Part shown: positions 1 to 64,000 of the stretch, piece by piece | How the letters are laid out: each line of letters starts with the position of its first letter | Position numbering within the stretch: the stretch's first letter is position 1 | From: Octopus vulgaris | Taxonomy: Eukaryota | Assembly: GCA_951406725.2 (NCBI GenBank) | Contig: OX597815.1 | Location: 100,502,001 to 100,566,000, forward strand | DNA length: 64,000 nucleotides | Reading direction: 5' to 3' | Program-made: the position numbers and the translations under genes | Notes under the pieces: generated by a model | Told to the model about the DNA's origin: nothing | The model's database searches: none | What the model saw: only the letters and a program-made list of their open reading frames with translations

Positions 1-439
1 GTCATGTGGAACCTGGAGATGAATAATGGTGGCTTAGACCCATGTTTTCAACAAGTGATAATACTCAAACGACTTTAACATTCAAGTCAATGGTCCAATC
101 TGAACCTATTTAGTGCCATTTACTTTCAAATAAAAATTTTCAATTATATTTACATTTTTTAAAAATTAAATTAAATAAAGTGTGGTGTTTATGAGATGAG
201 AATAAATCCTTTAACATCAGGCTATTTTAGAAATAAAATACAAAAATGATATAAAATTGAACAGAAGTTTATATTATTAACATGAATTATAAAGGCCACA
301 CCTTCAAATCAGATTCCAAACAGCCCAAATTTGAAGAAAAGCAATATTAATTTGCAAAAAGTGTTTTAATATTTGTGATTAGCATACAAATATTAATTAA
401 TGCCTGTTGACTTAGAAATTGTCATTCCTCTATATATTT

Positions 440-2260
440 CCACTTGCACAAGATGTTAAATGATGCACATCTCAATTTTACATTGTTACACTTGCACAGT
501 GGACATGTTTGAACAGGAGCATTTTATTTCAAGATTGACATCTTTTGCTAGTGGTAGTATCATTCAAACTGGAATTAATTTCTTCTCTTTTCCTCCAGAG
601 GCCTTCCACATGTGTCATTCACTCTCAAATTCTAATACTGGCTTGAATAACAATTCTTTTGAAATGCTCTTCATAGACATCAGTGATTGGGGTACACTCA
701 GCACATTCCTGATTTTGTAACAAAACATTTTCATTCTCAGAAGTTCAACAATGGAATCATCCATGCAAGATTCATTAGAATACAGTTTGCAAACAAAATA
801 TACCACAACCTCTTTCAGTTGTAATATGTGTGGAATGCTAGTGGCAGTTCAAATTCTTTGATAAGGTTTGGAATTTTGTCTTAAAACAGTGAAAGTAGAA
901 CTTTTCATCAAAAAAATTTACCTGAACAGTTAGAGTGAGAATGATGTGAATCAGCACATTTCAACCAATAATAAATAATTTAAGTATCCAGTTAGATAAT
1001 TAGTGGTACTGGTTTCCATAATGTATGCCAATAATATAAATTGGTGCAAGAGTGGAGAGTCCCCTTTAGAGAGTGTTTTGTGGATATGAAGATTTTTGAA
1101 TTCTGCCAGATTTCCAGGTGAATTTTTAGCTAAATGCAAGCCACTATACTGAGCATTTATCCACATGATGGCCTTTGATAGGGCCACAGCACTCTGTACT
1201 CTTGCAATCACTAAGAAAACCAGATGAAGACAATTGGTTTCTAAGAGCCATGCAAGTTATATACAAAGATAATGTCAGCAAAAAGATAACTGGCAATGAG
1301 TTCAACAAGGTATATAGTGTGCAGGTAGATGTCCATCGGAGCTTAATTTTTAGCTCCCTTTTGATAATTATTGTTCTCCAAACCATAACAGAGGAGTTAT
1401 AGACAGGCTGTTAGTGGGAACTCATGTATGCTGATGACCTAATTCACAAGAATGTATGGATGTAAGGTAACAGTTGAATGCAATTAGTAGAGATCTCCAC
1501 TTGTAATGGTTATGATGTAACATGTTAGAGGTCACCAATTGTAACCAGTAGATTGTGGCATAGAGAAGAGGCTGGCTGAGAAAAGGCTGCATTTGAAGAA
1601 AAGCTGCATGTTGCATAATTGAGAGATACTGATGCAAGATAATTTATACTCATTATAGATATTATTCAACAATTACAAAGTTTATCAGAACTGCTACGAT
1701 TTAGAAATACAAATATTAGTTAATAGAGAACCTCTGGTAGGGATTTACTACTGTGTGAAAGGAGAAAGGTAATGGTATAAGGCTACCATGAGGTTTGCCA
1801 TTGCAACATGTTAGTTGTCTACTAGTGGCAGAGAGAAAGAGAGATATGTTATCTCTAAAAGTTGCAGATGGAGAGGGAATAACTATTTTAATTGTCTGAA
1901 ATCTCAGAATGGAAAAAGTTGAGCCAGTCAATGAAGACATGTTGGCTGCGTGAAAAATAACTGAAACAAACTCATAAACATTTAGCTGTAATATTTATTG
2001 CTAGACATAAAAACATTTCACGTTGGCGAATTACAATGAACAATATCAATAATTACCAAATGAAAGGAGAGAAAAACTGTTCTAAAAATATAGAAAGCGG
2101 TCAGTCCAAGAATACAGTCATCTGCACAAACCTCTGAGGCCACTTGTGGTGTCAGTGGTCATTGGTCATCTGCATGGCAAGAGTGGATAGAGGCATGAGC
2201 GAATCAGCTGCTTTCAACACTAAGATTGAGAGCCAAAAACAATTTTTATTGGTGACAAGA
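440..2260 (-). pseudogene. Heavily decayed transposon-associated gene fragment (PIN/XPG-like nuclease region plus C-terminal Cys-rich CXC-like tail), interrupted by an RTE fragment
   Basis: Minus-strand peptides across frameshifts and stops, in this order: AADSLM..IHSCHA (~2200), ILGLTAFYIF (~2100), YFVCKLY..SIVELLRMKMFC (~780), DVYEEHFKRIVIQASI (~660), EIKCSCS..CKIEMC (~510). They resemble the HEEADTRxxxH / LxxFHAFTGCD / LPPTxxAxxxHxxRAxxQA / CxC motifs of a widespread invertebrate TE-borne protein family. Recognised by eye only. Confidence 0.35.
1110..1445 (+). mobile_element. RTE-clade LINE reverse transcriptase fragment (decayed)
   Basis: Translates to WFLRAMQVIYKDNVSKKITGNEF..VQVDVHRSLIFSSLLIIIVLQTITEEL*TGC*WELMYADDL, a degenerate GVHQGSVLSPLLF and YADD region. 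Confidence 0.75.
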
Positions 2261-3720
2261 AGTCAAATTTTAGAACATTTGAGAAAACCTTATCACACTA
2301 CAGTCTCACACTGATTAGTCAACTTATAGACTGATCACATGAAACTGTGGTGGTTCACTCATGATCTAGCAGTTAGGTTTCAAATCCCTACTGCAACTTT
2401 ACACCATGGATTCTGTCATTTGCATATTTACTTTAGTTATTTTAATCTAATAATCGACTTCCCCATAAATTTTGGCAAACACACACACACACCATAGAAA
2501 AGACATCCTAATTTAAGGAAAATTTAAAGAAAATAAATTTAATGACGAAGACCTTGTTCACTTATATGAATGCATAAATGCTTAGGTTCCATGTCTCCAA
2601 CTTAGGGTTTAGTAGATACTAAATACCAGATACGTGTTTCAGGGTCTGTGGGGAAGTATGACTCATCTATTCTCTATTTCACGAAACAAACTATAGCAGT
2701 CTTTTCTGCTGTTCTCCCGTTCTCTCCCTCCAACAACACATCACATGAATTCATTGCTGTAATTATAGCCAGGATTTCGTAATGTGTGTATGTGCGCATA
2801 AGATATTTTTTTAAATGCTGTTCTTGAAACGTTTTAAATTTTTTGTTTTGGCATTTCCACAAGCATACCCTCGGGTTCATTTCATTTCACTTATCACACT
2901 CACCTTCAGATTTTAAAATGTTATTTCATTCTAATCACAGAATAGTTAATAATGAAACTTCTATAAACAGAGAACAACAGCTTGGAATATATTGTCAACC
3001 ATGGGTTCCAATGTATGCAGATTTTTATATAGACAAAAAAATTATACACTTTGCTAACAGTGACTATTATAACCACAACTAAACATCACCCTCCCACCTA
3101 AGTTACTCTATACTTTCATATCACTGAACATTTTAAGTTTTAGTAATAAATTATTTTTTTAAATCCATAAATTAGGATGAAAGGAAGGTGCTTAATTGCT
3201 AAAACTTTAAGGAAAAAGATGCAAAAATGGTCATTCTACGAGATGAGTGAGCCCATTACCGAATGCTTGCATCATTTAAAGACTAATTGGGACTTTGCCG
3301 GTTCTTTATAAATTTCTAATAATTAGTGTTAAAGATAAATGTAAACAATATTAAATTTGTTAAAATTTATGATTTCTGTCTAATTAAACAAAAATAAAAA
3401 CTAAAAGTTGTATATCACTGAGGAATAAAATACTTGTTGTTTACCACCACCCCGCACCAGTCAGCCCTTACTCTCATCAAGTGTTCCAGCAGTAACTCTT
3501 ACATCTTTTATTCAGAACATATTGCCCAATATGTTGTTCCTTTTTTAAGAAAGTAAAGTGTGGTTTGAGAGAGATTTGACTGTTATTTCTGCTGAGTCGA
3601 ACGACCTTGTATAGGTTCCGCCGGCAATACTCTATATTGGATTAAAATCCCGAGTTAACTTCGGTATTTTCCGTAAAGTAGCTAAGGGAGATAACTAATG
3701 TAACATTGCATTATTATTTG

Positions 3721-3730
3721 AAAATGGCGA
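3721..3730 (+). promoter_or_regulatory. YY1/TISU-like motif (AAAATGGCG) overlapping the WDR18 start codon, next to a locally CpG-rich promoter segment (~3600-3730)
   Basis: aaaATGgcga at 3721-3730; several CpGs immediately upstream in an otherwise CpG-poor background. Confidence 0.35.
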
Positions 3731-5067
3731 CGACAAAGAAAAGTAATGAGGTTCTGTTTACAACAGACACTTCAGGAGAACATTGGAATGTTTGTATGTG
3801 GGATTTCCATTCAGGAACCAGTTTGTCTTACTACAAGGGAGGTAGTACAACCTCTAGAGGCTTGGCTTTGATTGCTGGCGAATATCTTTTAGCTGCTAAT
3901 AACGCACGGTCTGTGTTACACGTGTGGACATTACAAAGGCGGGAACAGATGCAGAGCAAAGTTGTATTTCCAAAAAAAATATCTTCCCTTGCTGTTTCAC
4001 CGGATGGTTGCTTCTGCGTGGCTGGAATCGAAGAAAAGATCTATGTTTGGCAGGTCAGTTCTGGTGATCTATTAGCCATTGTTCAAAAACACTATCAAAA
4101 TATTACATGTGTCAAGTTTGTTGATAATATCACATTTGTTAGTGGAGGCGAAGATAATTTAGTAGTGGTTTGGTCATTAACTGATGTCGTACGCATTTGG
4201 AAAGATGCCTGTTTGAAACCTGAGCCTCTATTTACATGGAAAGACCATTCATTGGCAATTACTGACATACACGTTGGTGCTGGAGGACTTCGATCGCGAA
4301 TCGTAACAGCTTCCCTTGACCAAACATGCAAAATGTGGGATTTATGTTCGGGTCAGTTGTTATGTGATTTCGTCTTCCCAGTGGGAATAACGTCAGTTGT
4401 CATGGATGCAGCAGATAGTTGTTTATTCGCAGGAGCTAAAAATGGACATATCTATACGGTGGATCTCTTTGAAAACACAAATAGCCGACAGAGACATGTA
4501 GCGAGTGATACAGCTATGATAAAACGAGTTACTGCTTTTAATGGACACGATCAGCAAGTTACATGTTTGGCAATGTCAAAAGAGGGCGACAAATTAATTT
4601 CGGGTTCCGATGACTGCAACGTTAAAATTTGGGATATCAGTAGTGGCCAGTGTATACGAACCTTACCTCACAAAGGTGCTGTCACCAACGTTTTGATTAG
4701 CCCTGTCACACCAGCTATGTTAAACCCTAACTACAAACCGACGCGGCTACTTGGCCAGCTGAAACGAAACCTTCAGTCTGTCGACGAAGAAGGTGAAACT
4801 GTTGGAACTGTCCTCTTGAAAAATCAACCACAATCTTGTATATTTGAACCTTACACCGAAGAAAACGGTGATGTAATTGTTGCATACAATAGAGCCGTAA
4901 AGAATACCGGAACAAGTTTGGATATTCCTTATGAAGAAGGACACAGTGATATGAACGAATATGAGAAAACGGAACTGATTAAGAAACTGAAAGATGAATT
5001 GAAACAAGTTAAGAAAGTCAATAACAAACTCTTTGAATTCTCTATATTAAAGCTATCTGAAACCTGA
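3724..5067 (+). CDS. WDR18: WD repeat-containing protein 18 (Ipi3 orthologue, rixosome/PELP1 complex), single coding exon, 447 aa
   Basis: Open ORF with first ATG at 3724. WD40 repeats (FVSGGEDNLVVVW, WKDHSLAITD, IVTASLDQTCKMWD, GHDQQVTCLAMSKEGDKLISGSDDCNVKIWD), the typical N-terminus (VCMWDFHSGTSLSYYKGG) and a C-terminal coiled coil. AATAAA at 5071-5076. Confidence 0.93.
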   Translation: MATTKKSNEVLFTTDTSGEHWNVCMWDFHSGTSLSYYKGGSTTSRGLALIAGEYLLAANNARSVLHVWTLQRREQMQSKVVFPKKISSLAVSPDGCFCVAGIEEKIYVWQVSSGDLLAIVQKHYQNITCVKFVDNITFVSGGEDNLVVVWSLTDVVRIWKDACLKPEPLFTWKDHSLAITDIHVGAGGLRSRIVTASLDQTCKMWDLCSGQLLCDFVFPVGITSVVMDAADSCLFAGAKNGHIYTVDLFENTNSRQRHVASDTAMIKRVTAFNGHDQQVTCLAMSKEGDKLISGSDDCNVKIWDISSGQCIRTLPHKGAVTNVLISPVTPAMLNPNYKPTRLLGQLKRNLQSVDEEGETVGTVLLKNQPQSCIFEPYTEENGDVIVAYNRAVKNTGTSLDIPYEEGHSDMNEYEKTELIKKLKDELKQVKKVNNKLFEFSILKLSET

Positions 5068-6523
5068 TGAAATAAATAAGAATGCTTACAATATTGTCCT
5101 TTAGTTAACTCTTCCTATAAAACAGTCTGTGTGTTTCATTTAATTTTGGGTATCCTTTCAGTACCGAAACTTCTATCAATGCACTTTTGGTAACATTGTT
5201 TCAGTTTTACATGGTGTATTGTCTTTTTTTTTTTTTTTTATCCATCTTCTTAATTTGTTCAGTATTCATGATCCAACAGAAGTTGTATCGTTCCTACTTT
5301 TGTCTAGGACTGATCGGGCTACTGGTCTCATTCTATGGCAATACAAGCGCAAATAATTCAATTGATATAAGAAGGAAATTATGATTGATATGTTTTGACA
5401 AAAGAAAAAATACACATTTAAATATTTAATTGTTATATCTTTATTTTAGACATTTTTACATTTAATACCCCCCTTCCTTGCACTAAAGTTAAACTATGAA
5501 ACAGTAAAAATTTTAGTAAGTAGGCTAACATCTAATTGGACATAGATGTAATTTACGAGGTTAAAATATGTAACAGATTAACATGAACATATTGAATTAA
5601 GGAATTTTATGATGTTGGTGCTGTCGTAATTACATTGCAATTAGATGGGCTAAGAAGAGTTTGAAACCTTACTATTAAAAAAACTAATTATTTATACTTC
5701 CTTTTAGTGGCTAATGGAAGGACAGTGCTTATGATCTTTTTCAAAGGCCTCCAATATAGTGTATCCTGGTAGCTTGCAACAATGAATTCTACAAAAGACA
5801 CCCATGGACCAGAAAATGGATCCTATCACTTGATTAATCCTCTTCTGAGAAATATATTTCAAAAGTTATTGCGTTCATGGATTTGAATAGTCATAATGTT
5901 TTTTAAATTACAGTTTATCTAGTTGAAAATTGAAGTCTGCTGTTGTAAAGAAATCCAGAACAGTTGCTGTGTTGAGGAAATTTTTGTGTGGTTGCCCAGC
6001 CTGCAAAAAAATAATAAATTCCAGATCTTCATTACATTCCATGAACTTATAAGGGAGCAACACATTAACTTGAAAAGCCAATGGCTAAAAGAGTCCCCTG
6101 GGTGCTTTTAATTGTAGGTTTATTCAATCAGTTTCAACAACTCTGAAAAAGCAATCCTCAAACAATCCTATCAATTCATGATGTATAATTAAAAGTTGAA
6201 ACATTAGCTCTTCAAGCTAATGTTATCACTGACTTTGCTAGAAATAGCAAAATCTTTCGAATCACACTGTCTTTAAAAAGGAAAAACACTTGATAATGTT
6301 GTCCAAGATAAATTGTCTGGACAGACTAGATGGTCATGGCTTGAAGGCCTTTAATCACAAGTCTGCTTCATATAGAACTAAGCATTTTCTTTTAAAACAA
6401 TATGACTCGTTGCTGGTTTGTAAAGTTGTCCAAACATAATATATAGAACAATCTAGTACAGAGAGTACACATCCTGTCTATCTAGGTACTATATTTACTT
6501 ACTAAACTACTGATTTAACTCCC

Positions 6524-6902
6524 TACTCTTTTACTTGTTTCAGTCATTTGACTGCGGCCATGCTGGAGCACCACCTTTAGTCGAGCAAATCGACCCCGAG
6601 ACTTATTCTTTGTAAGCCCAGTACTTATTCTATCGGTCTCTTTTTGCCGAACCGCTAAGTGACGGGGACGTAAACACACCACCATCGGTTGTCAAGCAAT
6701 GCTAGGGGGACAAACACAGACACACAAACACACATACATATATATGACGGGCTTCTTTCAGTTTCCGTCTACCAAATCCACTCACAAGGCATTGGTCAGC
6801 CCGGGGCTATAGCAGAAGACACTTGCCCAATTTGCCACGCAGTGGGATTGAACCCGGAACCATGTGGTTGGTAAGCAAGCTACTTACCACACAGCCACTC
6901 CC
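6524..6902 (-). mobile_element. tRNA-derived SINE, family A (tail GTAAAAGA repeats), near full length
   Basis: Minus-strand head GGAGTGGCTGTGTGGTAAG..GGTTCAATCCC (Pol III A/B box-like) and tail GACTGAAACAAGTAAAAGAGTA. Related copies near 8436, 13330, 14895, 18640, 26370, 30755, 39960, 43790, 52480, 55260 and 55970. Confidence 0.85.
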
Positions 6903-7476
6903 ACGTGCAATAATCTTTAAATTTTTTTTTAACTATTTCAAGAACAGAACAGTCATCATTTTAATGCTTAGGGTTTCATTGCTTTTCTGTTCGGAATATG
7001 TTCACAGCAATTTAATAAATCTACATTTAGATTTTTTTCTCTGTACACAATTTGTGAGAATATGGAAAAGAAGAGATTTCTATGGTGGGTGTAGTAAATT
7101 ATAAAAGTATTTTTGTAATTTTTAATTTATTTTTAGTTTTATATGTAGGGGATTAATGTGAAACGGATAAATTTTAAATTTTTAAACATTTACTCTACTT
7201 TGTTAATTCCTCTCCAGTCTTCACATGTCCCAAGTCTCACTACCATGGAGCGTAGCCATTTCTTATACAAGCATCATACAATCTGCCTTTCACACTAAAA
7301 GGCCTATTATTGACAACAAAAGTACTTGCTCTCTGAACTTTCTCCATCCTATTCTTATTCTAGCAAACTATACTTTCAGAACATCCTCCTCAACTGCTTA
7401 TTAGGTCACCTAGGTAACAAAAACTATCTACAACCACTAGAAAATCTCCTGGGTATTTGAGGATATCTAATTGCCA

Positions 7477-8170
7477 TCATCATCATCATCATTTAACGTC
7501 CGTTCTCCATGCTAGCATGGGTTGGACGGTTCGACTGGGGATCTGGGAAGCCAGAGGGCTGCACCAGGCTTCAGTCTGATCTGGCAGTGTTTCTACAGCT
7601 GGATGCCCTTCCTAATGCCAACCACTCCGTGAGTGTAGTGGGTGCTTTTTATGTGCCACCTGCACGGGTGCCAGGCGAGGCTGGCAACGGCCACGATTGG
7701 ATTGGATTGGTGCATTTTACGTGCCACCGGCACAAGCCAGTCAAGGCAGCACTGGCATCGGCCATGATTCGGATGATGCTTTTTACATGCCACCGGCACG
7801 GAAGCCAGTCAAGGCGGTGCTGGCATTGGCCACGATTCGGATAGTGCTTTTTACGTGCCACCGGCACGGAAGCCAGTCTAGGCGGCGCTGGCATCAGTCA
7901 CGTTCAGATGGTGCTTTTTATGTGCCACCGGCACAGGGATCACAACTGCAGTTTCCATTGATTTTGATGGTGTACTTGACTGAATGGATCTCAAGCACAG
8001 GGTCGAAATGATGTTTCTTCACTTGCCACCTGCACAGGAGTCAGTCCAGCGGTCCTGGCAACTGTCGGGTGCCAGTCATAGGATTGGTTCAATTTCGATT
8101 CCGATTTCACTTTCCCCAACAGGTCTTCGCAAGCAGAGTTTAGTGTCCAATGAAGGGAGGTTGGCATGGG
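7477..8170 (-). mobile_element. (GAT)n-tailed retroposon, family B (RTE 3' UTR or RTE-dependent SINE), with internal ~67-bp tandem repeats
   Basis: Tail CCCATGCTAGCATGGAGAACGGACGTTAAATGATGATG. Internal units start near 7641, 7709, 7775, 7843 and 7910. Related copies near 14465, 17480, 19400, 37880, 39720, 40868, 46430, 49308, 53400 and 59545. Confidence 0.85.
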
Positions 8171-8435
8171 TGCATCCTTATATTTTTGTTGTACTTGCGC
8201 ATCTGCCACATACAAAGACTACTTTCTGTTAAACTTCCACTGATTATACTGCACCTTTTATGTGTCCATAGCTTGCACCAGGTAATCAAATGGAATTCCT
8301 TCCAACACCTTTCGTACATATTGAGCTGAACTATTTACCATATGGAAAGATACTCTTATCTACTTTCTTGCTAATTACAACTTTGGTCTTCTCTAGGTTA
8401 ACTTTAAAGCCCTCTCATTCCAGATTTTGCTTCTG

Positions 8436-8797
8436 TACTCTTACTCTTTACTCTTTTACTTGTTTCAGTCATTTGACTGTGGCCATGCTGGAGCACCACC
8501 TTTAGTCGAGCAAATCGACCTCAGAACTTATTCTTTGTAAGCCTAGTACTTATTTTATCGGTCTTTTATGGCGAACTGCTAAGTTACGGGGACGTAAACA
8601 CACCACCATCAGTGGGGGGGGGGACAAACACAGACACACATACATATATACAACAGGCTTCTTTCAGTTTCGGTCTACCAAATCCACTCACAAGGCTTTG
8701 GTCGGCCCGAGGCTATAGTAGAACCACGCAGTGGGACTGAACCTGGAACCATGTGGTTCGTAAGCAAGCTACTTACCACACAGCCACTCTTACGCCT
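8436..8797 (-). mobile_element. SINE family A copy nested in the RTE fragment
   Basis: Highly similar to 6524-6902; RTE sequence resumes on both sides. Confidence 0.85.
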
Positions 8798-11460
8798 CCT
8801 GTATCTGGAATTTCTTTTCCATTTCTGTTACAAATTCCACCAGAAGAGTGAGGTCATCAGCAAATAGTAGCTCCCACAGACCAGTCTTAAATTCAACTGT
8901 TATGGCCTGGAGAAATAAGAAGGGACTGAGAACCAAGCACTAATGAACTCCTACTAAAGAAAGTCATCACTGTACTTATAGCTGACTCTCACCTTACTGA
9001 CAGCACCTTTATGCATGGCTTGTACAGCTCTAACAAACCATTTGTCTACACCTAACTTCTTTGGAAACCACCAGATTACAGAGCAAGTAACTCTTTCAAA
9101 GGCTTTCACCAGGTCAATGAATGCTAAGTACAATGGTTTACTTTTGGTTAGATACTTCTGCAGTTGTCACACTGGGAAGATGGCAGGCCATAGTACTTTT
9201 CTCTGGCACAAACCCAAACTGCATCTCATTTAGTCTAATTCTGGTCCTAATTGAGCTATGATCCTATTCATAAAATTAATTAGTTGAATGATTATGTCTA
9301 ATCAACAGATCCAATGCTTCAGAAATACTATGTCTCTGAGAGAGGACCATATTACATACACTGACATAGAATGTAGGGCAGTGTGTTAATATGGACACAC
9401 TTTCAGTCTGAAGATTCTGATAATTGTCACAGTGGAAATGGGCTTGTTCAGAGTACAACAGTTGTTATTCTGAAATTTCCACTGAAGTGTGCATACCAGC
9501 ACAACATGGAGCTAATAAAGTTATTGGTGCTACTATCTTTGTGGTTTTCTGGACTAAGTGGGTAGGATAGTGTTGCAAATTTAAATATATGTCATGGCAG
9601 TGGCAGGCTGAAATGCTTGCTATGATAGCAAACTCTGCCCCTCACATATCCCCGTTGTTGTACATTTCAGTAATGTGAATGTGGTTTGTGCAATATATAA
9701 TATAAAATTAGCAGTTTTGTGTCTATTGTTCTTGTTTAAACCCAGATCAGCCCTGATTTAACATAATCAAAAGCAATCCATCTGTGATGATCTTATTTTG
9801 TGAATCTAATACTGCATTGTTCAATGTGTCCTTTCTTTTGTGAGATGGAAGGGTTTGATCAAAGTAAATTTAGTTACTAGAAACTACATGAAAGCTTATT
9901 GAAAAGGCCCTACCTGTCTAAATGGTAGATCTTATCCATCACCAAATTTAACGCAACCATCAAGCCTTTAGATGCCTGTAGCAGAGTCCAGTCAGTTGTA
10001 TTTCCACCAAGTTGCTGGTCTGAGGATAACTTCTCTTCTTCCCAGTAGTTTTAGGGGCCTTGAGGAAGGCCTATATGTACTGCATTGCTTCCAACTAAGC
10101 CTTAACAAAATTAATAATTTTTTTTAATGAATGATGAGAAGGCTGATTATGTACATTCAAAAGTAAAGTATTATTTAACTCCAGTCAAGTCTGGGGCTAA
10201 ACAAGGATCATAGCAGATCCATGATAAAAAGCATTCCAGATAAAATCGTGTATTTTTTTTTTTTTTTTTTTTTAGGAATAAGACTACGTTACTTAATATG
10301 TCCTTACTTCTTTTTAAAGGTTGGGCGTTGTTTAAGGGAGGCTTTACTGCTATTTTTAAAGGGTCTAGTGACAACATGGAATGGTATTCTTGATAATGGC
10401 GACAGAAGTAAAGAAAGCACTGGATTGTATTCAATACTTGGAAATAAAATTAGCTACCATGGATGAAAATTAGACTCGAAAGTTCGTATTGCATAGTATA
10501 CTTTGGGCGATATCCTCACATTCCCATTCTTTGTTTATTCTCTGGCGAGATAGCCGATATGAAACGAGTCATCAGTAACGCAGACTGTACTAGAAATTGA
10601 TGCGTAATTTAATGAAATAAAGAACTTTCAACGAATAAATGTAGGACTCAGTAATGAGAAGGGTCTGTATACACTGGATGCTAATAACCAAAGGATTAGA
10701 TAATAAGAGACGGGGAAAAAAACCGTTACCGTTTGGTTTTCGTTTTCTTTCTTGAACTAAAACAAGCAAATTTTAATTTATCGAGTATTTTTTTACGTAT
10801 GGCATGCAGTATATCCCCACTTAACATATTCATGCCATTGGTCCACTTAATTTCCCTTACCTCATATTTTTAATAAAGATTTTTAAAAAACCATTGGTTT
10901 CATATTAGAAAAACAATATCAAAATATCTCTCAAAGACACCTCGAAAAGTATTGTTTTAAAATATTTAATATAACTAACTTTTTACATAAACCCCAGGTT
11001 TACAGACAAGGAGATAGCTTGTTTGCTGTCCTTCGCAGATATTTATGACGTAAATGGAATTAAATAATTATAACCAAGAATCGAAACCAGATTGCTGTCT
11101 CGCTTCAGAGGTGTAGGAGAGATCTTACCTCTACATTACATGGAACATAAGAATTTATTTTACGCACTTAGAAGTTCGATTGACATGTGTGCCAGAGGTG
11201 ACTTAGGACTATAGAACAACAATAACAACTTGACATGCAGAGGTCACGACTGAAGAATGTCGGGTAATAATTATAATCTCATGTAAAATCAACAAACAAT
11301 TAAACTCTCTGAAAAGTTTTAAATAAGTTTAGAAAGGGTTTAAATATAACTCTAATATTAATTAAAAATTAAAATAATAATTTTCAAAGGTATTTTAATG
11401 GTTTTGATTACAATTTTCCAACTTATTGTTGATATGTTGATCGTCCCGGGACTGTTTATT

Positions 11461-11473
11461 GGTGCTTAGTAAC
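11461..11473 (+). promoter_or_regulatory. Possible RFX X-box upstream of the ciliary gene ARL6
   Basis: GGTGCTTAGTAAC has a perfect RGYAAC half-site and a degenerate first half, about 190 bp upstream of the ATG. Confidence 0.25.
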
Positions 11474-11652
11474 GAACTTTAAAGTAGCATCATATGGCTA
11501 CAGGAGTGGTTTTGATACTTTAGACTGTGCTACTTACGATTGGTTAATGGAACTGTTGAATTGTGTGTTTAATCGACAGTTTTCTGGAATATCGTCTATA
11601 ACAAATTTATAATATATGAAATCTGTTTTATCTCTCTCTTTGAAAGTTAATT

Positions 11653-12225
11653 ATGGGAATATTAGATACACTTGCTCGATGGTTCGGCTTGAAACGGAAA
11701 GAGGCTAATATTTTAGTCGTCGGTTTGGATAATAGTGGTAAAAGTACAATTTTAAACTATCTTAAACCTTCGGACATAAGATCTCAGGATATTGTCCCGA
11801 CTGTTGGTTTTAATGTGGAACGATTTCAAACAAAATCTTTGTCGTTTTCGGCCTTTGATATGTCAGGCCAGGGTCGTTATCGTAGTCTATGGGAACATTA
11901 CTACAAGGATTGCCATGGTATTATCTTCGTCATCGATAGTAGTGACCTCTTAAGGATGGTTGTTGCTAAAGATGAACTGGATCATTTACTCACACACCAA
12001 CATATCAAGAACCGCCACGTCCCTTTGCTGTTTTATGCTAACAAGATGGATATGAGAGATTCCATTTCCAAACTGAAATGCGTCGAACTGTTAGGATTAG
12101 ACCAACTTAAGATCCGAGCGTGGCATATCTGTTCGAGTAACGCACTGACTGGTGATGGTGTTAGTGAAGGGATTAGCTGGCTCACCGAACAAATTATTGC
12201 AGTTAACAATAACAACAGAAATTAA
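11653..12225 (+). CDS. ARL6: ADP-ribosylation factor-like protein 6 (BBS3), single coding exon, 190 aa
   Basis: MG N-terminus, P-loop GLDNSGKS, VPTVGF, the ARL6-diagnostic FDMSGQGRYRSLWEHYY, LRMVVAKDELD, G4 NKMD, and WHICSSNALTGDG. Confidence 0.95.
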   Translation: MGILDTLARWFGLKRKEANILVVGLDNSGKSTILNYLKPSDIRSQDIVPTVGFNVERFQTKSLSFSAFDMSGQGRYRSLWEHYYKDCHGIIFVIDSSDLLRMVVAKDELDHLLTHQHIKNRHVPLLFYANKMDMRDSISKLKCVELLGLDQLKIRAWHICSSNALTGDGVSEGISWLTEQIIAVNNNNRN

Positions 12226-14131
12226 ACCGAACAAACTTTCAACAAACTTCCCAACTATGTCTCACTGCTTCACCAGTGAAGTAGTTTCTAAGCTGGTATG
12301 GTATCTTCAAGCCAGCTTCTCTTGGATTTTTACTTGAACCTCAAACAAATATATATTCATTTCTCTTTCACACTTTTCATGCAACATTTTTATTTTCAGT
12401 TTTCTGACGCAGTGTGTGTTGGAGTGTTTGTTTGTGCATGTTGTTTGTTATTTACACGTACACGTGCATATGTATATTAAAAATTTCAAACTCCACCCAC
12501 TAAATTATTAACATTTTGTTGATAGCAAAACACAGGTATATATATATGGCTCTTTTGTAGAATTAGAGTTTTAGAAATGTGCGTGTATATATATTTGTAT
12601 ATATGATTAAAGTTAACGGCAAATTTTTTTGATGTTTATATTATTTTTTACACGCATATACATATCTATACACACCACACAGACTAGTGTGTGTGTGTAT
12701 ATATTATATACACACATGCATACAGAGAGACATACATATACATACATACATACACACGTACACTAAGTCAGTTACGTAGCTATACAGCTAAATAATATAT
12801 AGGCTTAAATGAACATGTCTAATTGATGAAATATCCATGATATCTGATCGATTAAAAGCATGTCCTCGTGCCTTTTAAACTCTGAGTATCGAACTTATAA
12901 TTCATTCACTTTGTCTTTCAAATTTATGCTGCACATAAATTCACTGAGTACTCGTTTCTTTTGTTTCCAGATATGTATGAATGAGTATGTCACTCATCAC
13001 TTGCCATTCATGAAACTCAACCTCTGTGATAGTTTTGTAATTTCCTACCAATTAAATATATATACACACACACCAAAAAAAAAAAAGTACCCTGTACACT
13101 CTGTAAAGTGGTTGGTATTGGGAAGGGCATTCAGCTGTAGAAACTCATTACAGCCTTCTGGTCCATCAGTTCTTGTCGAACTGCCCAACCTTGCCAGTAT
13201 GTAAAAAAAGACGTCGAATGATGATAAAAATGTATATATATATATATATATATATTATTTTGGTCAAGTCAACTTCTTGCTACTCTGATTTTCACTTGTA
13301 GGCATGCAGGATCTTCAGTTGTTATGTATATGTATTTATGGTAAGAAGCTTGATTCCCAACTACATGGTTCCAGGTGCAGTCCCACTACGTGACACCCTG
13401 GGCAAATCTTTTCTACTATAGCCTTGGGCCAACCAAAGCCTTGTGTGTGGATTTGGTAGACGGGAACTGACAAAAGCCCATTGTGTGTATATATATATAT
13501 ACACACACACACATATGTGTGTGTATAGCTCATTGTATCTATGTTTGTTCTTCCCATCACTCCTTAACCGCTGTCGGTGTGTTACATCCCTATAACTTAG
13601 CAGTTTGGCAAAAGAGACCGATAGAAGAAGTATTAGGCTTAAAAAATAATCCTCGAGTCAATTTGTTCAACTAAAACCCTTCAAGGTGGTACTAAAGTCA
13701 AATGACTGAAACAAGTAAAAGAATATAGATATATATATATAGAGAGAGAGAGAGAGCGCGCACACATATGTGCTCTTCAGTACTGAGTTCTAATTTTTTT
13801 TTTTGTTAATTCCATCAAATCCTGTCTTATATATGTACATATATATATATATGATGTGTATGTGGAATGTAAGGAAATGATTTACAGATTTACAAAGGAC
13901 AAATAAACATGGAAAAACCCTTATCAGCCACAGAGATCAGACTCTGCATGTATAAAGTCCAAGACTACTCTTCTAGTTATAGTGAGATAGGAAATATCAC
14001 TGAGGTGATAGGCAAAAACTAAAAGTAAAACATAATGACATGCAAATGAGATAAAACTACAGGCAGAAACGATGCAGTGACATATGCTATATACATATAT
14101 AAATAAACAAATACATGTGTGTGTGTACATA

Positions 14132-14167
<36 letters not shown>

Positions 14168-14255
14168 CACAATAATAAAAGGGTAAAATTAATTATTAAT
14201 TAATAATTTTACCAAGTAGTGTTCAGTATGTAAAAAGACCATTTACAGTATATTT

Positions 14256-14444
14256 AAAACATTACGTTATATAATTAGGGTTCAGTAAAAAAATTTACTT
14301 TACCACACACTGAACTTTTAGAAATAGCAGCCAAAAAATTTATAGTAGAGGAAATAGCTAAATTTTTTGGCTGCTATTTCTAAAAGTTTGGTGTGTGGTA
14401 AAGTAATTTTTTTACTGAACCCTAATTATATAACGTAATGTTTT
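14256..14444. repeat. Fold-back palindrome (~87-bp arms, 16-nt spacer) between two (TA)n tracts
   Basis: 14256-14342 is the reverse complement of 14359-14444 with about 3 differences. Confidence 0.9.
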
Positions 14445-17400
14445 TTATATATATATATATATACACGTGCGGGTGGTACGTAAAAAGCACCCACTACACC
14501 CACAAAGTGGTTGGCGTTAGGAAGGGCATCCAGCCATAGAAACACTGCCAGATCTGACTAGGCCTGATGAAGCCTTCCGGCTTCACAGACCCCAGTTGAA
14601 CCGTCCAACCCATGCTAGCATGGAAAATGGACGCTAAACGATGATGATGATATACACATGTAGATTTTCAATGAGAAAAAAACAACTTCTTGATGGTAGA
14701 CTCTGTTGCAATCATTCAGGCCAGTTAGACAATACCTTCCATTGGTCTTAGAGGCCATGTAATGGGCCCTGGGCACTACTTTTCCTCCACAGTAAAAGAA
14801 CAAAAAGAAAATACAGGTTTGGTGAGCAACCAGGAGAAATAGAACTGAATACTAAGAGAACATATAAATCTTAATTTTATATATGTTATAGATGCAGGCA
14901 TGACTGTGGTAAGAAACTTGCTTCTCAACCACATGCTTCTGAGTTCAGTCCCACTATGGCACCTTGAGCAAGTGTCTTCTATTATAACCTCAGTGCTAAC
15001 CAAAGCCTTGCAAACTGATTTGGTAGAAAGAAACTGAAAGAAGCCTTTTATATATATGGCAAATCCTACTTTTTTCTGCCAAGGGCTTATATGCCCTAAT
15101 ATTAGACTATTAAACTTTGTCAATACACAGTGATCGCTTATAAACTTTAAAAAAAAAAAATTGTAAAATTCACACCGCTTAGCAAATAATTGCAGATATG
15201 TATATATATGTTTATGTTGCCATAACTTAGCAGTTCAGCAAAAGAGACCAACAGAATAAGTACCAGGATTAACAAAAATAATAAGTACTGGATCGATTCG
15301 TTCGACTAAATGGCTACAGTCTAATGACTGAAACAAGTAAAAGATAAAAGTATATCAGCATACACACTTACACATATCATAGACATATAAATGCATATGC
15401 TGGCTTGTTAATTTCAGAGAATCGTTAATTGCTTGAAATTATGTCCCCTTCTTCTTCAGAGTTGGTTGCAATTGCTACTATGTGATTGCTTACTTTCTCA
15501 AAAGGCAAAGATAATTTCAATAAATCAAGAATTCACCTTTTATGGTATTCAGTATACCCTTTCTCTTCTCACCTTGTTGTCAAGTTATTTCTCTTGGCGC
15601 ATTTTTGTTTTAATTATTTGAATTACTCTAATATATATATATGTAATGCATATAATTATTATTATTATCTGAGGTTCACTTTGCCTTTCATCTTTATTGT
15701 GTAAATGAAATGAAGCACGAATTATATTGGCTCAATGTAATCAACTGTTCTTCCCTCACAAATTTTTTTGGCCTGGTGTCTGTGTTACAATTATTAATAA
15801 TAATTCTGGGCACAGGACCTGAAATTTGTGGGATGGCTGGTGATCAAAATCATTGAATGTAGTACTTGATAATTTATCTTATCAACATCAAAAGAGGAAA
15901 GGCAGAGTTGACCTCAGCAGGATATGAATCAAAAATGTAAAGCGCCAGAACAAATACTGCAGTGCATTTTTTCAATGCTCTAATGATTCTGCCAGCTCAA
16001 TTATTATTTTTATATATTTAATTCAAATTAGAAGCAAAACGAGTGTGATGTTAACCCTTTTGTTACCATGCCTTCATTTCACTTAATTTTGAAAATAGTA
16101 AAGAATTTATTACAATAATTTTGCCATTATTAAAATGGTATTTTAAACATAAATTAATATAAAATTGTAATGGAAAGTTTTTAATTTAGATTACTTTAAG
16201 CAGAGGTGGTCTCAGACAGGTTGGCTTTAAGGTACTGAACAACTGACCTCATAATATCAGGTTTACTTCAGTTTTCTGTATTGTGACTCTGGGCAAACCA
16301 TCTGACAAAGCTTACCACAAGTTCCACCACCACCTACCATTTCATGGTTTAGTAGTCAGAAATACAACATTCTGCTGTAATACTAATTACTTGTTGTGTG
16401 AGAGTATGATGCCCCCTGGCAAGGATGGACTGGACTACTATATATAAATAGTAGCAATCTGAGTAAGTGAGGTTGATAGTTCAAAGTTTGAGTTCAAATT
16501 TTACAGTTCGAGTTAACATGTTGGATTGTTGTTTCTTAAAAGATAATTGTTAGTTCTATGTGGTTACTACTATTTGTTTCAATTATATTGTTATTACACT
16601 GTTGCAGTGTATTCGTTTATCCATAAGGATGTAACATTACTCTAACATATAAAACATCCCACTAATGATGAAATTGATATAAAACACCAAAAACAAATAA
16701 CAAAATCATTCAATTATTTGATGAATTATTCACATAATTTCTCTTGATATTTTTCACTTCATTATCCTTAAATTTTTCTATAGTAAACTCTTATTCTTGT
16801 AAAATAATGATCAGAATTGTATGCTTTATTTCCCTATTGATCAATCATTTTTCCCCCTCATAACAATGTTATCTTCAGCTTCACTTTTTCTTTCTCTCAC
16901 ACTTTTCATTATATTTTTTTACCCCTGTTTCCTATATAACTATTGTCTTCTTCCACAAATCTATTTACAAAATATTTGCCATAGTAATAATTACACTATA
17001 GTTATTTTTATAGTTCAAGCTACTGTGCCCCTCCACCAACACACCTAGCAACTCATAGATCTACCACAAAGTTAATCATCATCATTATTATCATTATCTA
17101 ACATTCGTTAATGATGATCATGATCATGATGATTTAGTTTGTAAGAGATTTATAAATAATTATATTGCCTTGTATCAGAAAGAGGAAGAATTAAATTGTT
17201 ATTGCTATTTTGGAATGTTGTTGTATAGACCAAGGTCAACATTGATCGAGCTTGACTATTTTCCTTGCATGTGATAACCTCCCTATTACCAGTGATAAAG
17301 TTGATCCAATACTCTGTGTAAATTGATTGGTCATAGGAAGGTCATCCAACAACAAAAACCATGCCAAAATGAAAACATTTGAACAATACATATAGACACT

Positions 17401-17479
17401 CAATCCACAGTGCAGTCTACCCATCTAGGAGAATAGTAACTGAATATGAACTGATATACAATCAAAGGGACTTTCTAGT

Positions 17480-18025
17480 TCTCGCATACTTTTCCTTCAT
17501 TGGACACTAAACTCTGCTTGCGATGACCTGTTGAGGCAAGTGAGATCGAAATCAAATTCAATGACTGGTATCCATGCTAGTGGAGCGCTAAGAGCACCAT
17601 CTGAGCATGATCATTGCCAGAGCAGCTAACTGGCTTCTGTGCTGGTGGCATGTAAAAAGTATCATTCAAGCTTGATCGTTACCAGCATCGCCTTACTGAC
17701 ACTTGTGCCGGTGGTATGTAAAAAAACATTCGAGCGAGGTCGTTGCCAGTGCCACTGGACTGGCTCCTGTGCAGGTGGCACATAAAAAACACCATTTGAG
17801 CGTGGCCATTGCCAGTACCGCCTGACTGGCCCTCATGCCGTTGGCACCTAAAAGCACCCACTACACTCTCGGAGTGGTTGATGTTAAGAAGGGCATCCAG
17901 CTGTAGAAACTCTGCCAGATCAGATTGGAGCCTGGTGCAGCCATCTGGTTCGCCGGTCCTCTGTCAAATCGTCCAACCCATGCTAGCATGGAAAGCGGAC
18001 GTTAAACGATGATGATGATGATGAT
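17480..18025 (+). mobile_element. Family B (GAT)n-tailed retroposon copy with internal tandem units
   Basis: Same tail and internal units as 7477-8170, in the opposite orientation. Confidence 0.8.
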
Positions 18026-18232
18026 ACTATAAAACACACTCATTCCACATTGTAAGTACAAGAGTAAGACCACACACACTCACATATATAATTATAAAAT
18101 TCATTTTCAGTGGGTTGGATTTTGCCTCAATACTAATTCAATGAGTTGACTGGTTGAATAAGCTGTCAGATAAAACTTTAATAAAACTCTAAATCACTGC
18201 GAAAATGAATTTTATTATAAACCAGCACTGTG

Positions 18233-18566
18233 CTAGTGCATGCATATACAGCTGCGTGCATGCGTGTGCACATACACACAAGTACTGTCCAAATCTCCGA
18301 CCAATCACATACAGCTAGCTGGCATTCAATTGGCGTATCAAGTTTTGGTCAATTTGATTGGGTTTGGGATAGAAATTCACAAAAAAGTCACTTCTATTGA
18401 TTTTTTAATGGCTTTGCGGGGTGACTGGGGAAATGTAATGGTGTGCACGACCACCCTTGGACCACCTTCTGAATGACCATAGAAAGTGTGAGCCCTCTAA
18501 CTGAAAAATTGTGGATTTGTATAAAGGACACACACACAGACATTTTGTTGTTTATATATAGAGAGA
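18233..18566 (-). mobile_element. Putative non-autonomous Helitron-like element
   Basis: Minus strand starts A|TCTCTCTATATATAAAC and ends in a GCATGCA..TGCATGC hairpin followed by CTAG; no TIRs. Confidence 0.4.
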
Positions 18567-19626
18567 TTTTACTACTTTTAGCACTGAGTCTACTCCTCAT
18601 CAGTAAACGTGTTTTTCTTGAAATTATTTTAAACTAATCATCATGGTTCCTGGTTCAGTCCCACCATGTGGCACCTTAAGCAAATATCTTCTGCTATAGC
18701 CCCAACCAACCAAAGCCTTGTGAGTGGATTTGTTAGACAGAAACTGAGAGAAGCCCATCTTGTGTGTGTGTTACTGTCTCTTTCCCTTGATATCACACAA
18801 TAGTCATAAACAAATGTTTCTGTCATACAAGCAGAGTCCTTCATTCCTGATCTTCTGTGAAAACATGTCCAGACACGGGGAAATATCACCTTACTTGGAA
18901 ACAAGTGAGGGTTGGGGATAGGATGAGCAACTGGCCATAGAAAATCTGCCTCAATAAAATTTCGTCTTGCCCATACAAGCATGGAAAGGTGGACATTAGA
19001 AGGATTCACTTACAACCCTTCTCCCCATAACCCCCACCACCTACTACAGGCCCCTCCAGTTCCTCTTACTATCACTTACTATCTCCAAATATCTCACCTC
19101 ACACTCTTATGGAACATCTCTTCTATCCCTTCTGTACTACTTATACTCCCCTACACACTGTTCCCAGTAGTTAGGTTGTCTCTCTCTCCCTCCCCCTCTC
19201 TCTAACTGTCTCTTTCTGTCACTCATCTTCCTCTCTTTCCTTGTCCTCTGTAGTAAGGCAACTATCTTTGTCCCTCAATAATACTCCACCTTCTCACCTG
19301 GTACACAGCCATTTCTCTGAGTTTCTTTTTCTCTCTCAGTAGATAAATCTTTGTTTTACAAGTTACTTAGCAACCCTGTGAGTACTGGTGCCAAGTGGGA
19401 AAATATCTGTGCTGGCACCACATAAAGAGCATTCAATATACTCAATAAAGTGGTTAGCATTAGGAAGAGCATTCAGCCATAAAAAACAGACAACTGGAGC
19501 CCAGTGAAGCTCTCTGGCTTGCCAGTTCCTGTTAAACCATCCAACTCATGCCAGCATGGAAAACGGACATTACATCATGATGATGTATCTCTCTCTCTCT
19601 TTATTTATATGTATATATATATACAC

Positions 19627-19657
<31 letters not shown>

Positions 19658-19720
19658 TATATTTATATATATATATATATATAGTGAATTGAAGAAATGG
19701 AGTTGAACGAAGATTGAACA

Positions 19721-19830
19721 GAATTCCTTTTATTGCATTCTACACATGTTTCAAAAGCCACAATTTTCCAAATTCTGATTAAATAAGGATACCATATTGT
19801 GGCTTTCTCGTCAGGAAAAAATAGGAATTC
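19721..19830 (-). ncRNA. Type I hammerhead ribozyme in the PLE 3' UTR (pseudo-LTR)
   Basis: GAAUUCCU..UUC-CUGACGA-GAAAGCCACAAU[loop]AUUGUGGCUUUU-GAAA-CAUGUG-UA|GAA..AGGAAUUC. Full catalytic core, 12-bp stem II, palindromic ACAUGU in stem III; predicted cleavage between 19741 and 19740. Confidence 0.85.
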
Positions 19831-20431
19831 CGTTGGCAGAACAAAACAGAACAGAGGCGCAGCAAAGCAATTTGAACGAGGAGGCTCTTTAAGAGCCCAT
19901 GGCTGAACTGTTTATCAATGTACGTTGAAATCGGATGGTGGGTGCGTTGAAGATATTTACAGGTCAGGCGGCGGTCAAATCCAGTAGGTGAGAGCAAGGG
20001 GTGTGGAGATGTTCTGTGTGACCAAAACTAAAATTCTGAATATTTTAAGAATACTGGGTGTATTTTTGGGGGGCGAGACAAAAACTACCTAGAAGCATGT
20101 ATGTGTGTACTGGCCTATGTGTGCGCGGCCGTATGTTGGTAAAAGGCGCTACATAATGGTCACTGCTGAAAAATTCGTCAGGCAGCAGAAAATATTTTTT
20201 GTGTTCGTGTGTTCGTCTAGGCCTGCTTGTCAAAAAATTAACGTCGTCAAAGAATCCTAAGGGTATATAAAATTCCAGCGTTTGCTTCCAAAACAAACCA
20301 CCATTCGCCTAATGGGAGTAATTTCCCCTTGCAAGGGTTATTCATATATTTCTTAAAAAGCTTTTTCAAAAATTATTTCCAAGGATTATTTTCATTTTAG
20401 TAGGGTAACAAGGTGCTAATTGTCTTAGGTA

Positions 20432-21311
20432 TCATTTATAAGCAAGATAAGTATAACGCCACCAATGGGGACATCGAAAAGCCGACTGTAAAAGTCCGTT
20501 TACCAACCGGTCTCTGGCGAACAATATGTGGAAAAGCTCAGAGACACAAAGATTGCACTTCCTTCTGCCCCTATCAAATGGGAGGGCCACCGACAAAATC
20601 GACCATTCCAGCCTGAACCCTGAGTTCGCGTTCTTCAAACGCCATATAAGCTTGCTAAGTCCCGTAGCTTGGTATTTATTCACGTCGCGAAAAGTTGCGA
20701 AATGGTTGGAAATTCGCAAGACCAATTTTGACGATGAGGTCCCGACATACGAGTAGACATCTGAGTCCGTGTAAACCTTACATTGGTAAATGGCATTTCT
20801 GATCTTGGAGTTACTCGACAAGAACCTTATTCTATTGGGATTAGCTTCTGAAATTAGAACTGCGTTACTGTTACTATATTGATTGCGAGAACTGCGGCTG
20901 CTTACTACTTTATATTCCTCAAAGTCACTATTAATTAACGGACTAATCCCTGAGTCTTCCCTATCACTGAGAGCGCTGTAATTGCTAGTATCCGTGGGCC
21001 TGCTATTGCCGGAAACGATGCTGGAGTTGCTATTAGGACTCTCTACATTAATGACCCGAGCTGCGCTCACCTCACTATTGCCATTACTAACGTTAATGAC
21101 ATCACCATTTCTTCTATCGCTACACCTAGTATTTAATCCCTGGTTGGTACTGAGATTATCAGTCACTGTACTGGCTCTCTTATCATTATTACTACTATTA
21201 TTATTCCTACTGAGCGTTAAACTAGGAGCGGACGGAGCTGCGCCTCCGGACAAAGGTGGTAGGGTCTTAATAAGCAGCCTATTATTATGGGAGGCGATTA
21301 TCTGGGAAAGG
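20432..21311 (-). CDS. PLE ORF 3' part: linker plus C-terminal GIY-YIG endonuclease (out of frame with the RT by 1 nt)
   Basis: NAIYQCKV..SYVGTS..LRISNHFATFR..TGLSKLIWRLK..LEWSIL..KCNLCVSELFHIL..LVN..FRCPH. The frame is open upstream through NLSQIIASHNNRLL. Confidence 0.85.
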
Positions 21312-23010
21312 TTTTTGTGTTGGAGAAAGCTATCCTAACTTTATGCGAATTAACCGTGGAGTAATATTTGGAATTTCTGGGGAAGTTACTGGCGATGGCT
21401 TGTCGAAACAGGAGGGGAAGGTTAGTTCTAATCTGCTTACCAAAGGGAATTACAAACCATATATGCTTATTCCTATTTATGTGATGGGTCGGGAAGCCAG
21501 CTCTAACATTAGGGTGGGTGATTATAGGATGAATAACGGGTTTTGGTTTAGTGTGAACTCCCCCGGACCGATAATTATCTTTGTTCCCTAAATTAAATCC
21601 GGAAGTACCTGCTCCAACACTCCCCGCGCTCCCGTCACTACTTAAATTGTTAATGTTATTATAGACGGCCCTATCCTGATGACCAAATGGTGGCATCGGA
21701 AGGGCTGGATCAATATATACTACCTTCTGCCTATAACCGGCTTTGGATAGTGCGGCGTTATAAAATTCCGCTTTCTGCATAAAAATGTCGGCACTAGCGG
21801 ACAAGTTAGACAATCTTAGAGAGATGTTTTTAACCAAATTGTCTGTTACGGTTTTGGCATGATTGGAGAAGACACTGACATACTTCAAATTAGTGGAAGG
21901 CTTATGGTAAGGGCAGTATGAATCGCTATGGAGGTTTAGTGTAACGTCTAGGAAATTAGCCTTGGTGAGTTCATTATCAAAAACTATATTCATGCCCATT
22001 CTATTAAAGAACCTAGCTAACCTATTCTTAGTTTTCTGTACGATTCTGTTTGTGGTGTTTTGCAGGTAAAACAGACAATCGTCCCGATACAGGCCACCCG
22101 CGATATCCGGGAATTGGTCGGACAATTCGTAGAGAATATAGATTCCGACCAAATCGGCTATCTGCGCACTATCCGAACTACCCATAGGCACATCGAATTC
22201 ATTGGGAGTATCTTTACGAATCCACAACTTATTTTCAAACCTTATAAATGATTTTCTGGCAACTAAAATAATATCAATTTCTTCTCTAGTGAGGCCTGCC
22301 TTGTTGTGAGCATGCCAAAGGGCCTTATTTAGTACACTAGGGTTAATCGAGGGGTAGAAGCTGGTGATATCAAACTGAATAAACCTAGTACGGTTCTTAT
22401 TTGGGATGGAAGAGAACCACTTCACTACCTGCGAGGAGTTAGCCCAGAGGCTAAGCTTCAGCTTGTTTTCTAAACTAGGGATATATTTATCTAAAATGTA
22501 CTTACTGATGGTCCCGATATCAGAACTAGCAGGGCATATGAGTCTTAACGCTGGGTTGGTGTAGAAATTCGGTTTATGGTCCTTCACTATAAATCTAGGT
22601 TGCTTAGGGCTAAGTGGCTGCGTTCTCATTTGAATTCCGTATTTAAACATTATTTCCTTAATCTCCAAGTTTACTTTCCTCAATGTACTCCAATTAGTTG
22701 TTCTATAATTCTTCTTGATCTCTTTTCCGAGTAAATCTAGGTACTGTTTAATGGGTAACTTGTATGTGTTCCTGGTCTTGTCGGACTGGACCAGGACTCC
22801 GTCCGATCTATTAATATCCTTGGTAATTTTATCTAGGTATCTGAGGTGATCATTTCTCCTGGGTGACTTCCTGAACTTAATCTTCCTTACGATGTCCCAC
22901 AAGTCATCCTCAAACTTCTTCAGTCTTGGGTTAGCTGGCGGTGTATTCATTGATTTAAAAAGCCCACAATATTCGGACGATGCTGCTGCCCGGTTCGATT
23001 TTAGATCTTC
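21298..23010 (-). CDS. PLE ORF 5' part: reverse transcriptase, N-terminally truncated
   Basis: DKTRNTY, KDHKPNF..LRLICP, FIQFDITSFYPSI, FDVPMGSSDSAQIADLVG, GLYRDDCL, NFLDVTLNL, YHKP..SNH. The GTG start at 23022 in the ORF track lies in the flanking inverted repeat, not in the element. Confidence 0.9.
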   Translation of the reverse strand, partial: EDLKSNRAAASSEYCGLFKSMNTPPANPRLKKFEDDLWDIVRKIKFRKSPRRNDHLRYLDKITKDINRSDGVLVQSDKTRNTYKLPIKQYLDLLGKEIKKNYRTTNWSTLRKVNLEIKEIMFKYGIQMRTQPLSPKQPRFIVKDHKPNFYTNPALRLICPASSDIGTISKYILDKYIPSLENKLKLSLWANSSQVVKWFSSIPNKNRTRFIQFDITSFYPSINPSVLNKALWHAHNKAGLTREEIDIILVARKSFIRFENKLWIRKDTPNEFDVPMGSSDSAQIADLVGIYILYELSDQFPDIAGGLYRDDCLFYLQNTTNRIVQKTKNRLARFFNRMGMNIVFDNELTKANFLDVTLNLHSDSYCPYHKPSTNLKYVSVFSNHAKTVTDNLVKNISLRLSNLSASADIFMQKAEFYNAALSKAGYRQKVVYIDPALPMPPFGHQDRAVYNNINNLSSDGSAGSVGAGTSGFNLGNKDNYRSGGVHTKPKPVIHPIITHPNVRAGFPTHHINRNKHIWFVIPFGKQIRTNLPLLFRQAIASNFPRNSKYYSTVNSHKVRIAFSNTKTFPR

Positions 23011-23064
23011 GTTCTCTAGCACATGATATCAGACCAGGTCACTTGCTATGCAACTACATCTCTG

Positions 23065-23100
<36 letters not shown>

Positions 23101-23155
23101 CAGAGATGTAGTTGCATAGCAAGTGACCTGGTCTGAGATCATGTGCTAGAACGAA
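23008..23155. repeat. Near-perfect palindrome centred on (TA)n at the PLE 5' junction
   Basis: Arms 23015-23067 and 23098-23150 (53 bp, 1 mismatch) flank a self-complementary TA tract. Confidence 0.92.
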
Positions 23156-23389
23156 AACAATTGCATTTAAATTTAAATGTTGAAGTGAATCTAACGGTTT
23201 TTGTGTGTTTCTTAAATGGCTTATAAACACCTTCCACGCTGCAATTGTTATATTTAGCATGGAGAACGGACGTTAAACGATGATGATGATGATGATGATG
23301 AACTTAGAAGATAACTTACATTAGTTTCAGCCATTATCAGCCCAGGCCATGATTAACTCAAAAGCACCACCTGGAAAAGTCTTTTAGTT

Positions 23390-24630
23390 AATTATTTCAG
23401 GACACTATGGACCACTCAAGCAGAGAGTTGTTGTTAGTTGAGACATATCCAGGTGTAGGTGGTTTATCCAGTATTCCCTGGAGGAATTTGTCCAGGTACC
23501 ATTTGAAAGTTGTGGTGTCTTTTTCGACTTTAATCTCTTTCGGGATAACATTGAAAAGTGCAGGACCATTTGCAGTGAAGAAATTGTGTCGCAATGTTCT
23601 TATGTGATGTGATCTCGACCTTTGTAGGGGACGCATTGCATGGGAGCCTAGTCTTGGGTGAATTGTAAACATAATACTGATATCATTTGGATAATAGTGG
23701 TGGAATATTTTCCACATGGTACAAATAATGTATCGCTCATGGCAGCGTTGCAGAGAATAGAGCTTCGGCTGTTTAGGTTAAGCCCAATAATCAAGTCCTA
23801 TCATGCCATTTATTTTTTTGTGATTGATCTTTGTGGCACTTTGATCCTCATTATGTCTTGTTTTTGTAGGGAGACCACAATGGGCAGCAGTATTCAAGGT
23901 GGGGCCTAGCAAATGTGGAGAAGAGAAAGATGATGGTTTCATGATCCCTAGATTGAAAAGTTCTGAGGATTCATGAGCACAATCTGTGGGCAACATCGAC
24001 TTTTTTGTTGATGTGCACACTCCAGCTAAGGTTACTGTCAACAGTTACATCTTAGTCTCTGATATTATCCGACGGTTCAAGTAGGTCTCCTGACGGTAGT
24101 GTACATGGTTGTTTGAGTGTGCTCTCATTTCCAAAGTGGATGAGCTCAAATTTTTCCTTGTTCTACTGCATATTGTTTTTTTGTGCCCACTGGGTTACTG
24201 CACATAGGTCCAATTAAAGCAGTGTTCAATCATATGCTCTCTTAACGACTTTCTGGAGCTTAAAGTAATCTGCATATATTTTAATGGTGCTATGTTCAAT
24301 GGAATCTGCAATGTCATTGATATAGACAATAAAAAGAAGTGGACTCAGCACAGTACCCAGCGGGACTCCGCTGATGACTTTTGCTGGACTTGCGTAGTTG
24401 CCATCAACCACAACATGCTGGGTCTTCTTTGTTAAGAAATGCCTAATCAATTGAAGTAGCTTTCCACCGACTCCAGCATTGGATAGTTTCCTTAACAGTA
24501 TATTGTGGTTGACTCTGTCAAAGGCCTTGCTGAAATTGAGGTGTATGACATCCACATTGGAGCCCTCACTTAGTGCATTTAAGATGTCATCAAAGTGATG
24601 GAGGAGCTGTGTTAGACAGTTCCTCCCACC
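23390..24630 (-). mobile_element. CR1-group LINE 3' fragment (decayed)
   Basis: RNCLTQLL..LNFSKAFDRVNH..SGVPLGTVLSPLLFIVYIND..IYADY..RPHLEYCCPLWSP..GPALFNVIPKEIK..FKWYLDKFL, with stops and frameshifts. Confidence 0.85.
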
Positions 24631-25444
24631 ACATAAGCTATATATGTATATACATACATACACACACACACTCACTATATATATACACATACACACACAC
24701 ACACAGCCACTTACAGAATTACATTTATTAATGGTCAGCATACATTAATGTAAATGATCACCATCTGTTTTAAATCTGAAATATTTTCTAGTATTGAAAA
24801 AAAAAAAAAAAAGCTCTGGACCATGAATGAGAATATTACAAGTAAATTACAATATTCAAAAGGTGGTGGACCTGCAGAAACCAGTAGTGTAAGGCAAATA
24901 TCTTGTGGTCTTTATGTTCAAGTCCTGTTGTGGCTGATATTACATTTCATCCTTCTGGGATCGATAAAGTATTAATCAAGTCAATCGAGAGAAACCCTTC
25001 TCCTACAATTTGTGGCTGTTTGTCTATGTTAGAAATCAATATTCTAAACTCTCAAACAAATCAATAAAATCACGTATAATCAAAGTGATGATACGTATGC
25101 AACGCTGGCCTATTTACTTTCACCATTGGGTCTATAGTAATTGAAAGGTTAATAATTTCACTAAATTTAATATTGTACCTGGCTAGAATCTCATTAAAAA
25201 ATTTATAGCTTTCATAAAAGCTTCATCAGCAGAAAGAGTTCCGTGCCTTGATTTTGTGATTATAATTGTAAATAGTTATATGTTTATCCTTTTTCAAGGC
25301 ATTCTATGTCTGCTGTATATATAACCATGTGTGAGTGCAAAAGAGAGACTTTATAGTTATAGATATTGTGAAATAATCTATTTAAAGTTTTAGTAAAGAT
25401 ACAATTTTTACAGCTTACTTGCACAATGAACAATTTCAAATCAG

Positions 25445-25517
<73 letters not shown>

Positions 25518-25676
25518 CTCTGTCATTGGACTGTAGCTATGCTGAGGCATCACCTTGAAGAGTTTTAGCTGAACAAATCACCACCCCAGTACATTTTTTA
25601 TTTAAGCCATATATCTATTCTATTGGCATATATACAGAAAGACAGATAAATTATTCAAAGGGCACAATGTCTTTAA

Positions 25677-25730
25677 GTGCTACTAATAGTTTCATATGTT
25701 TAGAAATACTGAAACATATTCTTCAGACAC
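25677..25730 (-). ncRNA. Minimal type I hammerhead ribozyme in a short TA-flanked unit (~25630-25780)
   Basis: GUGU-CUGAAGA-AUAUGUUU[caguauuucu]AAACAUAU-GAAA-CUAUUAG-UA|GCAC. Stem I 4 bp, stem II 8 bp perfect, intact core; predicted cleavage between 25681 and 25680. Confidence 0.8.
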
Positions 25731-25873
25731 AAACCATATATCATGCTTTTTTTAAAATCTCTTTCACGGTATAGTACATTATATATATATATTGATAGAA
25801 ATGGCAAGACAACAAAAGATTGAAAGAGACTTCGATATTTTGTAAATAGAGGAATTTATCTGTAAATATAATA

Positions 25874-25945
25874 TGTGACAATTATTCGGTAGCCATGATA
25901 AAACTCCAAGCTTTTCGGAGTTTTATCATGGTTACCGAATAATTG

Positions 25946-25950
<5 letters not shown>
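25874..25950. repeat. Fold-back palindrome (34-bp arms, 9-nt loop) abutting (CA)n(TA)n
   Basis: 25874-25907 versus 25917-25950, one mismatch (G-T). Confidence 0.9.
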
Positions 25951-25998
<48 letters not shown>

Positions 25999-26909
25999 AT
26001 TTTATGTCCCCTTTCGATTGGACGGGTCAATACAATTTGAGTCCGTTCTTATTTGGAATTATTCTTAGATGCATTGGACAATCACATATTGCTCATAATT
26101 GTCAGTTTTGGTTTGATTTCTATGACTATATACCCTTTACAACACCAACCACTTAACGGAGACTGTGTGTTTGTGTGCACATGCACATACTCACACACAC
26201 ACACATGCATGCACATCTAATTTCTCCCCATGTTGCTTGTCTACCCTTTCACTCAGCACCAAGGTCAATAAGACAAATGCCAGACAAAGTACTCAAATCA
26301 ATATAATGAAAGAAAAGCCTTCAAAACAGTGCTCCAGTATGTCACAGTCCAATGACTGAAACTATCTTTTTATTATTCTTGCTTCAGTCATTAGTCTGTG
26401 GCCATGCTGGGGCATTGCCTTGAAGAATTTTAGTCAAATGAATTGACCCCAATACTTATTATGTTTTTGTAAAGTTGGGTTCTATCAGTTTCTCTTGCTG
26501 AACTGCTACATTACAGGGCATAAACACATCAATACTGGTTGTCAAGCACCCTTTGGTAATACTTTTCGTATAGACCATTTGATGTTTAAAAAATACTATT
26601 ATATTTTTGTAATTAAATATCATTAAGAATTGTGTTTAAAAAATTGTTAAACTATTTTGTGTATTATAGAAGTATAACCAATTTATTGCACACAAATTTT
26701 AATGACAAAATCCTCTATGGAGCCCCAACGGTTAAGTGGACCCCAGATGAGAACCACAAGTATAGATCCTGAAAGGAAGAAAAGTAAAAGTTGACCTCAG
26801 CAGGATTTAAACTCAAAGCACTGAGTATCAGTACAAATACCTTATCCAATGCTCTAATAATTCTGACAACTTACCATCATGATGGTTTGTACTTAAGGAT
26901 AATATTTAA

Positions 26910-27275
26910 TCCTTTCTACTATAGGCCTGAAGTTTTGGGAGAGGTGGGGCCAGTCAATTTGATCAACCCTCATACACAACTGGTACTTAATTTATCGACC
27001 CCGAAAGGATGAAAGGTAAAGTCAACCTTGGTGGAATTTGAACTAAGAATGGAATGACAGGCAAAATACCACTAAGCATTTCGCCTGTCATGCTAATGAT
27101 TCTTTCAAATTTTCGCACAAAGTCAATTACCTTGTACCCCAGAGATCAACTGGTACTTATTTTATCAGCCCCAGTCGACCTTGATGGAATTTGAACACAG
27201 AACGTAAAGACAGACAAAATTCCACAAGACATTTTGCCCAGCATGCTAACGATTTCTGCCAGCTCACCACCTTAA
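26910..27275 (-). mobile_element. Two tandem partial copies of SINE family C
   Basis: Similar to 54493-54730 (CGACCCCGAAAGGATGAAAGG..GGAATTTGAAC..CTGCCAGCTCACCACC). Confidence 0.7.
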
Positions 27276-27539
27276 ACGTAGCACTAATATTAATAAGACC
27301 ATTTTAAAGTTAATAATTAATAGGAAGAAAGAATGAAGTACTTTTTATTTGAAGGTGAAATAGGGGTCATTAAGTGGTGCTTGAATGCTTTTATTGTGAG
27401 AGGATGTGTGGCATGGGAAGGGGTTGTTGAATAGGTTGATGTTGATGTAGTTGTGTGAGGTTGAAAAGGCGGTTCCAAATAACATTACAGGGGAGCTAAA
27501 AATACATGCACAAAAAGAAATCTCAAGTATGCACATAGG

Positions 27540-27552
27540 CATACATATGTGA

Positions 27553-27603
<51 letters not shown>

Positions 27604-27715
27604 TACATATATGTATATATACGCACACATATATATTACACATTTATGTTCCACAAATGTATGAGTCTAAACCATACTAGCATGGAAAACAAATGTAAAA
27701 GAAATTACTATACAC

Positions 27716-27762
<47 letters not shown>

Positions 27763-27826
27763 AAGGAAGAGAGATACATATACATAGACACACATAAATA
27801 TGTATACATGCATACACACACATATA

Positions 27827-27874
<48 letters not shown>

Positions 27875-28035
27875 TATATATGTACATATGCATATATTTT
27901 ACAACACACGCACTCACACATAGAGATATTAGTCATATGAAAATTATGATATATACATATTGAAAATATGAAAATATACATGTATTCTGTATTTTATATG
28001 CTATGCATTTATCTATATATATATATAATATATAT
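27540..28035. repeat. Compound (TA)n/(CA)n/(GA)n microsatellite cluster
   Basis: Directly visible dinucleotide runs. Confidence 0.9.
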
Positions 28036-28289
28036 TTTTTCTATGATTCATACATATTTCACCTAAAAGTGCATGTACATATACATATGTTCATAACAGT
28101 CCTCTTATCCCCAGACAATAAGACAGTCCTTTTCTTTAAATTACATGTCATTTTCGGAGAGCTGGTCTTAATTGCCATTTGGTAATTATGATACATTCTC
28201 TTGAAGCACAAATAATTTTGATAAATCAAGAATTTGTTATATGCTATTTGATATACCTGTACTTATCTATGTATGTATTACATACACAC

Positions 28290-29425
28290 ACTACCATCAT
28301 GATTATTTAACATCTGTTTTCCATGCTTGCTTTGCTTAGATAGCTTGATAGGAGTTGGCCAGGCCAGGAGCCACACTGCATTCCATAATCTATTTTGGGT
28401 TGGCTTCTACAGCTGGATGCCCTTCCTTAAACCAACCCCTTTACAGAGTGTACTGGGTACTTTTTTATGTGAAACCATCACCAGTGCTTTTTATACAACA
28501 CCAGCACCAGTACGTTTTTATGTGGTACCAGTACCAGTGCTTTTTATGTTGCTCTATCATCAGTGCTTTTTACATGGCATCAGCACCAATGCATTTTACG
28601 AATCACCTTGGTTTTAGGATATCAATTCTGTTGTGGTGGGTAGGTCTTCTTGAGCACAGCAATATGCCATATATCTTGATCCTTTGTCATCTCCTTTGTA
28701 AGGCTCAGCATTTTAAGATCAGCCTTCAATATTTTGTCCCATGTCTTCCTAAGTCTCCCTCTTCCACAACTTCTCTCCACTTTAAATGACTGGCATTGCT
28801 TTATGCAGCTGTCCTCATCCATCCACATTACATGACCAAACCAGCACAGCCTTCTTGTACATGGCATCTAATTCCTTTTATGCCTAACTTTTCTCTCAAT
28901 ACAATAGTGCTCTGTTGCACATGAACACTGATATTGCACATCCAGTAGAGCATACCAGCTTTGTTCCTCTTCAGTCTTTGCATGTCCTCTGCATTCAAGA
29001 CCCACATATCACAACCAAAGAGCATTGCAGTTTGTACACATGCATCATGCAATCTCCCTTTCACTCACAGAGAAAGAAAGAGACCTTTGGTTGCCAACAG
29101 AGGTAAAAGCTCTCTGAAAGTTCTCCATCCTATTCTTTTTCTTGTTAATTACACTATACAACCTGCTCCACTGCTAATTAGGTCAGTTAGCAGAAATTAT
29201 CTACTACTTCCAGAGAACCTCTGGGACATTTGAAGAAATCAGTTTCTCATGTGTCTGTAGTCTTTATGGCTCCTGTACATCTTCCACATACGAACACTAC
29301 ATTCTCTATTAATCCTCCTACTATTTTATTGCACCTTGTATCCATGGTTTGCACTGGGTGCATTAAATAGAATTTCTACCTGCACTTTCCCTACATATTA
29401 CGCAGGGCCATTTACCTCTGGCACC
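28290..29425 (-). mobile_element. RTE-clade LINE 3' fragment running into a family B tail
   Basis: KGRLHDACVQTAMLFGCDMW, REKLGIKGIRC, RRLCWFGHVMWMDEDSCIK, GRGRLRKTWD, then internal repeats and an ATG/GAT tail. Confidence 0.85.
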
Positions 29426-29469
29426 CTATATATAGTGTATGTGTGTTTGTGTTTGTGTGTGATGATGAT

Positions 29470-29810
29470 GATGAGTGTGAACACAGTACAGGCCATGTAC
29501 AAAAGATGCTGTTAGTAAGGTAAGAGTTAGCCATGAGTACGGTGACAAATTTAGTGTCCTGGTAGGTATTCACCAAGGATCAATCCTCAGCCCCCTCCTA
29601 TTCATCATCATCCTCTAGGCCTTAACAGTGGAAATGAAGACTGGAGCCCCATGGGAACTACTATATGCTGATGATCTTGTCCTCATAGCAGAATCTGTAA
29701 CAGAACTAGATAAGAAATTCAGGTGTAAAAATAAATCTGGAATCAAAAGGTCTTAAAGTTAACTTAGCAAAGACCAAGGTCCTAGTAAGCAAGAAATCAG
29801 ATAGAACCCT
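29470..29810 (+). mobile_element. RTE RT fragment, inverted relative to the neighbouring fragment
   Basis: VGIHQGSILSPLLFIIIL..PWELLYADDLVLIAES..GLKVNLAKTKVL. Confidence 0.8.
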
Positions 29811-29971
29811 AAGGAGGTGTATACATATATATATACACACACACATGTATATATGTGCATGCATGTGTACCCTTGTCTTACATCACATAATGGTTGAAAA
29901 TGAGCATCACTGTTTACCTCATCACCCCAAACCCATGTAAGTATAGAAAACTGAACATTAAATGATGATGA

Positions 29972-30018
<47 letters not shown>

Positions 30019-30049
30019 GTGTGTCAAGATAGATAGATAGATAGATAGA

Positions 30050-30377
30050 CTTCTTTATTGGCCATGCTGGGCTAAACACAGAAGGGACAAAATACAAAGT
30101 AGAGCTTTTCTTTTTGGGAAGAAGAGAAGGAAAAAAATAAAGGGTCGAATTCCAATCAAAAGGGATCGTGGAAAGAAAAAACAAAGTGGGAGCAATCAAT
30201 AGGGATTGTGTATCACAGAAATGTCAATGTAAAAAGGGAAAACAGAAAAGCCTATGGAAAAGACCACGGAAACCTTGGGCAATAGTGTCATGCAAAGAGA
30301 AAACACATTACAGTAAGTGACTCTCTTTTTTTCCTTTCGGTTTTTTTTTTTGATTCATAGGATTATACTCAAGCTGA
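30050..30377 (-). mobile_element. 3' end of a non-LTR retrotransposon (possibly Tx1/L1-like) embedded in a (GATA)n tract
   Basis: About 300 nt of pyrimidine-rich UTR-like sequence ending CCAATAAAGAAA, with (GATA)n on both sides. Its last ~42 nt resemble the tail of SINE family C. The clade assignment is a guess. Confidence 0.4.
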
Positions 30378-30540
30378 TCGATAGATAGATAGGTAGGTAG
30401 GTAGGTAGGTAGGTAAGGGATAATAGTATCCATTCTTACAATCGGTATCATTTACCTAAGCTATCCCTAGGTATGGGTATCCAAGCACACTGTGCTCATA
30501 GGCTACAGGTAACAACAAGATAAACAAAAGTTTATCAGGA

Positions 30541-30740
30541 ATCAAATTTAAATAAGCAAAAATAGGAGAAAACTTTTGATCAACAAACAAACAAATTGAC
30601 CCACATCAGTTGATTATTTTTTAATACAAAATATAACACATTTCATATGTCATGCTTTATAGTAAAAAATAATCAACTGATGTGGGTCAATTTGATTGTT
30701 AATCAAAAGTTTTCTCCATTTTCTGATTATTTAAATTGAT
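30541..30740. repeat. Fold-back inverted repeat (~80-bp arms, ~39-nt spacer) abutting (TA)n
   Basis: Perfect 32-bp core CAAATTGACCCACATCAGTTGATTATTTTTTA and its reverse complement; outer arms are diverged. Confidence 0.88.
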
Positions 30741-30754
30741 ATATATATATGTCT

Positions 30755-31102
30755 TTTTTATCTTGTTTCAGTCATTTGACTGCAGTCATGCTGGAGCACT
30801 GTTCTGAAGGGCTTTAGTTGAACAAATCGACCCCAGGACTGATTTTTTTTAAAGCCTTGTACTTATTCTATCAGTCTCTTTGGCAAACAGCTAAGATATG
30901 AGGACATAAACACACCAACACCAGTTGGGAAGTGGTGGGGAACACAAACACATATACACGATGTGCTTCTTCCAGTTTCTGTCTACCAAATCCATTCACA
31001 AGGCTTTAGTCAGCCCAAGGCTATAGTAGAAGACACTTGCCCAAGGTTCCACACAATGATACTGAACCCGGAGCCATGTGGTTTTGGAAGCAAGTTTCTT
31101 AC
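30755..31102 (-). mobile_element. SINE family A copy
   Basis: Colinear similarity to 6524-6902. Confidence 0.8.
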
Positions 31103-31439
31103 ATATTATATATATATATATTTGCATGACGTAAAAAGATGATGTTATGTTAAAAAAACATTACAAATGAATCAATATTTATTTTTTTATTTTATTTATT
31201 TGTAATGTTTTTTTTTTCCCCCCAAAAAAAGCATCATTTTTCTACAACATGCAAAATGAATCAGTAATTACATCCATTTATTCTTGATTTTCTCCTTGTT
31301 TCTCCTTCAATATTAAAAATTTCAATAATCCTAAACATATACCATTGACTTTGCCATTATATGATACGTATTGAACCAGTGAAATACCCTGGATTATATA
31401 ATCCCTAATGAGGACTTAACTTCCTCAAATTAAGTATAT

Positions 31440-32140
31440 ATATATATATATTATATCCATTTAAATGTATAAAGCTATTTGCCGCAGCTGAGAATAAGAA
31501 CAAACAGTTACAACTACATAAATAAAAGTATAAAGAACTTGGTGCAGGGTGAATCATTCTACATATAATAGTAATAAAGGTTCAAGTAGACGGAAATTTA
31601 TGTGTGTGTGTGTGTGTGGTGGGGGGTTTAGTTTTCAAGAGAATGGAGTTATTGTGCCAGAAATGTGAGATGAGCTGTTTTTAGACTGAGGATATATATT
31701 GTAGGTATTTCGCAGAAATACAAAGGAAGAAGATTTAGAATTTGGTTTACAGAATTATGCTCTATGTTCCAAGTGATGGAGTTAGGTGTGTTTGAGTCTC
31801 TAAGCTTACTTTGAATGGGTGGAGGCAACATAAGGTACCGAGAACTCTTTATCCTTGTAGGGTATTAGGAAATCTCATAACTGCTGATACCATGATGACT
31901 AGCTACACAAATGAATGATTTGGTGGTGGTGGTGGTGGGGGAATTTCTGAATAAGTTTAAAGTTTTGAAGTCATTCAACATGAGACCTTTATTGCATGGA
32001 TCTGAACAACATCGTTGATAACGCAGAACTATAACTTAAAGTGATATATATCTGTAGAATAACCCACCAATTTGTTTGGTTATCTCTACAATTAATAGTA
32101 TACTTGTAGTTGTAGCTGTTTGTTCATATATTTGCAAACA
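31440..32140 (-). mobile_element. Old decayed PLE 3' remnant (GIY-YIG region plus 3' UTR) ending at (TA)n
   Basis: KLRDSNTPNSITWNI followed, after a frameshift, by FLCISAKYL. This parallels WRLKNANSGFRLEWSI..CNLCVSELF of the young PLE. Confidence 0.4.
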
Positions 32141-33299
32141 TATTCATACATTTATAGATAGAGGTGTAGAGCACTGAAAGTGGATAAAACTTGAGGAAGA
32201 GACAAGCCAGTGAAGACATGGATCAACATGAAGAGGACTGAGATTAGCATGCTCAGTTTCATTAAGGAATATCACAAAAGACTGCAATGGCTGGTGATAC
32301 GCAATACCAGAGAAAACCCGACTACCTGTGCAAGCTTGGCAGAACATTAAAATGGTACAAGTGAAGAAGGTTAATCAGCAAAAGATTCAGTTCTTGTTGC
32401 CATGTGGAGGTTTGTGTACTTCAGTGGCTAAGAACTATGCCAGCAGTGTGTAAACTCCTAGAAAGGGCCTCTCATGTTGAAAAAGTTAAAGGATGGCAAC
32501 CAGACTAATATGAACCATCTTATCCTAGAGGTAAAAATAGGTTTGCATAATGCCACAGCCCCACCTGTAAAAAAAAAAGCAGTTACAGAAGCATTGGTGA
32601 CAATTGAAAACTATCAAGAACAATGGAGACAAGTTGTCAATGGATTATGCACCATAGGAAGTGAAGGACTTACAAAAAGAAGGGGGGGGGCTAAGGAATA
32701 TGTTTACACCAAGAATGCCAGTTACGTCTCCATTTTCTCCCCACCCAACATTCTTTGAAACCCTCTCATCTCTCTTTTTTACTTATTATATTCCCCATGT
32801 AACTAAGGATGACACTGGACCTGTCCAACCTACATTCTGCCACCTCTGTAATGAGAGTTACCAATGGATCAGCTTTTATATTCAATATCTTTAACAACCA
32901 ACCTTATCATTGTACCTATCTCTCTCTCATCAAGACACCTATGTATGATAAATTACCACATATCTTTTCATATCCAATACTTCTTTTCTGTGTTACCAAA
33001 CATCACTTCCTTTTCTCCAGTCCATTTACTGTTGCCATCCATCACTTTTATCACCCTCAGCTTTATTTCTATATATCATTCAATCTATCTTTCACAAGCA
33101 AATATGGATCTGCAATTTCTTTCTTCTATTACTCCCTCCTCTACTACCCTCATAACCAAACCATTAATCTGTTAATTGTTAATTAACATTTTCGTTAACG
33201 ATTTAACTTTTAAGTTAACTCTGACAATCATTATCGGACCAATTAATTTCTGTAACATTTAACTTCTGTTAACTCAAGTTCGCTTGAGTTAACTTCCAT

Positions 33300-34800
33300 T
33301 GAATCAAGTCACTGTGATGATCTTTAGCTCAAGGACTTGAAATCCAAGGGCCTCATCTACTATCCTTCCCCCACTACTAATTTGGTTCCCTAGGTAGCAG
33401 AAATTATCCACTGCCTCTAAAGAGCCTCCAGGGTATTTGAGAAAATCGATTTCCTGAGTATCTGTAGTTATGACTACTGTGTATCAGCCACATACAAACA
33501 CTACTTTCTCTTATAATCTTCCTATTTTTCCACTATACCTCTTGTGTGTATATACATGTGGAGATTGCTAGCATCTAAATCTGACTAATAGAAATTGCTG
33601 GCATGCAAATCTGTCCAATAGAATCGAATGGAAAGTTGCAGAACTCTCTAGAATGTTCTAATAGCTTACTGTTATATAAGCAGAGCAGGTAGAGGGGCAT
33701 TTCTCCCTTTGTCCTTTCTTGTTATACATTGAGACAAATAATATGCCTGACATGACCATACCAATGCAGTCATCTCTCTTGCACACCACATCTGATGCCT
33801 CTTATGCCCAACTTTTCTCTTAAGATGCTTACACTGTCGTACATGCACATCCGATGAAGCATACTAGCTTTCTTTTTTTCAAGCCTTCGCATGTCCTCAG
33901 TGGTCACACCCAGTTTCACTGCCATGTAGCATGGCTGTTCGCTCACAGGTATCATACAGTCTGCCATACCAGAAATAGAGCATCAGTAGTGCTTCTCCCT
34001 GGCATGAAACCAAACTGTATCTCATCCAGATTTTTTAAGCATCTGATATCCTTCATGGCTTTATCTACCATGCTACTGTCTCTTCAGATTGCTTGCCCCT
34101 CTGTTGGATCAACTTTAGGCAAACTCCTTCTCCCAGGCTTGGAAGTGTCACTAACTGCAAGTGAACCATTCATGCAAACACTTCTCTACCACAACATCAC
34201 AATTTTCCCTGGAACAGTCTTGCAAGACAAAGCACTTCATGTCTCTGGTCCTCACATTGTAAGACATTGGCAAATTTCTCCCTTTCCGTTTCGCATCTGG
34301 CTAAGTATACCTGCTTCCAAGCCTGATTCTTTGCACCAGCTACAAATTTGGTCCACAGCACTCAGCAAGTTGTCCCATAAGGACTTCCACTGATCCTCTA
34401 TGCTACAAGTCTGTAACTTCATCTTCTCGTCTTAAGCTTCATTTAGGATGTCTCTAAATCTCTGACTAATGAAATGATCTAAAGCTTCCATGCCCTTCTT
34501 TTCCAAACTCACTTGCTTCTTGGAACCTTACGAGCCAGAAGCCTGAAGTCCCCAATGAGTAACCTATGTTGTGGGGTACATTCTTCTCCAGGAAAAGCCT
34601 TTGCATTTATGAGCAGCCATGAATCCTGCTTTCTGGTAAGAATGTAGTCAATCTGGCTAGCATGGTCACCAGATTTATAGGTTATCAAGTGGCTGGCCAG
34701 CTTTCTGAAGTTAATATTGCAGATCATTAGGTCATTTGTGTCACAGAACTCCAGCAGCCTTGTACCCTCATTTCAGGAACTAATTCCATGTCCCCATGGA
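33300..34800 (-). mobile_element. Rearranged RTE-clade LINE fragments (APE and RT C-terminal parts)
   Basis: ICNINFRKLASHLITYKSGDHASQIDYIL..FPGEECTPQHRLLIGDF (APE end), DEIQFGFMPGRSTTDA, REKLGIRGIRCGVQER. Confidence 0.8.
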
Positions 34801-35783
34801 AGTAAATATAGTCCTACATACACTATGTCTATAGAGAACAGAATTTGAATGTTCACAGTTGGAAAGTAACTGATCAAAGAGTTGATCTAGGGATAAACAA
34901 CACAGAAGGGCATATAGCTAATGTAGTGCTACAGACTATATATTGCATTCTCTCCCCTTATCCCTAGCTCTCCTGTGTGATCCTTCTGTCTGGCATTCGC
35001 CATAATAGATCGCCAGCCACGACACATTCTTTATTTTCTCTCCTTGTTTCTTTCTGTGGAAGAGCGTAGGCTCAAAACGTTAAAGACTTTTTCATTTTCC
35101 GAGCATTATACTAATACATCTGTTTGTTGTCTACACCACCTGTCTTCGTCTTGTTTTTTTTGTGAATTCTCCCTATATCTAAATAAACACTGGGATGGTC
35201 ACATTCAACATGTCTCTGACATAAGTTTACAGGATTGGGACTGACCTGAAACTAAATACAATAAAGTAAGAAATAAATAATGTTAGGAGAGATGGAGTGG
35301 AGATTGCTCAAAGCTGGAACATCTTTGATCACGTTTGCTTGACTAAAAAGGACATGGATCTATAAACAGTGCTTGAAATAAATAGAGGAACAATATGAAG
35401 ATAAAACCAAATTTAAACAAAAATCATTCTAAAAAAGAAATTTGGAACTGTTTATTTTTATTATTTATTATTTACAAGCCTTTATTAAATATCTTAAAAG
35501 AAAATGTTTTATGATATATAAAATTAAGTTGGGAAGAGAGTGAATGTAACAATTCGCTTGGATGGCATTGACCAAGATACGTGGTTTTAAAAGGTAGATG
35601 CAGCAAGGAAATTAAAACGACAGCACCTAATTACATCATAGCCTTGATTGTTTCCTTTCTTTTCTTTGTTTGCAAGTCAATTGGCAGGTATTTGGCAATA
35701 GAGAGGAATCAGTGTTGTACTGGAGTTGTGGTATGGGAAAAAGAAAGGCTAAGAGGATAAAATATGTGTAATAAGGTGATTAA

Positions 35784-35900
35784 TTAACACTGGATACCAA
35801 TGGCTTGTAACACTTGTCGCTCAGCTGGGGTATGATGGCTGCTAAACATGTTGTAAAATGCTTGCTGTGACAAAGACTGCAAGAATTCTGATAAGTATGC
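35784..35900 (-). CDS. IPO9: Importin-9, terminal coding exon (15th in window)
   Basis: cag|AYLSEFLQSLSQQAFYNMFSSHHTPAERQVLQAIGIQC*. AATAAA on the minus strand near 35481-35486. Confidence 0.92.
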   Translation of the reverse strand, partial: AYLSEFLQSLSQQAFYNMFSSHHTPAERQVLQAIGIQC

Positions 35901-36105
35901 CTGCGAAAAGAAAGAAAATGGTATTATATAAAAAAAAGAAACAAAAACAAATAAAAATGCATTGGTAATATGGAATTTTCGACAATGTCAAATATCAAGA
36001 GTACCTAGACTATTAGACACAGAAAACAGAAGAAATTTTAAAAAACTAAAATTTAAAAGAAACTAGGTATCCCTATGAAATAACAGAATAGGTGAAAGCC
36101 ATTAC

Positions 36106-36179
36106 CTGCAGATCAATATGATAAACTGGGTCAGCCAGTGCATCAGGATCTTCGTCTTCATCCAGCCCAGATTTTAGAA
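36106..36179 (-). CDS. IPO9: Importin-9 exon (14th in window)
   Basis: LKSGLDEDEDPDALADPVYHIDLQ; AG/GT bounded, phases consistent. Confidence 0.9.
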
Positions 36180-37650
36180 CTGAAGAAAAAAAACAAGTAA
36201 CTAAAAACAGAAAAAGGTGATTAGTTGTCACAAGATCAATACATCAGCTGAAATGCTTTGAGGTACAGCCTTTTATGCTCAAACTAAGTCTTCCTGAGGT
36301 CGACTTTGCCTTTCATCCAACAGGATTTAGTCAATAATAAACGGTTTCCTAACATCAAAATCAAGATGTTCACCCACTGATAGACACCCCTAGCAACAAA
36401 AAAAAGTCATCCAACTGACTATCTGCAATGGTGCATGAAGTTCTCACAAGATTGAGTTTTTTTTCTCATAAAAGAAATTAGTGATATTTATGCCCTCTCC
36501 TGACTTTCCTCAAGAGGGGATTGTCAGTGGCTTAATTGACTGCAGGTCACAAACTTGATTTAGCAAGCACATGATTGTACTCTATGTTTGCCAGGAAAAA
36601 ATACTGGTTTCTATCTATCATTGGCACAACAAATCTGAGGGAAGCATATAGTTGGTTAAATCAACACCAAGAAAGATAATATTAATTTTATTTTGGCATA
36701 AGGCCACATATTTCATCAATCATTCAATGCCGACCTTCCACGCTGGCAAGGGTTGGACATAATTTTATGTTAAGGGCTCTGGAACTAATATTTGGTTGGT
36801 AGCATTTAAAATCAGATCAGAGGCAAAACTAAATACTCTAGTTTGTTTTAATTCCAGGTCAGCTCTGAATTGAATAACTAGGTTCAATCTCACAACTCCA
36901 GAATTTCTACAGTTTGGCCAAGATGAAAACCATACTGCACATTATGACATGCAATAGTCTGGGCAGGTCTTACTCTGCCCACTGTCCAGTCTGTTTCTGT
37001 ATGTATGTTAGAAACATGTCAAGCATGACAGAGCAGTACTATGATCCCATGCGACTTTTTGAAAGGTTCTTATTGAAACAACCCACTCTCAGCTTTTCTT
37101 TATACAAATATTTTTTTTACTGGTTTCAGTCACCAAACTGACACCATGTTAGGACATTGCTTTTAAGGTTATAGTTAATTATATCAACGTTAGTACTTGT
37201 ACTTATTTTCATTGACCTAGAAGGATGAAAGATTTAAGTTGAATTTGAAAAACGCGAAGGGAGATAATCAAATACCCTGAGGTATCTTTTTTTTTTTTTA
37301 GAGACTATTAAATTCTGTCACTATCTCATACACACTTTCTAAAGAATGGCAGCTAACAGAAAGACAAATATTGAGAGAAAAGAGAGAAGGAAGTTATTCA
37401 TAGACACTTATCCTACAATCTTTTGTATTTTTATATAATTAAAACAAAAACTTGCAGTGATAACCCTGTTTTTTTAAAATTCAGTTTATCTCAAATAACA
37501 TTATCCGCCATGTTCATTCTTATCAAAGACTAGTGTAATAAGAACACGAATTAGCCACTATTCTTAATATGTTAAGCAATTATGCAATGGCTCCCTCATT
37601 ATTTTGAATCTAAAAATAGTTCCCCAGCCCCATACAAGTAATACACTTAC

Positions 37651-37750
37651 CATTTAAACCATCACCTCCATAATCCTCTAATATGCTACTCAACGTTGTA
37701 CCATCAGATACTTCATCGTCATCATCATCACCTTCTTCAAACTCATCCTC
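37651..37750 (-). CDS. IPO9: Importin-9 exon (13th in window, acidic loop)
   Basis: EDEFEEGDDDDDEVSDGTTLSSILEDYGGDGLN; cag|..|gtaagt, phase 0 to 1. Confidence 0.85.
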
Positions 37751-38039
37751 CTGTTAAAACAAAAATGGGGGAGGGGGAGAAGAATCAATAAAAAGGACAA
37801 AACATGGTATTTTCATTTTGATTAATAATCTGACTAATTCTATTTCCAACTACACAGTTCAAAAATACCACAACCAAATAGGCGTTAGGAAGGGCATCCA
37901 GCTGTAGAAACATTGCCAGATAAGACTGGAGCCTGGTGCAGCCTTCTGGCTTCCCAGATCCCCGGTCGAACCGTCCAACCCATGCTAGCATGGAGAACGG
38001 ACGTTAAACGATGATGAAATAAATTGCTATATTACATTC

Positions 38040-38700
38040 GTAATAACTCTGAACTTTCTCCATTCTTATCTTATTCTAGTAATTATACTTTCAAAGATTT
38101 CTCCTCTACCACTAACTCATTCACTTATATAAACTATTTACTACTCTAGGAAGTCTCCTGAGCATTTGGAAAAATCTTATACATCCTGTATGGTCTTGGT
38201 GTGGTAGATGCACAGGAACAACAAACAGTCTATTTGATTTGTTAACTTACTTGTGATTCCACCGCACTTCTTGTGTCCATAGCTTGCACTGGATAGACCA
38301 GTATGGAATTTCTATCTATATCATTTCTACACATCAAGCAGGATGGTTTTCCTGAAGATAAAGGGAGTAGAATCCTGTCCATTTTCCTGCTTACTAGAAC
38401 TTTGGTCTTTGTTAAGTAAATTTTAAGGACCTCCAATTCCAGGTTTTGCTTTTACAACTAAATTTCTTTCCTCATTCTATTACAGATTCTGCTTACAACA
38501 ACAAGGTTATCAGCATACAGTAGTTTCCAAAGCCAACTAGTCTTAAAATTCTTCTGTTATGGTCAGAAGAACAATGATTAGCGCTAGTGAACTGCCACCT
38601 GTACACTAAATTTGCTGCTGAGCTCATTTTTAACTCCCATCTTATAGACAGCAACCTTGTACATTGCTTATATGGCTCTCAGAAACCATACATTGGTTTC
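38040..38700 (-). mobile_element. Decayed RTE fragment in an IPO9 intron
   Basis: WKLLYADNL.., TKTKVLVSRK and RIRIRMEKVQ-like remnants. Confidence 0.6.
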
Positions 38701-38705
38701 CAGGT

Positions 38706-38913
38706 TTAACCCTTTTGCAATTAAGATAGCCAAATCAGGCCAAAATATTCTATCAGATCCAGCCTCATACACCCATCCTACAATGTCATTCCAAAGATAA
38801 ACAATTACATAATCAAAATTTCAAAAGTTACAAGATAGTTTTTAGTTAATTCAAAACAATGTGAATATATAAGCATTACATTTGATAGAGGAATATGACT
38901 GCTAATGGGTTAA
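38706..38913. mobile_element. piggyBac-type MITE (TTAA-CCC...GGG-TTAA)
   Basis: TTAACCCTTTTGCA...TGCTAATGGGTTAA; a related copy lies at ~46688-46897. Confidence 0.6.
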
Positions 38914-40518
38914 AAGAATCTAGCCAACCATATCCTTCACAACGGTATAGAGATATAACACTGGAGAAAGTTCTTAAAATACAGCATATTTTTAATTATG
39001 GTATGTTCAACAATATTCAGCACCATCATCAGGTCAATGAACAGCAGAATGGAGAACAAAGTGTCTAGCAATCTTTTAGTTGCACCTGATTCTCTTATTT
39101 CTTTTACTAGTTTCAAACACACTTCCTATAAACCTGGTTTATAGGAAGTAAAGAGAATCAAATAGCAATTCAACTTGGCCTTCATTCTTCCAAGTTTGAT
39201 GAAGTACCATTCATGATGTTGGAATTATAATAAATTATACACTTTTGAAAAAAAAAAAAAAAAAAACCCATTATTTTAGTATCATTGTTACACACTGGCT
39301 AGCATGGGTTGGCCAAATTTCAAATTTCACCACTGTAGTGTCTCCTCATGAACTAGCCATTCAACAGAATGTAGGTTAGGATATTTTCTTCGTTTTCGTA
39401 CCAAGTGGATGAGCTTCTTGTCACCAACTGCTTTGACAAATATGCATCATGACAGTAGCATAAACTTCCTGAAATTCACTCCCATTTTAGCATCCATCTT
39501 TCCTTGTTTGCATAGGTCAGATGGAATTCATTAAGACAAATTTTTTATGACTAACTTTCTCGTTGTCAACCCATACCTATTTGGAAGCAAGGAATGTCTC
39601 TGTCTATGGCTAGACGTATCTCCATAGAAGACTGGAAACAAACAACAGTAATAGTATGATGACAATGCTTATTTACAACTATTGCACAATGTCAAGACAG
39701 GGAGATACACATCATGTATATGCTAGTGCCACGTAAAAAACACTTATGCTGGTGCAATGTTAAAAGCATCCAGTACACTGTGGAGTGATGGCATTAGGAA
39801 GAGCAGCCAGCTGTAGAAACCATGCCTGAACAGACAATTGAGCCTGATGCAGTCCCTGGTCATACCAACTCCAGTCAAACCGTCAAACTCATGCTAGCAT
39901 GAAAAACAGATGTTAAATCACGACAATCACACAAACGCACACTTACTTGACTGGATTATTTTCAGTTTCTGTCTAAGCTAATTCACAAGGCATTGCTTGG
40001 GTTGGAGCTAGAAGACACTGGCCCAAGGTGACACAGTGGGATTGAACTTGAAGATATGTAGTTGGAGAATTCTTAACTACAGAGCCATGCTTGCACCTGC
40101 CTATATCATATTCCTTGCTGACACTGATTTGCAGATGTTCAAACCAAGCAGCAATATCACCAGTCTGGAGAACTGGCAAAAACCATGGGCACTGCTGCTA
40201 TACAACTTTGATTGAAGTAAGTTGCTGTGTAAGATTAGAACCTTCACTTTTGGTTTCAGTTGGTACTTCATCTAACCCATGCTAACATAGGAAAACAGAC
40301 AAAAATGAAAGAACAAGCAAAGTGTATGCCTGTGTATATGTATGCAAGTGTGCTTTCAGTTTCTGTATACAAAATTCACTCCACAAGGCTTTGGTTGCCC
40401 AAGGATCATAGTAAGGAAAAAAACCCCAAAAAAACCCTGCTCCAAATGCCACACAGTAGGATTGAACCTTAAACTATATGGGTCTAGTCAACAGAAAAGA
40501 AAAGAAAAAAAAACTTAC

Positions 40519-40643
40519 ATCGATTAATTCATCTTCATCGGGAATATTGGTTGCCATGTTAGTTTCCATTTGATTAGAAAGTTCATTCACAATCAGTTTG
40601 TAAATTTTAACTAAAACTGGTACCCGTGTCCACTGAGTTGGAG
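40519..40643 (-). CDS. IPO9: Importin-9 exon (12th in window)
   Basis: PTQWTRVPVLVKIYKLIVNELSNQMETN..; tag|..|gtaagt. Confidence 0.92.
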
Positions 40644-42314
40644 CTAAGAATAACAAAGCCAAGATATTTTATTTATTAATCTGACCAGAATATATTGAAA
40701 AAATTATAATTCAATATATTACATGAAAATAAAAAAAATACTAAAATATTACAAAAACTAAACTATTTTAAGACAATATACACATTAAACATTCCTATAA
40801 AAAGGAAAACTACTCCTTTAATGACTAGCTTTAAATGCGGTTTGCAAAACATCCCTATTCTCATCTCTCATCATCATCGTCGTTTAACGTCCGTTCTCCA
40901 TGCTAGCATGGGTTGGACGGTTCGACCGGGGTTCTGGGAAGCCAGAAGGCTGCACCAGGCTCCAGTCTAATTTGGCAATGTTTCTACAGCTGGATGCCCT
41001 TCCTAACGCCAACCACTCCGTGGTCTCTATGAGACATAAATTCATTCTAATTTGCAATTTATCACTAGTTCCCTCAGACTCTGGGCTTTAATTTCCTATT
41101 TAAATATAGTTATTGTTTTTGTTCATTCATGTTGGTAAGGATTAAACAGATCTGTAAAATGACTTGAAATTAACTTTCTAAGGCATTCTGATCTATTGTT
41201 AATTCGAATCGTTTCAATTAATCTGCTTGTATTTATATTATGTCTAGATTACTACAATCAATCACTTTAATTATAACGTTTTTAATATTCTCTTCAATTG
41301 TGAACATACCTCCAAATAATCTAGCTTGCCTTTTGTTAATATTTACAAATGGTTGGACCACTTTTTCTGTGCTAGAACCTGCATTTTGTACTAAGGTCTA
41401 GATCTTTTTAATTTTTCTTTCTAATGAATTAAATAATATTCTTACTCTTACCTATTAAAAATGCTTCTTAAACACACAACCAAATCTGGGTATTTAACCT
41501 ACCAAACATCTCTGGTATCTTTGGAAGCACATTTGCTTCAACTAGAATAAGGTGGAAATGATAAGGCTTGAGTCACCAAACCTATCAGACTTTACCAAGA
41601 AACCTAATGACTACAGTCTTACATTCAATATCCTTTTAATCATTCATTGTTTTCAGTTACTGGATTGGGGATATGCTGGAGCACAGCCTTCAATGTTTTA
41701 GTCCATTATATCAACCACAGTACTCAGCCATGCAATTAGTAGAGACCAATAAAATGATTATCAGAATAAGTTCATCTGATTTTCATCCCTTTATAAAATG
41801 AACTCTAATGAATTTAAATATCAAAAGGTATTAGAGAAACATGTATGTAAATGACTTTCACCACAAATCAACCTGAAGCTGTGTATTTTAATTTTTTATG
41901 GCTCAACCAGGAGCAAATTTCAAGTCCAACAACCATTTTTTGAGGCTGTATGGGATGGGTGGGAGGAAGTTAACTTCAAGACAAAAACCTAAGTTGAATG
42001 CTTCCAACAGACTGAACTTCATAAAAAGGAACGGGCACGTGAAACTCCGAGTAACAGGTTTTGTTAAAAAGGAATCTATACAGCAGGTAGTTGTGCTGAA
42101 CAAAGTAACATAAAACTTACAACCCAAGGAATTACACTGAGGAATTGAACCAGAAGCTACTCAATTACAAAGTCAACTGCTTTATCACAAAGTTACTTAC
42201 ATTTAATAATAAAAACTAAAAAGGTAATCAAAATTAAAATGAGGATTAAAGAAAATGAAAATTATTAAACATTACACTAAAATAAAAACCATTATATGCA
42301 AAAAATCCACTTGC

Positions 42315-42445
42315 TTTTATTTCTTTGGGATCGTGTTCTAATACCACTGTCATCAATAATCTCATCTCCAGTAACTTCAATTTCATTAAAACGTGTATCA
42401 TTGGTATTAACAGCATACTGTAGAAGTTTGGTGAGAGCAATAATA
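42315..42445 (-). CDS. IPO9: Importin-9 exon (11th in window), ending at a GC donor
   Basis: IIALTKLLQYAVNTNDTRFNEIEVTGDEIIDDSGIRTRSQRNK; donor AAAA|GCAAGT gives the required phase 1. Confidence 0.85.
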
Positions 42446-42627
42446 CTGCAAAACAAAGAATCAATATTAATATGTATGTATAAAAAGTACATGTAGCATT
42501 AATGGAATTGAGTTTCAGTTTCAAATAAATGAATACACACACACACACTATACATGATAATAAAGCTTAGACTAGTCTTGACTTGCATGACACAGATATT
42601 TATCTCAGCTGATGCACTACGGTTAGA

Positions 42628-42837
42628 TTAACCCTTTCGTTACTGTATTTATTTTGAGATGCTCTATGTTTCTTTCAATTACTTAAAATATAACAAAGAA
42701 TTTAATAAAATAACCAGCTAGTGCCAGGAACATAAATTGAGACTAAGGTTTGCTGGAAGATTTTAATTTCAAACTTATGAAAACAAGACATTTGTACACA
42801 GAGCCAGTTTCAGCCGAGTTGGTAACAAAAGGGTTAA
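42628..42837. mobile_element. piggyBac-type MITE with TTAA target-site duplication
   Basis: TTAA CCCTTTCGTTAC ... GTAACAAAAGGG TTAA; a partial related copy starts at 16051. Confidence 0.75.
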
Positions 42838-43281
42838 AGACCGGAGAAGTGGTGAAGACTGATTTTAAAATGTTGCATCTCACAATGTTGCCTTAGTTGG
42901 TGACACATACTAGCATAATGAAACAAATGTTAAAAATTGGTAGTGCTGGAAGATGGACAGCATAACAAAAATGCATGAAAACTATTCCTAATTGAGTGGC
43001 TTAGTTTACATTACAGAAGATTATTTTTAGTCATACAAACTGCCTAAGTTTTAGTTTTACAAACTGCTTTCTGAGCAAAAGCAACTGTGAAATTGAACAA
43101 ACAAGAAAAACTACTGGAGTGGCTGAACGGACTGAAAATTGCCAATTCTTCAAATCAGGTCTAAAATAGGCTACATTGGATAATACAGCACTCAATACAT
43201 ATGCCTGAACAAAAGAGGTCTGAATATAGGTTTCTTGGTTCGTAACCGACCTGGGGATAGACAACAACTTAAAGAACTCAC

Positions 43282-43448
43282 CTGACTTTATTTTCATAGG
43301 CACCATAGAAGAGATGCTGGCGTGAACACCATTCAGTAAGAACAAAATGTAATGCTGGTTTGCCTGTTGGTCCAGGTACATTGGAAAGAAATGCCAATAA
43401 GGCTTCCATTTGTGTGTGAGTGAGATGTGCAAAAATCATCACCAAACT
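43282..43448 (-). CDS. IPO9: Importin-9 exon (10th in window)
   Basis: [55 protein letters not shown]; cag|..|gtgagt. Confidence 0.93.
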
Positions 43449-43789
43449 CTGAATTAAGAAACAGTATGATAATAGACAATATCAATTAAATAGTTAAGTC
43501 TGGTAGCTAGAGATAATCAAATAGATGAATATAGATAATTAGTTTCAAATCTTTTATAGTGATCTATTTTAGCAAATAATCCCCAATTCCCATTCCTTTC
43601 TTTTAAATAGCTATCCAAAAATTTAATAAAAATAGCACAACACTTTTCTTCAAGAAATATTGAGTTTTTGCTTATAGTAATATGTTTGTAGTACTTATGT
43701 CCATGGTTTATCACCTAAACATATTCACCTAAACATTTCATCAAAGTCTTTAGACTTCAAAAAAAAATTTTTTTTTAGTCTCCATAGAT

Positions 43790-45231
43790 GTAGATATGGC
43801 TGTGTGGTAAGAAACTTGCTTTCCAACCACATGGTTCCAAGTTCAGTTCCACTATGGGACACCTTGGGCAGGTGTCTTCCACTATAGCCTCAGACTGCCC
43901 AGTCTTGTAAGTGGATTTAGTAGACAGAAACCTGAAAGGAGCCCAGGGTGTGGGGGATGACCTTTTTAACTGGTTGAAATCCTTCATTCTCAGCCGAAAG
44001 GAGGTAGTCACAGTTCTAGGACAGCACTCTACACCATATGAGATGTCATCGGGTGTACCACAGGGATCTGTCCTTGGTCCCCTCCTGTTTGTGGCATACA
44101 TTAATGACATAGATGCCAATTTAAAGAATGCCACAGTATTGAAATATGCAGACGACATCAAGCTGTACCTTGAAATCAAGAGGACTGATCCTGATGTCTA
44201 CAACTCTTTCCTGCAATCAGACCTAGACACAATGCAGCAATGGATCACAGACTGGCAACTGAAACTGGCTGTGGACAAGTGTACCACCATGCATTTTGGG
44301 AGAAAAAACCCTGCGTCCACATACTCCCTTCACAACACTGATATCAAGAAATCCTCTTGCGAGCGTGACCTAGGCATCACTGTCAGCAGTGATTTGCGTT
44401 GGACAAAGCATATCTCTAAAATTGTCAAGAAGGCCGAGGGTGTCTTGGCATCACTCAGCAAGACTTTTGTTAGCCGCTCTCCAGCCATCTATTTAAAACT
44501 GTATACAGCTATGGTACGACCACACTTGGAATTCGCATCATCAGTTTGGAATCCCTATCTTGCTCAGAACATTGACCTCCTGGAATCTGTCCAGAGACGT
44601 GCAACCAAACGCATACCCTCCATCAGACACCTACCATATTCTGAGCGCCTTGTTTCCCTGGGCATGGATTCACTGAAGCTCCGGCGTCTGGCGACGGACT
44701 TGGTAAACACCCACAAGGTTATCAACCACCTCACCAACAACAACACTGAACACCTTTTTGATCTCCATGTGTCTAACACACGTGGACATGCCTACAAAGT
44801 CAGAAAACAGCACAGCTCCCATGACTTTCGGAAACATTTTTTCACGCTCAGGGTTGCTGAAGCGTGGAATAAACTGCCTGCATCAGTTGTTGACTGCCAT
44901 GACACTGCATCCTTTAAGGCCCTCATGCTTCCCGAAATCCGTCGAAACTACACCTAATTATATATACACTTTAGATGAGTTGTAGTGCACCTGAGCACTG
45001 TACACAATTATTATTATTATTATTTTATATTTATGTGTGTGTCTGTCCTGCCATCACTGCTTGACAGCCAGTGTTGGTGTGTTTAGTCCCCATAACTTAA
45101 CAGTTCAGTAAAAAAGATTGATAGAATAAGTACTACGCTTAAAAAAAGTCCTGGGGCCAATTTGACTAAAATCCCTCAAGACAGTGCTCCAACATACCTG
45201 CAGTCAAATGACTGAAACAAGTAAAAGAATA
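43790..45231 (+). mobile_element. SINE family A copy split by a CR1 insertion (halves ~43790-43945 and ~45025-45231)
   Basis: SINE head precedes the LINE, and SINE body plus GTAAAAGA tail follow it. Confidence 0.8.
43946..45024 (+). mobile_element. Young 5'-truncated CR1-group LINE (RT C-terminal half, short 3' UTR, (ATT)n tail), antisense in an IPO9 intron
   Basis: Uninterrupted frame SGVPQGSVLGPLLFVAYIND..KYADDIKLY..ERDLGI..VRPHLEFASSVWNP..TRGHAYK..RKHFFTLRVAEAWNKLP to the stop at 44957. Confidence 0.92.
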
Positions 45232-47135
45232 TCTTTTCAAACTTGTGTAATATAATGAACTAAAGGATAGGACATAGTTGATAAGGGTTAAAAAAAAATC
45301 ATGATTTTTGTAACACCTCCAAAACTGTAAGAGAAATCACAACACAAATTGCTGTAATAGGAAGCAGTACATTTAGATATATCCTGTTATTCTTAAACTG
45401 GAGTTATACATACCATCCAAAATGGACTCTGGTAAACAGACACACAAGAGCCAGTTCATGGTGTTTATGTTGTCATTGAACAAATTGGATTAAGTCTACT
45501 ACACAAGAATAGGTAGAGCCTGACACGTTTCTGCACAATTTCTTTCAAAACAAATTCCACTCACTAAGCTTAGGTCAAACAAAGGCTATGATAGAAGACA
45601 TCTCCAAGGTGACACATTGTGGGATTGCTCCAGGAACCACATTATCATGAACAAACTTTTAAACACTATGCCCAGACATGGCCATGTTCAGTACATTTTA
45701 CCAGAGATCATCAACCTAAAAGAACATTATTTTGATGTCACAAGTCTACACAGATTATCACTTATCTATTTTGGCATGTTAACCATACACATATTATGTA
45801 ATTAATCTGACAGTTCTTTTGCTGAGATTGAAAACAGTTGTATCAAAAATAGCCAATCACTTATAGTGGATGAAACCTGTGGGAGAGATATACCCTGGAG
45901 GACATGGGATGAAGTGGTGAGGGCTGATTTCAAGATGGTGAGTCACATAGAAGAGATGACAAAGGACCAAGATGCTTGGCAATACAAGGTTCTTGGCAAG
46001 AACTACCCACCTCAGCAAAACTAAGTTCTGGAAGCACTATGTATTTCACCCACATGTTTAATTCATGCACCCCAATGAACCAAACATCTTTTCATACACC
46101 ATGCTGCTCATCTCTTTGACTGCTCTAGCAGCCCAATGCTGCTTTGTCATCTCTCTAGCTCTCTTCTGATCCCCAATATACCCCTTACTGTATTCCTTCT
46201 CCTCCCTCTCCCAATTTTGCACTTTCATGAACTCCTTGCTCACTCACTCTCCAATCTTCACTACCACTTACATTCATCTACCTGTACCTTGAAAGTGTGT
46301 TCTGGCTTGCTGCCACTATATATCTCTCTCTCTCCAACTTGGGTATTCATTTATCTCCTCTGCAGCAAGACACTTGTGTTTCTGTCCCTTTATATAGTTT
46401 AAGTGGCTAAATTGCCTTTGCAAGTTACTTGGTGACCATACCAGTGCTATGTAAAAAGCATCCAGTACATTATGTACTATAAAGTGGTTGGCATTAGGAA
46501 GGGCATCAAGCCATAGAAACCATGCCAAAGCAGATAGTGCTTGGAATGGTTTGACTGGAGCTGGTAAGCCAGAGAATTATGTCAACCAATGCCAACATGC
46601 AAAAAGGACATTAAATGAGGATTATTATCTGAAGTATTGATGTAATATTTTGTCGCTGATGTACATCACACTTTTAGAGGTATATTTTTTACCCTTTAGC
46701 ATTTAAACCAACCCTATCCAGCTCAAACATTCTACCTGTTTTACATTTAGACAGAGTAGATCCAGCCTCTCACACTTACCCTGTCATGCCTCCTAAAAAT
46801 AATTACACCATCAAAATCTCAAAGCTAGGAGACAATGCATGATGAATTCAAAGCAATGTGAACAAATATGCATTGCATTTAAGAGAGTAAGGGTTAAAGA
46901 TTTTATTGAAAGATTGAAAACTGCAAGTTGGGATGGGGAATAGACTGAGAATTGAAATGGGGGCTGACAAATTGCCATGTTTAATAAAATTAAGATGTTT
47001 TTGAACTGTTAAAAACTTGTCCAATACCATGGCAAGAAAAGAGTTGCTGCAAACAACAGTACCTTCTCATTAAAAATAGGGGTGTGGCAAAAAATTGAAT
47101 AAATACAAATATAAATCTGGCCTTAAATTATCTAC

Positions 47136-47338
47136 CTGTATGACAGATAAAGTTTCTGAACGTTGCATTTTGCCCAAGACAGACCTAAGCATCAAGTCGA
47201 GATCTTCTCCAAGCTGACTACCAACTTTACTGATAATCACTGAGACTAGTTTGCCAACAAATGTTGCAGTAAACTCAGGAGTCTTTGGGTCAAGTAATTT
47301 GGCTATCACCTGGATGATGTAGAACAAACCATTTTTAC
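47136..47338 (-). CDS. IPO9: Importin-9 exon (9th in window)
   Basis: [44 protein letters not shown]. Confidence 0.93.
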
Positions 47339-47754
47339 CTAAATTAGGAGGGAAACAAAAAAAAATATATATATATATATAAGCATATAAAAACAATTTC
47401 TAACATAGACACAAGACCACAAATTTTAGGGCCAGGTACAATCAAATCAAAGCATGTATCCTAGGGATCAAGCAACCAGGCTTTCACTTGTGAAGTCATG
47501 GATTCCATTCCCAATCTAAGAGGCACATTATGTCCTTGAGTGAGGCACTTTACACATGTTGCTTCAGTCCACTCAGATTGAGCAGCATTAACAATTCAGT
47601 AATAGGACCCAAAATGTTCAGGCATAACAAGATAAACTTAGCACTGGACTGCTATATACTACCTTTACCCTTTTATAGTCAAACCAATCTCAGTACATGA
47701 CTGGTAATTATTGACGATGAAAGGCAAAGTCCTTGCAATTTAAACTAATGTACC

Positions 47755-47975
47755 TATGAGGATGTGTTGAAAGGTTTCTGGCTTTGGATAAAAGAAAATA
47801 CATGAGGATCAGTTAATTATGATTCTATTCAACACATTCTCCTCTCAGATTCACACACTTATTGTAGCAGTCCTTCAGTTTTTCTAAGCCCTCTAAAAGC
47901 TCGGAAGGTTGGGCCTCCAACCAGGCCTTTCATGATGCTCTTAAAGTCAGGAACTATTCAGCACCCCACCTCATA
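47755..47975 (-). mobile_element. Mariner-derived MITE (internally deleted)
   Basis: TA-flanked ~30-bp imperfect TIRs (TGAGGATGTGTTGAAAGGTTTCTGGCTTT / AAAGTCAGGAACTATTCAGCACCCCACCTCA). The minus strand retains the transposase C-terminal peptide YNKCVNLRGECVE*. Confidence 0.7.
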
Positions 47976-49008
47976 AATACTACATAGCATTTGGTGTTAT
48001 GTTCTACTAATACTACATTAAGTTTTATAACAATGCAGCAAGTTGCACAATTTGAGGGCAGGTACAGTTGATTAATCAACTCCTAGTACTTAATTCTTTT
48101 GACTTTGGAAGGATGACAATCAATGCTGATCCTGGTGAGTTTTGAATTTAGAACAAAGAAATATAACTAAATACCACAAAGCATTTTGTCTGACCTTTCT
48201 ATTTCTGTTATTGCACTTCATTAATATTTTATTGAATACAAATTTTATATCTAAGAAACTATAAATGAACAGCAAACACTTTCATGTAAATGAGACATAA
48301 TTAGTACCAACTGAAAACAAAAGAACAAAAAAATTAATTGTTGTGGGTCCACTACACATTTCAGAGTGCTTAGAATGGCTAATATCAAAAGAAACTACTT
48401 TTAATAAATAGGTAGATTTAAAAACAATCTCTACAATCATATAAAATCATTTACATAATTGAAACAAGAGAATGGTAAAAAATTAACATGTGGCATTTTA
48501 GGAAGAAAAAAATGTAATAATAATAATACATCTAGTGTAGGCTAGCAAAGTAGTTATAATAAAAGCACATGTCAACACAAGATTAACAAGAAATAAAAGA
48601 TGAGAGAAAACTGTTTAGTTTATACTTTTAATACCTTGAAATGTTTTAAGGTTTGGTCAGAGACAAAAAGGTAACAGCATTTACCTTTAATGCTGCACAA
48701 AAGAAGATATCTACTGTGTTAGATTAGTATTATTTCAGCTAAATTTTAATGGCATGTCTACAGATGGTATGTTGGCCTGTCAACCAAGTTACTAAGATGA
48801 GACCCATGGGAGGGTGAACCATGGACACTTCCAAAACTATGGTCAATTGATGGAATAGACATACAGTGATTGCTGATAACTTTAGGTCATTGGTAATGGC
48901 ATGGTATATGTGGTATGTCACCTTGCTCAACACAAGTGCAAGTTGTAGCTGACAGAAGATGAAAACAATAGAGATCAGACAATGGAGATGAAGGAAATGA
49001 TATCTTAC

Positions 49009-49081
49009 CATGATCATCCTGCCAAACCATGAGTTGATCCAGTCCAACAGATGCAAATGCTCGGAGACACTCTCCACCACT
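49009..49081 (-). CDS. IPO9: Importin-9 exon (8th in window)
   Basis: SGGECLRAFASVGLDQLMVWQDDH; cag|..|gtaaga. Confidence 0.93.
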
Positions 49082-50288
49082 CTGCAAATAAAATGAATTA
49101 TCTCTGAGGTAAAACTTTTGACTGACAACTGTCTTGTTTCAAGAAAAGCTACAAAAATAATCAAAGTGCTAATACTTGAGAGTCATCGTTACTTCATAAA
49201 GCAGTAAATATTTACGAATATTCATAAATATTCAAAACTTTGAAAAGACTACATATTTTACTTGATATAAAATCTGGAATTCCCACTAGCATCAGTCAGA
49301 TAAGCTTTCATCATCATCGTTTAATGGCCGTTCTCCATGCTAGCATGGGTTGGACGGTTCGACCGGGTGTCTGGGAAGCCATGAAGGCGTGCACCAGGCT
49401 CCGGTCTTATCTGGCAAAGTTTCTACAGCTGGATGCCCTTCCTAACGCCAACCACTCCGTGAGTTTAGTGGGTGCTTTTTACGTGCCACCTGCACTGGTG
49501 CCAGGCGAGGCTGGCATCGGCCACGGTCGGATTGGTGCATTTTATGGAAACCAGTCAAGGCGGCACTGGGTTCGGCTACGATTCGGATGGTGCTTTTTAC
49601 GTGCCACTGACACGGTTACGTGCCACAACTCATCTCATCACCTTAATGTACTTTTCATTATTTTGTATTATCTGTTTATTTGTCACACAAACATTTAAAC
49701 TCCTGGCACCGTAGCAGTGATACCCAATTCTCCATAATAATATTGAACAGTATTTGTTTCAGCAGGATCTTTTCAAATGTTTTTTAATATTCATTTATCT
49801 AATCGTTCCTGGTTATTTTTTGTGGCCAATGTTGGTTTGTACAAGCTAAAAAATGAAAATCAATCATAATCTCATCAGTTCCTTCAACTTCTGCATGTCC
49901 TCTCACACTGGTCAAATTGATACGCTTCATATTCTGTTCAAAACTAAACGTGAACTAAGAAAGAATTCCAGCTCAAGACAAGAAGGATTGAGTGGAGTAT
50001 TTAATCAGAGAAGTGATGAGAGAAGAAACTAATGTGCTGAGTGGACACAAAAAGTATGTAGCTACCTCATTCATAAGAGCAGAGACTATTGTAATACAAG
50101 AGATTTTTTTCAATATATCACCATCTTGTGTTCCATCAAATAGGGCAACTTTCTAAAAGACTAAACTACATTACCTCATAAGGAAATTTAGACATTAGGA
50201 TAAAAATGATGGGCATAAAAATGATGGCGATCATATCAAGATTAATAATTTAAAAAATGTGAATAATATGGAACTATTATTTCCTTAC

Positions 50289-50417
50289 CTGCATAGTGGA
50301 ATTATCCTCCGTTTGTAAAATACATTGTACCGAAGCTGGGAAACAATCTTGGACTAGAGCATCACTCAACGGTGCCTTACTTCCTCGTACTACCATTTGC
50401 AGGACATCTAATGCTGC
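50289..50417 (-). CDS. IPO9: Importin-9 exon (7th in window)
   Basis: AALDVLQMVVRGSKAPLSDALVQDCFPASVQCILQTEDNSTMQ; cag|..|gtaagg. Confidence 0.93.
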
Positions 50418-50544
50418 CTGGAGAAAACATAATTAAGATATGCCACCATAAAACGGAAAACAAGAGGTGGAAAACCTGGCTAAAAAAACATTGATCATCT
50501 CATAAGTAATACTGAGTTGTATTAATGTTTTCTGTCATACAACA

Positions 50545-50761
50545 TTCTTTTCTACACTAGGCACAAGGCCTGAAATTTTAGGGGAGGGAGCCAGTCAATT
50601 AGATCAACCCCCCCAGTACACAACTGGTACTTAATTTATCGACCCTGAAAGGATGAAAGGCAAAGTCGACCTTGGTGGAATTTGAACTCAGAATGTAAAG
50701 TCAGGCGAAATACCGCTAAGCATTTCGCCCGGCAGCTAACGTTTCTGCCAGCCCACTGCCT
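50545..50761 (-). mobile_element. SINE family C copy
   Basis: Reverse-complement similarity to the head and body of 54493-54730; another copy lies at ~57165-57375. Confidence 0.75.
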
Positions 50762-52189
50762 TCTGACATACAACCTTGAGACAAACTGGACAGGTACAGA
50801 TAACAATCTGGATATTTAATAACATGTCAACCTTTTTTGACAGGTGTTTATTTCTTTACCTAAACTTTCAGCAGAACATTATCGCTTATTTAGTTTTATC
50901 ATTTGTATCATGTACATTTAATTTAGCTTATTTGTGCAACCTTCAAATAGAAAAAAAAACAGTGCAATAATAAGCAAGTTGTAAGACTACAATCTATTTT
51001 TAAATCCAATTCCATACAATTAGTACAAATCTAAGCTGTTAATGCCATGGGGTAATCCTCAGCCAACTCCCCACCCTGGAGTAGGGGATAAGCTAAGAAT
51101 TGAAATGAGGGCAAACAAATTGCCATGCCTAATAAAATTAAGATGTTTTTGAACTTTCATATGTTGTCCAACACCATGGCAAAGAAAGAATGAATGCAAA
51201 CTAACTTCTCTTTAAAAATAAATTGGGGAAATTTTTTGCTATAACCATGTGGAAACAGCTTGGTATTTTTCAGTTTGAGAACCAGCCTTAAGTTCAAGTG
51301 TAGTGTGAAAAGAAAAGCTTTAGTCATAAAAATGTTCATTTTCATAAATATTTCCTGGTATCTTAATAAATAATTACACTGTTTGTAGTAGCAGTATCAA
51401 ATGATCAAATACTTTAGACAAAAAATTATTTAGCTAATTAACAGTCTGAAATTCTTCTATCTAACTTAATATGGATGTTTCATTGGAACACAAAATACTG
51501 CTATGGATGCCAGATCACTTGATTTCAACATACTGCATATCTTCAGTGACAGGTGGCCCTGTCACCACATACCAACCAAATCTCATTGCTGGCTTTCAGG
51601 CACTATGCATTAATGAGAACTTCTCAAGGCAAATACAGCAGCATTCAGTATTCTAATAAAACAACCATATTCAGTTGGATATAAAGATTACCTTTTCGTA
51701 TAAATACTGACAATTTGAAATTCGATTTCTGATTAATACTTTATATACAAGCACTGATCAACAAACAGCTAGCTGAAAGTATAAACAAAGCCAGTGGCTT
51801 GTTTAGGCTCAAAAGGTCCAGGTACTTCTGGCTGACAAGACATGTTGAAACCATAATGTCTAAGAATGCTATGTGCCAATAAGTCAAGTGCTACGAACAA
51901 ACATTGTAAGAGGAAGAAGTTGTTTTCTTGTGACTTTCAAAACAGAAACTAGCATATTTTGCATTTGAATCTGCTGGAACATAATATGCAAATTATCTAT
52001 TAATCCAAAAACACAGCCCAATGCTTAGATCATATGAACTTTCCACAGCCCTTCCATTTCGCAAATATTTTAATTGACAACTCAAATAAAAAAAGATTAC
52101 TGGGTTTATATTTATATATATAAATGTGTGTGTGTGTGTGTGTATAATAAAAAAATATATGAACCATTATGAATAGTAAGAGTACTTAC

Positions 52190-52338
52190 TGCAGGTAAAC
52201 CAGGAGGAACTTTGTCAGGTGAAGCCTGAAATATACTTATCAAGGTTGGTAAGAGACGCTGCTGTAAAGGGGCAGTACAGTGGGCATTTTCAGCCAAAAC
52301 TTTTACCATATCCTCCACCAAACTGACAATTAATGGAT
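52190..52338 (-). CDS. IPO9: Importin-9 exon (6th in window)
   Basis: PLIVSLVEDMVKVLAENAHCTAPLQQRLLPTLISIFQASPDKVPPGLPA; cag|..|gtaagt. Confidence 0.93.
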
Positions 52339-52639
52339 CTGAATGAAGAAAAAAAAAATACAAAAAAACCCAAATTTAGCAGATACAAAGAGGAGAGAAA
52401 GCAACAGACAAGCATAAAAAATGCATACAAATGCAGCAAAAAAAAAAAAAAAAAAAATTAAGGTTATTAGTCTCAGGTATGGCTGTGTAATAAGTTTGCC
52501 CCTCAACCAAATGGTTCCAGGTTAAGTCCCACTGCATGGAATCTTGAGAGTCATCCACTATAGCCTTATGAGAGGATTTGGTAGATGGAAGCTGAAAGAA
52601 GCCCATCAAATTTATAATATATATATATAAAATGAAGCC

Positions 52640-53550
52640 AGCATGCTTTGCTGGATGGACAATGCCAGTGTGCATGTTCAACAGAGTGTAAGCATCTTGA
52701 AAGTAAAGTTAGGCATAAGAGGCATCAGATGTAGTGTGCAAGAGAGACAAATGCACTGGTATGGTCATATGATGTGTATGGATGAGGACAGCTGTGTAAA
52801 GAAGTGCTGATCCCTAAGTGTTGAGGGAGCCTTTGGTAGAGCTAGACCCAGTAAGATATGGGATGATTTTGTGAAGCATGATCTCCGAACTTTAGGTCTC
52901 AGAAAGGCAAAGACTAATGACAGAGACTTTTGGTGATATGCTGTGCACGAGAAGACCAGTCTAGCCAAGTGAAATCACAGTTGTAGCTGATGCTAGTGTC
53001 ATGTAACCAGCACCCATGCAGGTGACATACAAAAAGCACCTTTCGAGTGTTGAGCCTCATGGAGGTAAATTGAATATTAGGTCTCACAGAGGCAATGACC
53101 AAGACCTTTGGCATTATGATGTGCTTGAGAAGACCCATCAAGCCAAATAAAATAGTTTTGGCAGATACCGGTGTTGCACAAATGGCACCTGTGCCAGTGG
53201 CACATAAAAGCACCTTTCAAGCATTGGGCCCCATAGAGGCAAGGAACAAAAACCATTTGGCATTATGCTGGGCTTCAAGTGTTGAGCCTCACGAAGGCAA
53301 TGAGTCTATTTGGTATTATGCCGTGCATAAGAAAACCCGTCAAGCCAAGTAAAACTGCAGTCATGACAGATACCAGTGTCATGCAAATGGCACTTAAAAG
53401 CACCCATTACACTCTAGGAGTGGTTGGCACTAGGAAGGGCATCCAGCTGTAGAAACCACGCCAAAACAGACTGGAGTCTGGTGCAGCCTTCCAGCTTGCC
53501 AGCCCTGGTCAAACCATCCAACCCATGCCAGCATGGACAACAGATGTTAA
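52640..53550 (+). mobile_element. RTE LINE 3' end contiguous with family B internal repeats and tail
   Basis: KLGIRGIRCSVQERQMHWYGHMMCMDEDSCVKKC..GRARPSKIWDD..DRDFW, then duplicated units and CCCATGCCAGCATGGACAACAGATGTTAA. Confidence 0.8.
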
Positions 53551-53770
53551 CATGCATGTGTCTTACCACTACTTGACAGGAGGTGCTGGTGTGTTTACAC
53601 CCGCATAACTTAGCAGTTCCTTCATCAGAACCAATAGAATAAGCACCAGGCTTGAAAAAAGTACTGAGGTTGAATTGTCTAACTAATATTCTTCAAAGTT
53701 GTGTCCCAGAATGACCACAGACAAACAAGATTTTCAACTAAGGCACTTCCATTGTTTAAGAATATCTGTA

Positions 53771-53802
<32 letters not shown>

Positions 53803-54492
53803 CCCATCATTGTCACCATTTAATGTTTGCTTTTCCATAATTGCAAAGGTCAGATGGAATTTGTCAAGGTAGATTTTCTATGGATGGATGCCCTGCCTGT
53901 CACACCCCACCCTCAAAATATCAGAGTGTGTCTAGCTCAGAAATCTTATTTCATATACAAAATGGTTTGTTGGAGTTGTTATTTTCTACAGCTGTATGTC
54001 TTTCCTCCTACTACCACTACTCACCTGAGACGCAACAAGTGATATAGTTTTTATTTTTAATTGTAACAACCCAAACATAGTAGTAAACTGAATTTAAAAC
54101 AGTGTGGTCTGTAGTCCAGCACCCTGACTTCTTGACCATTGTATTTCAAATTAATGTTACATAACTATAGTGTAATTAATTAGTCACCAAGTTTTGTTAA
54201 TATATTCTTGATATTAAAGAAATATCTGCTGTTTATCTTTAAGTCAGTCCTCGAACCTATGATCAAAGGTGTTCCAGTTATATTTATCACAACTTTTTCC
54301 AAAGATAGGGCACCTAAAAATCCTATCGAATGTATTACTTTTTTTTAGCAATATTGGCAATACATAGCAAGATGTGACTTGTGAGTAATTTAACTGCTAT
54401 TTCTAGAATAGTCAAGCACTGGGTATTATATAATGATGGCAAACTTTCAACAAACCATGTTTGCAGGTATGGCTGGGTAGATAAGAAACAAA

Positions 54493-54730
54493 AGGCGGCG
54501 AGCTGGCAGAAACGTTAGCACACTGGGCGAAATGCGTAGCCGTATTTTGTCTGCCGTTACGTTCTGAGTTCAAATTCCACCGAGGTCGACTTTGCCTTTC
54601 ATCCTTTCGGGGTCGATAAATAAAGTACCAGTTACACACTGGGGTCGATGTAATCGACTTAATCCGTTTGTCTGTCCTTGTTTGTCCCCTATGTGTTTAG
54701 CCCCTTGTGGGTAGTAAAGAAATAGATAAG
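54493..54730 (+). mobile_element. tRNA-derived SINE family C, young full-length copy
   Basis: GGCGGCGAGCTGGCAGAAACGTTAGC (A-box-like) ... GAGTTCAAATTCC (B-box-like); CpGs retained. Confidence 0.85.
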
Positions 54731-55455
54731 AGACTCACTTTGCAACCATGTGGGTGAGTTGGATTCCTTTCCTTGAGTGTTTACAATTATAGCCTTGGGT
54801 TGATCAATACATTTCGAGTGGAATTTGGTAGGCAAAACTAAAAAAGCCCTATGTATATTGTACACATGCACAAGAGTCAAAGGAGGCAATTGAAAGTGTT
54901 AGTGTTGAGAGGGACACTTCCAAAAATCCCCTCCAACTCAAATCAGCAGGGGAAAGGGAACATATGAAAGACATGCACGCAAACATCTTGGAATATATTG
55001 GTGAGAAAAGTGGAAAACTGAGGCTTTTCAAAATTTCTTGCATAAAGTTACAAACACTCCCTTGTCACTATTGTCAGAAATTCAGTGAACAATAATTAGC
55101 CCATTGGGACCCTGTAAAAATTGCACTATTAAATAGAAAAGTACAAAATACAAATTCACTTCCAAATTTTCCCACAGATAAGTTTCTCATGTAAGACTAG
55201 AAACAAACAGCCTCACTAAGCAAGGGTACAAGTACACACAGACAACAAAATTCAGTTTTTGTCTATCAAATCCATTAAGATTTGGGTTGGCCTGGGGATA
55301 TAGTAGCAAACAGTTGCCCAAGGTGCCATGCAGTGGGACTGAACTCCGGGTTTGTGCATAAGTATAATATACAACCAAGCAAGTTTCTTAACCATGATGA
55401 CAATGACTAGAAAGTATTAAAAAGAAACAGCTAAGAAAAAAGAATGAATACGTAC

Positions 55456-55534
55456 CACTACTATATTTGAGGAAAACTGCAATGGTTAATGGAGTGACTT
55501 TACACTCTACACTAGCTGTAAAATTATCATCAAT
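55456..55534 (-). CDS. IPO9: Importin-9 exon (5th in window)
   Basis: IDDNFTASVECKVTPLTIAVFLKYSS; cag|..|gtacgt. Confidence 0.92.
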
Positions 55535-56877
55535 CTGAAATAGAGAAGCAAAGCTGAGTATAACAGAAAACACAAGAGAATATGGGTTTTCTGTGAAAAA
55601 CTAAGTGTTTGCCAGGTAAAATTTGGAATGATCAAAATTAAATCAATGATTTTTTTTCAGAATTGTATTTGCTTGGTAACTTTTTAAATTCAAATAAATT
55701 TATCTCTTTCACATGTTGCTTTTCTGAATTTGTTCATTTGATGCTGTTATTCCATGCTAGCTTGTGCCAGACATAATCAAGGCATGATTTTTACAGCTGG
55801 ATGCTCTTCCTGTCACCAACATTTTTCAAGTAAGGAGTTTCATATTTTATTCTAAAGTATCCAAAAACAGTGGGCAAGCAGTTAATATGTAGACAGGAAA
55901 TGTCATTAAACACAACAGTTCAGTGTTTGTTGTAAGCATTCACACAGAATTATACATGCACACACACAATGAGTTTCATTCAGGTTCTATCTACCAAACT
56001 CAAGTCATTGGTCAACCCAGCGCTATAGTAGAAGACATGTCCAAGTTGCCAGACAGTGGGACTGAAACCAAAACCATAAGGTTAAGTAAACTGCTTAACC
56101 ACATACAAGTGTTAATGTGGTTGATGTTCATCTCAAACAAATGATGAGAGGTTCTTGGTCACTGTATGGCAGATAAACTCACCAAATCACAGCAAAGAGA
56201 CAATGTGTTAACAGACATTGATGCAGAAAGTTTGCAGCAATATTATAGTAGAAACTGGATACAGCCTGTTTCAATGTCAAGCACTAAGAACTTTACCAGT
56301 CTTAAAAAATATATATTCCTATTTTTGTAGGTGTCAAATTTTCAAAGGAATCAAAATATAAGAGTAAACTTTTCACTGAATGCAAAATATCTTAAAAATA
56401 ACCTTTTTAAAAATATTTTAAATTGATTGTTATATCTCCAAGATCAAACTTTATTCTATAGGGTTGAACAAGCAAATTAAATAGATTAAAACTGTATTTT
56501 TTTTTTTGAAATTGGGCACAAACAAGAATGTGTAGTTAAGAAGTTCACTTTGCAACTATGTGATTTTGGGTTCAATGTCATTGCAGAGCACCATGACCAA
56601 ATTTTTACAATAGTTTCAAAATTAGCAAAGCCTTGATTGAAATTTGGTAGACAGAGACTGTGGAAGCCTGTTAGGAGGACTGTTCATATTTTGGGGTGGT
56701 AGATATATTCAAACTATTGCAAGCATTTGAGCCAAGTCTCCAGTTTGAAGAAATTCCTTCTTTGCAGTCAGTTAGAGACCTTGAAAAAAGGCCACAAGTC
56801 ATATATAAAAAAAAGCAAGCCTAAATTCTACTTAAAATCCAATTCAAGCAACACAGACTAAATAATAAAGTACTCAC

Positions 56878-57106
56878 TGCCAACACAAGTATAAGAGTTT
56901 CCAACGTAAGTGCTAAAACATTCGACGAAAACTGTGTTGTAATTGTGAGAAGACCTTCCATGATGTTTGGGAGGAAGTTGAACAAAAGCTGTGTGGTGCC
57001 AGTGTTCTTTAGATGTTCACAAAATCCAAAGACTGCTCTAACAGCAGAAATTCTAACACTAGCTGGTTGATTGGGATGTAAACCAGTCATGGTAGCCTGC
57101 AGAAAT
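56878..57106 (-). CDS. IPO9: Importin-9 exon (4th in window)
   Basis: FLQATMTGLHPNQPASVRISAVRAVFGFCEHLK..LTLETLILVLA; tag|..|gtgagt. Confidence 0.94.
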
Positions 57107-58472
57107 CTAACAAAATTAAAAAAAAATTACTTTAAATTGACATAATAAAAACAAACAAAAAATATTGGTTTCAAATTTTGACACATCAGCAAGGTTAGGA
57201 GAGGGAGTAAGTTGATTACATCAACCCCAGGGCTCAACTGGTACTTATTTCATCGAGTGAAAGGATGAAAGGCAAAGTGGATCTTGGCGGAATTTGAACT
57301 CAGAATGTACAGATGGACAAAATACTGTTAAGCATTTTGCCCAGCATGCTAATGATTCTGCCAGTTCACCACCTTAAAAAACCAACAAATAAATATTAAC
57401 AGTGTACAAATACATATACCTTCATTTTGAAAAATAAAGCATTTTATTGGAATATTCCCAAAGCTTTCTCATTACTTGCTGGATGTAACAAACAAGATGT
57501 CTACAGGACAGGATCTTTCCTGCAGTTGCTAACAAGGAAATTCCCCAATAGTTTCCATAGTCTGAATGGATGCCCTGATAAATACATTCGGATCCTTCAG
57601 CATCTCCATGACATGTGAGGGTTCTAATCAAAAACAGTGACTGAACCATTTCAAGTAAAGTCAAGAGTAAAACAAGGATCATCATAGTGCAAATGTTTTT
57701 CAATCTTTATTGCCACCATCTTTGAAATCATCAAGGATGATCGTCTATCAGGAATTGAAATTATCGAACCAATGGCAAGCTTTTCAATCTTGCCCAATTG
57801 AGGTCCGAAAACAAAATGTCTCCCAACTAAAACAAAAACGAAGAGGTGGGCCAAAGAAAAGAGTCAAAGATGACCTGAAATATATAATATTGATAATGAG
57901 AACAAAGAGAAATGCTGGAGATTCATCATCAAAGAGGGACTAATTACTTTTGAAAGTAAGGAGTGTTGAATAAGAAAAAAAAGAAGCTGAGAAAAATTAG
58001 ACCAAAACAATTCCCTTATGGCCTACTTGGGAGGTTTGTTTAATCCATCAGGTGGCACCTTTAATGGATTCCACCCTGTAGAGAGCATTCAGGTCAGGAC
58101 TGATTTGAAGAAACCTATTTCTTGTATAAGGCAACCAAATAACCTCAAATCAAACCACAGTCTTACAGGCATACTGAGTAAAGTAATTCTAAATATGCTA
58201 AATAAAAACTGCCATAGCTGGAAAGCTTCATAATTCCTTCCTAAAAACAAAACTTTCAGATTTATATATGAAATGTACATACTTTAGAAAACATTAAAAT
58301 TTGATTTTTACACAAAGATTAAAAGAAAGTTAAAAAAAAAAAAAAATTAGCATTTCCTTAGAATATCATGCTTAGAAACAGGTTTCTGTTTCAAATCTGT
58401 TACAAAGTATACATCCAAGCTTAAATCTAATGGCAATCTGAGATCAAACCAATAGAAACAGTAAAATTGTAA

Positions 58473-58563
58473 ATATTTATTGAATGCTACAGTTATAGAG
58501 ACTCACACACAGGACTTCAAGTTTTGTATGTGGGTCTCCATAACTGTATCATTCAATAAATAT
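58473..58563. repeat. 91-nt near-perfect hairpin in an IPO9 intron
   Basis: 35-bp arms 58473-58507 and 58529-58563 with 3 differences; the inner segment also partly pairs, leaving a ~5-nt loop. Confidence 0.88.
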
Positions 58564-59978
58564 AGCCCTCTATTTCCAGTGATATTGTAGTCTACTTCTT
58601 TGAACAGAAAATCGGAGTCTGGACAGCTTTGCTAGCCAACTCCATATCAAACGGTCCAGCATGGAAAGTAGACATTAAACGATGATATAATATCTAAATC
58701 AGGAATATTGATTAATTTAGACAAATGAGTTTAAAATTAGGGCATGGATTGGGGGGAAAGGGCATTGTCATATTAAGTTTAGTACTTCACTGGTACTTTA
58801 GTCTATTGACCCTGGAAGGACAAGCAAAGCTGATCTCAGCCAAACAATACAGTTCCTGGTTATAACCTTTTACATTCTGAGCTCAAATCTCTTTATAGTG
58901 TTATTCCTAAGGAAATGTATTTTTTTTCTCAACATGCCAACATGGAAGATGGAGATCAAATGATGATTCTTTAAATATTAATCCAACCATTGTAAGTAAA
59001 ATAAAAAAATGAATTTCGTTTTAATGTCTTCTCAAATATGTACACATTATGCTGTAAATATGAAAGATTTTGTTTATTATTTAGGAGGGAAATTTTAAGT
59101 ACTATATTGAATATATCAGTAAACTGTTTAACCTTAAGCCAACCACCATGAACCTATTGATCAAAAGCATTCCAACCACAGCCATCTCTTATAGCTTATC
59201 GAGAAGTAAGATTACCTAATGTGTTATTGTTTAAGACAGTGCTTAATGCATTGTGTCTAATGAATTAGCAGTTCTGCTAATACATAAGCCTTGTATTGAT
59301 AAAATGTTTCATATTTAATATTCCTATGACAATCCTTATAACAACTATTGGACATTTTGTCACTGAAACAAAAATCCATCTAGATTACAAGATTGTTTCA
59401 GTTGACAAAGCAGTTAAAGTGGTTCTCCAACTTCACATAACAAAATCAAGATAGAAATTTGCAAGAACTTCTCCTTACTCAACTAGTGAGTTTACAAAAC
59501 TAATCATTAATCTTTGTTGCTATTTACAATCAGGTATACAGAAATCATTATCATCATCGTTTAATGTCCGTTTTCCATGCTAGCATGGGTTGAACGGTTC
59601 AACTGGGGTCTGGAAGCCAGGAAGCTGCACCAGGCTCCAGTCTGATCTGGCAGTGTTTCTACAGCTGGATGCCCTTCCTAACACCAACCACTACATGAGT
59701 GTAGTGGGTGCTTTTTACATGCCACCAGCACGGAAGCCAGTCAAGGCAGCGCTGGCATCGGCCACATTCAGATGGTGCTTTCTACAGCACGGGTATCACA
59801 ACTACAATTTCCATTTGATTTTTATGGGATGAAAACTAAGAATCTTTAGATGAAAGACGTTTTTGAAAAGCTTTTGATGTATTTACAAAATTTTATCATT
59901 TTAAAAAATAAAGCAGCAAGATGGATTCTTCCAGAACTGTCGTTCTTACATTCATACAAAACATTAAAGAATACTCAC

Positions 59979-60057
59979 TTGTCCATGGTTTCATTATCCA
60001 TGACTGCAGCAAACCTACTGCCAGTCCAAAGACAACGACCAATCAAGAACGGTGACA
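59979..60057 (-). CDS. IPO9: Importin-9 exon (3rd in window)
   Basis: SPFLIGRCLWTGSRFAAVMDNETMD; tag|..|gtgagt. Confidence 0.93.
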
Positions 60058-62433
60058 CTACAGAGAGGTAAAAATATAAAAAGATGTCAAATATTTAGAA
60101 CAAAGAGTGTCTGAAATAATTTTTAACGATCATTTCATTCTTTACATATACTTTACACATAGTTAATCACTGTTTATTATCATTTAATATCACTTGTCAT
60201 AATGTCTGAGTTTTTATCAACCCAAATTCAAATCAGCCAAGAAAATCTCAAAAACAACCAAAATCTTTCCTCAGACATTTCTACAAATTAAAGTCTTGGA
60301 TTGACATTAGAAGTCTTAATCTAGTACTATGGACATGTGATTAGAATGTTGCAGGAAAGAATCACAAGATGGATTCTTCTATCCAAGCCAACCAGGAGGA
60401 GACCTAGGGGTAAACCAAGAAAGTGTACAGTTGCTTCTGATAGGACCCTATAGATGAAGTGCCCGAGGAATCTACTCCAACAACCCTCCCAGGAATATTG
60501 GGCAGAGAAGACAGGTGGATGGAATCCTTCAGACAATAACCTCATTTATTTAAGAGCACATATTGACTAATACTGGACAACCAACAAAAATTGAAGTGCT
60601 GCAATGTGTCCTGGCCCCGAGTTCACCTAACTCTAGATACAGCAGGAGTCAGAGTATACTTTACCATTGTAGATAGTGGCAGCACGATAAAATTAAGTCT
60701 TTCATTGGCTTGTAGTGCTGAGTTTAGTTTCTTTAATAGGGAAGTCCAACTACAACAGGCTAGTATCTTGCCCTGAAAGTTTCATCTCATCTGCTGAAAA
60801 GCAGAAATAACTACCTGCCTTATAAAGCCTTGTGACTTGGAAAATATTAGTTTTATAGAAGTGGTGGGGTTGTTACTTTCACACTGCTAAGAGAACAGGG
60901 AGAATATTAGGGATATGATCGAACCAAACTCACAAATATTGGAATTAGAGGATCAGAATAAACTAGATAATAAACTCGTAGTAATATGGTTGGTGTTAAA
61001 ACCGTGCAAAAACAGGCACAGAAGTCTGGTGCAGGCTCCTGTCAAACCATCCAATCCATGCCAGGTTGGAAGGTGGACGTTTAAACAATGATGATGATTT
61101 TCCTTGACAGTTTGCAAAATTCAACTGTTATGAGGAGTAAAGAGAGAAAGTGGTGTGGCTTTGATTGAAAACCAGTAAATGAAAAACAGAATGGAGTGAA
61201 AGAGAAAGAAAGATATATAAATAGGAGAGGGCAGATTATGAGCCAAAGCTTTAAGCAAAGATAAAGATGAAGGAAGGATAGTGGCAGTGGCAATTAGCAG
61301 GAGCAAAGCTGCATCTAGAAATTATCAATATGGCCAAGTTAAACTACCTCAGTAGAGCATTTGGAATACTAAATATTAGGGCAAAGAAAATTGTCAGCAA
61401 ATTCTAAATTTCAAAACAAATTGTAAAATATGTCCCCTGATAAGACATGTGAAGTTTATAGTATTACAACTAATTGATTTTCAGTCATTCTTACTACACA
61501 ATTGTCTTCAACCATCTCCATTTCAACACACAGCATTGATCCTGTTTCCTCTACCAGTCGTTTTCCATTATATTCACTTGACCTCTACTCTGATCTTGTT
61601 TAAGCTTCAACTTTAACAGCTTTCACCTTTTCTTTATCCCCCATCCCCACTTCCATCACCTAACACATCTACACCACCTCTCACTCTCTCTCCTTCCAGT
61701 TTCATTCTTTCTCTTCCACATGCCAACAGCCAAAGCTTAACATTTTCTCTCTCTTCCAAATTCTTACAGAAGTTGAATTGCTGTGAGGCAATTTAACTTC
61801 AAATTCTTGTTCACTAACTGATGCAAACACACACCATCACTACTTTCTTCAGATTACTAATTTTATTCACTTATACTAAAGAATAGAGTAAAAGTAAATA
61901 GGATACAAGCCAAAGAGGCGCAGTCATTCAAAATCTTCAAATCAAAAACCCTACCATTAAAGAAAAAGAAAAGCCATTAGATCATATAATTTTAGATATA
62001 AAATAAAAGGATGCTCATGGTTGGAACACCTTTGATTATGGGTCTGTGGGTTCAAGGCAGACTTGGGACTAAAAACAAATTACATTAGATGTGACACTAA
62101 CTCAACAATTATTTCATATTATAACAGATATTGTATATATTGATTTTAAAATAGGGTTTGATGTTAGGAAATGCATCAGGCCATAAAACACAACCTTAAA
62201 TGTGGAACCTTGATGAATACAAGTAAGTGATAAGGTGAACTCATACTTTAGTAGAAAGAAATGTTTTTAAAATGCATGCACGCATGCACACCACACACCC
62301 AGAGTTTATGCAATTTTACAATATTTGCATATTGAAGAAAATATTTTAAAAAGAAAGTAGAATGTTAAGAGATAAGATGTTACAAATAAGAATATACAAT
62401 AACGATGAAGCGAAGAATATATATGAAAGTTAC

Positions 62434-62576
62434 CTGACTCAGCTGCCATGTCTGCAAGGATCACAGATTCGATAAAGTGTTTGATGTCAAACTGTAGTTT
62501 CCCTTTTTTCAAATAATCAACAAATAGATTACGAACACTGCCTAAAGCCAACAGACATGACTCATGAACTTTCCAC
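62434..62576 (-). CDS. IPO9: Importin-9 exon (2nd in window)
   Basis: WKVHESCLLALGSVRNLFVDYLKKGKLQFDIKHFIESVILADMAAES; cag|..|gtaact. Confidence 0.93.
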
Positions 62577-63226
62577 CTGCAAGAACAAGGTTAAACAAAA
62601 TGTAAATTGTCTTCCTATGTTATTGTTTCATAAGTTAGAGGAGGAGCAACAATGCCCATAACTGTTGTAGGCTCTTCCAGAACTAATGAGGATGTGCAGT
62701 TGGAGCATTTAGACACTGATAACAGTAGTAAAAATATACACTTTGAGAGTAGTTCAGTTCTGCAGAGAAGGATTGGGCAAAGTGTTTAATAAAAGAATAG
62801 AGGAGGAGAGACAAGTGGGCCTGAGTAGAAAAGGTATTACAGATGACTGGTTTGTGAGTAAAGGGTGTTGTAATAAAGGTAAGAGAGACACAGAATTACA
62901 GTGTAATTAGTGAATCTTAGTACATTAATAGTAATAATATTAATGCTATGTAAATGTGAGCAATGCCATAATGCAGGTCATACTCAAGCATTGGTGTGAG
63001 CCAAGTCTCAACCAACTGCATGACTAAATTTATGGATGTTTGTAAGTACTCAATGGTCCAAGCACACCAGATATGAAGACAGGGACAGTGTACATTACAT
63101 GCAAACAGTTATATAAGCAGAATTCTAAATCATGATTTTAGGTGGTCAGTATGTCAACTGATCATTCACTCTCAATATGGTTTAAATAATAAAAATTTTT
63201 TAACGAAAAAAAATTTTAATTCCTAC

Positions 63227-63333
63227 CAATTGGGATTACCAGCATTTTTGTCAAGCTCTGCCTGTTGTATGTGTTGGGTAAAGGCTTGACATAGCGCTGG
63301 GGCACTTTCATTAGGAAACTCAGCAGCAAGGGA
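63227..63333 (-). CDS. IPO9: Importin-9 exon (first in window; upstream exons lie beyond 64000)
   Basis: SLAAEFPNESAPALCQAFTQHIQQAELDKNAGNPN(W); cag|..|gtagga. The 15 exons sum to 1905 nt in a single open frame. Confidence 0.88.
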
Positions 63334-64000
63334 CTGTAAAGGAAGGGAAACAATATATAGAAAAAAAAGAACAAAAGGGGATAAGTAGAGGAGGAAATGG
63401 GGAAGAAAGAGACAAAAGGAAAAGGTTTCAGTTAAACAGGAAAGTGAAAATGAATAAAAAGAAGGGAACATAGTTTATGCTTGCAACAGAAAAGGGACTG
63501 AGAAACTTAGTTTATATTTCTGAGTGATAAGATAATGGTAAGTTACACATTGTTAGCAGAAACAGAGTTAAAGAACATTTCAAGAAAATAATTACAAGTA
63601 GGAAAACCAACCAACAACAAATCTTGTGCAGATATTCTAACAGAATAGGAAAATGTATCATCATCTTCATCTTCCACAAACTGATCAGGATCACCGCTCC
63701 ATAACCGCACCTATTTAAAATGGTAAAAGAAGCTGTGTGTAAGAAAAAATTAGTCACATCTATGACACTTAGAATTTAAGAATATACAATAGCACAACAT
63801 AAATATTATCATACGGTATCTAACCTGCAGTATCGGCTTTGTTGTTCACTCAGCTAAAACAAGAATTGGTTAGGAAGAGGAGGAAGAAATAAGTGTCTAA
63901 ACTTTGCATGTGCAGCATGTTTTGTTTTGAACACTCAATGTCAACATTTGCAGGAAAAGGAGAGAGAAGGAATTTCCAAAGGTTTCTGTTCTGGAGAGAA

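What the first reader, a model, noticed from the sequence alone, without database searches (positions are those of the whole stretch)
13830..35180. (TA)n microsatellites act as recurrent landing sites for hammerhead-bearing PLE ends and fold-back palindromes
Seen in sequence: many TA tracts between 13.8 and 31.5 kb are abutted by a short non-SINE insert. These include a young PLE with a hammerhead (19684), an unrelated intact hammerhead unit (25630-25780), an old PLE end (31440) and five fold-back palindromes of mutually unrelated sequence (14256, 23008, 25874, 30541, 31121). Established: PLE pseudo-LTRs carry minimal hammerheads, some PLE families prefer microsatellites, and PLE insertions often include a partial inverted copy of the 3' end. 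Inference: several PLE families, or non-autonomous retrozyme-like derivatives, target (TA)n and leave short hairpins genome-wide. That would be an unannotated source of self-cleaving RNA and dsRNA in a lineage known for heavy A-to-I editing.
Basis: partly seen in the sequence, partly recalled or inferred. Interest (0 to 1): 0.75.

Follow-up and report, generated by a model that had tools for sequence, protein, structure and literature searches.

The report
Head-to-head Penelope ends in TA repeats
The hairpins beside TA repeats are real and common in this genome; most are back-to-back end pieces of several families of a known kind of ribozyme-carrying jumping gene (Penelope-like), and one is a mirror copy of the neighbouring DNA likely made while such an element was inserting.

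Summary
Real and mostly known. The window (2.8-Gb octopus-like genome) holds a young Hydra-clade Penelope-like element (PLE), two type I hammerheads and five fold-backs. Four fold-backs (14168, 25793, 30416, 31122) and the hammerhead unit at 25630 are stubs of multi-copy families: a tailed 3' end and a tail-less 3' end joined head to head between TA repeats. Two of these families link to a PLE endonuclease, one tentatively, two only by hammerhead and anatomy. They are neither MITEs nor tandem retrozymes, and none of the five hairpins holds a hammerhead core. In 800 kb of other DNA, 38 of 70 inverted repeats touch (TA)n, against 3% expected. Hammerheads, (TA)n targeting, inverted copies and one-sided tails are published for Hydra PLEs, including an Octopus family (PMC8557442). 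This scan found the same pattern before, here and in other genomes. Two extras: the 23008 palindrome is a local mirror copy of the target flank, fused to the PLE's 5' break, as described for L1; and this strictly TA-targeting family lacks the CxCX5C linker that was associated with TA targeting. The 'old PLE end' at 31440 is the tail of the 31121 hairpin. Cleavage, dsRNA and editing are untested.

The parts
14151..14167 (.). (TA)n target, left side of fold-back 1
14168..14358 (-). Fold-back 1, tailed arm (3' end at left, about 95-nt tail); its family has a GUU hammerhead about 115 nt further upstream that this copy lacks
14359..14445 (+). Fold-back 1, tail-less arm ending in (TA)9
19664..19683 (.). 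(TA)n target at the 3' end of PLE-A
19684..23016 (-). PLE-A: young Hydra-clade Penelope-like element with a tail-less 3' end, 5'-truncated by about 40 codons; RT frame 21301-23016, GIY-YIG frame 20435-21334, 1-nt frameshift near 21311 absent from 7 of 7 other copies
19726..19830 (-). Type I hammerhead of PLE-A (long stem II, palindromic stem III, predicted cut between 19742 and 19741)
23010..23066 (+). Local inverted copy of the flank 23099-23155, fused to the PLE-A 5' break at an 8-nt microhomology
23067..23098 (.). (TA)16 at the centre of the 23008 palindrome
23099..23250 (-). Older two-armed stub of a high-copy family (67-nt tailed arm plus inverted tail-less arm); no hammerhead or ORF found for this family
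25630..25779 (-). 3' stub of a second Hydra-type family with an intact type I hammerhead core (CUGA at 25726, predicted cut 25681/25680) and a short degenerate inverted tail piece next to the TA tract
25793..25946 (.). Fold-back 3: tailed arm (minus) and tail-less arm (plus) of a Hydra family whose long copies have a GUU hammerhead, CxCX5C linker, endonuclease and RT
30416..30738 (.). Fold-back 4: tailed arm (minus, next to a TAGG/TAGA tract) and tail-less arm ending in (TA)6; the fold lies at the family's predicted hammerhead cut site
31122..31434 (.). Fold-back 5: short inverted arm, then a plus-strand tailed arm ending at (TA)8 31435-31451; this tail is the likely 'old PLE end'; the family has a hammerhead

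Best explanation
The TA-flanked hairpins are short, 5'-truncated 3' ends of several repeat families joined head to head, most of them hammerhead-bearing and likely all Penelope-like (Hydra clade), and they were likely written by reverse transcription primed from both cut ends of a (TA)n target. Shown: multi-copy families; outer ends in (TA)n; variable fold points; one arm starting at the far 3' site (tail) and the other at a fixed inner site; endonuclease or RT upstream in long copies of three families (PLE-A, 25630, 25874). Inferred: the GIY-YIG enzyme cuts both strands, each end primes cDNA at one of the two start sites, both cDNAs stop early and are joined at their 5' ends; when both are short the product is a hairpin. 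The 23008 palindrome is likely the variant in which the second end folded back on its own self-complementary TA repeat, copied 57 nt of flank, and was then joined to the PLE cDNA.
For: PLE-A, copies chosen by the tail alone: 30 of 30 tail ends at TA (one is the query copy); 24 of 30 have an inverted arm and all 24 start at positions 155-167, i.e. without the tail (one search counts 25, one doubtful). In three sets chosen by an internal pattern, 41 of 48 two-armed insertions are tail plus tail-less, 6 lack both tails, 1 has both (p 6e-7 against 0.5). Endonuclease ends 195-231 nt upstream of the 25630 hammerhead block in 5 independent insertions among 30 loci. RT plus endonuclease lie upstream of the 25874 family in L344, endonuclease pieces in L345, L346, L339, L340. 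Hammerheads were found in the families of 14256, 30541 and 31121. In vitro a PLE protein cuts and extends both strands and starts at two adjacent RNA sites that define the tail (PMC11167929). For 23008: 1 mismatch in 52 nt between arms, a private base shared by both arms and absent from 29 of 29 family copies, and an 8-nt microhomology at the PLE break.
Against: No ORF link for the 14256 and 30541 families (30 and 26 loci, shared upstream sequence ends at about 445 nt). Only 1 of 30 loci links the 31121 family to an endonuclease, without a second copy to confirm. The 23099 family shows no hammerhead or ORF and weaker TA preference (16 of 36 outer ends). 31 of 38 TA-touching inverted repeats in the sample were not assigned to a family studied here, and several are SINE pairs. 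Six other TA-centred flank mirrors were seen with TA, not a PLE 5' end, beyond the mirror copy, so such mirrors may form without a PLE. PMC11167929 studied a Poseidon element, found no difference in start site between strands, and did not show two-armed products.
Confidence: 0.82

Rival explanations
1. Some of the hairpin families (14256, 30541, 23099) are non-autonomous elements, retrozyme-like or SINE-like, moved in trans by Hydra PLE proteins.
For: No coding sequence reached in their longest fetched copies. One direct tandem pair 563 nt apart in the 14256 family (L381/L382). Earlier notes of this scan report PLE-mobilised retrozymes in this genome (unchecked).
Against: Copies are 5'-truncated at many points and no tandem arrays were seen in 30 and 26 loci apart from that pair; PLE partial tandems give the same picture. 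Long non-coding 3' regions also occur in proven coding families (about 830 nt in L344; 620 nt in PLE-A).
Confidence: 0.25
2. The inverted arm arises by snap-back of a single cDNA or by later DNA repair, not by priming from both ends.
For: Arms of one insertion are often nearly identical and share variants. PLE-A 5' ends cluster at structured RNA regions: 13 of 52 within 15 nt of the hammerhead cut site, 11 of 52 at a hairpin at 378-413.
Against: The tail-less arm is often the longer one and holds sequence absent from the tailed arm (e.g. L181, L184, L196, L202), which copying of the first cDNA cannot supply. Its outer end sits at a fixed RNA position.
Confidence: 0.1
3. The palindromes are MITEs of TA-targeting Tc1/mariner transposons.
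For: High copy number, short, TA on both sides.
Against: Ends are asymmetric by a fixed tail, the centre differs from copy to copy, many copies are single-armed, and long copies run into hammerheads and PLE endonucleases.
Confidence: 0.03
4. The 23008 mirror copy formed by breakage and fold-back repair of the (TA)n tract, independently of the PLE, which inserted later with a deletion.
For: Six TA-centred mirrors without a PLE 5' junction in the fetched DNA, three of them among 1470 TA tracts of the 800-kb sample.
Against: Here the mirror joins the PLE break directly at an 8-nt microhomology with no TA between. Arm divergence (1 of 52) fits the PLE's distance from its nearest copies (about 2%).
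Confidence: 0.3

Closest known systems
Hydra-clade Penelope-like elements, incl. Hydra-1_Obim of Octopus bimaculoides and Penelope-13_HM (Craig et al. 2021, PMC8557442; abstract, passages, section 11, supplement part 2 read)
   Same: C-terminal GIY-YIG without CCHH, DKT motif, CxxC and CxH around the catalytic E/N, canonical type I hammerhead near the 3' end (often GUU or GUA), (TA)n insertion, inverted 5'-truncated copy, tail at one end.
   Different: Tails here are 60-170 nt against 30-40 nt reported. PLE-A is about 3.6 kb with a long N/S-rich linker, has RWL for RWK and lacks CxCX5C. Several hammerheads have stem II insertions of 55-110 nt. I saw no count of the tail/tail-less rule in the passages read.
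Poseidon PAc in vitro mechanism (Frangieh et al. 2024, PMC11167929; parts 1-2 of 4 read)
   Same: Both strands cut and extended at AT-rich DNA; two RT start sites define the tail; hammerhead cleavage not needed for insertion.
   Different: Other clade; two-armed products were not reconstituted; start sites did not differ between strands.
L1 insertions with inverted duplication of the target flank (bioRxiv 10.1101/2024.12.14.628481; passages read, supplements not seen)
   Same: Self-annealing of the second target end at TA/AT microhomology primes a mirror copy of the flank, which is then joined to the insertion.
   Different: Described for human L1 in cells and tumours; here a germline-fixed PLE case in a (TA)16 tract.
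Animal non-LTR retrozymes (bioRxiv 10.64898/2026.07.22.740005; part 1 of 5 read)
   Same: Type I hammerheads related to PLE pseudo-LTRs.
   Different: Defined there as tandem units each with a hammerhead; the window's items are single truncated ends, and two families are coding.

Membership tests
EN+ Penelope-like element (PLE-A) | Single ORF with RT and C-terminal GIY-YIG | tested here: met
   RT and endonuclease frames; the window's frameshift is absent from 7 of 7 copies; 103 homologues. Pfam gave no family for either frame, so the assignment rests on motifs and homologues.
EN+ Penelope-like element (PLE-A) | Pseudo-LTR, inverted 5'-truncated copy, one-sided tail | tested here: met
   Partial tandem in L039; 24 of 30 with an inverted tail-less arm.
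Hydra clade | DKT motif, no CCHH, CxxC/CxH around E and N | tested here: met
   Read from the translations. Among 44 homologues of >=650 aa: DK[T/S] 44, CxxCxxE 42, terminal CxH 39.
Hydra clade | RWK motif | tested here: inconclusive
   PLE-A has RWL in L039; RW[K/R] in 36 of 44 homologues.
Hydra clade | CxCX5C linker before the endonuclease | tested here: not met
   Absent in PLE-A (11 loci read incl. the window, 2 of them truncated within the linker) and in two related copies. Present in the 25874 family, three other local copies and 31 of 44 homologues. PLE-A is therefore a linker-less Hydra-like variant.
Hydra clade | Canonical hammerhead near the 3' end and (TA)n insertion | tested here: met
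Hydra clade | RT phylogeny with reference Hydra sequences | not tested
Naiad/Chlamys | N-terminal endonuclease, no canonical hammerhead | tested here: not met
   The endonuclease is C-terminal and a hammerhead is present.
MITE / TIR transposon | Fixed symmetric terminal inverted repeats with a constant interior | tested here: not met
   Asymmetric ends and variable centres in all families.
Non-LTR retrozyme | Non-coding tandem units each with a hammerhead | tested here: not met
   Not met for 25630 and 25874 (coding links). For 14256 and 30541 no arrays were seen but no ORF either, so these two stay open.
Active hammerhead ribozyme | Self-cleavage | not testable with these tools
   Core and stems are intact by pattern; free-energy folds do not recover the whole active fold. 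Metazoan PLE hammerheads cleave poorly and as dimers (PMC4209133, passages).

The most novel reading that the evidence does not exclude
Hydra-type PLEs open both strands of (TA)n and each free end takes one of three routes: priming at the tail start, priming at the inner start, or folding back on its own TA repeat and mirroring the flank. This one process would be the main source of on the order of 100,000 short inverted repeats in the genome, hence of ADAR substrates, and TA targeting would not need the cysteine linker, since the young, strictly TA-targeting PLE-A family has lost it.
Probability: 0.3. Interest if true: 0.55.

Novelty: new member of a known kind. Interest (0 to 1): 0.3.

Why it matters
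At the level of kind it is published. The added value is quantitative and mechanistic. About half of the short inverted repeats sampled are anchored at (TA)n, so PLE stubs may be a large share of potential dsRNA in a heavily editing animal, and repeat annotators may misfile them as MITEs or miRNA-like hairpins (Rfam gave many sub-threshold miRNA hits). The tail/tail-less rule and the flank mirror give concrete predictions for the open question of how PLE inverted insertions form. The linker-less family offers a direct test of the proposed link between the cysteine linker and (TA)n targeting.

Tried and rejected
1) Fold point equals hammerhead cut site: fits fold-back 4 and several of its relatives (query biased to that fold) but is not general. 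Only 1 of 52 PLE-A 5' ends lies within 2 nt of the site, and the 14256 family's hammerhead is about 115 nt from the fold; my first guess of a cut site there was wrong. 2) Naiad assignment: dropped after reading PMC8557442. 3) Fixed A-to-G editing between arms: 61 G.T against 57 A.C pairs in 42 hairpins, none individually skewed. 4) The endonuclease in L083 first looked linked to the 25630 family but belongs to a PLE-A relative across a TA tract. 5) Search 40 used a query that was itself a fold-back and did not reach upstream. 6) One search had a faulty de-duplication and an empty reference; one search replaces it, with five overlapping loci dropped (L335, L349, L370, L382, L390). 7) Sequencing runs: no RNA holder listed. 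DNA contigs neither confirmed the 23016 junction nor showed an empty allele. Presumed-RNA contigs hold short pieces of the 14256 family, two runs with a strand-switch joint, but did not cover the unique flank 13738-13904, so they say nothing on this locus. 8) Three of six other flank mirrors are followed by a PLE-like tail, but 9 of 21 TA tracts in the window are too, so this is no evidence of coupling. 9) A by-eye endonuclease-like phrase near 31750 was not scored by the profile. 10) Literature searches listed no paper on flank mirrors at PLE junctions or on linker-less Hydra elements; 'twin priming' did not occur in the PLE papers listed. The library lacks most subscription papers, and I saw only part 2 of 59 of the Craig supplement plus a term search.
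Full report
Setting. The window lies in a 2.8-Gb genome. The closest named protein hits to its retroelement are from Octopus sinensis (79%) and Argonauta, so I read it as an octopus; that is an inference.

Observation. A pattern search found exactly two type I hammerheads in 64 kb, at 19814 and 25726 on the minus strand; none of 60 Markov shuffles reached two strict hits. Rfam found no hammerhead and only sub-threshold miRNA hits on the hairpins. The five palindromes exist and are unrelated to each other. 9 of 21 TA tracts of at least five units between 13.8 and 35.2 kb abut one of the ends described below. To test enrichment I took 20 blocks of 40 kb at fixed positions on 18 contigs. Of 70 inverted repeats (arms >=25 nt, gap <=400 nt), 38 have (TA)4+ within 12 nt of an outer end, against 3.1% of random placements. 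Scaled up this is about 130,000 in the genome, a rough figure that includes some SINE pairs. 33 of the 38 recur elsewhere in the fetched DNA; only 7 match families studied here.

The young element. PLE-A runs from about 23016 to 19684 on the minus strand, with an RT frame followed by a GIY-YIG frame. The break between the frames is a 1-nt deletion absent from 7 of 7 other copies, and the copy lacks about 40 N-terminal codons present in L039. Eight long copies are 96-98% identical to it; the first look gave 1250-1432 candidates. It has the features listed for the Hydra clade in PMC8557442 (section 11): DKT, no CCHH, CxxC and CxH at the C terminus, a canonical hammerhead and (TA)n targets. That paper's supplement already lists Hydra-1_Obim from Octopus bimaculoides with (TA)n preference and a hammerhead, and Penelope-13_HM with an inverted copy. 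One feature fails: the CxCX5C linker, which the authors associate with TA targeting, is absent from PLE-A and two relatives, though present in 31 of 44 long homologues and in other local families.

How it inserts. I searched with the PLE-A tail only, so that 5' ends were not selected. All 30 loci returned, of 40 scored, have the tail end at a TA tract; one is the query copy. 24 carry an inverted second arm, and all 24 begin at positions 155-167, so they lack the tail. Most 5' ends lie 150-520 nt from the tail end, so a proven coding PLE makes hairpins of the size seen in the window. In several loci the tail-less arm is the longer, which one cDNA folding back on itself cannot produce.

The other families. 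Each palindrome family shows the same build: TA, tailed arm, variable fold, tail-less arm, TA. In sets chosen by an internal pattern, where both arms are free, 41 of 48 two-armed insertions pair a tailed with a tail-less arm (13 of 15, 12 of 13, 16 of 20). The 25874 family has 737 exact matches to a hammerhead pattern, and its long copies run into an endonuclease with CxCX5C and an RT. The 25630 hammerhead family has an endonuclease ending 195-231 nt upstream in five independent insertions, so this unit is a PLE stub and not a retrozyme. The 14256, 30541 and 31121 families have hammerheads in longer copies. No ORF was reached for the first two, and one locus of 30 suggests it for the third. 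The 23099 family has the same build (18 of 18 two-armed copies, tail-selected) but no hammerhead or ORF was found, and only 16 of 36 outer ends are at TA. None of the five window hairpins contains a hammerhead core. The 'old PLE end' at 31440 is best read as the tail of the 31121 insertion.

The 23008 palindrome is different. TA lies at its centre. The left arm differs from the right by 1 of 52 nt, shares a base found in none of 29 family copies, and is fused to the PLE-A break at an 8-nt microhomology with a 2-nt slip. It is therefore a local mirror copy of the flank. The likely route is that the second target end folded on its TA repeat, copied the flank and joined the cDNA. The same outcome, primed by TA/AT, is described for human L1 (10.1101/2024.12.14.628481, passages). 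Against a PLE role: six other TA-centred mirrors in the fetched DNA end in TA rather than in a PLE 5' end, and contigs from other runs showed neither this junction nor an empty allele.

Mechanism. Shown: anatomy, copy numbers, TA adjacency, the two fixed 3' starts. From the literature: a Poseidon PLE protein cuts and extends both strands at AT-rich DNA, starts at two RNA sites that define the tail, and does not need hammerhead cleavage (PMC11167929). Inferred: both ends of the cut (TA)n prime cDNA, one at each start site, and the truncated products are joined. 5' ends cluster at structured regions (13 of 52 near the hammerhead cut site, 11 of 52 at a second hairpin) but only 1 of 52 at the cut itself.

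RNA claims. Untested. Arm mismatches show no editing bias (61 against 57 in 42 hairpins). Presumed-RNA contigs hold family pieces but do not tie them to this locus. Metazoan PLE hammerheads cleave weakly and as dimers (PMC4209133, passages). A recent repeat annotation of O. vulgaris reports 31 recently active Penelope-like families and does not mention hammerheads in its main text (PMC13282606, passages).

Earlier notes of this scan reached the same reading, including the short-end/long-end rule, in this genome and others. They are unchecked AI notes and not independent support. Word searches of those notes for a flank snap-back and for loss of the linker returned nothing.

Verdict. A real, genome-wide pattern, and new members of a published kind. 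Interest 0.3, carried by the flank mirror, the linker-less TA-targeting family and the size of the hairpin population.

Noticed in passing
window 3682-5067 (+): Long uninterrupted WD40-repeat ORF, 461 aa from stop to stop.
   Followed up: no
window 11644-12225 (+): Uninterrupted Arf-family GTPase ORF; presumed-RNA contigs from three runs cover about 11430-12620.
   Followed up: partly
window 58473-58563: 45-nt-arm hairpin, 87% complementary, not next to TA and without a homologue in the fetched DNA.
   Followed up: partly
window 24226-24744 (-) and 43911-44957 (+): RT fragments of other, LINE-type retroelements.
   Followed up: no
L023 145-1236: Three tandem units about 546 nt apart, each with a type I hammerhead: a retrozyme-like array unrelated to the window's items.
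   Followed up: no
L004 1302-1389, L029 697-880, L383 2324-2493, and blocks at C1:130.01 Mb, C14:30.01 Mb, C15:30.01 Mb: Inverted copies (23-231 nt) of unique flank placed between two TA tracts, a possible (TA)n fold-back repair product.
   Followed up: partly
families of window 30541 and 31121 (L349, L428): Hammerheads with 90-110 nt inserted in stem II, beyond common descriptors.
   Followed up: partly
L037, L159, L163, L405: Four copies of the 23099 family share the same upstream boundary next to simple repeats; either a fixed 5' end or an internal microsatellite.
   Followed up: partly
proteins P0002, P0006, P0093: Cephalopod relatives of this PLE protein are named 'myb-like protein I' and 'GATA zinc finger domain-containing protein 14-like' by NCBI, likely mis-annotations.
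   Followed up: no
window 7700-7934, 17595-17853, 28462-28598: Tandem arrays of 66-68 nt and 26 nt units inside a common SINE-like repeat.
   Followed up: no
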